A stretch of DNA of 53,848 bases, taken from positions 20,428,362-20,482,209 of the forward strand of contig NC_057719.1 in NCBI RefSeq assembly GCF_004010195.1, given 5' to 3'. The notes beneath the pieces were generated by a model. That model worked only from the letters and a program-made list of their open reading frames with translations. It was not told the DNA's origin and searched no databases. Below are positions 1 to 53,848 of the stretch, piece by piece; positions within the stretch are counted from its first letter, which is position 1; each line of letters opens with the position of its first letter. The DNA is from Chiloscyllium plagiosum (taxonomy: Eukaryota). Made by a program: the position numbers and the translations under genes.

Positions 1-500
1 TATTGACATGGTTCCAAATCCCACATCAGAAAAGACAAATCTGTTGAGTCTTACTCCAACAATATATTCTTTGTAAGGAAATGGGCCACTTTTCTCAAAG
101 AGGGACAAGAGTCCAAAGACAATATAAAGTATGCAAACAAATTCTTTCCACATTGACATGTACATTCATACTTTGGAACAAAACCTTGAAGAACAGGTCA
201 CTACTACAATGGAACACGTTTCTTTTTATGACAGTCAGCTACTTATGCATGAACAGCATTGCACTTGAAATGGCTCCTCAGAGGTCGTTATCCAATCACC
301 AAGTCACCCTTTATTTACATGTGGAGAGTCCTTGACACTGATCTAGCTCCCTCAGAGCCAGTTCTCAAAGTGAACAGAAGATCTAATGCTCCTGTTCCTA
401 TCTGTCAGCCAAGTCTCCCTGATTGGATCAGATTAACAGCCCCAATCCGGGAACTCATATTCTATGAGGGCTACCTGGCTGACCTCAATACAACCACTAC
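1..500 (-). mobile_element. Probable LTR fragment running off the window start
   Basis: Ends ...ACCACTACA at 500 (minus strand starts TGTAGTGG, an LTR-like TG start). Non-coding. The other end and any TSD are not visible. Confidence 0.3.
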
Positions 501-766
501 AGTACTCTTCCAGATAGCACTGATCTTGAAGCTATTAACAGTGAAGAAAAAAAATCTAATCTTACCAGATATTCCAGCAGTTACATCTACAGAGAACCCT
601 TCAGCTAGTTGAATGATTCAGCTGTGCGCTCAAGATGAAGATCAATTCAATCACTGATCTACTAGAAACCAGCAGAGAAAAAGGAAATTCACAAAATTTG
701 CCTGGTGTGTTTCTATACCTCATCATAGACACTCCTACCCACCCATGTATAGAGATTCAGTCAGTT

Positions 767-1085
767 GTCATTATAGTGTTAACGTCAATAGAATACTAAT
801 CCAGAGAATCAGGCTAAAGTTCTGGGGAATTACTTCAAATCTCAATATGGCAGATGATGAAATTTGAATTCAATTAAAATATGGTTAAAAACGTCAGTCA
901 AATAGTAACTATTTAATGACAGTTCATTTTCATAAAAACCTCTCCAGTTCACTGATGCAGTTTAAATAAATAAATCTGCTTTCCTTATCTGGCCTGGCTT
1001 CTCAATATCTCCAAAACCACTGCAATTGGACAATTAAGGTTGGAAGCAGTTGCTGATCTAGCCAGTATCACCAATAAATGTATAA
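767..1085 (+). mobile_element. Degenerate tRNA-derived SINE (family B)
   Basis: Colinear similarity with 37190-37532 and 37725-38075 (taatccagag...ttctgggg...aatttgaattcaat...aaatctgc..cctta.ctgg.ctg...caattaagg...ctagccagt). Confidence 0.6.
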
Positions 1086-1210
1086 TAGTTTAAAAGTCAA
1101 AGCTTTGAGCAGAGTTGGGAGACAATAGGGAAAAATGTTTGCAGTGGGAGCACTGAGAACGAGGACCGGAGGCTGCTGGGAAGTTAAATTAATCCTATAA
1201 AAAGCTTACC

Positions 1211-3690
1211 TCATGAATAGGCAGAGCAGGAATGGTTGTTGCAGGTTCTGGGGTTTAGATGTTTCAGTAAGAACAGGGAAGGTGGTAAAAGAGGGGGAGG
1301 TGTGGCATTGTTAGTCAAGGACAGTATTATGGTGACAGAAAGGACATTTGATGAGGACTTGTCTACTGAGGTAGTGTGGGCTGAGGTTAGAAACAGGAAA
1401 GGAGAGGTCACCCTTTTAGGAGTTTTCTAAAAGTTCCAGAGATGTAAAGGAAAAGATTGCAAAGATAATTCTGGACAGGAGTGGAAGTTACAGGGCAGTT
1501 GTTATGTGGGGGCCTTTAACTTTCCTAACATTGACTGGAAATGTTATAGTTGAGTACCTTAGATGGGTCAGTTTTTGTCCAATGTGTGCAGGAGGGTTTC
1601 CTGACACAGTATGTAGACAGCCAACAAGAGGCGAGGCTACATTGGATTTGGTACTGGGTAATAAACTGGGCCAGGTATTAGATTTGGAGATAGGTGAGCG
1701 CTTTGGTGATAGTGACCAAAATTTGGTTAAGTTTGCTTTAGCGATGGAAAGGAACAGGTATATACTGTAGGGTAAGAGTTATCGCTGGGGAAAGGCAATT
1801 ATGATGCAATTAGGCAAGATGTAGGATGCATAGGATGGGGAAGGAAACTGCAGGGGTTAGGTACAATTGAAATATGGAACTTATTCAAGGAACAGCTATT
1901 GCATGTCATTGATAAGTACGTACCTGTCAGGAAGGGAGGAAGTGGCTGAGTGAGGGAATCATGGTTTACTAAAGAAGTTGAAGCTCCTGTCAAGTGGAAG
2001 AAGGAGGCTTATGTGAAGATGAGGCGTGAAGGCTCAGTTAGGTCACTTGAGAGTTACAAGTTAGCCAGGAAGGACCTAAAGAGAGAGCTGAAAAGAGCCA
2101 GGAAGGGATGTGAGAAGTCTTTGGTGGGTTGGATCAAAGAAAACCCTCAAGCTTTCTATAGCTATGTCAGGAATGAAATAACGAGTAAAGTAAGATTAGG
2201 ACCTGTCAAGGACAGTAGTGGGAAGTTGTGGGTGGAGTCGGAAGAGATAGGAGAGGCACCACATTGTCTGTAGGAATAGAGCCAGAGGACTTGAGGATAG
2301 CAAATATTGTCCCCTTGTTCAAGTAGGGGAGTAGAGACAACCCTGGTAACTATAGACCAGTGAGCTTTACTTCGGTTGTGGGTAAAATGTTGGAATGGAT
2401 TAGAAGGGATAGAATTTATAATCATCTAGACAGGAATTATTTGGTTAAGGATAGTCAACACAATTTTGTGAAAGGTAGGTTGTGCCTCACAAAACGTATT
2501 GAGTTCTTTGAGAAGGTGACCAAACAAGTGGACGAGGATAAAGCAGTTGATGTGATGTATATGGACTTCAGTAAAGTATTTGATGAGGTTCCCCACAATA
2601 GGCAATTGCACAAAATACAGATCATGGGATTGAGAGTGATTTAGCGATTGGATCAGAGATTGGCTAGCTGAAGATGACAGACAGTGGTGGTTGATGGGAA
2701 ATGTTCATCCTGGAGTACAGTTACTATTGGTGTACCACAAGGATCTGTTTTGGGGCCCCTGCTGTTTGTATTTTTATAAATGACCTAGGTGAGGGCATAG
2801 AAGGATGGGTTAGTAAATTTATAGATGACAATAAAGTCAGTGGAGTTGTGAACGATGCAGAAGGCTGTTGCAGGTTACAGAGGGACACAGATAATCTGCA
2901 GAGCTGAGCTGAGAGGTAGCAAATGCGGAAAAGTATGAGGTGATTTACTTTGGAAGAAGCAACAGGAATACAGAGTACTGGGCTAATGATAAGATTCTTG
3001 GTAGTGTGGATGAATAGAGAGATCTCAGTGTCCATGTGCATAGATCCCTGAAGTTGCCACCCAGGTTGATAGGATTGTTAAGAAGGTGTATGCGGTGTTA
3101 GCTTTTATTGTTAGAGGGATTCGGAGCCATGAGGTCATGTTACAGCTGTACAAAACTCTGATGTGGTCGCACTTGGAGTATTGCATGCAGTCTGGTCACC
3201 ATTTCATAGGAAGGATGTGGAAGCTTTGGAAATTGTTCAGAGGGGATTTACTGGTATGCAGGGAAGGTCTTATGAAGAGATGTTGAGCGACTTAAGGCTG
3301 TTTCGTTAGAGAGAAGAAAGTTGAGAGGTGACTTAATTGAGAGATATAAGATAGTAAGACAGTTAGATAGGGTGAACAGTGTGAGCCTTTTTCCTTGGGT
3401 GATGATGGCTAGCATGAGGGGACATAGCTTTAAATTGAGGGGTGTCAGATATAGAACAGATATCAGACATAGTTTCTTTAATCAGAGAGTAGTGGAGCAT
3501 GAAATGTGCTGCCTGCAACAGTAGTAGACTCGCCAACTTTAAGGGCATTTAAATTGTCATCGAATAAATATATGGATGAAAATGGAATAATGTAGGTTAG
3601 ATGGGCTTCAGATCGGTTTCACAAGTCGGTGCAACATCAAGGGCCAAAGAGCCTACACTGCGCTATATTGTTCAATGTTCTATGTTCTAA
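1211..3690 (+). mobile_element. CR1-clade LINE (HER1-like), 5'-truncated, decayed ORF2 (APE endonuclease + RT)
   Basis: ORF pieces GGKRGGGVALLVKD, EATLDLVLGN, GDSDQN, IKENPQAFYSY, VDVMYMDFSKVFDEVPH, IFINDL..SKFIDD, YKTLMWSHLEYC, RGDLIE. Frameshifts, stops and an internal deletion near 2262. 3' tail of TTCTATG-like repeats at about 3668-3689. Confidence 0.93.
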
Positions 3691-3763
3691 ATGTACAGTA
3701 ATATTAAGTAATCTAAGAAACTGACTTGACAATGCATATAAATTTAATCAATATTCAAAACAA

Positions 3764-4110
3764 GTCATAGAGTCACGGAGCCACAGAATTGTACAGCACA
3801 GAAACAGACCCTTTGGTTCAACTCGTCCATGCAGACCAAATTTCTTAGACTAAACTAATCTCATTTGCCTATTTTTGGCCCATATTCCTCTAAACCTTTC
3901 CTATTCATGTACTTGTCTAAATTTCTTTTAAATATTATAACTGTATCTGCATTTACCACTTCCTCTGACAGTTCATTCCACAGCTTAAAAATTCCACATA
4001 CAAACCATCCTCTGAAAAAGTTGCCCCTCAGGTCCCTTTTAAATCTTTCTCCTCTCACCTTAAAATTATGGACTCTACTTTGACTCCATGACCCTAGGGA
4101 AAAGACTTTG
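3764..4110 (-). mobile_element. CR1 3' fragment
   Basis: Minus ORF SRVHNFKVRGERFKRDLRGNFF..WNELSEEVV..FKRNLDKYM; CTCTATGA-type tail at the left end. Confidence 0.88.
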
Positions 4111-4909
4111 GAAAAAAGCCTTTTGTAGACTTGCATTGTGTAAGAGCTTTAGGATCTTGGAACAACTTTGCAAAAGTGTCATGGAGCTGCACCCCACTGG
4201 GCATAAAAAATCTCAGTGTAGGTGGAATATCTTGGTGAGAGATTGGAAGAATGAAGTGAGATGGAAGTTGGACTTTAGGTCTTTTAATATTGTGACAGTA
4301 AGTTTAGCGACTCGTACAGTCTCAGATTACAATGTAGAATAATAGTTAAAATGAATATATATTGAGCAAAGTCCTAAAGAAGTCTAAGCCTAAAGACAGT
4401 TCTCAACCTTTCACTCTCCTCAGCAAAGCTGTCTTGTTCTTCAATGTGGACAATAAAACCACATGATAAAGCAAGTAATATTTAACATCCAGTCTTGCCC
4501 TTCCTTGAGCTACATCTCTGTTATTGCCACAATATGTACTCCTTGTATTTATACATTTGAACATTAACTCCGTTTTGGACTTCATTTCTTTCTCCCTTTC
4601 TCTGACTTCACTTATAAATGTACTATTCTTAATGTTAGTGTCAGCGATAACCCCGAAGCATTTGAAAAACCCTTGTAATCTTGGATCCTACACCTCTGCC
4701 AGTTAGTGTAATCACCTCCCAATAGCACTAGTAAAACAGCATGCAAGGGACTGAGTTTCAGCTCTGTTCAGGTACCATCTTTCCCTGTACCATTCCAAGC
4801 ATCCCTAGAATCAAATTCAAATCTAATACAAATCTAAATCTAAAGACTGCACAATCTTTCCAGCTATGCATTCATCTGCCTTATCCTCCTGTTTCCGTAT
4901 CACTTGAAT

Positions 4910-5215
4910 GTGGCACTAGGAATAATCGGGAGATTACCATGTTTGAGGTGCCGCTCCCGAAACTCTGATTGCAGTTCTGATTTGTGATCTAGGAGAATAG
5001 CCAGGGTAGTTGAGGGTCTGGAATGCACTGCCTGGAAATGTGGAGGCAGGTTCAGTTGAGGTACTGAAGAGAGCATTGGGTAATTATTTAGATGGAAATC
5101 GTGTGTAAGGGTTTGGGGAAAAGGCAGGTGATTGATATTAGATAAAGATGCTTGTTTGAAGAGCCAATGCAGATACAATAGGGCTGAATGGCTTCCTTCT
5201 GCACTACAACAATAG
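4910..5215 (+). mobile_element. Old CR1-like 3' fragment
   Basis: ctggaatgcactgcctg (WNALP), gtggaggcaggttcagttgagg, and the tail gggctgaatggcttccttctgcact. Confidence 0.6.
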
Positions 5216-5223
5216 CATGGTGG

Positions 5224-5533
5224 GTGGCACGGTGGCACAGTGGTTAGCACTGCTGCCTCACAGCGCCAGAGACCCGGGTTCAATTCCCGCCTCAGGCGAC
5301 TAACTGTGTGGAGTTTGCACATTCTGCGCGGGTTTCCTCCGGGTGCTCCGGTTTCCTCCCACAGTCCAAAGATGTGCAGGCTAGGTGAATTGGCCATGCT
5401 AAATTGCCCATAGTGTTAGGTAAGGGGTAAAGGTAGGGGAATGGGTGGGTTGTGCTTTGGCGGGTCGGTGTGGACTTGTTGGGCCGAAGGGCCTGTTTCC
5501 ACACTGTAAGTAATCTAATCTAATCTAAAAAAA
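5224..5533 (+). mobile_element. HE1-type V-SINE, near full length
   Basis: tRNA-like head with A box TGGCACAGTGG and B box GGTTCAATTCC. V-domain tgtgtggagtttgcac...gggtttcctccgggtgctccggtttcctcccaca. CR1-like tail gggccgaagggcctgtttcc, then (TAATC)n and poly-A. Confidence 0.92.
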
Positions 5534-6335
5534 CAATTTGATGATGCTGAGATTCCCAGAACCATCAATCTTTTTACATTAGTCAGTACACAGTTTAGGA
5601 AACAAGTCTATTTGATCAGTATTAAAATATTGATTAAAACTTTTCATTTCTTCAACAGAAGAAATTGGTTACAACAGAAAATGAGTCTTTTATTTTAGCT
5701 TGATAAATGTTTATATTTCAAAGACCAGTGAGCTAAAGATTTCTTCTCTTGCTGAGAAATTCCAATGTGATCTGCTTCAAATTAAAGATTGGAATCAAGG
5801 TTTTGAGGTTATCTGCTAGCCTAAGACGGACTGATGTTTGGAATGAATCTCTTTCACAGCTAGTGGTCGTGCGCATTAATTTTGTAGATTTTTTTTATTA
5901 ATGATCTGCTGTAATTTCAGTTTTGATACTCTTTCTCCAGTCACTGAACTACTCATTTGAAGTTTAAACACACACCAGAAATGTAACTGTGCTTGGTGGT
6001 GTCAGATATCTGTCAGTTAGAAGGAAACGTTGGATTGCATCTGAGTAAAGGAAGGTGGAGGAAGGCAGCACTGAGATTACTTAATGTCAGTGAGAAGCAT
6101 ATTTTGATTTCAGTTATTTTTCACCCTCAACTTCTCCATCTGTTCGGGGAAAAGATAAATTTCATGTTAGGGGGAAATAAGTACATAAACAAGCACAGTT
6201 TCTATTGCAATGTGAAAAGAAACTAACAAGAATGATCTTGACACCCAACTTTCCAGTTTGACTGGGCTGACACATTGGCAGCAGTTATATACATTGTGTG
6301 CTGTGGTTCTGTTCGCCGAGCTGGAAGTTTTTGTT

Positions 6336-6371
6336 GCAAACGTTTCGTCCCCTGGCTAGGCTCATCAGTGC
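6336..6371 (-). ncRNA. Minimal hammerhead ribozyme motif in the inverted PLE terminus
   Basis: Minus strand reads GCA CTGATGA GCCTAGCCAGGGGAC GAAA CG TT TGC. Both core boxes are intact and stem I is GCA/TGC; stem II lacks 4 nt relative to the other copy. Confidence 0.7.
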
Positions 6372-7660
6372 TTGGGAGCCTCCTGCGAAGCACTTCTTTG
6401 ATGTTTCCTCCGGTGTTTATAGTGGATTGTCCCTGCCGCTTCCGGTTGTCAGTTTCAGCTGTCCGCTGTAGTGGTTGGTATATTGGGTCCAGGTCGATGT
6501 GTTTGTTGATGGAGTTTGTGGATGAATGCCATGCCTCTAGGAATTCCCTGGCTGTTCTCTGTCTGGCTTGCCCTATGATAGTAGTGTTGTCCCAGTCGAA
6601 TTCATGTTGCTTGTTGTCTGCGTGTGTGGCTACTAAGGATAGCTGGTCGTGTCGTTTCGTGGCTAGTTGATGTTCATGTATGCGGATTGTTAGCTGTCTT
6701 CCTGTCTGACTGCCAGACTACTGCGACCCCTAGGACTCACAACGGCACACAAACCAACAGCCACGCTCAGACAACAACTCACCAGAACGAAGGACCCGAT
6801 ACCCAACATAAGCAAGACGAATGTAGTGTACAAAACACCATGCAAGGACTGCACAAAACACTCTCTTAGGCATCTGTTGATGAAGTTGCGCGGGTATCCG
6901 TTTTTGGCGAATACCTTGTATAGGTGTTCCTCTTCTTCTTTTTGCAGTTCTGGTGTACTGCAGTGTGTTGTGGCTCTTTTGAATAGTGTCCTGATGCAGC
7001 TTTGTTTGTGTGTGTTGGGGTGGTTACTTTCATAGTTTAGGACTTGGTCTGTGTGTGTCAACAGATGCCTAAGAGAAAGACCACGGAACGAGGACATACC
7101 ACAACCAAAAGGATTAGCCACACTACCATACATCAGGAGCATCTCGGAACTGACAGCCAGACTACTGCGACCCCTAGGACTCATAACGGCACACAAACCA
7201 ACAGCCACTCACCAGCCACTCAGACAACAACTCACCAGAACAAAGGACCCGATACCCAACATGAGCAAAACTAATGTAGTGTACAAAATACCATGCAACG
7301 ACTGCACAAAACACTATATAGGACAAACAGGAAGACATCTGACAATCCGCATACATGAACATCAACTAGCCACAAAACGACACGACCAGCTATCCTTAGT
7401 AGCCACACACGCAGACAACAAGCAACATGAATTCAACTGGGATAACACTACTATCATAGGGCAAGCCAGACAGAGAACAGCCAGGGAATTCCTAGAGGCA
7501 TAGCATTCATCCACAAACTCCATCAACAAACACATCAACCTGGACCCAATATACCAACCACTACAGCGGACAGCTGAAACTGACAACCAGAAGCGGCAGG
7601 GACAGACCACTATAAACACTGGAGGAAACATCAAAGAAGCGCTTCACAGGAGGCTCCCAA

Positions 7661-7700
7661 GCACTAATGATGTCGCCTAGCCAGGGGACGAAACGTTTGC
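7661..7700 (+). ncRNA. Minimal hammerhead ribozyme motif in the PLE 3' terminus
   Basis: GCA CTAATGA T GTC-GCCTAGCCAGGG-GAC GAAA CG TT TGC. Stem II is intact; the core has one substitution (CTGATGA to CTAATGA). Confidence 0.7.
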
Positions 7701-8157
7701 AACAAAAACTTCCAGTTCGTCGAACAGAACCACAGCAACGAGCACCCCAGCTACAAATCTTCGCACAAACTTTGAATATACATTGTGTTTCAGCATTGTT
7801 AAATCACAATATTCCATTAGTTGCGATGCAAGGAACATTAAATTTGATCTTTGAAAGGAATATTTCCATGTTGTACAGGAAAGAATCACCAGGGGCCAAA
7901 GAAAAAAGTGGCATTGCTCTATAACTAAAAATTATATTAGTTTTATTTATCCATCAATCCATTGAGTCCACCTTTCTCATAAAGTGAACTAGTCACATCA
8001 TTCTCTGTTGGTTGCTTGCTAAATTATTACTTAGCAAATATGTAGCTTTGATGTCAATGGTTTATTGCAGCTATCTTCTTTGTTACCTGCTTAAGCTATT
8101 CCATTATAACTTTTACCCTGTATATGAATTGATATATGAGCATTACAGTAAATACAT

Positions 8158-8975
8158 TGTGACAATGCTATGGTTTTAAAAGGTTATTTTGTCCTGGTCA
8201 TTTTTTTTTTGGAAAGAGAGAGATTGGATGACAGACAACAAGCAGTCGAGGAGTAGATAAACAACTTGAAAAGTTTTTTTTTGAAGCTGAAATAATAGGA
8301 ACAGCCTGAATGGGTGTGGTCAAGCTCCCACCCACAGGGGTTATCAGATTTTAGTTTTCAGTAGCAGTTGCTGCTAGGGCCTTGAAGAAATGGAAGATTT
8401 TTTTCCCCTCTCAATTATAACCAAAAGCTGGGGTTCTCTTCCTCGGCTGCTGAGTTGCATGTGAGACTAAATGTGTTTTCTGAATTTGCTTTTTGACAAG
8501 GATGTGTTTATGGGATGTTACAACATTGGAAATGTTAATTAGTAACATTTACTGCAACCATTATTCTGTTAAAGTTTTCAATAGAGTTAGGTTGTTTCAA
8601 GTTCTTTCTTTTGTCGTATTTCAACGAAAGTTTGGACAAACTGTGTTTTGCTGAACATCGAGTAGTTTGACCGATCAAATTACATCTGGAACTCAGCATA
8701 GAACATTACACGCAGTACAGACCCTTCGGCCCTTGATGTTGCGCCGCCTGTCATACTAATCTGAAGCCCATTCCACCTACACTATTCCATGTACATCCAT
8801 ATGCCTGTCCAATGACGACTTAAATGCACTTAAACTTGGCGAATCTACTACCGTTGCAGGCAAAACATTCCACACCCTTACTACTACTCTCTGACATTTA
8901 CCTTTAAGATAAGAAAAGCTAAAGTCGAGGCTGTCTTCTTCATATATTTTAGGGAGGCTGGTCTGGTCCATAATA
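8158..8975. mobile_element. Solo LTR (Gypsy/ERV-like) with a 4-bp TSD, interrupted by a CR1 fragment
   Basis: Starts TGTGACA and ends CATAATA (one change from ..TAACA). ACAT lies on both flanks (8154-8157, 8976-8979). Non-coding interior. Confidence 0.55.
8697..8886 (-). mobile_element. CR1 3' fragment nested in the LTR
   Basis: Minus translation RVVVRVWNVLPATVVDSPSLSAFKSSLDRHM; similar to the tails at 3480-3690 and 51880-52060. Confidence 0.88.
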
Positions 8976-9494
8976 ACATTAATGTTTTACATCAAGCATG
9001 TGATCACTACTTTTCAGGCTAATGAATAAAAAGAAAAATAGTGCATTATAGAGGGAAAAAACAATTTTTTTTGTTTTAATTAGCCTCACTTCTTGCATGG
9101 TAGGAATTGGAGATGGACAATCAATGGCCAATCTACAGAAGCTGTCATCGTCAACACTTTTTGTGGTTATGCACACGCTTGCTTAGTGTCATCAGATCAG
9201 AGAACTGAACCTCAGAAACAGCTTCTGGCTCAACCCCACTCTCCGAAAACATCGGGCTGAACGTAATTGTTCGGTCTGTCATGTCCATGTTACTAAGGGC
9301 AAAAATCTTCTCTAGCCTTCAGTGGGCAATAGTGAATCAGTTGGGAAGACATGGTAAGAATTTTTTAATAATGAGATTCTTGAGATCAAAAGAAATTCCA
9401 GGAGCTAAGAATCTCATGACTGAGTAGCTAGAAGTCTATCAGCAAGCAGTAATATCTCAAATTACCTCTTCTCACCTCATTAATGTGGATTTAT

Positions 9495-9615
9495 ACAGAG
9501 TCATAGAGTCCTACAGCAGAGAAAGGCCCTTTGGCTCAAATTGGTCCATACTGATCAAAATGTCCATCCATGCTAGCTGTATTTCCCTGCACTTGGGCCA
9601 TATCGTTCTAATCCT
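9495..9615 (-). mobile_element. CR1 3' tail, left part of a copy split by the PLE
   Basis: cagagtcatagagtcctacagcagagaaaggccctttgg tail; the copy resumes at 12087. Confidence 0.8.
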
Positions 9616-12086
9616 GATACTGAGCTCTTCATCCGTCACCTTCATGCTCACTTCTTTGGGCAAGAGTCCTCCCCCCGCTCCACAGATCCTTTCACATCAC
9701 TCCAACATTCCATCTCTAATTGGACACCCCTGCCAGGACAATTTCCTGCCCTCGATCTTTTCATTGACGATTGTCAACGGGACATTGGCCGCCTTAATTT
9801 TTCTGCCCCTCTTACCCATTCTAACCTCTCTCCATCCGAACTTTCTGCTCTTCACTCCCTTAGGTCCAACTCTCAGATTCCTCCTCCTACCTTCCCCTGG
9901 AGCATGACCACACCACTGAGCATCAAGCCATTGTCTCCAACACCGTGACTGACCTCATTTCCTCCGGATGACTCCTCCCCACAGGTTCCAACCTCATAGT
10001 CTCCCAAAATCCACAAGAAGGACTATCCCGGCAGGCCCATTGTGTCAGCATGCTCCTGCCCCACTGAACTTATTTCCTCCGACCTTGACTCCATCCACAC
10101 TCCTCTGGTTCACTCCCTCCCCCTCATCTGGGATTCCTCTGATGCCCTGCAACACATTGACAGCTTTCAATTCGCAGGCCCTAACCACCTTCTATTCACC
10201 ATGGATGTGCAATCCCTTTACACTGCCGTCCCACACCAAGACGGCTTGAAAGCTCTTCGCTTCTTTCTTGAAAAGAGGTCCGAACAATCTCCATCCACCA
10301 CCACTCTCCTCCGCCTGGCTGAACTTGTTCTCTCTCTCAACAACTTATCCTTCAACTCATCTCATTTTCTCCAAACCAAAGGTGTAGCAATGGGTACCTG
10401 CATGGATCCTATCTACGCCTGCCTTTTCATGGGATATGTGGAACATTTCTTGTTCCAGGCCTACCCGGTCCCCTCCCACGACTGCTTTATCGGTACATCA
10501 ATGACTATTTTGGTGCAGCTTCATGCTTTTGTCCTGACCTGGAAAAATTCATAAACTTCGCTTCCCGTTTCCATCTCTCCATTACTTTCACATGGTCCAT
10601 CTCTGACACTTGCCTTCTTTTCCTTGACCTTTCTGTCTTCATTTCCGGCAATAGTCTATCCACTAATATCCATTACAAGCCCACTGAATCCCACAGATAT
10701 CTGGACTACAGCTCTTCTCACCCTACGTCCTGCAAGGACTCTATCCCTTTCTCTCGGCTCCTTCGCCTCCGCCACATTTGTTCCGATGAAGTCACTTTCC
10801 AAAGTGGTGCTCTTAATATGTGCTCCTTCTTCTCCAACCATGGCTTCCCACCTACAGTTGTTGACAGGGCTCTCGACAGCGTGTGGTCCATCTCCCACGC
10901 CACGACCCTCACCCCCTCCCTCCCCTCCCAGAACAAGGATAGGGTCCCTCTTGTTCTCACCTTTCACCACACCAGCCTTCACATGCAAAGAATAATGCTC
11001 CGCCATTTTTGCCAACTCCAACACGATGCCACCACTAAACACATCTTCCCTTCCCTCCCCCTGTCTGCATTCCACAGAGATCGTTCCCTCCCTCCGGGAC
11101 AACCAAGTCCACTCCTCCATCACACCTAACACCTCTCCCATCACACACGGCACCTTCCCATGCAATCGCAGAAGTGCAACACCTGCCCCTTTACCTCTTC
11201 CATGCTCACCATCAAAGGCCCCAAACACTCATTTCAGATTAAGCACATTTCACTTGTACCTCTTTCAATTTGGCCCATTGCATTCTTTGCTCCCAATGTG
11301 GGCTCCTCTATATCGGAGAGACAAAACGCCGACTGGGTGATCGCTTTGCTGAGCACTTTCAGTCTGTACGCAATCAGGTCCCGGACCTTCCTATGGCTTG
11401 CCACTTCAACACACAATCCTGCTTCCATTCCTACATGTCTGTCCATGGCCTGCTGCAATGTTCCAGTGAAGCTCAATGCAAACTGGAGGAACAGCATCTC
11501 ATCTTCCGACTAGGCACGTTACAGCCTGCCGGTCTCAATGTTGAATTCAACAACTTCAGATGATTATCCCATCTCGACCCCGCTGTTTTCATTCTGCTCC
11601 ATAACTTTATTTTATTTATCCTTTCTTTTATATTTTTTTCACTGTTCTGTATCTCTCATTTCTTGATTGTGTCTCTTTCTCTTGCTCCCCACTCTCTCAT
11701 CAGCTTTTTCCTCTCCTCTTCCCCCTTTGCTACCCTTCTCCCCTGTTTTCCATTTTGCCTCTGCTTCACCCATCCCCTCATCCCCTCATCCCCCACATAT
11801 TTTGTCACATAGCACTGGCTTCAGCCTTGGTCATTCACAGCTCCTAATCTCCCTTTAATCTCTCTATGCACTGTCATTATCATCTCTTTATTGCTATCTT
11901 TGCTTCTCTCAGCCTAGAATAAATACCTCCCTATTTCTCCCTTTTTTTAGCTTTGACAAAGGGTCAGTTAGACTTGAAACATCAGCTCTTTTCTCTCCTT
12001 ACAGATGCTGCCAGACCTGCTGAGATTTTCCAGCATTTTCTCTTTTGGTTTCAGATTCCAGCATCTGCAGTAATTTGCTTTTTTCC
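9616..12086 (+). mobile_element. Penelope-like element (Neptune-type), 5'-truncated, decayed RT + GIY-YIG, with a 10-bp TSD
   Basis: RT motifs LLFTMDVQSLYTAVPH, QTKGVAMGTCMDPIYACLFMGYVE and RYINDYF (YIDD mutated). Cys-rich linker TFPCNR/KCNTC. Endonuclease CILCSQCGLLYIGETKRRLGDRFAEH..EQHLIFRLGTLQPAGLN. Frameshifted. Pyrimidine-rich 3' UTR. TTCTAATCCT at 9606-9615 and 12087-12096. Confidence 0.93.
11949..11987 (+). ncRNA. Decayed hammerhead ribozyme motif in the Neptune-type PLE terminus
   Basis: AGCT TTGACAA A GGGTC-AGTTA-GACTT GAAA CA TC AGCT. Reversing three CpG decays and one C>T gives CTGACGA..GACTC GAAA CG TC, a GUC cleavage triplet with stem I AGCT/AGCT. Confidence 0.62.
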
Positions 12087-12256
12087 TTCTAATCCTTTTC
12101 TATCCAAGTATTTGTCCAAATGTCTTTTAAATGTTAATAATGTACCTGCCTCAGCCACTTCCACTGGCAGCTCATTCCTTATGCATACAACCCTCTGTGT
12201 GAGAAAACTGTCCATCAGGTTCTCTTGTATTCTCTCCTCTCTAACCTCGAATGTTT
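12087..12256 (-). mobile_element. CR1 3' fragment, right part of the split copy
   Basis: tatccaagtatttgtccaaatgtcttttaaatgtt...ccacttccactggcagctcattcc...accctctgtgtgagaaa, colinear with other CR1 3' ends in the window. Confidence 0.8.
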
Positions 12257-12614
12257 GCTATTTTCCCAGGCAGCGAAGAGAAAACAAATGGTGACATTTC
12301 CCCAACATGACAGCCGGAACAGCTGGCAGCTGCAGGCCAGTGCTGAAACTCATTGGCATCTTCTTTGTGTATTCAACTTGGCCAGCATTCCCCAATACCT
12401 CAGGCAACAGCCTGCACCTTCCATCCACGGACGTTGGCATCAAAACAGCACTATCCTCACCACATCATTGGTGCATATTTGGGACTGATTTAAATACATC
12501 AGTACTGCATTTTAGAGCTCAATGGTACATTACATTGTGAAGTCGTTTTGCACACACAGACATGGATCCATCTCACGCGTCAGAACAATGATGGTATCTA
12601 ACACAGGTTATTGA

Positions 12615-14043
12615 CAAAAGAAAGAGAGGAAATTGCTCGGGCCTTAACTAAGAACTTTGTATCCCCATTAGCCACTGGAGAGGTCTCAGCCGACTAGCGA
12701 GTAGCTAACATTGTTCCTTTGTTCAAGAAGGGAAAATAGGGATAATCCAGGAAACTATTGACTGGTGAGTCTCACATTGGTGGTTTGGAAGCTGTTGGAG
12801 ACAATTCTTATGGATAGAATTTGTGCACATTTGGAAAAGCATGGTCTAATAAGGGACAGTCCACCTGGTCTTTTACAGGGCAGGTCATGTCTTGGTTGAA
12901 TTTTTCAAGGAGGTGATGAAGGTGATTGATGAGAGTAGAACAGTGGATGTTGTTTACATGGATTTTAATGAGACTATCAACATGGTTCCTCAGGCTCATC
13001 AAGAAGTTTAAGATACATGGGATCCATGGTAACTTGGCCACGGAGGTCAATGATTAGTGTTGTTCTGCAGGGATCCGTTCTGGGACCTCCGCTGTTTGTG
13101 GTACATATAATAAATGTAGATTGGTGCATTAGTAAGTTTGCAAATAATACAAAGATCGTGAAGTTGTGGATATGCAGCAGATTGTCAAAGGATTCAGCAG
13201 GACATAGGTCAGTTACAGTTATGGGCGGAGAAATGGCAGATGGAGTTTAATCTGCAGTGTGAGGCATTGCACTTTGGGAGATCAAATGTTCAGGAAAAGT
13301 ATACAGTTAATGGCAAGACCCTGAATGGCATTGATGTACAGAAGGATCCTGGGGTTCAAGTCCATAGCTTCTTGAAAGTGATCACGCAAGTAGATAGGGT
13401 GGTAAAGAGGGCATATGGCATGCTTGCCTTTATAGGTCAAGGAATTGAGTACAACTATCAGGATGCCATGCTGGAGTTTTATAAGACTTTGCTTAGGATA
13501 CGCTTAGAGTATTGCATTCAATTCTGATCGCCACATTCCAAGAGGGATGTGGAGGCTTTGGAGAAGGTCCAGAAGAGGTTTTCCAGGATGCTGCCTGGAT
13601 TAGAGGATATGAGCTATAAGGAGAGGCTAGGAAAACTCAGTTTGTTTTCTCTTGAGCAGCAGAGGCTGAGGGGAGACTTGATAGAAGTTTATAAAATGAG
13701 AAGATGCATAGATAGGGTTGGTGGGCAGAATCTTTTTCCCAGAGTTGCAATGTCTAATACTAGGGACCACATTTAAAGTGAGAGCTCAGAAGTTCAAAGG
13801 GAGGGGCAGGTTTTTTACATAGAGAGATCAGGAGTCTGAAATGCACTGTCAGGAGTGCTGGTGGAGGCAGATATGATAAGGTCATTTAAGGAATGTTTAG
13901 ATAAGCACATAAATATGGAAGGAATGGGGGGGGGATATGGACCAAGGGCAGACAGAAGGGATTAGTTTAATTTGGCATCATGTTCAGCGCAACATCATGG
14001 GCCAAAGGGCCATTCCTATGCTGTACTGCTCTATGTTCTATTG
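12615..14043 (+). mobile_element. CR1 LINE, RT region to 3' end, with internal deletions
   Basis: QGSVLGPPLFVVHI, SKFANNTK, CEALHFGRSN, YKTLLRIRLEYCIQF, LEKVQKRFSRMLPGL, RLRGDLIEVYK; tail ctctatgttcta. Confidence 0.92.
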
Positions 14044-14069
14044 TGCATCTCTTAGTGCCCTTTCATTTT

Positions 14070-14865
14070 TGCTAAATTTGCATCCACTTGGATGCTCACA
14101 TCATCTCTGCTGTGTCTTGCTTTGCCTCTTGGTGTAGACAGAGATTAGAGCAGCTTGTCATGTTTGGCAGTATTGTCAATTCGGGACAATGGTCAATTAG
14201 AGGGTTGATCAATCGTCAGCTGAGAGACGTAGACAGGTGCTCTAAGTGAGTGGATAGGCTGCACAGACAGCAGAAAGGGTTAGCAGCTTGGGGGGATAAG
14301 GTGGGTGAATTGCACTGAGGGAAGATGTTGCATGCGATATTAAGATTCATAAACCTTGGTGTGTACTGGTGCAATAGTAGAATTGGAGAGAAAGTTGGGC
14401 AGCGTAGAGAGGGTAATGGCACATACCCTTGCAGAGCCCCAAGAAAGTCATTAATCTTCATACAACATGCTAAATTTGCATCCACTTGGATGCTCACAGC
14501 ATCTCTGCTGTGTCCTGCTTTGCCTCTTGGTGTAGACAGAGATTAGAGCAGCTTGTCATGTTTGGCAGTGTTGTCAATTCGGGACAATGGTCAATTAGAG
14601 GGTTGCTCAATCGTCAGCTGAGAGACGTAGACAGGTGCTCTAAGTGAGTGGGTAGGCTGCACAGACAGCAGAAAGGGTTAGCAGCTTGGGGGGATAAGGT
14701 GGGTGAATTGCACTGAGGGAAGATGTTGCATGCGATATTAAGATTCGTAAACCTTGGTGTGTACTGGTGCAATAGTAGAATTGGAGAGAAAGTTGGGCAG
14801 CGTAGAGAGGGTAATGGCACATACCCTTGCAGAGCCCCTAGAAAGTCATTAATCTTCATACAACA
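14070..14865. repeat. Tandem duplication, 2 x 398 bp
   Basis: Units 14070-14467 and 14468-14865 both begin TGCTAAATTTGCATCC and end AATCTTCATACAACA. About 7 substitutions by eye and no indels. Confidence 0.95.
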
Positions 14866-15825
14866 TTGATGACTGTTTACCAAACAGTGGGCACCACACT
14901 AACCCAGGAGGCTAATTATACAGCATTATACATAGTTAGTATTCAATGATTGCCCCCACAATACGAATGCCAGAAGAGCAAAACAATCCACCACTACTGA
15001 GCATATGATACAGTAAACGTGGTGCTATGGATGCTTGGTGCATACTTAATAAAGTGAGGAGCTGAGAGTTGTGTGAGGTAGCTCACTGAAGCTTACAGAG
15101 AGAGAGTCTGTGTAATTCCCTAAAATTGATGGAGGCAATTTTTAGTGCAATTCAACCCACCATTTCGGTCACTTCCAACATGAGAAGAATGGACTTTTCA
15201 TATTCTGGGAGTTCTCACTTCCATTTTGACCCTTGACCCTGACAAAGGTTAGCAGGAGGTTAAAGCACCAAGTGGGGTGTTGTATTGCCTCCCTGAGAGT
15301 TTATACTAAGGTTTGAACCTAAACTCTTGAAAAGCTTGGATTTCTGAAGAACTAAATTTTAAAACAATCCCAGAGGGTGGTTGAGGTTGCAACTTCTTCC
15401 TTTCCAGATAAATATAATCCAAGTTAGACAACAATTCTCACATCACCGGTGGAGAGAGGTGGAGAGGTGACAAATACAGTAGGTGGGTCCTCTCATTCCT
15501 CCAGGCTCTTTACTGGAGGAGTCTGTTGTCAGATGAACCATATTCATCATGGAGTGAGAGCTATCTGGTAGAGTTGCTGCCAGATATTCTCTCAGAATCA
15601 GAGAATCATGCAGCACAGAAGAGGCTTTTCAGCCCACCAAATGTATACTTGCAAGTATGTTTTCTTTTCAAACTTGGAAGTTTGGTACTTGTCTATGCCT
15701 GAAGACTATTAACTTAGATGCCATTTTTATCAGTGGTCTGTTGGTTCCTTCAAATTGGAAAACAATTTATTTCCTCTACCCCAGGCATGTTTCCTGCTAA
15801 AACAGGGAAATGCTCCATTCTAAAA

Positions 15826-15950
15826 AATGACAGATACTGTAAATCAGAAACAAAAGTAGAAAATCCTGGAAAAGCTCAGCAGGTCTGGCAGCATCTGTGG
15901 AGAGTAATCAGAATTAATGTTTCAGGTCGAGTGAACCTTCCTCAGAACTC
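15826..15950 (-). mobile_element. Solo PLE-terminus short element with HHR motif (15911-15950)
   Basis: Reverse complement resembles 11949-12086. HHR reads GAGTT CTGAGGA A GGTTC-ACTC-GACCT GAAA CA TT AATTC. Confidence 0.8.
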
Positions 15951-17242
15951 AAATGCTCCATTATATCTGGAAGAACTGTAATCTCATGAATTTCGTTTCT
16001 GGAGTACAGCTTCCCTGTTGAAACTGACACATTCTTTTGCAGTATCCTGAATTGTCAAACAAGGCAATTTCCTTTTGACTGTGTCCTGAATCTCTATCCT
16101 ATCTCATTGATGGCATCCATGGACTCATATGCACCACAATCTCAATCGGTCACAGTAGATATTATGCTTAATTTGCCAGTAAATCTGTGTTATTATGTAA
16201 AAGGAATAATGTTTGCTGTTGGATCAAAATGAAGGTATTGTAGGCCAGTAGCTCTGATGACCATTTGAATGTGGTGTAATATGCTTATAAAGTTATCGGA
16301 TAACTTACTTCATTTGATTTGTTTATGAATTTTTTAGGTTTAGTACATTGTTCTAAAAATTAATAAGTTCTGATTTTGATGTCTGCTATATTGTCATTTT
16401 TAACAATTTTACAGAAAATCCAGTTGAACATAATTTGGTTTACACCAGTCAGTGTTAAAATAGACTGACCGTGAACAGGGACCTGCCATCTTGGGTTTCA
16501 CATTCATCAGCTTATAACCCCTTGGCTCTAAGGTTTGCTGTTTAGTTGAAAGACTGCACTGTTGCTACAACTGACATCTAATTTAAATAGAAGATCATAT
16601 AACTCATGGCCAGCATACCTCCCTGCTTTCCCTTGCCCCTACTCTGCTCAGTTACAGCCCAGCGAAATTCCGGGTTAATGTTAAACTCACCAGGATGAAA
16701 TACTTGTCAGTTAAATTGGCAAAGGACATGCATATTTACCTCCTCGCCTTTCAGTGAAGCTGTAACAATCATGTTAGATCAACAATCTCCATCATACCCT
16801 ACATATCTTCCCTTATCATGCCAGCATAGAGAAAAGGGCATTGATTCTTGTGACCAGCATGTTCTCATTTGTCTGCTTTGATCTGAGGGACTTGTTTAAA
16901 TGAGGATGAATATTTCTAACTTCCTTAAATTATCAATATATTTGAAGTTAGCCACTGACCTAAATCTTAAGCAGAAACAGTTTCCAGACTCCAGAAGCTA
17001 ATTTCTGACTTTCTCACTTTTTTTCATCAATTTCACTTGTTTATTTATACCCAAATCTAATGAATGCAGGAGAATTTGCATAGAAATCCTCTAGTTTGTC
17101 TGCTTTAATTTTGATGCCAGAATATGAGAGTATAGAATAACTTCTGAAAAGATATCATATCAGGTGATGTACCCTACTCTAACTTCTTGAAACCTGCATT
17201 CTTTACTACCGAGGTTAACTCATTCTGCTTTCCATCAATGCT

Positions 17243-17550
17243 GCACGGTGGCTCAGTGGTTAGCACTGCTGCTTCACAGCACCAGGGTCCCAGGTTTGAT
17301 TCCAGCCTTGGGCAACTGTGTGGAGTTTGCACATTCTCCCCATGTCTGCATGGGTTTCCACTGGGTGCTCCGGTTTCCTCTCAGTTCAAAGATGTGCAGT
17401 TTAGGTGAACTAAATTGTCCATGGTGCTAGGTACATTAGTCAGAGGGAAATTAATCTGGGTGGGTTACTGTTCGGAGGGTCGGTGTGAACTGGTTGGGCC
17501 AAAGGGCCTGTTTCCACACTGTAGGGAATCTAATCTAATCTAATCTAAAA
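17243..17550 (+). mobile_element. HE1-type V-SINE
   Basis: Same A/B boxes, V-domain and (TAATC)n tail as 5224-5533. Confidence 0.92.
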
Positions 17551-17857
17551 CTTTACTTCAACTTGTTCTATTACATAGGACTGTTTACTTGTGCATGGGG
17601 ATTTGCAGCATTGGTGAGACCAACATGTTCTTGACTGTAATAAAGCAGAAAAAGACTCATCACAGTTCAAAAGGAAAATCTGTCTCTGCTAAACTCTGAC
17701 TTAAATTCTCCAGAGTCACAGAGTCCATTAATCTGCAGTTATCAATAATGGAAGTATCAGTGGATTATACTGATTTAATAACGCATGGTTTTTTTTCTTC
17801 CAATAATTTACGTTGTTCTGAAGTTAAAATAATTTTCAAAAGCTTAAAGAACTTTGT

Positions 17858-19668
17858 CTAAATTGGAGAAAGGCCAATTTTGATGGTATTAAGCAAGAAC
17901 TTTCAAAAGCTGATTGGGCAGATGTTCGCAGTAAAGGGACGGCTGGAAAATGGGAAGCCTTCAGAAATGAAATAACGACAATCCAGAGAAAGTATGTTCC
18001 TGTTAGGGTGAAAGGAAAGGCTGGTAGCTATAGGGAATGCTGGATGACTAAAGAAATTGAGGGTTTGGTTAAGAGAAAGGAGGAAACATATGTAAGGCAT
18101 AGACAGGATAGATCGAGTGAATCCTTAGAAGAGTATAAAGGCAGTAGGAGTATACTTAAGAGGGAAATCAGGAGGGCAAACAGGGGACATGAGATACCTC
18201 TGGCAAAGAGAAGTAAGGAGAATCCAAAGGACTTTTATAAATACATTAAGGACAAAAGGGTAACTAGGGAGAGAATGGGGCCGCTCAAAGATCAGCAAGG
18301 CAGCCGATATATAGAGCCACAGGAGACAAGGGAGATACTAAACGAATATTTTGCATCAGTATTTACTGTGGAAAAGGATATGGAAGACATAGAATGTCGG
18401 GAAATAGACGGTGACATCTTGAAAAATGTCCATATTACAGAGGAGAAGGTGTTGGATGTCTTGAAACGCATAAAAGTGGATAAATCCCCAGGACCTGATC
18501 AGGTGTATCCTAGAACTCTGTGGGAAGCTAGGGAAGTAATTGCTGGGCCTCTTGCTGAAATATTTGTATCATCAATAGTCACAGGTGAGGTGCCACAAGA
18601 CTGGTGGTTGGCTAACATGGTGTCACTGTTTAAGAAGGGTGGTAAGGACAAGCCAGGGAACTATAGACTGGTGAGCCTGATGTGGTCCACTAGTTTGCAT
18701 CATTTATATAAATGATTTAGATTGAACATAGGAGGTATAGGTAGTAAGTTTGCAGATGACACCAAAATTGGAGGTGTAGTGGACAGCGAAGAAGAAGGTT
18801 ACCTCAGATTACAACAGGATCTTGATCAGATGGGCCAATGGGCTGAGAAGTGGCAGATGGAATTCAATTCAGATAAATGCGTGGTGCTGCATTTTGGGAA
18901 AACAAATCTTAGCAGGATTTATATACTTAATGGTAAGGTCCTGGGAGTGTTGCTGAACAAAGAGACCTTGGAGTTCAGGTTCATAGCTCCTTGAAAGTGG
19001 AGTCGCAGGTAGATAGGATAGTGAAGAAGGTGTTTGGTATGCTTTCCTTTATCGGTCAGAGTATTGAGTACAGGAGTTGGGTGGTTATGTTGCGGCTGTA
19101 TAGGACATTGGTTCGGCCACTGTTGGAATATTATGTGCAATTCAAGTGTCCTTCCTATTGGAAAGATATTGTAAAACCTGAAATGGTTCAGAAAAGATTT
19201 ACAAGGATGTTGCCAAGGTTGGAAGATTTGAGCTATAGGGAGAGACTGAACAGGCTGGGGCTGTTTTCCCTGGAGCGTCGGAGGCTGAGGAGTGACCTTA
19301 CAGAGGTTTACAAAATTATGAGGGGCATGGATAGGATAAATAGACAAGGTCTTTTCCTTGGGATGGGGGAGTCCAGAACTAGAGGGCATTGGTTTAGGGT
19401 GAGAGGAGAAAGATATAAAAGGGACCAAAGGGGCCACTTTTTCATGCAGCAGGTGGTACGCCCTATGGAATGAGCTGCCAGAGGAAGTAGTGGAGGCTGG
19501 TACAATTACAACATTTAAAAGGCATTTGGATGGGTATATGAATAGGAAGGGTTTGGAGGGTTACGGGTCGGGTGCTGGCAGGTTGGACTAGATTGGTTTG
19601 GGATATCTGGCATTGACGGGTTGGACCGAAGGGTCTGCTTCTATGCTGTACATCTCTATGACTCTATG
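17858..19668 (+). mobile_element. CR1 LINE, 5'-truncated, with a large internal deletion near 18683
   Basis: ORFs 18008-18715 (KENPKDFYKYIK..KSPGPDQVYPRTL..KPGNYRLVSL), 18722-18994 (SKFADDTK) and 18991-19473; tail ctctatgactctatg. Confidence 0.95.
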
Positions 19669-21584
19669 GCTCCCTGACTCTATATATTGGTTCTTTCACA
19701 CTTTGGTGAGCTATAACTGTACTCCCAATTGCATGCAAAAATATTTTACTCAGCTTCTGATCTAGGATCTAGCTTGGAATCAATTCTAACATCTTCAAAA
19801 TAGCTTTCTCCAAGATGTCCAATTCATTTGAAATCTGCCTGGTGGTATGCTTTTTGCTGCCAGGTCTTCCTACTGTGATTATTTATTTTCTTTACCTTTT
19901 AGCTCTTTAGTGTAGCATTGCTGCTACTACTCTACTCAAAGCACTTCTCATTCTTTTGTAGTCAAAGTAGAAATTCCTGTCCTCAATGAATAAAACAAAT
20001 GATTTCCAGCTTTTGCAGAGACTTTCTTGATGAATTGTGCTAAGTGCGCTACTCTACACTGTCGCTACTGGAGCAAATGTTGCCACTCTTCAGTGCCATC
20101 ACACCTCCATGATGCCATTGCCACCATGAATCCTCGCTCCCTCAACAATTCAGACACTACCAATGCCACCGGGTACTGCACCAGCCCAAATGCAACTCCT
20201 CTGCTGCCAAGAATCTGGGCCCACCTCAAGCGATGCAGCCAGGGTCTCATACCAGGCCCAAAATCACCTCCTCCGCCACCTCCATGAATCTGTAATGGAC
20301 TGAGATGCTACCAGGAATCCATGTAAGATGTGTCCCATTCCTTTAAAGGTTTTTCTCAGGGGAATTCCACAGTCTGTGGCTGCAACTCCTCATGAAATCT
20401 GATGATGCTTCATCAAATGCTGTGAGTAGAGATATGTGCATCATGTCAATGTTACTTACTTACAGCAGTGTGGTGTGCAGCCTTATTTAGACAAGGAATC
20501 TTCCCGTAATCTGCAGTCTGGTGGGTGACATGTTGTCACAATTTGCAACTGATAATAAAAGACACTAATTTGATTCAGCATTTTAAGCGTTAATGTTAAT
20601 TTAAATACCTTGTCATTAGCAAAAAGCACTGAATCTGACATGGGATTAGTGAGGTATAAAGGAATTTGACAGCATTGAAGTCTAATGGTAAAATAATACA
20701 GCCTTTCTGTAGTTACTGGGAGACCATATATGTTAAATATATTGATTAGTGTCACATAACTCACATGGAAGGATTATTGTGTGACATCTGTCACATTTAA
20801 ATTTTGTTTGAACAATGTAATTATATTTCACTGACCAAATCATACTCTTGGCTAAATCAATACAACATGACATTCATAACTTCTCCGTAATCATGCATTT
20901 TTCTATTAATTTATGAAAAAGCAAACATTTCTTAGACTTATTGGTTTAAAATGGATTTTGCATATTTGCACAATATTTGTGGCTTAAACATATTTTGCTC
21001 CTTTTAAAAACAGAGAAAAGCATGGAATGAGAAAAGGCATTTTGTTCGATTGAGCCCGCATCTGTCACAAACTCTGTAAGATACCACAAAATTGATGCTG
21101 AACTGTGGATTTATCCATTATGGAAAATCAATCATTTTTCTCTTTGACCCTGAAGTTTGCTGAAGAGAACTGCGATGGTAGAGTTCTTTTGGTTCTCTTT
21201 TTTAAAGATGGTTCTGACTATCTCTCCACATCTCCACAGTCAAATTAATCCGAATTTAATCCAGCAGACGTTCAGCAGCTGGGGCTTTGGCAGATTCCAA
21301 CCACCACCACCACCTTCAGTGACACTCGACAATGGGGGTTAGAACATACATCCACAGCTTAGACTTTTTGGAAGAGAGATTTTGCAAATCAAAGAAAACT
21401 GGCCGCAGCAAGGATAAGAACACAAGTTGCTTGACTGGAATCAGACTGTACAATAATTAGAGAGTGAGGTCACATGGAGTGTGGTTGAAAACATATTGGA
21501 TTTACGTACAGAAGACACAGTGAGTTGATTCTTACATTTAATTTTTGGTTGAAGTGTCAGCTGTGGCATGTTCCATGGAGGGTA

Positions 21585-22047
21585 GGTTTGGAATGGTAGG
21601 CCTAACATACGATGAACAGTTGAGGATCCTGGGATTGTATTCATTAGAGTTGAGGAGGTTGAAGGAAGATCCAATAGAAATTTACAAGATAATACATGGC
21701 TTAGATAGGGTGGATACTGGGAAGTTGCTTCCTTTAGGTGGAGAGACTAGGACCCATGGGCACAGCCTTAGAATTGGAGGGGGTAAATTTAGAATGGAAA
21801 TGAGGAGACATTTCTTCAGCCAGAGAATGGTGGCCCTGTGGAATTCATTGCCGCGGAGTGCAGTTGAGGCCGGGACGTTAAATGTCTTCAAGGCAGAGAT
21901 TGATAAATTCTTAATCTCACAGGGAATTAAGGGCTACAGGGAGAGTGCAGGTAAGTGGAGTTGAAATGCCCATCAGTTATGATTAAATGGTGAAGTGAAC
22001 TCCATGGGCCGAATGATCTTATTTCCACTCCGATATCTTATGGTCCT
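21585..22047 (+). mobile_element. CR1 3' fragment
   Basis: LTYDEQLRILGLYSLELRRL..IEIYKI..RHFFSQRMVALWNSLP..FKAEIDKFL; tail tcttatggtc. Confidence 0.92.
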
Positions 22048-23344
22048 TTAGGTTTTTTGCCGCAAAGTGCAATAATATCACTCTATGTATTTTGCCAAAC
22101 TTGTCTCATTAGCTACCTATCCTGGTCAATGGCATCCAATTAGCCAAGTACTAGACCCACACTACCATTTGGCAGTCCCAGAACAACTCACCACTTACCT
22201 CATATCTGCTGAAAGATTGTCATCCCTGGCACTTTCACCATATTTAAAAGTCAGCTGTTCACCCAGACCAGCATGGCAATCCACCATTGCCTCTCACCAG
22301 CAGCAGAATGGTACTACATACTCCTCACAGCACATAGCTGGCATGGTCAACATTTCCTCACACATACAATCCCATTATATTGCCCGAGTCACAGCTTAAC
22401 CCTATGGTCAGATAGCTTACCTGTCCCCAGCTAGATCCCATCCGAACATTCTCTCCTAGTCACCATTCCTCTGTCCCCAGTACCCACTGGATGTTTGTTT
22501 CTTGCCACTGTCCAGTAAGGGAACAAGCGATTGGAAAATTCCAAAGAAAAACTTTTATTTACAAGCAGGAAGACCAAATGCAAACAAAATGAATAGTGGT
22601 TGCAGTTGGCAGCCAAAACGCAAATCAAATGTTCATATGATGACCAATTATTAATTGACAGTCCGTAAGAGTGTGCTCCACGCAGCTATCATCTACTGGG
22701 ACCTGTGTGGCTTAAAGCACTCAATGCAGCTGAGTCCATCCATGCATAAGGAGAGTTTCCTCTTCCACAACATCCACTCCCTCCTCATTGAAAAGCTGCT
22801 TGGTTGTAGCAGTAGAAGTGTTTCATCAATTGCCCTATTGTCTGCTCCTCTATGGCATTGGTCAAAGTGTGAGTGACATTGTATCTGAACCCTGCATTAG
22901 TCAGGCAATTGTGTAATGTTGCCACAAGCTATAGACACTGTGGGTATCCTTTGTCCCCTGGTAACCAGACTCGGAAGAATGTAGCTGGACACTCAAACAC
23001 ACCAACTGCACAAGCATACTCCAGGATGTCATGACAGCTGCCAGGTTAGTGGGTGCACACCTCCAGAAAATGGTGATGGTGATTACAGATCACCTGAACA
23101 TTAACCAAATGGAATGCCTTCCTACTGATGAATTCTGAAGCCTCGAGATATTGCTCTCTCAGTGTCATGGTGCTCAGTCAATGGCACATTGCCCGTGGGG
23201 GAAGCCAGGTATGGGTCCCCAAATCTTACTGGCTGGACTGAAGCACTGACCTCATCATGGGGGATTGAAAATTTCCAAAGTTGCACGACCCCTGAGAGAA
23301 AATAATTTCCCTCATCGCAATCCTTCACCCATTAAAACTGTGTG

Positions 23345-23815
23345 CCTGACTTCTGGATAACCCCCTTTTCCACATGCACATTCTCAAGGCCATTCAGGAT
23401 CTTATAAACTCCAATCATGTCATCCTGCTCCTCAGAACGCTAGTGAAAACAAGGCCAGTGTGTACAATCTTCTCTCAGGAGGCAACCCATTCAGTCCAGG
23501 AATCAATCCAATAAACCTTTTCCAGACTGCCTCCTATTTGTTTATATATTTTCTTAAATAAGGAGATAAAAACTGGACACAGTGATTAAGATGTAGTCTC
23601 AACAATGTCCTGGATCACTCAAACATAATATTCTTACTTTTATGTTCAATTCCTCTTCTAATAAAGGGCAATATCCCATTCATTTTTCTGATGATATACT
23701 GAACCTCCATAGTAACCTTTAGTGACTCAGAATAGCTAGATCCCTCCACTCCTGGAAGTTCTGCAATCATTCTAAATTTAAGTAATATTCTGTTTTATTT
23801 CTCATTCTTCTTGCC
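23345..23815 (-). mobile_element. Old CR1 RT C-terminal fragment
   Basis: ggagataaaaactggacacagtg (reverse of the YCVQFWSP region), ataaacctttccagactgcctcc, aacaaggccagt. Confidence 0.7.
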
Positions 23816-23821
23816 AAAGTG

Positions 23822-24028
23822 CCATGTTTCCTCTGGTGCTCCAGTTTTCTCCCACAGTCCAAAGCTGTGCTAAATTGCCATAGTGTTCAGAGATGTGTAG
23901 GTTGGGTATGTTAGCGGCAGGGTTACTGTAATGGAGTCTGGGTGGTGCGTCTGGGTGGGATGCTCTTCGGAGTATCGATTTGAACTCGACAGGCTGAATG
24001 GTCTTCTTCCACACTGTAAGGATCCTAT
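23822..24028 (+). mobile_element. HE1-type SINE, 3' half
   Basis: gtttcctctggtgctccagttttctcccacagtccaaag...gctaaattgcc...tccacactgtaagg. Confidence 0.78.
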
Positions 24029-24799
24029 GAAGTGACACAAAAAAAGCAGGACCCCCTCACACTTTTATTGGAGGTTGATGTGGAAGGAGCACAAGTGATG
24101 GTTTTCGGCAAAGAAAAGAACATGAGATTCACCACCTGAGGGATTGCGTGATTACCTTTGCAATTATCATTATGGGTATTTTTGTCAATAATAACAGAAT
24201 CCTGTAATACTTTACACATCTCAATCGAATATGGTGTTGAATGATCGAGTCAATTATCCACCATTTATGTGGGAGTCTGTGTGTCTTGGATTCAAGAAAG
24301 TGGACTTAAGCACTGTACAATGGGATTGATCAGGGTGAGAAATGAGTCATACTTTTAATGAGGATTAAGGCATCAAACATTGATGTGAAATTATGGCTGA
24401 GCAAATAGTTGCTGCAGCAATGTTGTGGTGAATGGAAGACAAGATGTTTGGATTTTGAAAAAGCAGGTGTAATTGGATAGAAGAACTTTTGCAAGTGTAA
24501 GTCCCGAAGGAAGTAAGTTCTGGAAGTGGAAAGGGGGGTGAGTTGAGACTAATGTAAAATTGATAGTTGATCAAATTTGTGATTGTCCTATTGGGAGTAA
24601 TGAGGACACAGAAAACGACAAAGTTTATGGGTTGGCTGAGATTATATGCTGGATATTTGAGTGAGGGAGCAAGGGTAAGGGAGCGAGCATGATAGGATGA
24701 TATCATCAAAGAAGAGTAATGGGCTTGAAGTAAAGTTTGAGGGAGGAAAGTAGTGGTGATATCACAGTGAAAAAACTGTCAAGGGTTAAAAAAGGACTT

Positions 24800-25400
24800 A
24801 GATGTATAAAATGCCTTTGAATCCACAAGGCATTCCAATGCAACTTACCAAAAACTCTTGAAGTTTATTCACTATTTTAACAAAGGAAATTTGTGTACTG
24901 CACAGCTCGCACACCAATATGAAATTGACCAGATATTCTGTGTTTGTTTATATTGTTGATTGAAGATGAATTATTGAAAGCTTATTTTAAATAAACATGA
25001 GATCTCTTGCATATGCCTGTAAGTGCAGAATGGACCTCAGTTTAAAGTTTGACTGAAAACAGTTAGTGCTCTCTCAGCACAACATTGAAGCTTTAGGGTT
25101 TTAGGCTAAGGTTTTGAATGGATATAAGTCCACAACTTAAGGAATCAAAGGTAAGTGTGCTATTGATTGAACCGTTATTGCATGGAGAGCGAAGGTTGTC
25201 AAGATTTCATTCTAAACTTCATCTCAAGATTTTTTATGGTCAAGTGAGTACTTTTGAGCAGTAAAATTTGTATAGCAAAGTCCTACGAACAGCAATGTGA
25301 TAGCAGCCAGATCATTTATTTTTTGTGATATTAAGTGTGGGCCAAGATACTGCTCTAGCTATGTACGTAAGTCTCTGAATTGAGACTTGATCCTCCAAGC
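24800..25400 (-). mobile_element. Two degenerate DeuSINE (SacSINE1/AmnSINE1-like) copies
   Basis: Matches the recalled Deu-domain order: aatgcctttg..ttgaagt..ttcactatt..ttgtgtactgca..gaccagatattctg..ttgattgaag..cagaatggacctcagtttaa..ccacaac..aaaggtaagtgtgcta. A second copy has tgagtacttttgag..aacagcaatgtgata..ccagat. Confidence 0.6.
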
Positions 25401-27749
25401 TTTATACCTACAGAAAATTCTTAACGGACTAAAGTGCAAATCTGCAATTCTATTAAACACATTTTCTAATATTATTTGTTCATGCAATGAGGCCATTGCA
25501 GCCCATCATTGAAAAATAGTTAAAGTCCACAACATTGCTGTAGGACTTGAATCATACATGGGCCAGAGCAGTTAGAGATGACAGATATTCTTCTCCAAAG
25601 CTCATTAGTGATCGAGATAGGTTTTTATTACAAATTCATGAGATTGTTTCATGGTTACTATTACTTTGACTAGATTTCAATTCCAGATTTTTGTTAATTT
25701 AAATTTACAATGAGAATTATATGTAATTACATGGAGGTATAACATTAATATATTCAGCAATAACTGAAAGTTTGGCTTTATGTACTATGTCTGATATTCC
25801 GATCTTAGAAAATTGTAACCTCCCTCCTGTTGTGTTTTGTTCTGTTTATTTGGATCAAATATTCAAGCTTTGACGCTCAAAACACAGCATTTAGTGTACC
25901 CATGACATACACATTTTAGAACTACTCAGCCCAATTCTTAAGTGTATGCAAAACAATTGTTACTTTTATGAAGTATCGACTTTTGATAAGGTACTGAATT
26001 GCCCATAATAATGTATTAAATAAGTTCTCTGATTCAGTTTTTGCATCTAACATCTAAACTGAACAAAAATAAAATTTGAAATGTTTTGGCCCATTCTGAC
26101 ATAAATCATGGAATAGAGATAAACATGGCACTTCAGGGTTTGTCAAAACAGAGGATTCTACTCTGGATTGTTGTAATAACTCAGCAGCACCTCAAGAGAG
26201 TCCAACTAGCTAACTGCGTGCTAACTTTTCCACTTATAAGCACTGTTCTTTTTAAATTAGCATACATATTGGGGTAATAAAGAATTCATGAGATTATAAT
26301 TATGATTTGATATTCCTGAAGGTTAGTTCAATGAGCCAAAAATGTCTTATTGTGAGAGGTGAAGACAGCATTGCAGGAGTTTGGTTGCAGATCAAATTAG
26401 TCTGCATGTAATTCTCTAAAATCAGATGCACAGCCATAGCTTGTTATCAAAAAATCATCCCTTGCTGCGTGCTACCCATTACCTGAATGTTTGTTCACAG
26501 TGAGCCTCAGCTGGATTTTGTGTCCTGTTATCAGATTCCTGACAGATTTATTATTCAGTGTGTCATTTATCAGTTATTCCATTAATAGTTTCTATTATGA
26601 ACACCGTGATGTGATGGAGCTGGTGCAGATGGTGCTTGCGATGCTGCTTACAGCTGTCACTGTTAAACCAGTGAGAATTAATAATGATTGACATCTCATA
26701 TGCAAATCAACATAGGACAAGTGCCAGGTTGCTTGTAAAAAAACAGAATTTAGAGAAAGGATGAAAAACCTTTGCGCATTTTTACAACATTAGAAGCATG
26801 TATTTAAACCATTTAATATACTTCAGGTATCCATTAGTATTTAGCTGAAGTACATTAAACAATTAATTTCAATTTAATATATTGTTATGGCTTATTCAAT
26901 AATAGATATTCTATGAACCACACAGCTACTGGCCTATATCCAAATTCTTTAGGCTTGACAATCATAGTTTGATGTTATGAAAATGCTAACATTTAAGAAT
27001 CAGATTATTTTCCTTGCCACATTAACCTATCTACTTTCATCAAATGAGCTTGCACCCTGTTAAAGTAATAATCAGTGTTGTCTCATATGACTTTGTATGT
27101 CCTGCATTAACATCTGCACAATAACACTACTAGTCATAAATCCCTGGGATTATATGACAATTGAGATAATATACTGTCAGTTAAAAACAGCTAATAAAGA
27201 ATTTTTATTGAAAATCTTTGCCCTATTTCTGAGTATCTTTAAAGCATTTAATTCAATCTGTCTACTAATAATCAACGTTATAAGTATTCAGCTTTAAGCT
27301 CAGTTATATAGTGTTCTGCATCAGCAAAGATAACAAACTTTACCTGCAGGCATGGCTCAGGACTTTGCCTGCATTTCATTATTCAGAAACAAATCAGTGA
27401 AAACTTGCTTCCTTTGGAATGAATTAAGTCCTGAACTCAACCATCAACAGAATTGCCATCAATTATCTAAATATACTCTTGCATGCATATTCTATGTTTT
27501 TTTCCAAATGTTATTAGGGAAACTACTGTCAATAATGTTGTGGGGAGTTTCCATACTTGAGTTAATATAATGTAAAATCAACCATATGGATAACAAACAG
27601 ATCTTGTTATTTCTTTCAACGGCAGCTGGAATTGGTGACTGCACCATCACTTATTGCCCATCCCTTAATAAGGTGGTGACCTGCCTTCCTGAACAAGTGT
27701 AGTCTGTGTGGTGGACGTATATTAAAAATAGACTTTAGTTCTAAATCAG

Positions 27750-29115
27750 GATGATGTGTGATGATGTGGTCCAACAAATCTGTGCTGGTCAGAAACAAAC
27801 AACAAACAATTCTAATCCCATTTTCCAGCACTTGGTCCATAGCCTGGTATACCTTGGCATTGCAAGTGTACGTTTAAATACTTCTTAAATATTATGAGTG
27901 TTTCTGCCTCTACTACCTTTAGAGACAGTGAGTCCCAGATTCCCAGTACCCTCTGGGTGAAAAACAGTTTCTCACAGTGCCTCTAAACCTCCTGCCCCTT
28001 ACCTCAAATCTATGCCCCCTAGTCATTGATCCCTCACTAAGGGGAAATGTTCCTATCTATGCTCTCACAATTTTAAATATTTCAATCTCAGCCCCTTAAT
28101 TTCCTGTGCTCCAAAGAAAACGACACCAGTCTGTCCAATATCTCTTTGTTACTAAAACTCTCCAGTCCAGGCAACATCCTCGAAAATTTCCTCTGTACTC
28201 TCTCCAGTGCAATCATATCCCTCCTACAATGTGGATTACAGAATTGCACATAATACTCTAGCTGTGGCCTAACCAACATTTTATACAGTTCTAGCATAAC
28301 CTACCTGCTATCAAATTCAATGTCTCTTAACCAATTTATCCACCTGTTCTGTGATCTTAAGGGAATAATAGACATGCACATATGTCCCTCTGATTTTTGG
28401 TGTTCCCCAGGGTCCTACTGTTCATCTTGTTGTCTTTTCCCTGTCCAAATACACCACCTCACACTTATCCATATTTATTTCCATTTGCTACTGATCAGCC
28501 CACCTGACCAGCCCACGTATATCATCCTGTAATGTAAAGTTATCCTCGTCCCTACTTAGCACACTCTAATTTTCATACCATGTACAAACTTAGTGCTCAA
28601 GCCTCCTACATTCAAGTCTAAATCATTTATATGTAGCACAAATGACAAACCCTTCAGCACTGTTCCCATCAGCACTACAGGTTCCCAGTCACAAAAACAC
28701 CCCTCACCCTCTGCTTTTGGCCGCTCAACCAATTCTGGATCCAATTAGCCAAATCTCCTTGAATCTCATGGGCTGTTACCTCTGCTATCTGTCTTCCATG
28801 CAAACCGCATTAAACAACTTGCTAAAGTCTAAGAAGACTATGTAAAACATATTGCCATTACACACCTGATCATCACTTCAAAAGAGCCAATTAGTTGGTC
28901 AAGCATGACTTCCCCTTTACAAAACCATTCTGACTGACCTTGATCCATCCCTGTTTCTCCAGGCACAGATTAATTCTGTCTTTCAGAATTGCTTTCAAAT
29001 GCTTCTCCACCATCACAGTTAGACTTACTGGTCTATAGTTCCTTGATTTATCCTCCCTCCCTTGTCAGATAATATTGGCTATCCTCTAATCCTTTGGCAC
29101 CTTTTCTGTGGCCTG
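27750..29115 (-). mobile_element. CR1 LINE RT and 3' fragment
   Basis: Minus ORFs ELYKMLVRPQLEYYVQF..LERVQRKFSRMLPGL and FVLHINDLDLNVGGLSTKF. Confidence 0.88.
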
Positions 29116-29234
29116 GGACAAATCTCTGCTTTGGCCGATTTGGTATCAACACAGCAACAGTCTTGCTTTTGCATGTGACAAATAATTTTTAAAAATCACT
29201 ATTAAGATGATACCAGCAGACCATTTAACAGATT

Positions 29235-29333
29235 ATTAGATTAGATTAGATTAGATTACTTACAGTGTGGAAACAGGCCCTTCGGCCCAACAAGTCCACA
29301 CCAACCCACCGAAACGCAACCCACCAGACCCAT
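29235..29333 (-). mobile_element. HE1 SINE 3' tail fragment
   Basis: (TTAGA)n followed by cttacagtgtggaaacaggcccttcggcccaacaagtccacacc, the reverse complement of 5440-5527. Confidence 0.88.
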
Positions 29334-29334
29334 T

Positions 29335-30205
29335 ATATAATCAGGCAAAGTCAATATGGTGGTATGAAAGGGAAATCATATTTCACTAATTTATTTTAAT
29401 TCTTTGAAATGGTTACAAGGAAGGTGGATAAAAGTTAGGGTGTAGACTGGTCGATGGATTTCCAAAAGGCAATAAGGACTCATTCTGTAGGCGGTAACAT
29501 ATTAATATACAAGAGGATTTGTTATTACACAGGGAGTAGAGACTAATGACAATGGAGTCATTTTAGAGTTGGCAATCTATAAATTATGGAAGATTGGTGC
29601 TTTGCCTCAACTACGTACAACCAATATGGGTGGGTTTTAATACATCTGCACAGGTGCTTGTCACAATCGCACCTGGAGTATTGTGTACAGTTTTAGTCTA
29701 CCAATTGAGAAAATGCATTCAGAATAATATTAGAAACAATTAAGTGAATGATGAAGAGGTTAACTTATGTAGAATGACTGAGCAGGTTGGTCTAAACTCT
29801 TTGGATATTTAAGAATGAGAGGTGAAACATAGAAAATCCTGAAGGGATTGTATAGAGTGGACATTCAGAAGATGTTTTCCCTTATGTGAGGTTCTATAAA
29901 TAGTGGACACAATTTAGAAATTAGAGGTATCACATTTTGAAGAGATTAGGAGAATTTTCTATCTGTCAAAGTGTTGTTAATTTGTGTTATTCTCCTGTCC
30001 AGTGGGCATTGGAAGCAGTATCATTGAGTATATTCATGGTATCGCTAGATGAAATTACCATGGACAAGGAAGTCAAAGGTTATGAGGCATAGTCAGAGAG
30101 ATGAAGGTGAGGCCACAGCCAGATCAGCTATAACCTCTGGAATGGAGAAGTGAGCTCGAGGGGCTAAGCAGCTTATTAATGTTCCTAATTCTTGTGTTCT
30201 TGTGA
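29335..30205 (+). mobile_element. Old CR1 fragment (RT to 3' end)
   Basis: caaagtcaatatgg..gggaaatca, gatttccaaaaggc (DFQKA), cacctggagtattgtgtacagtttt (HLEYCVQF), agaatgagaggtga; tail ttcttgtgttcttg. Confidence 0.75.
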
Positions 30206-30294
30206 CATCCTGCATTTATCCCTCCATTTTGACTCATACTTAGTCTTTGCTTTAGCCAATTTGCTTTTCATATCACAACCTCCCCAGTATCCAC

Positions 30295-30570
30295 AACATC
30301 AAGGCACTGGTCACGCATGAATATTTTTGATGGGCAGGCCACATATATCCGCATGCCTGACACAAGGCTCCCTGAAAAATGTGCTCTACTTTGAGCTCCA
30401 CCATGGTAAGTGATCACTAGGAAGGCAGAGGGAACACGGCACACTCACTCTGAAAGCCTCCTTCAACAAATGCAACATCCCCACTGTCACATGCGAATCG
30501 CTTGCCAAGCGCAAGCTGCAGAAAGACTGCACATAATCCAGAACAACCCACTTCTTTGAACACGACCTGT
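30295..30570 (+). mobile_element. RTE-clade LINE C-terminal fragment
   Basis: tgggcaggccacata..cgcatgcctgacacaaggctccct reads WAGHI.RMPDTRLP; then ctctactttgagctc and ctgaaagcctcc, typical of the RTE ORF end. Confidence 0.7.
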
Positions 30571-30706
30571 CCCATTCGGGCAGAGTCTGTGCCTCCAAAC
30601 TGGAATAATCAGCCACCACAGAACTCCCCTCAGTAAAATTTGTAGGCTATAAATTTCCAACTCCTGGTCATTCTTGCCTTCATCTGAAATAAGATACAAA
30701 TTTTTA

Positions 30707-30974
30707 TTAGATTCCCTAGAGTATGAAAACAGGCCCTTCGACTCAACAACTGCATACCAACCCTCTGAAGAGTAACCCGTTCCTATATTTACCTTTGACT
30801 CATACACCTAACACTATGGGCAACTTAGCATGGCCAATTCACCTTTGGACAGTGGGAGGAAACCCACACAGTCACAGGGAGAATGTGCAAACACAGTCAG
30901 TCACCCGAGGCAGGAATTGAACCCGGGTCCCTGGTGCTGTGAGGCAGCAGTGCTAACCACTGAGCCACCGTGCC
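30707..30974 (-). mobile_element. HE1-type V-SINE
   Basis: Reverse head ggaattgaacccgggtccctggtgctgtgaggcagcagtgctaaccactgagccaccgtgcc. Confidence 0.9.
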
Positions 30975-32149
30975 TCCTTTGCAAAGGTCCCCTCCTGTCA
31001 TAATACAAGCTAATGATGTTAAGATAATGATAAGTACAGTCCCTTTTTATGTGCCTTTGCTAAAGCAGATTGAGCAAATAGAGGATTGGTTGCATTATGA
31101 TCTTTGCCAGAAGGATGTCGAGCTATCTGCTTGTACTTCCATTGCTTCCTGCCTCTAAAATAGATTCTTGTCTCACTTACCACATTGGGGAGTGGGAGTG
31201 GGGAGGCTGTGAGGAAATCAAGAGTTTTGCCAGCTGGCATTACCGGTAGTACACTCTGTAACATTCCTACTGCTAAAACTGCTGTTGCCCAGCTCCCTTG
31301 GCTGCAATAAGGCACCCATATGGGTGAAGTTGAAGGTTGGTTTTACACCTCCCTGAATATTATCATTCATTGATTTTAATGGAAAAGAAAATCATGTAAG
31401 CTGTCAAGCTAGCATTCAATTCTATTTCTGAGTTACATTTAAAAAAACTCATTGAGGTCTAAAAATGACCTTCCATCTGATCCCATTGGGGGATCTGGGT
31501 TAAAATTACTTCATACGTCTTTGAAGTCTATATCTCTCTGTGAGTGATGAGAACGTACTAGAAATCAATGGGTAAAACACACAGAGAGTCGACAAGCATA
31601 GATATGATAAAATACAAGTGGCTGCAAGACAAGCTCAAATGATAAGACAGTGCAAAGACTTCAGCTGCCAATCATTCTTTTCTACACACTGCAATATTAG
31701 ATCTTAGAATACATCAATATTGTGAGTAAAAGTCTTCTTATTCCCATTCATAGTCACATAGATTTGTCTCTCTTATTGATTGAGAAGATAATGATCCTCT
31801 CAAATTTTCACAATAGAGGCTACAAAGTGATCTATAAGATAAAAATGTGGCATTATGCAACATTGTTTTCTTAACAGTAGACATACCTTCTGATCAAAGT
31901 TATTTGAAATGGGTCAACACAATTGTTTAATGATCTCTGCTGATAATCATTTTATATAACAAGTTTCACATCAAAGCAGTCCCTTCTTTGATTTGAAACT
32001 TTAAGAAACAGAGTGGGTCAGTAAGAACTTACAAAAATCTTTATACTTGGCAGTTGCAGCCTCTTTAGGGAACATGGATATATTTGAGACAGTTCTGCTT
32101 TGAGGTTGCATTTTCCATTTTGCCTGATAAAATGCAAGAAACGTTCATC

Positions 32150-32500
32150 ATGGAGTCATAGAGTCATACAGATGTACAGCATGGAAACAGATCCTTTGGT
32201 CCAACGCATCCATGCTGACCAGATATCCCAACCTAATCTCATCCCACTTGTCAGCACTTGGACCATATCTCTCTAAACCCTTCCTATTCATATACCGATC
32301 CAGATGCCTTTTAAATGTTGCAATTGTACCAGCCTCCACCACTTCCTCTGGTAGCTCATGCACTACCCTCTGTGAGAAAAAGTTAACCCTTAGGTCCCTT
32401 TTATATATTTCCCCTTTCAGCCTAAACCTATGGCATCTAGTTCTGGACTCCCCCACCACAGGGAAAGACTTTGTCTATTTACCCTATCCATGTCCCCATG
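32150..32500 (-). mobile_element. CR1 3' fragment (same subfamily as 17858-19668)
   Basis: GESRTRCHRFRLKGEIYKRDLRVNFFSQRVV..ELPEEVVEAGTIATFKRHLDRYMNRKG; (CTCTATGA) tail. Confidence 0.92.
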
Positions 32501-33151
32501 ACTTGGCTACAGAATTCAGGAATATTATCTGAAGGAGGTAGGAAATCACAGTGTTGACTGCAAAAAGACCCCACCAAGCAGTACAGAGATTCAGGATTAT
32601 TATTTTGAGGCAATTAAGGTATTCAAAGGAAATTAGTACAGCTTCTCTGTCATGCCGAACTGAAAATTGTATTAGAACAAATTGCAACATTGCTATATTG
32701 AACACTGTAAAAGCACATAAAATATACAAAATAAAACATCATTTAATTATTGCAAGATTAAAAGCTTTCAAGTCAGGAATACAGCTGCATTTAGACACTA
32801 CAAAAATTAAAACAGCTTTAATAGAAGAAGAAAATAATCAGATTAAGAAGACCTGGAAGGAGAATAATACTACCACAGAGATTTGGTCTCAGAGATGAGC
32901 CAAACAACACAGGATTGTACACCTTGGAGAAAGGAATTGTTAAGATACAGAATCACTTCAAATTTAAACTAGAAATTCAATTGAAATTGGTCAGTAAGCA
33001 TAATAGTAATTATGGACATTTTTAAAAAATCTTCTAATGTGATATGTTTATTTTTTAATTTTATGAACAATTAATAAAAATGACTTTTAAAATGATGCCA
33101 AGCACCACAACTAACTAAGAAGTGTGATTTTTTTTCCTGTCTCAGTTAAAA

Positions 33152-33446
33152 TCACAGCACCAGGGTCCCAGATTCGATTCCAGCCTTGGGCGACTGTCTG
33201 TGTCAAAGGAAATTCTCCCCGTTTGTACATTCTTCCGGTGTCTGCGTGGGTTTCCTCTGGGTGCTCCGGTTTCCTCCTACAGTCCAAAGGTGTGCAGGTC
33301 AGGTGAATTGGCCGTGCTAAATTGCCAATAGTGTAAGGTGCATTAGTCAGAGGGAAATGGGTCTGGGTGGGTTACTCTTCGGAGGGTCTGTGTGGTCTGG
33401 TTGGGCTGAAGGGCCTGTTTCTACACTGTAGGGAATCTAATCAAAA
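33152..33446 (+). mobile_element. HE1-type V-SINE, 5'-clipped
   Basis: B box, V-domain and gggctgaagggcctgttt tail. Confidence 0.88.
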
Positions 33447-33647
33447 ATAGCAGAGAGAGAAATCAAGAGAGAGAGACTACATTCTAAATCTTGATCACCA
33501 AGAAAGTGGTTTGGGACTGGTTCTGAGCTAGGGAATAATGTTTAACTAATACTGACCTGTTCACCTCTATTGTTGCACACTCTGAGCTACTCGCGGTGGA
33601 ATTCATAAGAAGGTGAGAGTCAGAATAATGTTCCTTTTCAGGCTTGG

Positions 33648-33740
33648 ACAGAAATTGCTGGGAAAACTCAGCAGATCTGGCAACATCTATGGGGAGAAAA
33701 CAGAGTTAACACTTCAGATCCAGTGATCCTTCTTTAGAAC
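33648..33740 (-). mobile_element. Solo PLE-terminus element with decayed HHR
   Basis: Minus strand reads GTT CTAAAGA A GGATC-ACTG-GATCT GAAG TG TT AAC, followed by an agatgttgccagatctgctgagttttcccagc tail. Confidence 0.7.
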
Positions 33741-33849
33741 ACATTCTAGCATTAAATAGTAGTAGATTCAGAAAGGAATATAATAAGTTTGGGACTATAC
33801 AAGATAAATATTTTAACAAAATTTAAACCTAATTAGCTATATCAGACAT

Positions 33850-35340
33850 GGCATTATGGGTGATGTGTTGTTCTTATATGATACGGATTCCATTGTGAGC
33901 CACACTGACATCTGCAGTAAGTGTCTGCAGCTTGAGAAACTTTGGCTTCGAGTTGCTGAGCTGAAATCCAAGCTTCAGACACTGTGGTACATGTAGGAAT
34001 TACCTTGACACTATGTTCCAGGAAGTCACTGACTGGAGCTTAAATATTTCAAAGTTGGCTACTAGCCAGAGACAGGAGGTTGTCACAACAAGTGAAGCAG
34101 CAAGAGGGATCCTGAACATAGCATTGGAGGAGATTCAGCACATGATCTTGCCAACAGGTATGAGGACTTGCTCCTTCATGGATGAGGAAAGAGTCTGAAG
34201 GGAGGATGGTCAAACTGCATACTGCATTGTAGTCCGTTCAAGTAGGAGGAACACAAATAATGACAGTAGTAAGGAGTTCTATAATTTGAGGGACAGATAG
34301 CATCCTTTGTGAGCAAGATTGAGAGTCCCACATGGTGTGTTGCCTACCTAGTGCCGAGGTAAAGGACACCTCGAGTCGGCTTGAGAGGAGACTGGAGATG
34401 AAGGGGGGGAATGCAGTTTGTGGTCCATGTTAGCACCAACATAGGAAAGAGTAGGCAAGAGGTCTTGTTTGGGCAATATTAGGAATTAGGAACAAAATTT
34501 AAAAAAAACAGGACCTCAAAGGTTACAATCTCTGGATTATAACTTGAGCTATGTGCAAATAAGCAAAGCGATAAGAATGTGAGGAAAGTAAATGTGTAGT
34601 TAAAGGAGAGGAGTGGGAAAGAGGCGTTCCATTTTGTGGTGCACTAGCATCAGCCCTGGGATGGGGATGAATTCTCCTGCCATGACGGACTCCATCTGAA
34701 CTGACCCGGGACCAGGATTCTAACAGAAACACCAAATAATGTGATCACAAGGACTTTACGCCAGTTAAAGGGGGGAGTAGGGCTCAGGAGAGGTTATTAA
34801 AGATTCCAGGACAAGCAATTGGACAGAGATAATTGGAGGGATCAGTACTGTATGGTCAGACAAGGGGACAGATATAAGAAGGGGTTAGTCAACACAGGAC
34901 TGATGACATTTTACTCCAATGCATGCAGTATACAAAACAATGTAAATGAGCTGGTAGCGCAGATTGAAATTGGTGGGAATGATGTTGTGGGCATCACAAA
35001 GACATGGTTACAGAGGTTCAGGGCTGGGAGCTAAATATGCAAGGATACACATCCTATTGAAAGGATAGGCAGAGGGAGCCTTGTAAATAATAAATCAAAA
35101 TAATTTGATAGCAAGAAGTGATTTAGGTTCACAAGACAGAGATTCTGTGTGGGTAAAGTTCAGGAACTGCAAAGGAAAAAGATTGACCCTGATGGATGTT
35201 ATGTACAGGCCTCCTAACAGTATTCAAGATATGGGGCAGAAAATAAATCAGGAGATAGAAAAATCATGTAAGAAAAACACTATTAAAATAATCATGGGAA
35301 GCTTCAATATACAGGTGGACTGGAAAAATCAGATGAGTTA
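33850..35340 (+). mobile_element. CR1 5' region: decayed ORF1 (zinc finger/leucine zipper + SGNH esterase) and start of the ORF2 endonuclease
   Basis: CSKCLQLEKLWLRVAELKS at about 33913; GTDSILCEQD*ESHMVCCLPSA at about 34290; VHVSTN; DGLHLN at 34684; then FYSNACSIQNNVNELVAQIEIGGNDVVGITKTWLQ and MYRPPN..MGSFN. Confidence 0.85.
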
Positions 35341-35439
35341 AAGAAATACAATGCTGGTCTGAAGCAGCAGGAGAGTGTCTCCGGAATCAGTGGACTGGAC
35401 TATATTCATGTATTCAGTCCCACTAATGTTTCCACTAAT

Positions 35440-35750
35440 CAGAGAGATTTTGGTTCAAAGGCACACCTCAGAGTGAAGAGATGACCCTTTAGAACTGAGA
35501 TGAGGGGAGTATCTTTAGCCAGAGAGTGGTAAATCTGTTGAACTTTTTGCCACAGAGGGCTGTGGAGGCCAAATCTTTGGATGTATTTAAGACAGACATA
35601 GGTAAGTTCTTAATTCATAAGGGGATCAAGGGTTATGGGGAGAAAACAGGAGAATAGGGTTAGAGACAGATTAGCCATAATCAAATGGCAGACCAGATTC
35701 ACTGGGCTGAATGGTCTAATACTGCTCTTTGATCTTAAGGTCTTATGACA
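35440..35750 (+). mobile_element. CR1 3' fragment
   Basis: agccagagagtggtaaatctgttgaactttttgccacag, ggatcaagggttatggggag; tail tcttaaggtcttatg. Confidence 0.85.
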
Positions 35751-36477
35751 TAATGGATGGCATAATGGTTGCCATACTTAGGAGCAAGGGCAATATATAT
35801 AGATAAAGGACCTCAACAAGAATGGTATGTTTATTCAAGAGGCAGTGGACCAGCAGGGATTATGGTAGCTCATGGGGTTCTCCTGAGGAATCGTGGAGAC
35901 CTTGTCCCAACACTAAGTAATCATCCATCGGTGCTTGATTCAGGACATGCAGAAGAGTTATGAAATTTCCTGAAGACTTGAATTTGTCCAGTCACAGACT
36001 TGAGCAGGGATGGGACAGTCATAAATGTAAATATAGAAATATGTCCAAAATTACAACCGTTCCTTGTGGGAAAAATAAACTTGGAGGGAGGTATTGTACA
36101 AAAAATGGTTCTGAAAGGATCACTGATAGAGACTAATTTAAATTCTCCCTAATCTAATGATGTGATCCATTCTTGGATTGAGAAGAAAATGAGATCCCAT
36201 TGACTCCTATTTAACCAGCCAAAATAACATGCCTGTTGTTATCTTCCAATATTTTATATCTTGTTAAGACAAATGGCTCTTCTTGTTAGGACTTGCTAAT
36301 AGTTTATCCTCTGCCACCATTAACCAAATCGGCACTTAGACCCAGTGCAGAAATCAATATTAGTAGCAGCAGTCTACTCCAACTAGTAACTGTTTGTAAT
36401 TCACTCTCCAAACATGCATCAAAATCCAAGCTGTTCACCCAATATCAACTATGGTCAAACCTTAGTTTAACAACATC

Positions 36478-36930
36478 AGCCATAGGAGCAGGGGTAGGCC
36501 ATTTACTCCATCAACCTTTCCCTGTCCCTCAATTATATCATGGCTGGTGCTTCAACATCGGTCCTAAATGAACTGCCTTTATTCTATGACTGTCTTCCAT
36601 CTCCCAGTTTGTAAAAACATCCATCTTGAAATTATCCTACTAGGCCCTGTAAGAATGTTGCATGCTGAATGTGATCACCTCTCAGAGATAACTGTAGGGG
36701 ATATAGGTCTAGTTTATTTAATCTTTCCTCACATGAGGATTCCTTCATGCCAGGAATTAGCTTGATGAACTTTTCTTGCATTCTCTATATAGCCAATGAA
36801 TCCTTCAATAGTAACGAAACAAAAACCAATTGCAATACTCTAGCTGTGGCCTCACCTAGGTTCTACATAACTACAGGAATACCATCTTTCTTCCTATATA
36901 CAAATCCTCTTGTAAGAAAGGCCGACAGGA
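36478..36930 (-). mobile_element. Old CR1 3' fragment
   Basis: ataggagcaggggtaggccatt tail; aaccaattgcaatactctagctgtggcctcac (reverse of the RPQLEYC region). Confidence 0.72.
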
Positions 36931-37189
36931 TGTCTTTGAAATGGGCATTAAAAATGTTAAATGTATCTAATTGTCATCAATGAATTTTAAGTGTTTTATT
37001 TGCTCATGATTAATATATTCTTAGGTGGATGTGTACATGTTCTTAATCTTAATTGATGCAATTTTAATAACCGAGTGATAAGCTCTCGCACACTTAAAAC
37101 TGACAACATTTATTTTGTTTCTCAGAATATTTACCCTCAAGACTAATGAAATGTGACACTTGACTCACACACATTTCCAACTGTGCAGA

Positions 37190-37532
37190 TGATGGCCTCG
37201 TGCTATGATCGCAGGACTGTCTAATCTAAAAATTGAGGTAATGTTATGGGAACCTGGCTTCAAAAACCACCATGATAGAACTTGAATTCAGTTTTGAAAT
37301 TAAAAAATGAAATTAGAAGTCTAATGATAACTATGAATCAATTGTTGATTTGTCTGGGGGAAAATCTATCTCGTTCACAAAAGGGAACTGCTACCCTTAC
37401 CTACTCTGGTCTACATGTGATTCCAGAGCCGGAACAATGTGGTTGACTCTTAATTTCCCTCTAGGAAATTAGGAATGGGCAATAAATGCTGGCCTAGCCA
37501 GTGATGCCCTTATCCTGTGAATGAATAAAAAA
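37190..37532 (+). mobile_element. tRNA-derived SINE family B
   Basis: Degenerate A/B boxes; tail ggaatgggcaataaatgctggcctagccagtgatgccct..gtgaatgaataaaaaa. Confidence 0.75.
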
Positions 37533-37724
37533 TGCACAGAAAAATATTGGACGATAACTAAAGTGCTTTCAAGTTGTCTCGGCACAAAATTGTTCTAAAT
37601 TCTAAGGGTAAACTTCGTCAGTCTAATTGAGAAATGTAATAATTTTCATTCAAATTATAAATGCAGGTTTGCAATGACAATTATATATGTATGAAATGGT
37701 CAGTGTTATAGTTACATTTAGGTC

Positions 37725-38075
37725 ACTGGGTGGTTATGTCACTGGACTAGCAACCCAGAACACCAAGTCTATTTTCTGGGGACATTGGTAAAAATCCCAT
37801 TTATGGCTCTTGGTGAACTGTGAATTCAATAAAAGAAGTCTGGAATAAAAAGTTGACCGGGTGGTAACCTTGTAACCACTGTGAACTGTAATAGAAACAC
37901 AGCTGGCTCACAAATATCATTTAGAGAAGAAAATCTGCCATTCTTACCTGGTCTGACCTACATGTGACTCCAGATGCATGGCAATGTATTGGCTCTTAAC
38001 TGCACCTTAGACAATTAAGGATGGTCTATTAATGCTGGCCTAGTCACCAATGCCCACATGATTGAATAAAAGAGA
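37725..38075 (+). mobile_element. tRNA-derived SINE family B
   Basis: gtggttatgtcactggactagcaacccaga head; same body and tail as 37190-37532. Confidence 0.75.
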
Positions 38076-38094
38076 GAAAAAAAACCTCTGAGAT

Positions 38095-38372
38095 TTCAGC
38101 ATTCTGTGCACTTTCAATTCTCATTAATGGTCACCACGTCAATCGTGCCTTCTTGGTCCTGGCCATCAAATTTGGAATTCTCTCATTAAAACTGTCTTCA
38201 CTTATGTATCCCTTCCCTTCTTTAAGACATGCTTTACAAACTACATATTTGAGCAGACTTTTGGTCAACTACCCACAATATTTTCTAATTGTCAAATTTT
38301 GTTTTTCCGAAACCTCCTGTGTAGTGTCTTTGGATGCTTTTCTACAATAAAAGTACTATAAAAATTCAACTT
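38095..38372 (+). mobile_element. L2-like 3' fragment
   Basis: gtgccttc..tttggaattctctc..tttaagacatgctttacaaactacatatttgagcagacttttgg..tctacaataaaagtactata. Confidence 0.55.
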
Positions 38373-39761
38373 CACTTATCTTATTATTCACTTATTATTA
38401 GACTTCTGAATGGACATGTGACAATAATAAATCAAATCAACTCAAATCAAATCAAATCAAAAAACTTGCTTGTTCATAAAGAAAATTCAATTTGGAAGTT
38501 TATTTTGAGTACATTGCATATTTGATCAAATATTACATCTAAATAAATAATAACAAGAAAAGTTACTCAACCATAACTAACTTTAATTTAAATATGTATT
38601 AAAATTATCCTAGTGCAATTAGAATAATTAGTCAGTGTGTCACCCTGAATATATATCTTGCCCGTATATCAACTTCTGTTAAAGGTTCAATTGGAAAAGG
38701 GTATAGAAGTTCAGGAGACAATTTATGCTCCATCTGAAGGATCATAGCTTTTATCCTAAACATGTCCAACAATCATACTGAGACAAGGGTTGGTTCTTAT
38801 TATTCATGCCACTCTTTTCTTCAAAATTCTTCAAGAGCAGATTTTGTCAAGAAAGATCAGCTCATCAAATAATGTTTCCATCTGTTTTGATAATCCCTGC
38901 ACCCTTAAAATGTCTGCTTTCCAAAGATAGTTAAATCAGGCAAGGCTTCCAAATGGATATCATTTTCAACTACCGCTGTCCAAAATGAGATTGCAGGATC
39001 AACTCAAAAAAAGTTGTAATTTTCTGAGTTACTACAACAGTGTGTATCACTTAGCCACCTCATCACTGTTCCTTTCCATTCAGTTTTCCATGCACTTTGA
39101 CACTGATACTTGAAGTGGTAAACTATTCAAATAGCTGCATCATGAATCTTCAATATGATTAACTACGTTTTCCCTGAAATCTATGGTTGTTATTAAAGTA
39201 ATATGTGTGAACAGAATATAAGTACTGCTAATACAATTAGTAGTAGAGTTGAGAAAAATTGAAAAATATAACAGCTACACGAAATGGAGAAACCACATAA
39301 CAGGTTGATTTTGCTTATCATCCACTATTTTTACTTCCCCTAGATTTTATAGGACTACACCTCTTAGTAATACAGATTTAACTCGATCAATTTAATTTCT
39401 TAAGGAGGGAGAGATAAATTGAACCATTATAGAGACATTATATCCAAGCAATGCAATGCTGTTTTAAATAGCAGAGTTTACATTGAGCCAGCAATCTACT
39501 TTCTGTTAACTGAGGCCTGCAATACTTAAACTGGCTAAACGCCAGCCAGTCTCCTGTCAGAAAATAATAAACAGCACATCTATTTTATAATATTTTGATT
39601 CAACTTAAATTTCCTGCACAGATATACCAGAAAAAAAAAGTTATGGGCCTCCCACTTATCATTACAATCTCAAACCATATAATTTTCTGGTGGTACAGAT
39701 TTTATATTTACAGATTTTTGCCATTAACTTAAATTTCTTATGTGCCCTAATACATGGAGTT

Positions 39762-39802
39762 TCAGAGTGAATAAAGATATCGCATACTTGACAGCAAGAA
39801 TA
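39762..39802 (+). repeat. 41-bp perfect direct repeat, copy 1
   Basis: TCAGAGTGAATAAAGATATCGCATACTTGACAGCAAGAATA, identical to 42222-42262. Confidence 0.95.
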
Positions 39803-40549
39803 GAACAATTCTCATAAATATTAATCAACTATTCAGTCACAGACTGTGCCTGGTGCTAATTCCTTTCTGCTATTAAAGTATTATATCAGAGGGTCCATTT
39901 CATGATGTGCAGAGGCTAGTGCCCTTTATTGACTGAGGTTGAACAGGGCATGAGCTTTCAAACCAAATTTGCAATTCAAATCTTTGCTCATAATGTACAA
40001 TTCCTTAGCTTCCATAATTCTCTCGTCTGGTGCTGCAGCTGGAAATGATGAGCAAAATGCATGTAATATAAATACATACAGCATTTTAATGCAATGTTCT
40101 ATTTGTAGTAGTTCAATAATTGTATATTGAAGGTGATCATATACATTGTGGTTAAGTGAGAGAGACTGGATAGCCTGGGACTCTTTCCTTGAGAAAATAG
40201 AAAACTGAGGTCTGATCTAACAGAAGGCTTAAAACTTTTGAAATGGGCTTAATTGGGAGAAAACAATGAGTAAATTTTATTCTGTTGATAAGCCAAAACT
40301 TGAGGTCACAAATATGAGATAGTCATTTATAAATCTAATGATGGATCAGTTTGTCACTAGCTAGGATTCAGGCTAGGGTTTGCTTAAGGTGACTGTCAAA
40401 TCCCTCCTTGATATTGTCATTTGCTTCAAGTGTAAAAGTGATGCATTACTAATAGCGCCATGCTGGTTACTCATTAGACCAAGCTTGGAAGTCACGAGGC
40501 ACTCACACATCCCACAGGGGGAGTTACTGAGGCACAATTTTAGATTAAG

Positions 40550-41235
40550 CCTCAGAATGCAGATGACACTTACGTCGATGATCACTGAGAAAGTGAGTTC
40601 TAGGTTATTATTCTGAAGAGTATGAGAAAATGAGTCGTTCAGCCAACACTGAGAAAACCGAAGTTCTCTTCTGATCAGCTCACAGCCTCCCCCATCAATC
40701 AAAAACAATGACAATGTCCTGAATCACCTTTTGAGAAAGGCAGACATAGATGAATGAATTCATCGCTGCTTCAATGTGCCAAGTTGGGGTTTGGCCAACT
40801 TAGATGAAAATGTATTTGAGAAGTTGGAACTCAAACTTAAGACAAAGGTCATGGTTTACTCAGTAAGTAGTAAGTCCCTAGTTCCTATTGGACGACCTAC
40901 AGCATGTATCTCAATACAGTGGAGAATTAGCATCAGCAGTGCCTCCACAAATATCCCAAATCTCATAACAAAAAGGGGGTTTAACAGCAGCACGCTGTCT
41001 CAATGAAACTAATTTATAAAGCATTGAGGTGTTACCTACTGTGGATGGGACCTGCTCTTTGTATATCTGACACCAGAATCCCAAAACAACTATTCAGTCA
41101 TCTTAGGAGACTCCCAGTGGGATATTGGAAACTCTTTTGGGACATCTTTAAGGCATCACTGCCTCATCAGGGGAGTCCCTGGCTTCATTCTGACCAAAAC
41201 AGGGAACACTTATTCAGACAGGCTTCAGTTTAACA
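40550..41235 (+). mobile_element. Old RTE LINE fragment
   Basis: gcagatgac (ADD) at about 40559; aaacttaagacaaaggtcatggtttac (KVMVY); tctgacaccagaatcccaaaacaactattcagt (SDTRIPKQLFS); LKASL-like end. Confidence 0.65.
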
Positions 41236-42052
41236 TTTCATGTGAAAAACAGGAACTCCAATACAGCAGAACTCCTTCAGTGGAAGCCTTGATGTTCATG
41301 CTCAAGTCTTGGACTGAGTCTTGCACTCAACAACTTTCCAATTGTTAGGGGCAAGAGAACTATCAAATGAGCAAGAGTGGAAGCATTAATCCAATCGTGA
41401 GGCTTCAGCTGCTCTGTGGCACTTTGGTGAAATTCTACCACTTAAGTAAAGTAAAATTGTCAGCAAAATAAATCAAGCTTGTGGCAAAACTCAATTAACA
41501 TCATCATATCAACAAATATTTCTAAACAGCCAGTGGTGTTTTTGACATATACAGATACTAACCAATGAACCTGAATTAACATTTTATATGTCATATTCAA
41601 TATTTTACTTCCAATCTTTGTCATGGAGATTTCAATTCCCCTTCATTTGAATGCTAATTTCCCTTGCAAGGATCAGAGAACAATACAACTTGAATGCCAT
41701 TGTTTGTTACAGTGATGTGGTATAATAAGAAAGATTTGCCTCAATCTATGATGTACTTGCAATAAATTCAATTGTGTTTCTGATAATGCACTCAGATTCC
41801 CTCAGTAATTGCCCATGACAGTCAGGAGACATTGGCTTTACAGAATATTAACTTCAAAGAATAAATTAAGCTATCACAAATATAAAATGGGACATAAATT
41901 AAAGACAGTAAATACTATTCAAAATGAATCACTAAATGCCACATCCATAATAATGAAGCACAAACTTTTTAGTCACACTTGCCTTCTTGAATCCTTCGTT
42001 ATTTATCATCATTGTGGATTCATTAGCTATATTCCAACAAACTTTAAACTAA

Positions 42053-42192
42053 ATAAAAACCAAAAGAACTGCGGATACTGTAACTCAGAAATAAAAACAG
42101 AAGAGTCACCAGACTGGAAACGGTAACTCTGATTTCTCTTCACAGGTGTTGTCAGACCTGCTGAGCTTTTCCAGCAACTTCTGGTTTTGTTT
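42053..42192. mobile_element. Inverted-dimer PLE-terminus element with a 15-bp TSD
   Basis: Minus-oriented tail (aaaaccaaaagaactgcggatactg..cagaaataaaaacagaa) joined to a plus-oriented partial HHR and tail. CAAACTTTAAACTAA at 42038-42052 and 42193-42207. Confidence 0.8.
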
Positions 42193-42221
42193 CAAACTTT
42201 AAACTAATCTCACTATCACCA

Positions 42222-42262
42222 TCAGAGTGAATAAAGATATCGCATACTTGACAGCAAGAATA
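42222..42262 (+). repeat. 41-bp perfect direct repeat, copy 2
   Basis: Identical to 39762-39802. Confidence 0.95.
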
Positions 42263-42291
42263 TTCAGTGGACTTGCATTCAATTCTGGTGT

Positions 42292-42491
42292 TGCTATAAG
42301 CTCAGTTGGCTTTGTAGCAAGGCAGAGTGATGCCACCAGTATGGGTTCAATTCCTGCACCAGCTGAGATTACCATGAAGGGCTCTCCTTCTCAATCTTTC
42401 TCATTGCCTGGGGTGTGATGACCCTCAGGTTAAACTGCCACCAATCATCTCTCTCTAATGGAAGAGAGGAACTGTGGTGACTTTACCTTTC
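42292..42491 (+). mobile_element. tRNA-derived SINE family C
   Basis: A box agctcagttgg and B box gggttcaattcc. Body ccctcaggttaaac..tctctctctaatg..gtgacttta, with a reverse copy at 49925-50072. Confidence 0.7.
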
Positions 42492-43068
42492 ATCATCAAT
42501 ATGCAGCAAAGGCTCTCAATATGTGAAAAGACAGCGTACAATAAATCAGAAACTATCCACTATAAGTAGAAAAGGTACAACACTGAGTATTATTAACATA
42601 TTAGATTTTGACATTTCTGTTGCGGTAGCAGGGTGTTTACAAGAAATAATTGGATGTGATGTCAAAAGATGCATCAGCCAGCCATAAGAGAAGATGATAT
42701 CATTTAAACTTAGGATAAATTTTTAAGGCAAAATTATTCCTTATAGTGAGGCAAAGAACGTTAAATTGATTTGCAAGATAGTTGTGAGGCTTATAGAAAT
42801 TATGGAAATTTGGATGTGAATAAAACAGTAATTGGCTATTTTGGGAGGGCGTTTACAGAAATTGCTGATTAACTCTGTCTTCAATGAGGGCAGTAACATA
42901 TGTCTTCACATCTGCACATTGAGCCATCCAACAACATCAATTAACATAAAAGGTCATGCTGAGGGAGTAAGCCTCTGAAATAACATATGAAAGATGGAGT
43001 CAGCTGTTAATCCAATTATTAAATTGAAGTGTGCAGCTAACCAAACACAAAAAAAAGCCATTCTTTTT

Positions 43069-43160
43069 GAGTTCTGATGATGTAATTGATCTGAAATATT
43101 AACCCTAGGAGTCTCTGCGCAAATGTTGTTTGGTTTGCTCAGTGATTCTCAGACACTCCA
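43069..43160 (+). mobile_element. Old solo PLE-terminus element with HHR core
   Basis: GAGTT CTGATGA TGTAATTGATCT GAAA TA TT AACCC followed by a degenerate tail. Confidence 0.5.
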
Positions 43161-43511
43161 GTCTTAATGCAGACAGAGAGCATGGAGAGAATAGAGGCTT
43201 ACTGAGCAGTGGAATAAGCATTCATCACTCCTCACATTAGTCCATGGGAATATCTCAATTCTCAAAGATATTGTCTTGGTCAGCTTCAACATGCTGGGAA
43301 TTGAAAATGCTAATTTTATAACTTTGCATTTTCATTGAAACAATTTACCTACAAGGAATGCAAATTGACCTAGATCATAACCATGGTGGCTGTTGATGCT
43401 CCAACAACTTTCCCATTTACACTGCCTCTCTGCTTTATTTTTTATTTCCTTACTTGCCTGACCACAGCTACTTTCACTTTGTGCCATTCTGAATCTCCAC
43501 TGTTGTCCATC

Positions 43512-43852
43512 TAGATTAGATGATTAGATTAGGTTCCCTACAGTATGGAAACAGGCCATTCAGCCCAACAAGTTCGCAGTGCCCCTCCAAAGTGTAACCC
43601 ACCAAGACCCATTCCCCTACCCTATATTTACCCCTGACTAATGGACCTAACACTATGGGCAATTTAGCCTGGCCAATCCACCTGACTTGCACATCTTTGG
43701 ATTATGGGAGGTAACTGGAGCACCAGGAGGAAACCCACGTAGATATAGGGAGAATGTGCAAACTCCACATATACAGTTGCCTGAGGTTGGAATCAAACCT
43801 GGGTCCCTGGAGCTTTGAGGCAGCAGTGCTAACCACTGAGCCACTATGCTGT
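43512..43852 (-). mobile_element. HE1-type V-SINE
   Basis: Reverse complement of the full HE1 layout, with a TAATC-type tail at the left. Confidence 0.9.
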
Positions 43853-44034
43853 CCACTATGCATACATCTAATGAAATTCTAATTCTTTTTCCCTTCGTTT
43901 CAACCTTTCTTAACTCCGTACTAGCTTAAAACATTGCAGACTCTCTAACATTTTTCCAGTTCTAGTTGTCTTAACATCTCTACTTGGAAAAAAAGTAACA
44001 AGCTTTGATTAAAGAAATTACTTCAAGGTAACAA

Positions 44035-44715
44035 GGCAGAATCAGTCCAGGTTTTATAAAACAGAAATCAATCTATTGGTATTCTTTGAGGAAGTACCAT
44101 GTACCATGGACCATGGATAAAGAAAAAACAGTAGATTTACCATATTTAGTTTTTGAGAAGCTTTTTCGAACCAGTATCATATCATATTTTAAGATCATTG
44201 CCAATAATAAAAGCTTACCATGTAGACATTGGCATCTTGGCATAGATAGAAGATTGACTAGATAACAGGAGGCAGAGAATGGGTTTAAATGGGTCTTTTT
44301 CAGGTTGGCAAGATACAATGAATGGTGCATCATAGGACTCCTCAGCTGGGACCTCAACTGTTTATAATTTATATCAATGACTTGTATAAAGGAACGGAGT
44401 TATGGTTGCCAAGTTTGCTGATGATGCAAAGGTAGATGGGAAAATAAACATGAGGAGGACATACGGAGGTTACTACAAAATACAGATAGGTTAAGCGAGA
44501 GGGGTAAGACATGGAAAATGGTAGAAAGAATGAATAAGAAGCCTATTATTTAAATTGTAGAGTTCTGAAATGCAGAGGGAAGTGTGTGCCTAATTGCAAG
44601 AATTACAAAAAGTTAGTAAGCAGCTACAGAAGTAGGGAAGTTAATGGAATTTTGTAAATTATTATGAGAGTAATTGAATACAAAAGTAGGAAGGTTATGT
44701 TTCAGTTGTACAGGT
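44035..44715 (+). mobile_element. Old CR1 RT fragment
   Basis: atttatatcaatgacttg (IYINDL) and gccaagtttgctgatgatgcaaag (AKFADDAK). Confidence 0.78.
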
Positions 44716-44725
44716 ACGACTTCGT

Positions 44726-44829
44726 GTTCTGAGGAAGGGTCACTGGACCCAAAACGTTAACTCTGATTTCACAGATGCTGCCAGACCTGCTGAGCTTTTC
44801 CAGTAATATCTGTTTTTTTGTTTCTGATT
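44726..44829 (+). mobile_element. Solo PLE-terminus element with HHR motif
   Basis: GTT CTGAGGA A GGGTC-ACTG-GACCC AAAA CG TT AAC (one CpG decay from GAAA), then cagatgctgccagacctgctgagcttttccag. Confidence 0.8.
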
Positions 44830-45244
44830 AACGCAGATTACGGATTTTTGGATTATGCTTGTTGAAGGCTTGTTCTTTCAGCCCCTGAACATTGCAATGG
44901 TAGTTCCTCAGGTTCATGTCTAAGACTGATCATTTTCAGTGGTCTCATTCATAATCGTCCTTGCAGCACAGAGTGGAAGGATCATGAATGTTTATTTCAC
45001 TGCAAGGTGCACTCTGGATTAGTACACATATATCCACCCTGCATCTTGGTGAAAATGTTAGTTAGGAAACAGATCAGCTGCAATTTCATTAAGTAGTTCG
45101 CATGTCAACTTGGCTATCTCAATATTGCACCGTTTCTGATCCATAGTGCTCAGATTCATAGGGGGGAGTGAATAAAAATAAAATAAATATTTCAAGTTAA
45201 ATGGCACTTTTTCTTCATGAGTTCAAGTGTCTTATTATCAATAT

Positions 45245-45380
45245 AGTTCTTTTGAAGTGATAGGAGCTGCAGAATGAAAGAAAACCTAGCAGTTAATTTG
45301 TGCAACAAGACTGTATAATCAACAATGTAATGGTGAGGTCATCTGTTTTAGTGTTGCTTGGCCAGAACACTAGAGAAACT
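45245..45380 (-). mobile_element. DeuSINE-like fragment
   Basis: ttttgaagtg..gcagttaatttgtgca..aacaatgtaatgg..atctgttttagtgttg..tggccagaacac..gagaaact. Confidence 0.55.
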
Positions 45381-46055
45381 TAGAATTAGAATTAGCTTTA
45401 TTGTCAAATATACACTTTGGGTACAAGTTTTTAAGTACAAATTTTTAGGGGAAAAAAATTAGAAAAATAAAGAAATAAAACTTCAGAATAATAGTCCTTC
45501 TAATCCAGTCCCTGTGGCAACTTGCCTTCGGTCAGTGCCAGGCTTCATCTCAAGTCCAGATGTCCACGTTGAGATCTCTCGGCAAGACACTGCCACTCCA
45601 GGCCTGCTGAGAGACTGCCACACCAGGCCTGGAGGATACCACACTGGGCCAGAAGACTACCACACTGGGCCAGGCCACTGAGAGACTGCCACACTAGGCC
45701 ACTGAGAGACTACCAACCAGACCACGGAAAGACTGCCACACTGTGCTACTGACAGACTGCCACATCAGTCCTGGAGACTGCCACACCATGCCGAGAGAGT
45801 GCCGCTCGGGGCCAGGGGACCGCCACACTGGGCCACCGAGAGATCACTGCGCCAAGCCATGAGACAGCAATGCCGGGCCACCAAGAGACCATAACGCCAG
45901 GACCAAACTGACACTGAGATTCTGAGTCCGTGCTGAGGCTGCGAGTTCAGGATATCACCAAGAAAAAAGAAGGAAAAAAGCACAAAAGAGAGAAGAAAGA
46001 AATGGATAGAGTTGGTGAGTTCCAACTGGAGAGTTCTACTTCACCACCATTTTGA
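45380..46055 (-). mobile_element. Probable non-autonomous retroelement carrying a minisatellite
   Basis: Minus strand starts CAAAATGGTGG (a decayed AAGATGGCGG-like start) and ends CAATAAAGCTAATTCTAATTCTAA (polyA signal plus microsatellite tail). Confidence 0.45.
45586..45905. repeat. Degenerate GC-rich minisatellite, unit about 20-24 bp
   Basis: Roughly 14 imperfect units of GAGACTGCCACACTGGGCCACT. Confidence 0.85.
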
Positions 46056-46167
46056 AATATTACAGGAAGGGAATTAAGTGAAGATGATGCCTGATGAACT
46101 TGACAGATTTTCTTTGAAGTCCTTAATGTTTGTTCAAAATGTTGTCGTGGATTCTTTAATGTTCAAT

Positions 46168-46322
46168 AAAGTGTGGTGCTGGAAGAAACACAATGGGTCA
46201 AGCAGTCCTGATGAAGCTTGAAACATCAACTTTCTTGTTCCTTCGATGCCTGACTTGTTATGCTTTTTCCAGCACCACAGTTTATCGACTCTGATTTCTC
46301 CAGCATCTGCAGTCCTCACTAT
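46168..46322. mobile_element. Inverted-dimer PLE-terminus element (second subfamily) with HHR core
   Basis: gtggtgctggaa..aa pairs with ttttccagcaccac. The centre reads CTGATGA AGCTT GAAA CA TC (46208-46227). Ends cagcatctgcagtcctcact. Confidence 0.72.
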
Positions 46323-48099
46323 CTGCTATGGATTATTTTTTATAAATAACAAGGAGGGTTCCATGTATCATCTGAAAATCTATTTCTCCATCAGTTCTTT
46401 TACCTTGACAGAAGCTCAAGGGTAAATCAGAAAATGTCATGATTTGGCCCCTAAGTGTTTCACTCTTGTTTTGTTTTGACTGTAAATGTCAGTGTGCTCT
46501 GAAACATAAATTATTTGGACTAGAAAGGACCAGGATATTTTAGATTTTGAGGCCATAGATCCAGAATTCATAAACTCTGCCCAGGATTCTGCCAGCATCC
46601 AGATGTAAACATCACCTTAGTTAAAAGGAATTGGCCTGCCTATAGGTCTTCCCGAGTCTTGAAAACAAACATGTTCATTCTGCAATTCCCCTTGCGAGTC
46701 TCATCTATTTTGACGGTTGATTTCACACTTGCAGATCGATTATCTGAGCTTTGAGTTTTGCTCCAAGTCTTTCAGTTTTGTGGGCATTGATCCTGAGCTT
46801 GCTTCTGTAGTTTTGGTATTTTTCTGATGAGGTTCACAAATCAACTTGCATCTCGAGGGCTGCAAGTCTCTCAAGGTGTTTTTGAAGTACTGTACGGCTG
46901 GCTTTTCCAGTTCATGGTTTGATGTGGTACGCTTGGATTCAGAGCCTGCCTTCTGCTGTCTGCTGCATGAGAGAGTAGGTTGCTTGTGGACTTTGCTGTG
47001 TCAGATATGCTGGTGGTTATTCAAAGCAAGCTTTCTATAGGAGGTTGATGGTTTTGGAAGACTTTAGTCAAGGCAAGCATATTAATCTGTGCAGACATCC
47101 AACTCTTAACAGTATCATTGAATCTGGAGGTGTGATAATGTAATAAAAGGTGTGTGATTTATACATATGTTATCATTTTTGGAGTTAACATTTCAAAATA
47201 GTGGCATATGGTTGTTGGTTATTTTTGGGAAATGAAATTTGGTTCAGATAGTCCTGTTGGAACAATGACCTAATCCTGCCTGTGACAGAGAGAAGGTGAC
47301 TATGAACCCCTGCAGTGTTAATGGAAAGTTGTTTATATTGATTTATGACAAGTAATATAGACATTTAGAATAATCGAGGAGTGATTAGAATTTAGCAAAT
47401 TCAGGGACTGAAGTTTTTTATAGTGGTTTGAAGGAAATCTGAACACAGTTAAAAGTACAGCTTCTCTCCTCGAAAATTGTATTAGACAGTTCAGGGAAAA
47501 CTCAGTCTTTTTAGTTAGAAACTGGTAATTTCTGATACTTGCAAACCAGAAATGCTTTGTTAGAAATCTATGAGGGATTAAAAATGAAGGAACTTTTAAG
47601 CTTTCAGTTTTGTGAACGTTTATGGAAGAAGACTTCACAGTTCACAGGAAAGAAACTGGAGTGAATTAGTTAAGTCAAACTTGAAGATTTGATATTGAGA
47701 TGTAATTTCTTCAGACTTGAATCTCTGGGATAGCTGGTGTCAGAAAGTCGGTTGAAAATTTGTTTTGCTGTGTGTTTTAAGTTATTTTTAAACTGTGTTC
47801 TATATCAAAATTGCTTTTTTTTATTGTTTTTTATCTTTTGAACAGTAAAATTCTATCTTGTTTGAAGAAATAGTGTAGCCTTTTGTGACTATGGTTTGGC
47901 AAATGAGCACCACATTCAACAACATTTCTATTAAAAAAAACAAGCATATGATCCCCCAAGACAGATTTTATTCTGTGATCTGATTTGATCATAGCATAAC
48001 TTCATTGCATAAAGTTAGCAGGAGTTTGGATGCTCTGGCCTTTCGCAGTGTTATCTCCCAGTGGTGAGAGTTCAGAACCATTAGTCTTTTGCCTAACAC

Positions 48100-49035
48100 A
48101 TTTCAGTTGCTTCATCAATGACCTTCCCACGATCAGGGGTGTATTTTGCTGATGACTGCATAATGTTCAGCATTATTTGTAACTCCTCGGATACTGAAGC
48201 AGTCCATGTTCAAGTGCAACAAGATCTGGACAATATCCAGGTTTGGGCTGACAAGTCTCAAGTGACATTCGTGCCACACAAATGCCAGGTCATGACCATC
48301 ACCAATAAAAGACTATCTAACTACAGCCCCTTGACATTAGTGGTGTTACAATCAATTAATCCCCAATATTAACCTCCTAGAGGTGATCATTGGTCAGAAA
48401 CTCAACTGGACACACCACTTAAACTGAATAGTTACAAGAGAGGTCAGAGGCTAGGAATACTGTGGTGAGTAACTCACCTGCTGACTCTCCAAAGTCTGTC
48501 CACAATCTACAAGTTACAAGTCTGGACAGTGATGTACTAGTCCCCACTTGCCTGAATGAGTGCATCTCCAACAATGCTCAGAAAGCTTGACACCATCCAG
48601 GACAAAGCAGCTGGCTTGATTGTCGCTACATCCACAAGCATCCACTCCCTCCATCCCCGAGACTCAGTAACAACAGTGTGCACTATCTACAAGATGCACT
48701 GCAGAATTCACTAAAGATCCTCAGACAGCACCTTCCAAATCCACAGCCACTTCCAGCTAGAAGGAAAAGAGCAGCAGATGCATGGGAACATGACCATGAA
48801 CATTAAATTCCCCTCCAAACCACTCACCATACTAACTTGGAAGGATATTGCTGTTTCTTCACCATTGCTGGGTCAAAATCTTGGAATTCCCTCCCTAATA
48901 GCATTGTGGGTCCACCCCCAGCAGGTGGACTGTAGAGGTTCAAGAAGACAGCTCATCACCACCTTCCCAAGGGCATCTAGGGATGGACAATAAACGTTGG
49001 CCGGCCAGCAACACCCACATCCCATGAATTAACAA
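48100..49035 (+). mobile_element. CR1/L2-superclade LINE RT fragment to 3' end, distinct family
   Basis: FADDC..QQDLDNIQVWADKSQVTFVPHKCQVMTI; tail ctagggatggacaataaacgttggccggccagcaacacccacatcccatgaat. Confidence 0.88.
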
Positions 49036-49204
49036 TTGTAAAAAAAACTTGAATTTTAAGAATTTTACATACGCTTTTAGTCCAGCAGGTTTACTCTGGA
49101 TAGGAATAACAAAGGCAAGTTGAACAATGGGATATGCCCAATGTTCTTTATTAAAGCAAAGAGGAGTACAACGTACTGCAGTAGCGGTAATACATCACAA
49201 GTTC

Positions 49205-49625
49205 ATATGGAAGAGGAGCAGGCCACTTAGACCAATCAGCCTGTTCCAACACTCAATGAGATCGTGACTGATCTGAGACTGAACTCCATATACCTGCCTT
49301 TGGTCCCAGATTCTTTAATATCTTTGCTTGACAAAAATATATCTGTCTCAGGTTTATAATTAACAACTGATCCTCCATCTACTGGCATTTATGAGTTCCA
49401 AATATTTACCAGCCTTTGTGTGTAGAAGTGCTTCCTAACATCTTTCCTTAACAGTCTGGCACTAATTCTCAGACTATGCTCTCTTGTTCTAGAGTCCCCA
49501 ACTAGTGGAAGTTGTGTATTTTATTTATCAATACTTTTCCTGTTAATATCTCGTGCATTTCAATCAGATCACCCCTTAACCTTCTAACTTCCAGAGGAAA
49601 TAGGCCTAATTTGCATAATGTCTAA
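49205..49625 (-). mobile_element. CR1 3' fragment
   Basis: ggagcaggccacttag..cagcctgttcc tail, gagttccaaa..cctttgtgtgtagaagtg, tcaatcagatcaccccttaaccttcta (reverse of RRLRGDLIE). Confidence 0.8.
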
Positions 49626-49924
49626 TTGGTATAATGTTTGATCAATTACTAATTAGGACTTGCTTGTTTTCCTTGGAAAGAGGCTAATCTCTTGGTTTTA
49701 ATGAACTTTACATTCATCTTAGCCTGCTCAGCTGAGACCATTTATATGTCATCCAATAAATTGTATGATATTGACACAGTACAATTCTATGATTAAGTGC
49801 ACTTTGTTTAGCTGATTAAATAGTCACATTATCAGATTAAATTCATTGTTCTTATTTTAAAACATGACTCCAGACTTTCAGAGCTCCTATGACAATTTGA
49901 TGCATTACTGTTGAGTTTAAGGTA

Positions 49925-50072
49925 AATAAAGTGACTACAGTCTTACCAGAACACAGGGCTGCTATCTCATTTGAGAGAGACTGATGACGTTTGACCTGAG
50001 GATCACCATGCCTCATTCAAGGAGAGAGGTGAAAAAGAGAGTCTTTCAAAATAATCTCAGTCGGTGTGGGAA
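49925..50072 (-). mobile_element. SINE family C, reverse copy
   Basis: Reverse-complement similarity to 42350-42491. Confidence 0.6.
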
Positions 50073-51090
50073 CAATAGTAACTTAAATGCGTCCACATTT
50101 CTTAAGACACAGAAACATTATGATCAGTGACCTTACTAATCATTGGGTCATCATGTGATCATTAACTTCTCCAATAAGGCAAACATTTCTTTTGTTTCCT
50201 TCATTTCATTTTATTTTGACTAAACCAGTAAATTTTAGGTTAATACTTACATTGACCATTGAGGTAAAGATTATTGCAGAGAATCATGCATCACTTCTTA
50301 TACCAGTAGAATAGTAAGAGCCAAATGGCTGCAGGTTCTGGTTTGGCATGTGGAAAATGTTTTGTTTTTTTCTGAAAATCCTCCATACCATCTTCAAAAT
50401 GGAAGACCAGATGTCGCCTTCAGTTATGTGTTTGGCAGCACCAGTTTGACATTTGAGGGATAATTGCACTCGTATGCATAATATGTTTATCTGTTAATGC
50501 TCTAATCCAATAATTGTCAACTTAAAATTAAAACAAAATTATTACGTGTTAGGAAGTTGGAGGTGAGTTTATCCTTTTTTTTAAAAATCTAGCACTCCAG
50601 AAAACCATTTCACCAGAGGTAAAAGTTTGTCACAAAATTTGCAATGACGAATAAGTGAATGCTGGCGGAGTAAATTAAAATAACACAAATATTATGAAAT
50701 AATGAATAATATCAAAACATGTTTATATTCACAACTGAGCTGAAGTAAACATTTACAAATAGATGTTGTGCAATGAGTTCCTGGATCAACCAAACTGGCA
50801 TATTGGTAACAGAAATCCAGTGTGGCTAAGTGAGTCAAAACCTGATAAATAAAAATAAGAAAAGTATTCCTGGCTGATACCTGGTGAGAGAAATAATGAA
50901 CTCCATTAGCTATTAGCTGACAGCTACATGAACAATTCTGCAGGCTATCTAACAAATTTGAGAGCACTGATTTTACAATCCAGTTACAATTAGGCTCACT
51001 ACAGTGAGACTAGCATGTGGATGCTTTTGGATACCAGAGTTCAAACAAAATGCGGAGGACCCAGGGAGCATACAGTATGCATTTGCTCAG

Positions 51091-51100
51091 ATGACGTCAG
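51091..51100. promoter_or_regulatory. Full palindromic CRE (TGACGTCA), candidate only
   Basis: ATGACGTCAG with its CpG retained, in unique sequence. Function is unverified. Confidence 0.25.
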
Positions 51101-51398
51101 GGGTGCAAAACTCCTGCTTTGATGAGAGACGTGAGGTAATAAGAGCTTTCTAAAGAAGCAGCAAAGGAAAGGGGATGTTTAATTGAGCTTTCAGAGACTA
51201 AGAGAGGTTTTGGTAGAATGAACATTGACAGATTTTTCCTCTTGTTACTTTTCTATCTTTCATATTCTTCCCTTAGAGAATAGTTTGAACAGGAGAATGA
51301 TTCACAGGCTAATTAACTGTCTGATAGACTGCAACATAAACTCTTCTTCCACGTCTGTGTCTATCTTTACACCAACCAAAAGGGAGGTTAGAGCTGGT

Positions 51399-51570
51399 AC
51401 AAAAACAAAAATTGCTGGAGAAAGTCAACAGTTCTGAAGATGGGTCCCTGAGATTGAAATGTTAACTCTTGTTTCTTTTCATAGATGCTGCCAGACCTGT
51501 TGAGTTTCTCCACCAATTTCAGTTTTGTTTCAAATTTCTAGCATATTGCAGTTCGTTGTTTTACTTTAGG
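51399..51570. mobile_element. Inverted-dimer PLE-terminus element with HHR motif
   Basis: aaaacaaaaattgctggagaaa (minus tail), then GTT CTGAAGA TGGGTCCCTGAGATT GAAA TG TT AAC (51431-51466) and the plus tail agatgctgccagacctgttgag. Confidence 0.75.
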
Positions 51571-51879
51571 TCAGTGTGGGATGATGCTGGGATCTTATTC
51601 TACTGGCTTCTAAAACTTAAATGTAAACAGAGGACTTCAGCTTCCACAGATGTACTGATGACCAATATCAAGAAGTATCAGCTGTGGCTCAGTTGGTGTG
51701 TTAGTCTCTGATTTGCAAAGCCCTACATTCCAGTCCCACTCCCAGGCTTGGGAGTTGGTTTAGCTGGATGGCTGGTTTATAATGTGGAGTGATACCAACA
51801 GCATGGATTCAATTCCTGCCTAGAACTGAGATGGCCATTTTTGATTGGGAAATACACAATGTGTGCTGGGTTGATGTAG

Positions 51880-52337
51880 AATATAGAACATAGAAGAATG
51901 CAGCGCAGTACAGGCCCTTTGGCCCTCGATGTTGCACCAATCCAAGCCCACCTAACCTACACTAGCCACTATCCTCCATATGCCTATCCAATGCCCGCTT
52001 AAATGCCCATAAAGAGGGAGAGTCCACCACTGCTACTGGCAGGGCATTCCACGAACTCACGAAGTGCCTCAGCCTTTCCTCATACGATCTTCCTATCATA
52101 CCAGGCAACATCCTGGTAAACCTCCTCTGCACCCGTTCCAGTGCCTCCACATCCTTCCTATAGTACGGCGACCAAAACTGCACACAATACTCCAGATGCG
52201 GCCGCACCAGAGTCTTATACAACTGCAACATGATCTCAGGACTCCGGAACTCAATTCCTCTACCAATAAAAGCCAGTACGCCATATGCCTTCTTCACCGC
52301 ACTATTTACCTGGGTGGCAACTTTCAAAGATCTGTGT
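51880..52337 (-). mobile_element. Young CR1 3' fragment with an internal deletion
   Basis: Uninterrupted LYKTLVRPHLEYCVQFWSPYYRKDVEALERVQRRFTRMLPG, then a jump at RLRH/FVSSWNALP. CpG-rich. TTCTATG tail. Confidence 0.93.
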
Positions 52338-52381
52338 ATATTAAACTTGGATTGGAGCCAAGCTTAATTTTAGCGCTAAAA

Positions 52382-52665
52382 TAAAATAATGAACAGTGGA
52401 TGCTGGAAATCTGAAACATAAACAGAAAGTGATGGAGAAACTCAGCAGATCTGGCAGCATTTGCAGAGAGAGAGGAACAGAGTTAATGCTTCATGTCCAG
52501 TGACCCTTTGTCATAACTGATAGCAGTTGAGAAAGGGTGTCATTTATTCTGATGACAGCTAACTCACTCCCCATCATCAGCAGAAATAAACCCTTTTCCC
52601 AGCCGCTGATGAATGTTCATTAGACGAGAAATGCTACTTCTGTTTCTTCCTTTTCAGATTCCAGG
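52382..52665. mobile_element. Inverted pair of PLE termini, each with a decayed HHR
   Basis: Minus copy 52382-52520 (cagttatgacaaagggtcactggacatgaagcattaactc). Plus copy from CTGATGA at 52606..GAAA. The central arms gaaagggtg..tttatt.ctgatga / tcatcag..aaataaacccttttc are inverted. Confidence 0.65.
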
Positions 52666-52835
52666 TGTCAAAACTATTTCTTCAAGGCCTGGAAAATAAG
52701 GATTTCTGTACCAGGACTGATAAAACTGATCTTGACCACTGGAACTCTGGGATGCCAACTCTCTAGCATGGAATAGTTCCGACATACACTTTGATGCGAA
52801 ATGAGCAAATCAGATAGACCTCAATCCAAAAAGTC

Positions 52836-52920
52836 AAAAGTGAGGACTGCAGATGCTGGAAACCAGAGTCTAAATTAGAGTGGTGCTGGAAAAACACAGC
52901 AGGTCAGGCAGCATCCGAGG
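52836..52920 (-). mobile_element. PLE-terminus tail fragment (second subfamily)
   Basis: gtgaggactgcagatgctgg..gtggtgctggaaaaacacagcaggtcaggcagcatcc. Confidence 0.7.
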
Positions 52921-53087
52921 GTGAGGAGGAGGAAGCTGCCTCTGGTCAGTGGAGCCAGTACTCACTTTTTGGCCTGACAATGTATAGACCGGTTGATGAA
53001 AAAAGACCAAGGATCATCTAGTTCAGCTTCTCTCATCCTGATAGTCCATGATACAATAATTATGGGATAGTTGACTAACCTTGGAGA

Positions 53088-53209
53088 ACGTGAGGACTGC
53101 AGATGCTGAGATCAGAGTCAAAAGTGTGGTGCTGAAAAAGCGCAGCAGGTCAGGCAGCATCCTAGGAGCAGGAGAATTAATGTTTCAGGCATGAGCTATT
53201 CATCAGGAA
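53088..53209 (-). mobile_element. Solo PLE-terminus element with HHR core
   Basis: Minus strand reads TTC CTGATGA ATAGCTCATGCCT GAAA CA TT AATT, then the tail ggatgctgcctgacctgctgcgctttt. Confidence 0.75.
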
Positions 53210-53848
53210 GGGAGTAAGAATAATAGGGTAGTTATGGTAAGGGATTTTAACTTTTCAAACATCGACTGGGACTGCCATAGTGTTAAAGGTTTAGATGGAG
53301 AGGAATTTGTTAAGTGTGTACAAGACAATTTTCTGATTCCAGTATGTGGCTGTACCTACTAGAGAAGGTGCAAAACTTGACCTACTCTTGGGAAACAAGG
53401 CAGGGCAGGTGACTGAGGTGTCAGTGAGGGAGCACTTTGGGGCCAGCGACCATAATTCTATTTGTTTTAAAATAGTGATGGAAAAGGATAGACCAGATCT
53501 AAAGTTGAAGTTCTAAACTGGAGAAAGGCCAATTTTGACCGTATTAGGCAAGAACTTTCAAAAGCTGATTGGAGGCCGATGTTCTCAGGTAAAGGGACGG
53601 CTGGGAAATGGGAAGCCTTCAGAAATGAGATAACAAGAATCCAGAGAAAGTATATTCCTGTCAGGGTGAAAGGGAAGGCTGGTAGGTATAGGGAAAGCTG
53701 GATGACTAAAGAAATTGAGGGTTTGGTTAAGAAAAAGAAGGAAGCATATGTCAGGTATAGACAGGATAGATCGAGTGAATCCTTAGAAGAGTATAAAGGA
53801 AGGAGTATACTTAAGAGGGAAATCAGGAGGGCAAAAAGGGGACATGAG
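53210..53848 (+). mobile_element. CR1 ORF2 fragment running off the window end
   Basis: gattttaacttt (DFNF), REGAKLDLLLGN, SDHNS. The segment 53515-53848 is highly similar to 17858-18192. Confidence 0.92.

Follow-up and report, generated by a model that had tools for sequence, protein, structure and literature searches.

The window, a 53,848-nucleotide stretch of the Chiloscyllium plagiosum genome (contig NC_057719.1, positions 20,428,362 to 20,482,209, forward strand), contains 13 hammerhead-like sites that a first-pass annotation had attributed to Penelope termini, and all 13 are ends of Penelope-like elements (PLEs), two of them Poseidon-type and eleven Neptune-type, with the site at 43069 only probable. 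The two Poseidon-type motifs belong to an inverted, 5′-truncated insertion (6299..7778) with thumb and GIY-YIG pieces on both strands and a hammerhead end on each side. Its inverted arms match at 96% (6362-6708 with 7324-7670) and 97% (6299-6361 with 7675-7737), its GIY-YIG match to Pfam is weak (E 0.062), and related copies were found by tblastn. On the minus strand, the hammerhead at 6339..6368 retains intact core boxes and has lost the 5′ strand of stem II, along with position 9.1, to a 4-base deletion; intact copies of its family (family A) exist elsewhere in the genome. The plus-strand hammerhead (7661..7700, predicted cut after 7697) carries a G5-to-A change, and an ATG at 7670 overlaps its A9-9.1-G10.1 positions. 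Downstream lies a decayed, 5′-truncated Neptune-type ORF (9577..11563, plus strand) with RT, Cys-linker and GIY-YIG regions, whose Pfam matches (RVT_1, E 0.001; GIY-YIG, E 0.009) both fall under the curated cut-offs and which has 144 scored relatives across the genome. The 3′ pseudo-LTR of this element (11948..12072, plus strand) consists of a hammerhead of the N2 family, with a U3-A8 core and two CpG-type changes, and a tail.

The other Neptune-type ends are short stubs. Those of family N1 lie on the minus strand at 15832..15949 (damage to stem II and the palindrome, none to the core boxes), 33642..33740 (changes at G5, A15.1 and the palindrome) and 52393..52517 (changes at C3, G8 and A15.1), and on the plus strand at 42100..42200 (U16.1 changed and the first core box missing), 43072..43175 (probable and strongly decayed), 44726..44831 (the best preserved, with G12 changed to A at the catalytic base) and 51392..51544 (with an inverted arm; 3′ strand of stem II and palindrome damaged). 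A decayed N1 end at 52573..52675 (plus strand), recognized by alignment against controls, also takes in an upstream TATA-like region. Family N3 is represented by a stub with an inverted arm (46173..46295, plus strand; stem II mostly deleted), a stub with intact core boxes and damaged stem II and palindrome (53105..53209, minus strand), and a tail-only fragment without a hammerhead (52846..52920, minus strand), which was found by HMM and was absent from the earlier list. In a search for a host gene in the window, 83 of 199 non-repeat frames compared with Pfam yielded one weak match, below the cut-off.

Inspection of the window sequence revealed the hammerhead pattern or a decayed form of it at every listed site; for minus-strand sites, the listed coordinate marks where the motif ends on its 3′ side. 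Profile HMMs derived from genomic copies outside the window matched 12 of the 13 sites and gave no match in the reversed window or in 20 reversed random stretches. The match at 43069 was weak (E 0.0067), and its local alignment score of 49 lies between the 99th percentile (41.5) and the maximum (50.5) of 1000 reversed controls; the site at 52606 had no HMM match, but its alignment score of 63 exceeded all 1000 controls. An Rfam scan of the window at E<=10, covering the decayed window copies alone, gave eight matches, none to a hammerhead family. At least one damaging change relative to its own family is present in each of the 13 copies, and none is intact, so the annotation was right both about the sites and in describing nearly every copy as damaged.

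At the level of families (N1, N2, N3 and A) the ribozyme is well defined. The core boxes CUGANGA and GAAA, followed by U-H, are present in the families, and together with the stems they are complete in 0 of the 13 window copies. A G10.1-C11.1 pair closes stem II in all four families, and an extra base stands between positions 9 and 10.1, A in N1, N2 and N3 and U in family A. The search patterns required a palindrome (ACGU) at 15.1-16.1 where helix III would otherwise stand, and they returned 255 to 131,039 matches versus 0 to 70 in reversed sequence. Between families, the first pair of stem I is A-U, U-A or C-G and the second C-G or U-A, pairs 2-4 of stem II swap as well, and stem I of N3 copies of the TTAT type contains a U-U mismatch; stem structures were read by eye from pairing, and covariation was judged by inspection of the family alignment. 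By that inspection, the conserved family core and stem covariation that the annotation had named as a check were both found, and its description of minimal type I hammerheads with an ACGU palindrome in PLE pseudo-LTRs holds for the families. Its labelling of stems and boxes needs two amendments. The pattern at 11949 is real, but its UUGACAA box is not a CpG-decayed core: the 3-8 pair is U-A in 96 of 100 listed N2 matches, G8 occurs in none of them, and the U3-A8 core swap is fixed throughout this family. Similarly, the GTC/GAC pairing of stem II is genuine but is carried by the separate, Poseidon-type clade, unlike the other stems.

The hammerhead motif is found downstream of RT/GIY-YIG ORFs and also at both ends of a full-length genomic copy (L092), in which two pseudo-LTRs 3.2 kb apart flank the ORF; the setting of pseudo-LTR plus RT/GIY-YIG ORF recurs at window positions 9577-12072 and in L092, L084, L095, L097, L098 and L102. 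A CX2-5CxxC linker between RT and endonuclease is a feature of the Neptune clade (PMC8557442, in the part consulted). This linker is readable at window positions 11160-11185 and is present in L084, a relative of the 9577..11563 ORF that passes RVT_1. The layout at 7036-7778 (GIY-YIG without a Cys linker, and within the hammerhead an ATG, at 7670, that may open the RT ORF) would fit Penelope/Poseidon, and both clade names rest on linker and layout. Counted on the sequence, the Neptune ORF of a young family begins 167 bases after the predicted transcript start (+1). An ATG in the tail was rejected as the start of the main ORF, as it is followed by a stop after 42 codons in the young family. A pyrimidine tract plus AG in the tail was likewise rejected as a splice acceptor beside the cut site: the young families lack the AG, and no joint was listed there for one RNA run.

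The annotation had proposed roughly one motif per 4-5 kb and a very large ribozyme-derived load, and both estimates extend to the genome at large. HMM searches found 43 remnants in 193,999 bases of random sequence from 20 chromosomes, while a genome-wide pattern search returned 131,039 intact cores versus 70 in the reversed control, and the core together with both stems in 62,625 copies.

How such copies arise is suggested by their ends. We sampled the first 100 of 69,351 tail matches, selected on the tail only and lying in the first 3 Mb of one chromosome, in young N3 families. Their 5′ starts fell beyond -10 in 20 copies, at -10..-3 in 2, at -2..+4 in 43, at +5..16 in 27, at +17..31 in 5, at the cut site in 2 and further down in 1, whereas 3′ ends lay at +93-95 in 30 copies and at +129-131 in 33, and stub lengths were uniform, at about 95 or 130 bases. 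The 5′ ends are concentrated on the first stem I strand, with an edge spread over -2..+4 and tapering to +16 rather than at a single base. Exact junction counts across the genome, obtained with differing filters and anchors, were 7,778 at +1, 1,418 at +5 and 404 at the cut site, and after rough correction +1 junctions outnumber cut-site junctions about tenfold; an excess of insertion starts at the cut site, looked for as a footprint of cleavage, was not found in these counts or in the 100 sampled copies (2 starts). Neptune families carry a TATA-like box 29-33 bases ahead of the ribozyme start. It reads TATAAA at -29 in both of the long N1 copies and, in 16 of 22 N2 copies, at -31..-33; N3 has a weaker, non-canonical TTATC-type box at -31/-33 (19/27, 3/6 and 8/12 copies). 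The Penelope promoter of D. virilis was reported to be TATA-less (PMC2377424, partial text). In hand counts of non-C bases, G stood immediately before +1 in 54/100 (N3) and 52/100 (N1), versus about 25 expected. Of two controls, cut-site junctions were preceded by G in 19/100, but +5 junctions in 58/100, many of these being G runs that match the element's own +11..15 bases, and because this second control is as G-rich as +1, the cap-G test is not clean. The G before about half of the +1 starts is nevertheless likely to be cap-derived, and an extra cap G is described for full-length L1 in the available part of PMC11702581. Molecule ends did not accumulate at any point in the RNA run examined.

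We consider it probable that the window motifs are decayed minimal hammerheads in Poseidon- and Neptune-type pseudo-LTR ends, and that most Neptune stubs were reverse-transcribed from uncut, capped RNA, primed internally about 93-131 bases from the predicted 5′ end. A TATA/initiator promoter would start the mRNA at stem I, making the ribozyme its first 32-37 bases; the element protein would prime just downstream of the ribozyme, as it does in vitro for an anole element, and reverse transcription would run off the capped end, often adding a G. Internal priming, two tail ends and an uncut RNA template have all been described for that PLE (PMC11167929, as far as consulted). Every such short cDNA would carry the ribozyme, which would explain the large load without a host function. 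In active elements, selection may keep the ribozyme; its cleavage might be slow, occurring in dimers or assisted by protein, and would take off the capped leader or trim tandem transcripts. Inserted copies would decay afterwards.

A much less probable explanation is that the 5′ pile-up marks not an RNA end but a point at the ribozyme fold where structure halts reverse transcription or the template tends to be switched, or else two cDNAs annealing at the palindromes. The scatter of starts from -2 to +16 is in keeping with it, as are the inverted upstream arm in 42 of 70 copies starting in that interval, the 7 head-to-head pairs among 100 N2 matches, joined at self-complementary stem I sequence, and the G-rich +5 controls. 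However, this explanation accounts poorly for the steep fall upstream of -2 (2/100 in -10..-3), for the TATA spacing in N1 and N2, and for the excess of one G at -1 in two families that differ in the first base of their cut products.

The annotation had further suggested that intact copies could cut host intronic RNA. That dispersed copies cut host pre-mRNA in vivo, as dimers or helped by the element protein, is improbable in our estimation, despite the core and both stems in 62,625 young copies, the presence of the module in 2,477 of 12.96 million records of one RNA run, 95% of which continue into unrelated sequence, and the cutting of the anole ribozyme once element protein is added (PMC11167929, in the text consulted). 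Read depth shows no step at the cut site (after position 1422) on either strand, being 461/639 at 1420 and 470/689 at 1427. Among the first 100 intact, fully paired copies listed, no two lie within 1 kb of each other on the same strand. An inverted upstream arm that would pair with the copy is present in 49 of 100 young copies. Old N1 cores decay no slower than their tails (mismatches 23/266 versus 71/584, p 0.16), in a comparison of 27 copies aligning from model position 5 or less, a choice that favours intact cores, and no monomer cleavage of minimal motifs was seen in published work, as far as PMC4209133 was consulted. With RNA reads running across the cut site on both strands, and with no sign of selection on old cores, the idea that host RNA is cut lacks support. 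It is comparably doubtful that a germ-line burst of element protein switches on trans cutting of thousands of host transcripts, an idea that draws on a Neptune mRNA predicted to open with a cap-removing hammerhead and on some 60,000 intact stubs carrying the ribozyme and a likely protein-binding tail. Least probable of all is an independent non-autonomous family, SINE-like or retrozyme, spreading by ribozyme-cut or circular RNA, which would fit the uniform lengths of about 95 or 130 bases and occasional short tandem pairs (L024, L045), whereas cut-made monomers would start at the cut site, as 2/100 do, +1-starting stubs lack the upstream promoter region, stub sequences run on into PLE ORFs elsewhere, and window copies are dispersed without arrays.

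The association of hammerheads with PLEs is already known. Lunse, Weinberg and Breaker reportedly described, in 2017, small dimer-cleaving PLE hammerheads with a reduced stem III, with about 150,000 examples said to occur over all genomes searched. Such reduced-stem-III, dimer-cleaving PLE hammerheads are also cited in the available part of PMC6765202. Among the closest relatives are the minimal hammerheads of metazoan PLE pseudo-LTRs (Cervera and de la Pena 2014, PMC4209133, partial text), which share with ours the type I form, the palindrome instead of helix III, the short helix I, the extra base between 9 and 10.1, the G10.1-C11.1 pair, and the occurrence of several covarying families, mostly as solo copies of truncated elements. 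The U3-A8 core variant is described there in Schistosoma and occurs here in a vertebrate Neptune family. Per-genome counts of about 2,000-9,000, obtained there with another descriptor, are exceeded more than tenfold by the intact cores counted here, and the placement of the motif at a transcript start and the analysis of insertion ends are absent from the main text examined. A literature search with subscription journals outside its coverage turned up no publication that treats these families or the 5′ junctions of PLEs. The role of the ribozyme in PLE transposition is still described as open (PMC8557442, in part). More than 10^5 natural insertion junctions in one genome bear on this question. 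They suggest that the template is usually uncut, capped RNA and that the Neptune mRNA opens with a ribozyme whose cleavage would take the cap away. The young intact families and the natural U3-A8 family provide ready substrates for tests of dimer or protein-assisted cleavage.

The non-LTR retrozymes of animals, PLE-derived, with type I hammerheads and including one cartilaginous fish (Li et al. 2026, bioRxiv 10.64898/2026.07.22.740005, partial text), are defined by tandem repetition, with complete ribozymes in two or more successive units, whereas the copies described here are dispersed or head-to-head; those in the window are dispersed or inverted, and other loci showed only isolated two-unit tandems. 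Another comparison is with PAc, the green anole's Poseidon element (Frangieh et al. 2024, PMC11167929, partial text), with which the present elements appear to share an uncut RNA template and two internal priming sites that produce a 30-40 base tail. In the Neptune families, unlike PAc, the 5′ leader that precedes the ORF start at +167 contains the ribozyme and both 3′ ends, and insertions are mostly leader-only stubs. Family A, like PAc, has an ATG where stem II begins; its cut follows 28 bases further on (26 in PAc), and its far end lies 109 bases past the ATG (111-118 in PAc).

The hammerhead motifs of the window and the genomic families to which they belong are a real and very abundant new example of the known system linking hammerheads to Penelope-like elements (PLEs), and the insertion ends offer a testable explanation for such a high hammerhead load. 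All 13 motifs claimed by the first-pass annotation are present: 12 were matched by profile HMMs made from copies elsewhere in the genome, which gave no matches to reversed controls, and 52606 is supported by alignment (score 63 vs. a control maximum of 50.5, n = 1000). The sequence at 43069 is probably a hammerhead-bearing copy. An Rfam search of the window listed no hammerhead family. Damage, which the annotation had noted in nearly every copy, is found in all 13, each with at least one damaging change and none intact, e.g. loss of the 5′ strand of stem II (6339–6368), a G5-to-A change (7666) in the hammerhead at 7661, and, at 44726, a G12-to-A change in a copy that is complete in other respects. 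The window lies on the decayed side of the genomic range.

Two kinds of PLE carry these motifs, the Poseidon-type family A (two) and the Neptune-type families N1, N2 and N3 (11), clade names being assigned from linker and layout features rather than from a tree. The family A hammerhead ends at 6336 and 7661 belong to an inverted insertion (6299–7778) with GIY-YIG pieces. In this family the beginning of stem II overlaps the ATG, from which the cut site is 28 bases downstream, and the two ends differ by ~40 bases, much like the layout given for the green anole Poseidon element in the available text of PMC11167929. A decayed ORF with reverse transcriptase and GIY-YIG regions (9577–11563) is found upstream of the N2 hammerhead at 11949, and relatives of the window's Neptune-type ORF possess the Cys linker described as a mark of the Neptune clade (PMC8557442). 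A full-length copy elsewhere (L092) has the motif in both of its two pseudo-LTRs. With +1 set at the first base of stem I, the N3 ORF starts at +167; in young N3 leaders (e.g. L136, ~1443–1570) a 42-codon upstream ORF begins in the tail, the segment 3′ of the ribozyme, overlapping, in a different frame, the start of the main ORF.

The very large ribozyme-derived repeat load that had been proposed is evident throughout the 3.56-Gb genome, which is probably shark-like, judging by its SINEs and LINEs. A pattern for the core, in which boxes, G-C pair and palindrome had to be present but full stems did not, gave 131,039 matches vs. 70 for the reversed pattern; counts for minimal hammerheads of metazoan PLEs, made with a different descriptor, are ~2,000–9,000 per genome in the available text of PMC4209133. 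Young N3 copies with both stems number 62,625, and the N2 and N1 patterns gave 867 and 255 matches. Twenty unselected 10-kb stretches (193,999 bases without N) contained 61 module matches, of which 43 span the ribozyme from its start and six have the strict core. Extrapolation gives roughly 0.6–1.1 million remnants, inverted arms counted separately, with an intact core in about 1/6–1/7.

Exact matches to the tail number 69,351; insertion ends were surveyed in the first 100, all in the first 3 Mb of one chromosome (C1). The 3′ ends cluster at +93–95 (30) and +129–131 (33). The 5′ ends fall upstream of −10 in 20 cases, at −10 to −3 in two, −2 to +4 in 43, +5 to +16 in 27 and +17 to +31 in five, with only two at the cut site (+32–34) and one beyond it; an inverted arm lies upstream in 49. 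Genome-wide junction patterns, whose filters differ, gave 7,778 matches at +1, 1,418 at +5 and 404 at the cut site. A TATA box occurs 29–33 bases upstream of +1 in N1 (2/2) and N2 (16/22), with a weaker box in its place in N3. A TATA and initiator pair has been noted in a rotifer PLE pseudo-LTR (PMC3846280), and the Drosophila virilis Penelope promoter is described as TATA-less (PMC2377424).

From the position of these observed ends and from the anole work, we infer promoter use, cap copying and priming as follows. Neptune mRNA most likely begins at stem I, and most Neptune stubs (short leader-only copies) were likely copied, by internal priming, from uncut, capped RNA. The element protein would prime reverse transcription at either of two sites 93–131 bases downstream. 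On the 5′ repeat, this would give a short cDNA that reaches the capped end, takes in the complete uncut ribozyme and is often linked to another cDNA in inverted orientation; on the 3′ repeat, it would give longer truncated copies, e.g. 9577–12072. Ribozyme cleavage in active elements would be slow, would involve dimers or protein, and would take off the cap or trim tandem RNA. At nine loci (L133, L137, L139, L148, L149, L151, L152, L155 and L160) a copy extending briefly into the ORF is immediately followed by a new copy that begins at +1, often after G, which looks like a template jump from a capped 5′ end to a second RNA. Neptune tails (e.g. 12005–12066) have short self-complementary blocks common to N1, N2 and N3, the remainder varying, suggestive of a hairpin conserved in the interval that separates the two 3′ ends.

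An extra G is a mark of full-length L1 insertions (PMC11702581). When the base before +1 was counted by hand in listed matches, with C excluded by the search pattern and ~1/4 expected, G was found in 54 of 100 for N3 (26/43 where the flank was judged non-element) and in 52 of 100 for N1 (39/78 after removal of 10 rows of one repeated flank, one duplicate and 11 long copies); cut-site junctions gave 19 of 100 listed. However, the +5 junctions, a contrary control, were preceded by G in 58 of 100 listed, and in 18/43 with non-element flank, 11 of these 18 in G runs matching the element itself. The G excess is suggestive of a cap signature, although the signal is not clean. The repeated flank, an identical 10 bases before the motif in 10 of 100 N1 rows listed (e.g. 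C1:17780689, C1:22201794), suggests an N1 stub inside another repeat or an N1 subfamily with its own leader.

Core conservation and stem covariation, on which the annotation had staked its reading, hold among the four families: the boxes are conserved at family level, the extra base after A9, the G10.1-C11.1 pair and ACGU are kept in all, and pairs of stems I and II swap from family to family, as judged by eye. In N2, U3 occurs with A8 in 96 of 100 copies listed and G8 in none of them, the same core swap as one reported in Schistosoma (PMC4209133). Because the core is conserved while pairs swap between families, selection acts on the active elements. Inserted copies show no selection on the ribozyme: in 27 incidental N1 copies, in which most CpG sites have decayed, non-CpG core positions were mismatched at 23/266 and tail positions at 71/584 (p 0.16).

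The suggestion that intact copies could cut host intronic RNA found no support in a single-cell RNA run, in which a young module was covered, on both strands, by 2,477 of 12,955,460 records: depth did not change stepwise at the cut site, ends did not pile up, and 95% of the 2,477 extend into other sequence. Another run from that sample gave no records on the module. Although such libraries could miss cut ends, this result makes host cutting less probable. A Pfam search of 83 of the window's 199 non-repeat frames established no host gene; a 118-codon frame at 32542–32895 (+), with a weak zf-C2H2_aberr match (E 0.0019, below the cut-off), is possibly an exon or a chance match.

The window also contains a dispersed ~300-base SINE family with a tRNA-like head (5215–5540, 17243–17548, 23835–24027, 29229–29326, 30700–30977, 33152–33445 and 43522–43861), which we take to resemble shark V-SINEs, and CR1/L2-like LINE fragments at 1420–2644 (with an RVT_1 match, E 8.8e-11, at 2327–2641), 13162–13598, 17828–19610, 21542–21964, 52101–52363 and 53589–53848. 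Two 300-base direct copies, 98% identical and 398 bases apart, occupy 14070–14767, and a G+C-rich minisatellite-like array with units of ~21–24 bases lies at 45599–45851.

Follow-up and report, generated by a model that had tools for sequence, protein, structure and literature searches.

Short hammerhead units in a shark genome as probable leader insertions of PLEs with a fixed 5' edge

Short hammerhead-bearing repeats of the shark Chiloscyllium plagiosum are single insertions flanked by TSDs, with a fixed 5' edge, two 3' ends and many independent origins, and the same module lies 5' of the PLE ORF. Most of them start on the first base of helix I or slightly inside it. These units are probably leader insertions, made by the PLE RT priming about 95 or 130 nt inside uncut mRNA and running off its 5' end, likely the transcription start. 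The short repeats are thus likely by-products of parent PLE copying and not a separate mobile family. Three results bear on the transposition cycle of PLEs and on the role of their hammerhead: the transcription start is predicted by a 5' edge that is exact to the base and recurs in hundreds to thousands of copies of each family, the fixed edge shows that inserted copies derive from uncut RNA, and the strict long/short pairing of doublets leads to a testable two-ended priming model.

Parent element and short units in the window

The window, i.e. the whole stretch of 53,848 nt that was analyzed, contains one PLE end and a series of short units. A profile built from the units gave 10 matches in the window and 0 in reversed sequence. 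The features are as follows (window positions, strand).

10000..11563, +, broken and frameshifted PLE ORF remnant, RT then GIY-YIG, with a cysteine-rich linker apparently like that of Neptune-type PLEs
11564..11948, +, pyrimidine-rich 3' UTR or upstream pseudo-LTR part, family A, common to 40 scored genomic copies
11918..11925, +, TATA-like box, spaced 31 nt from 11949; TATAAATA in the family, with one change in the window copy
11949..11987, +, type I hammerhead of the minimal form with the U3-A8 core variant; A11949 opens the 5' strand of helix I, predicted cut after 11983
11988..12082, +, tail region with two 3' end clusters, short at ~12045-12056 and long at ~12082
15820..15950, -, family C unit with a long tail, a true solo; 5' start at the A (15949) plus one extra G; 12-bp TSDs 15808-15819 / 15951-15962
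33648..33742, -, family C-like solo with the short end; 5' start 3 nt ahead of the core
42038..42207, +, head-to-head doublet of an inverted long-tail remnant and a short arm; 15-bp TSDs 42038-42052 / 42193-42207; absent from the earlier list
43069..43105, +, decayed hammerhead-like core, a tail-less 37-nt remnant; candidate member only
44726..44829, +, family C solo with the short end; 5' start 3 nt ahead of the core
46170..46322, +, long-tailed unit of family B (46205-46322) that has lost part of helix II, preceded by an inverted-arm remnant
51402..51569, +, doublet of a long arm starting from the A (51430-51569) and an inverted short-arm remnant (51402-51436)
52376..52550, -, unit with ~37 nt of upstream UTR kept and an AATAAAT box; not a solo; absent from the earlier list
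52837..52930, -, family B unit truncated downstream of the hammerhead; absent from the earlier list
53087..53209, -, long-tailed family B solo; 5' start ~3 nt ahead of the core

The ORF remnant matches Pfam RVT_1 (E=0.001) and GIY-YIG (E=0.008) in the order RT-EN; both matches are below the curated cut-offs because this PLE copy is broken, and its relatives are 87-93% identical. In the translations, the RT-EN linker is visibly cysteine-rich across the frameshift, and the element is a candidate member of the Neptune clade, in which a Zn-finger-like linker lies at this place. The unit profile matches the PLE end at 11949-12082 and the copies at 15826, 33648, 44726, 46205, 51431 and 53088. The TTGACAA core of family A, considered as a product of decay, was rejected as such, being fixed in 928 copies and matching the published U3-A8 variant. 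An Rfam scan of the window returned zero matches at E<=1, hammerhead included, and Tandem Repeats Finder detected no unit arrays in it. Cofolding gave no active dimer and was not used.

A previous sequence-only reading listed seven short copies as a hammerhead plus tail, homologous to the end of the window PLE. This description holds for six of them, which begin 0-4 nt before the CUGAnGA-type core, as had been noted, and span the predicted cleavage site; the copy at 43069 is tail-less and is missed by the profile even at E<=10. The copies at 46205 and 51431 are not solo, each having an inverted second-arm remnant upstream. The similarity to the PLE end is real, but direct descent is not: the listed copies are 74-85% identical to it, compared to 86-92% within its own family, and therefore derive from sister PLE families. 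No TSD was found for four of the listed window copies, including the solos at 33648, 44726 and 53087..53209.

Mapping of the 5' edge

A random 1.35 Mb of the genome yielded 339 units, which extrapolates to ~0.9 million genome-wide. Together with the 10 window units (349 in total), 260 could be anchored; removal of 91 inverted units and 3 without clean upstream sequence left 166, of which 158 were random. Breakpoints were placed by a parent-by-core method with simulations. Among the 158 non-inverted anchored random copies, 92 end 0-12 nt upstream of the core and 13 in the next 37 nt, whereas simulated uniform truncation gives a flat profile; the expectation that random 5' truncation would not cluster in this way is thus borne out, far beyond chance. 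The earlier caveat that the upstream UTR is of low complexity is answered by the pyrimidine fraction, which is 0.50 in solo flanks and 0.75 in long copies.

Exact genome-wide counts locate the edge more precisely. In family A, to which the window PLE belongs, 928, 656 and 164 copies have 0, 4 and 6 upstream bases, respectively, with ~185 expected at 6 bases if the cliff were exactly at -4, the A of window position 11949; the count with 13 upstream bases (51) was excluded because the length of the poly-T run varies. The corresponding counts for the young family B2 are 11888, 8383, 5563, 4237 and 3682 at 0, 4, 6, 12 and 29 upstream bases. From -4 to -6, the loss per base amounts to 50% in family A and 18.5% in B2, against 0.8% further up. 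Among 43 short family A copies, the A at -4 is kept in 32 and the parent's T at -5 in 9 (p=1e-6), and ~29% of the short B2 copies extend 2 nt further (chance, 6%). Approximately 30% of cores are without some of the last 4 bases, which counts against the proposed run-off. The pattern-selected sets consist of first-listed matches with an intact core required, those of A and B2 mostly from contigs C1-C2.

No peak of starts was detected at the predicted cut site (1.0 starts per nt, against 0.6-2.0 in the neighboring bins), and the template was therefore uncleaved, as the previous reading had considered possible. In 4 of 25 family A "solos" among the matches listed, internal PLE sequence is joined straight to the edge, which fits a jump from a template end.

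Promoter-like signals and the leader position

Three divergent families have a TATA-like box 31 nt upstream of the cliff, and the cliff itself falls on an A that resembles an initiator, within the sequences TTAGCTT, TCAGTTC and TCATTCC. Consensus patterns of the TATA box and the initiator were used for scoring. Within the last 100 nt, the highest-scoring TATAWAWR match has its start 27-34 nt ahead of the A in 10/10 copies of family A, 7/8 of C, 3.8/7 of B2 and 27.8/42 of the random long copies; under uniform placement, 0.9, 0.7, 0.6 and 3.7 are expected, respectively. The family with a perfect TATA has a sharp edge and B2, with its weak box, a blurred one; TTTATCT, the box of family B, matches TATA weakly, and the family A initiator contains one mismatch. 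An excess of G at -5, the mark of a copied cap, was not observed (25/108, p=0.40), and single-cell poly(A) raw reads of run X20, which map to both strands with no pile-up at the start, are uninformative on the start site. Run X21 gave no mapped reads, and there were no joints among the alignments listed.

The hammerhead-plus-tail module is the 5' leader directly before the ORF start: in family B2 the order is hammerhead, tail, ORF ATG, and at one locus (L322) the ATG lies 162 nt after C3 of the core, with at least 500 codons open. A Pol II transcription start, which the sequence-only reading had not considered, appears to fit the edge best, and A11949, the base at which the short copies begin, would then be +1 of the PLE RNA. 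In all three families, however, the edge is also exactly where the 4-bp helix I begins on its 5' side, so that trimming to the fold fits the position too. Drosophila Penelope, whose transcription begins ~120 nt ahead of helix I and in which an intron terminates there, counts against a start at helix I.

Integration, 3' ends and paired arms

The solo units are ~92-135 nt long, carry minimal hammerheads and are bounded by 8-20-bp TSDs within background flanks. A TSD score of >=8 was obtained for 26/85 random solos (null, 3%) and, among the matches listed, for 10/25, 8/9 and 11/28 pattern-selected solos (null, 4%), in which clean TSD-then-AGCT junctions are seen. The TSDs sought as a check on the previous reading were thus found, and the units are separate insertions made by the PLE machinery.

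A third of the units are head-to-head doublets, and 32/55 of these have a TSD score of >=9 (null, 0.25%). A long-tail arm is paired with a short-tail arm in 50/55 doublets (p=1e-10) and in 111/126 over all fetched loci. The arms of small doublets, compared as a sign of one or two templates, belong to concordant subfamilies in 26/28 young pairs; two flagged pairs look like alignment slips.

Solos and long copies

A tree was built from 105 of the 166 anchored, clean units. The solo and long labels change 27 times on this tree, with at least 13 changes forced by well-supported branches, and two sets of identical rows contain both a solo and a long copy. The majority sequences of solos and long copies are equal in families A and B2 and differ in one column in C. 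The labels are mildly clustered (27 changes versus 33.9 after shuffling; 3/500), and the nearest relative of 59 solos is another solo in 28 cases, a long copy in 16 and a tie in 15. A 40-nt upstream flank in common with any other copy was seen for none of 85 solos.

The 339 units include no head-to-tail arrays of the 90-140-nt type; nine same-strand neighbor pairs less than 300 nt apart have variable gaps of 16-238 nt. Neither the circular template nor the tandem arrays that the previous reading proposed to look for gained support from this search. True tandem mini-elements of 205-320 nt do exist in family B2 as a small minority, the extra segment of this class having 369 exact matches versus 11888 cores. 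Copies that continue past the tail make up ~3% of cores and are mostly internally deleted.

Of the hallmarks of EN+ PLEs, RT followed by GIY-YIG, a 5' terminal module (shown in B2), an inverted arm with a one-sided tail and a minimal type I hammerhead are all present. A diagnostic lineage of their own, as expected of SINEs, is not seen for the solos, given the interleaved tree and the identical solo and long rows. As regards the internal Pol III promoter of SINEs, with a head derived from tRNA, 7SL or 5S RNA, the solo head is the hammerhead itself, and the window has no Rfam match. The short units also lack the tandem organization and the 150-450-bp length with a canonical hammerhead of retrozymes, the head-to-tail arrangement being confined to the rare 205-320-nt B2 units. 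The previous suggestion of a SINE- or retrozyme-like unit mobilized in trans by the PLE RT thus stands as regards the PLE machinery and the uncleaved template and is not supported as regards an independent family, since solos interleave with long copies.

Proposed mechanism and alternatives

In the preferred scheme, the PLE mRNA would carry the module twice, as the 5' leader and in the 3' pseudo-LTR. The usual long copies with random truncation would result from priming on the 3' copy, and the stubs from priming on the 5' copy, with the RT running off the 5' end of the RNA as in a strong-stop product. A head-to-head doublet would arise when two run-off products, one per 3' site, are linked end to end, or when one product folds back; solos, without the upstream TATA, are likely dead ends. 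Retroviral minus-strand strong-stop DNA is a short product that begins at a primer site inside a terminally repeated RNA and extends to its 5' end. The likeness of the stubs to it is an analogy only: here, nicked target DNA would prime, the product stays in the genome, and neither a tRNA primer nor an RNase H step is in evidence. A bolder version, which we regard as possible and put forward tentatively, is that several hundred thousand genomic stubs are fossil strong-stop products mapping the PLE start to the first base of the hammerhead; that the ribozyme is the mRNA 5' end, a decapping switch and not a template maker; and that the long/short doublets are traces of a staggered break whose two ends were both primed by a PLE dimer, at two fixed sites in the RNA and in some cases on two different RNAs. 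If true, this would be a two-ended insertion cycle unlike the target-primed reverse transcription of LINEs, explaining the inverted pLTRs and the one-sided tail.

Run-off from a template whose 5' end is made by processing, either by 5' to 3' trimming to a protein-bound hammerhead or by poly(A)-type cleavage set by the A/T box, is unlikely. In its favor, families A, B2 and C all have their edge at the border of helix I, no cap-G excess is seen and TATAAA is also a variant of the poly(A) signal. Nevertheless, the 31-nt box spacing is kept across families with differing intervening sequence, cleavage after the A would drop this base, yet 32/43 short copies keep it, and edge sharpness follows TATA quality although A and B2 have helix I of equal length (4 bp). 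It is less likely still that the RT primes on the 3' pseudo-LTR and stalls or jumps at the ribozyme fold, or that the endonuclease nicks an intermediate there. Because the RT copies 3' to 5', the main stop falls after the complete fold has been copied, so stalling at the fold, as previously suggested, is not borne out; starts on the 3' side of the fold occur at only ~1 per nt, despite a mild excess at profile columns 17-23, inside helix II (2.0 per nt). According to the available text of PMC11167929, ATT is the preferred triplet of the anole enzyme; it is present at the family B edge but not at the edges of families A and C.

An independent SINE- or retrozyme-like family of 90-140-nt units, amplified in trans from its own linear or circular RNA, is largely refuted and must be considered very unlikely. 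The TSDs, the very high copy number, the weak clustering of solos on the tree and the genuine tandem mini-elements of B2 would agree with it; on the other hand, short-unit arrays and a solo-specific lineage are absent, some solos are identical to long copies, no shared upstream flank was found (0/85), a ribozyme-made circle would have no end at helix I, and the tandem class is longer and rare (369 vs 11888). Recombination between terminal modules of full-length insertions, as in solo LTRs, would keep TSDs and has been proposed for rotifer solo pLTRs in the accessible part of PMC3846280. It would require like numbers of full-length precursors, whereas copies reaching past the tail are few and mostly internally deleted; it leaves the head-to-head doublets unexplained and still needs an RNA starting at the A, which makes it highly improbable. 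Hardly any weight is given to the edge being a 3' splice site, with stubs as copies of spliced RNA as in Drosophila Penelope: a pyrimidine tract and AG do occur at the edge in families A and C, and the D. virilis Penelope intron ends at helix I, but the AG is retained in short copies, contradicting this reading, a shared first exon is absent and family B has no AG.

Comparison with known systems

Where such genomes appear to hold very large numbers of "solo hammerheads" or "monomeric retrozymes", these are likely by-products of PLEs and not an independent family. According to the available text of PMC8557442 and PMC3846280, Neptune-type EN+ PLEs have a pseudo-LTR, an inverted 5'-truncated arm and a 30-40-bp tail, and the rotifer pLTR carries TATA plus Inr (PMC3846280); the shark elements resemble them in the RT with C-terminal GIY-YIG, the pLTR with TATA and initiator, head-to-head arms, a tail on one arm and TSDs. 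They differ in that most insertions are leader only, with a fixed 5' edge and an estimated ~0.9 million copies, whereas solo pLTRs are ascribed to recombination, and truncation is described without a fixed point, in the accessible portions of these two sources.

Long helix II, short helix I, palindromic helix III and the U3-A8 variant are shared with the minimal type I hammerheads of metazoan PLEs (Cervera and De la Pena 2014, PMC4209133), which were found mostly as single motifs or opposite-strand pairs, "probably related to truncated PLEs". Cleaved, circular templates were proposed in that study, in which boundaries were unmapped; the shark copies span the cut site and start 32-35 nt before it. 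Animal non-LTR retrozymes, as far as described in the available text of PMC7229834 and bioRxiv 10.64898/2026.07.22.740005, are likewise non-coding, hammerhead-bearing and derived from PLE pLTRs, and by definition consist of 150-450-bp units in tandem, for which canonical hammerheads and circular RNA are typical. The shark units of 90-140 nt differ from them in being monomers or inverted pairs with minimal hammerheads, and only the tandem B2 units of 205-320 nt, which are rare, have the structure of this class.

For the anole Poseidon PLE, the portion of Frangieh et al. 2024 (PMC11167929) available to us reports in vitro internal priming at two sites 30-40 nt apart near the ORF start, extension on both target strands, a predicted dimer, predominance of uncut RNA, and shorter products from shorter 5' templates. 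This element belongs to another clade, and its ORF starts inside the hammerhead, compared to ~160 nt after it in the shark.

Hammerhead units in the window and in the genome

The window is part of contig C10; the genome measures 3.56 Gb and, judging by its repeat types, probably belongs to a cartilaginous fish. It contains a broken Penelope-like element (PLE) with the order reverse transcriptase (RT), GIY-YIG, pyrimidine-rich UTR and, lastly, a minimal hammerhead with its tail. The following features are relevant (TSD, target-site duplication; solo, a unit without the upstream UTR; doublet, a head-to-head pair of units).

10000-10551, RT of the broken PLE, weak Pfam match
11255-11563, GIY-YIG of the broken PLE, weak Pfam match
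11949-12082, minimal hammerhead and tail of the PLE
15820-15950, clean solo, 12-bp TSD
42038-42207, head-to-head doublet, 15-bp TSD

A profile built from the units themselves matched 10 units in the window and none in the reversed sequence. Six of the seven solos proposed by the sequence-only reading are among these matches; the seventh, at 43069, is a tail-less 37-nt hammerhead-like core that the profile does not detect even at E ≤ 10. The copies at 46205 and 51431 both carry inverted-arm remnants and are not solos, and the doublet had been missed. The proposed copies match the end of the window PLE at just 74-85% identity, so breakpoints had to be compared with their own parent families, labelled here A (the family of the window PLE), B, B2 (young) and C.

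A sample of 140 unselected 10-kb stretches, 1.346 Mb once N is excluded, contained 339 units, or 252 per Mb, which extrapolates to about 0.9 million genome-wide. Head-to-head arrangement accounts for 119 of these units and the other 220 are not so arranged; same-strand neighbours less than 300 nt apart amount to nine pairs with variable gaps and form no arrays.

A fixed 5' edge

The units are TSD-flanked insertions from uncut RNA. Their 5' edge is fixed, they end at two 3' sites, they have many origins and the spacing is promoter-like. Among 158 non-inverted anchored copies of the random sample, similarity to the parent is lost 0-12 nt upstream of the core in 92, at 13-49 nt in 13 and further up in 53. 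Simulated uniform truncation gave a flat distribution, and the method recovered a break that had been fixed at -4 in a simulation (positions are numbered upstream from the first core base, C3; -4 is window 11949), confirming the suspicion that the breakpoints cluster and do not reflect random truncation. The accompanying caution about the low-complexity UTR is answered by composition: solo flanks have a pyrimidine fraction of 0.50, equal to background, versus 0.75 in long copies, which retain the UTR; the solo flanks therefore are not unrecognised UTRs. No breakpoint peak was found at the predicted cut site.

Exact genome-wide counts for family A are 928, 656 and 164 with 0, 4 and 6 upstream bases, a loss of 50% per base between -4 and -6. 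For B2, 11888, 8383, 5563, 4237 and 3682 matches retain 0, 4, 6, 12 and 29 bases, with losses of 8.4, 18.5, 4.4 and 0.8% per base over successive intervals. The 53 family-A matches comprise 10 long copies, 25 solos and 18 inverted arms; the short ones keep the A at -4 in 32/43 cases and the next parent base in 9/43. Family C, with 8 long copies, 28 solos and 14 inverted arms, retains -4 in 26/42 short copies and -5 in 20/42. TSDs flank 26/85 random solos (null 3%) and 10/25, 8/9 and 11/28 solos of the family sets (null 4%); solos are thus insertion events and not later deletions. At seven loci (L176, L178, L290, L295, L328, L335, L343), internal PLE sequence runs in the same orientation straight into the edge at -4 to -2; template jumps from the RNA end are the likely cause.

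Doublets and lineage

Of 55 random doublets, 50 combine a long-tail arm with a short-tail arm (27.5 expected, p=1e-10), as do 111/126 over all fetched loci. The TSD score reaches at least 9 in 32/55 random doublets, mostly 10-18 bp (null 0.25%). Junctions vary by locus, so each doublet formed separately. Arms of young pairs are concordant, which fits twin priming and fold-back alike.

An independent SINE- or retrozyme-like family of solos finds no support in a tree built from 59 solos together with 46 long copies. Labels interleave, with 27 changes, at least 13 of them forced (shuffled mean 33.9, 3/500 as low); both kinds occur within each of two groups of identical rows, and family majority sequences are equal except for one column in C. 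There is no solo lineage on this tree, and the mild clustering of solos fits families differing in solo fraction.

Origin of the edge

Within the final 100 nt of long copies, the strongest TATAWAWR match begins 27-34 nt before the A in 10/10 copies of family A, 7/8 of C, 3.8/7 of B2 and 27.8/42 random long copies (0.6-3.7 expected by chance across the sets), and the edge sequences, TTAGCTT, TCAGTTC or TCATTCC, are initiator-like. Counting against a transcription start, there is no excess of extra G at the edge (25/108) and no pile-up of starts in raw RNA reads, which are single-cell poly(A) data and uninformative for start sites. The breakpoint edge also coincides with the 5' boundary of helix I (4 bp), which keeps alive a model in which the edge results from 5' trimming.

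In copies running on beyond the tail, the hammerhead-tail module forms the 5' leader of the ORF, whose ATG lies 162 nt after C3 (at least 500 codons are open in locus L322). We consider a run-off origin, on RNA that starts at the A, fairly probable. The mRNA would begin at this A, with one copy of the module at either end. Primed on the 5' copy, synthesis would run out of template after about 95 or 130 nt, leaving a stub or, alternatively, two stubs joined head to head; priming on the 3' copy would yield long copies. For anole Poseidon, uncut RNA is reported to be primed internally, at two sites close to where the ORF begins and on either target strand (PMC11167929). Other reports cover dispersed single and opposite-strand minimal hammerheads (PMC4209133), inverted pseudo-LTRs (pLTRs) with a one-sided tail (PMC8557442, PMC3846280), TATA plus initiator in a pLTR (PMC3846280) and a PLE origin of retrozymes (PMC7229834; bioRxiv 10.64898/2026.07.22.740005); PMC2377424 was consulted as well. 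No paper was found to report that 5' ends are fixed at helix I or that solos originate by run-off, most subscription journals and Repbase reports being outside the scope. The pattern is real, the element type known and the mechanistic detail new.

The most conserved word, GATGCTGCC, starts a short upstream ORF in all families (window 12004-12072; 42 codons in B2), and in family A is preceded by a pyrimidine tract and CAG resembling a splice acceptor. At L337:1572, 32 reads from the single-cell run X20 connect to poly(T) close to the short B2 3' end, directly downstream of AATAAA; they may come from one expressed locus using it as poly(A) signal.

Tandem and composite B2 elements

Several loci of family B2 carry 205-320-nt elements of another kind, either mini-elements with internal deletions or direct tandems.

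L264, L271, L323-L326, L341-L343, L347-L348: direct tandems of 205-224 nt; mini-elements of 210, 268 and 320 nt
G000:C1:16162851-16163430 and C1:26522065-26522420: examples

Each unit consists of hammerhead, tail and ORF start fused to the upstream UTR, the units being 98-100% alike. The extra segment of this class has 369 exact matches, among the first 100 of which the 224-nt spacing recurs on six contigs. By structure these units are retrozyme-like, but they are not the 90-140-nt units; this minority class supports the retrozyme idea in part.

In composite B2 insertions (L261, L263, L265, L270, L276-L279, L208, L221), a short-ended module is followed by a shared host-like flank, 66 to >1000 nt long and 100% identical. 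The inverted junction is the same in L261, L263 and L265, which have one long and one short end and 14-15-bp TSDs. This points to trans copying of a non-autonomous source locus, perhaps with two RNAs per insertion.

Other repeats in the window

Another dispersed family, whose copies measure about 300 bp and are 67-94% alike, is probably a SINE.

5215-5528, 17243-17548, 29235-29334, 30706-30977, 33152-33445, 43512-43861: copies of this family

A large inverted repeat at 6299-7737 (6299-6708 versus 7324-7737, 95%) has an inner direct repeat and, in one arm at 6368 (minus strand), a CTGATGA...GAAAC hammerhead-like motif unlike the PLE families. Two tandem copies of a 398-bp unit at 14070-14866, 98% alike, are a recent duplication or an assembly artefact. 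A 340-bp repeat (17857-18193 and 53512-53848, 92% alike) lies within an 885-nt open frame with no Pfam match, and 45585-45843 is a degenerate minisatellite of 21-24 bp.
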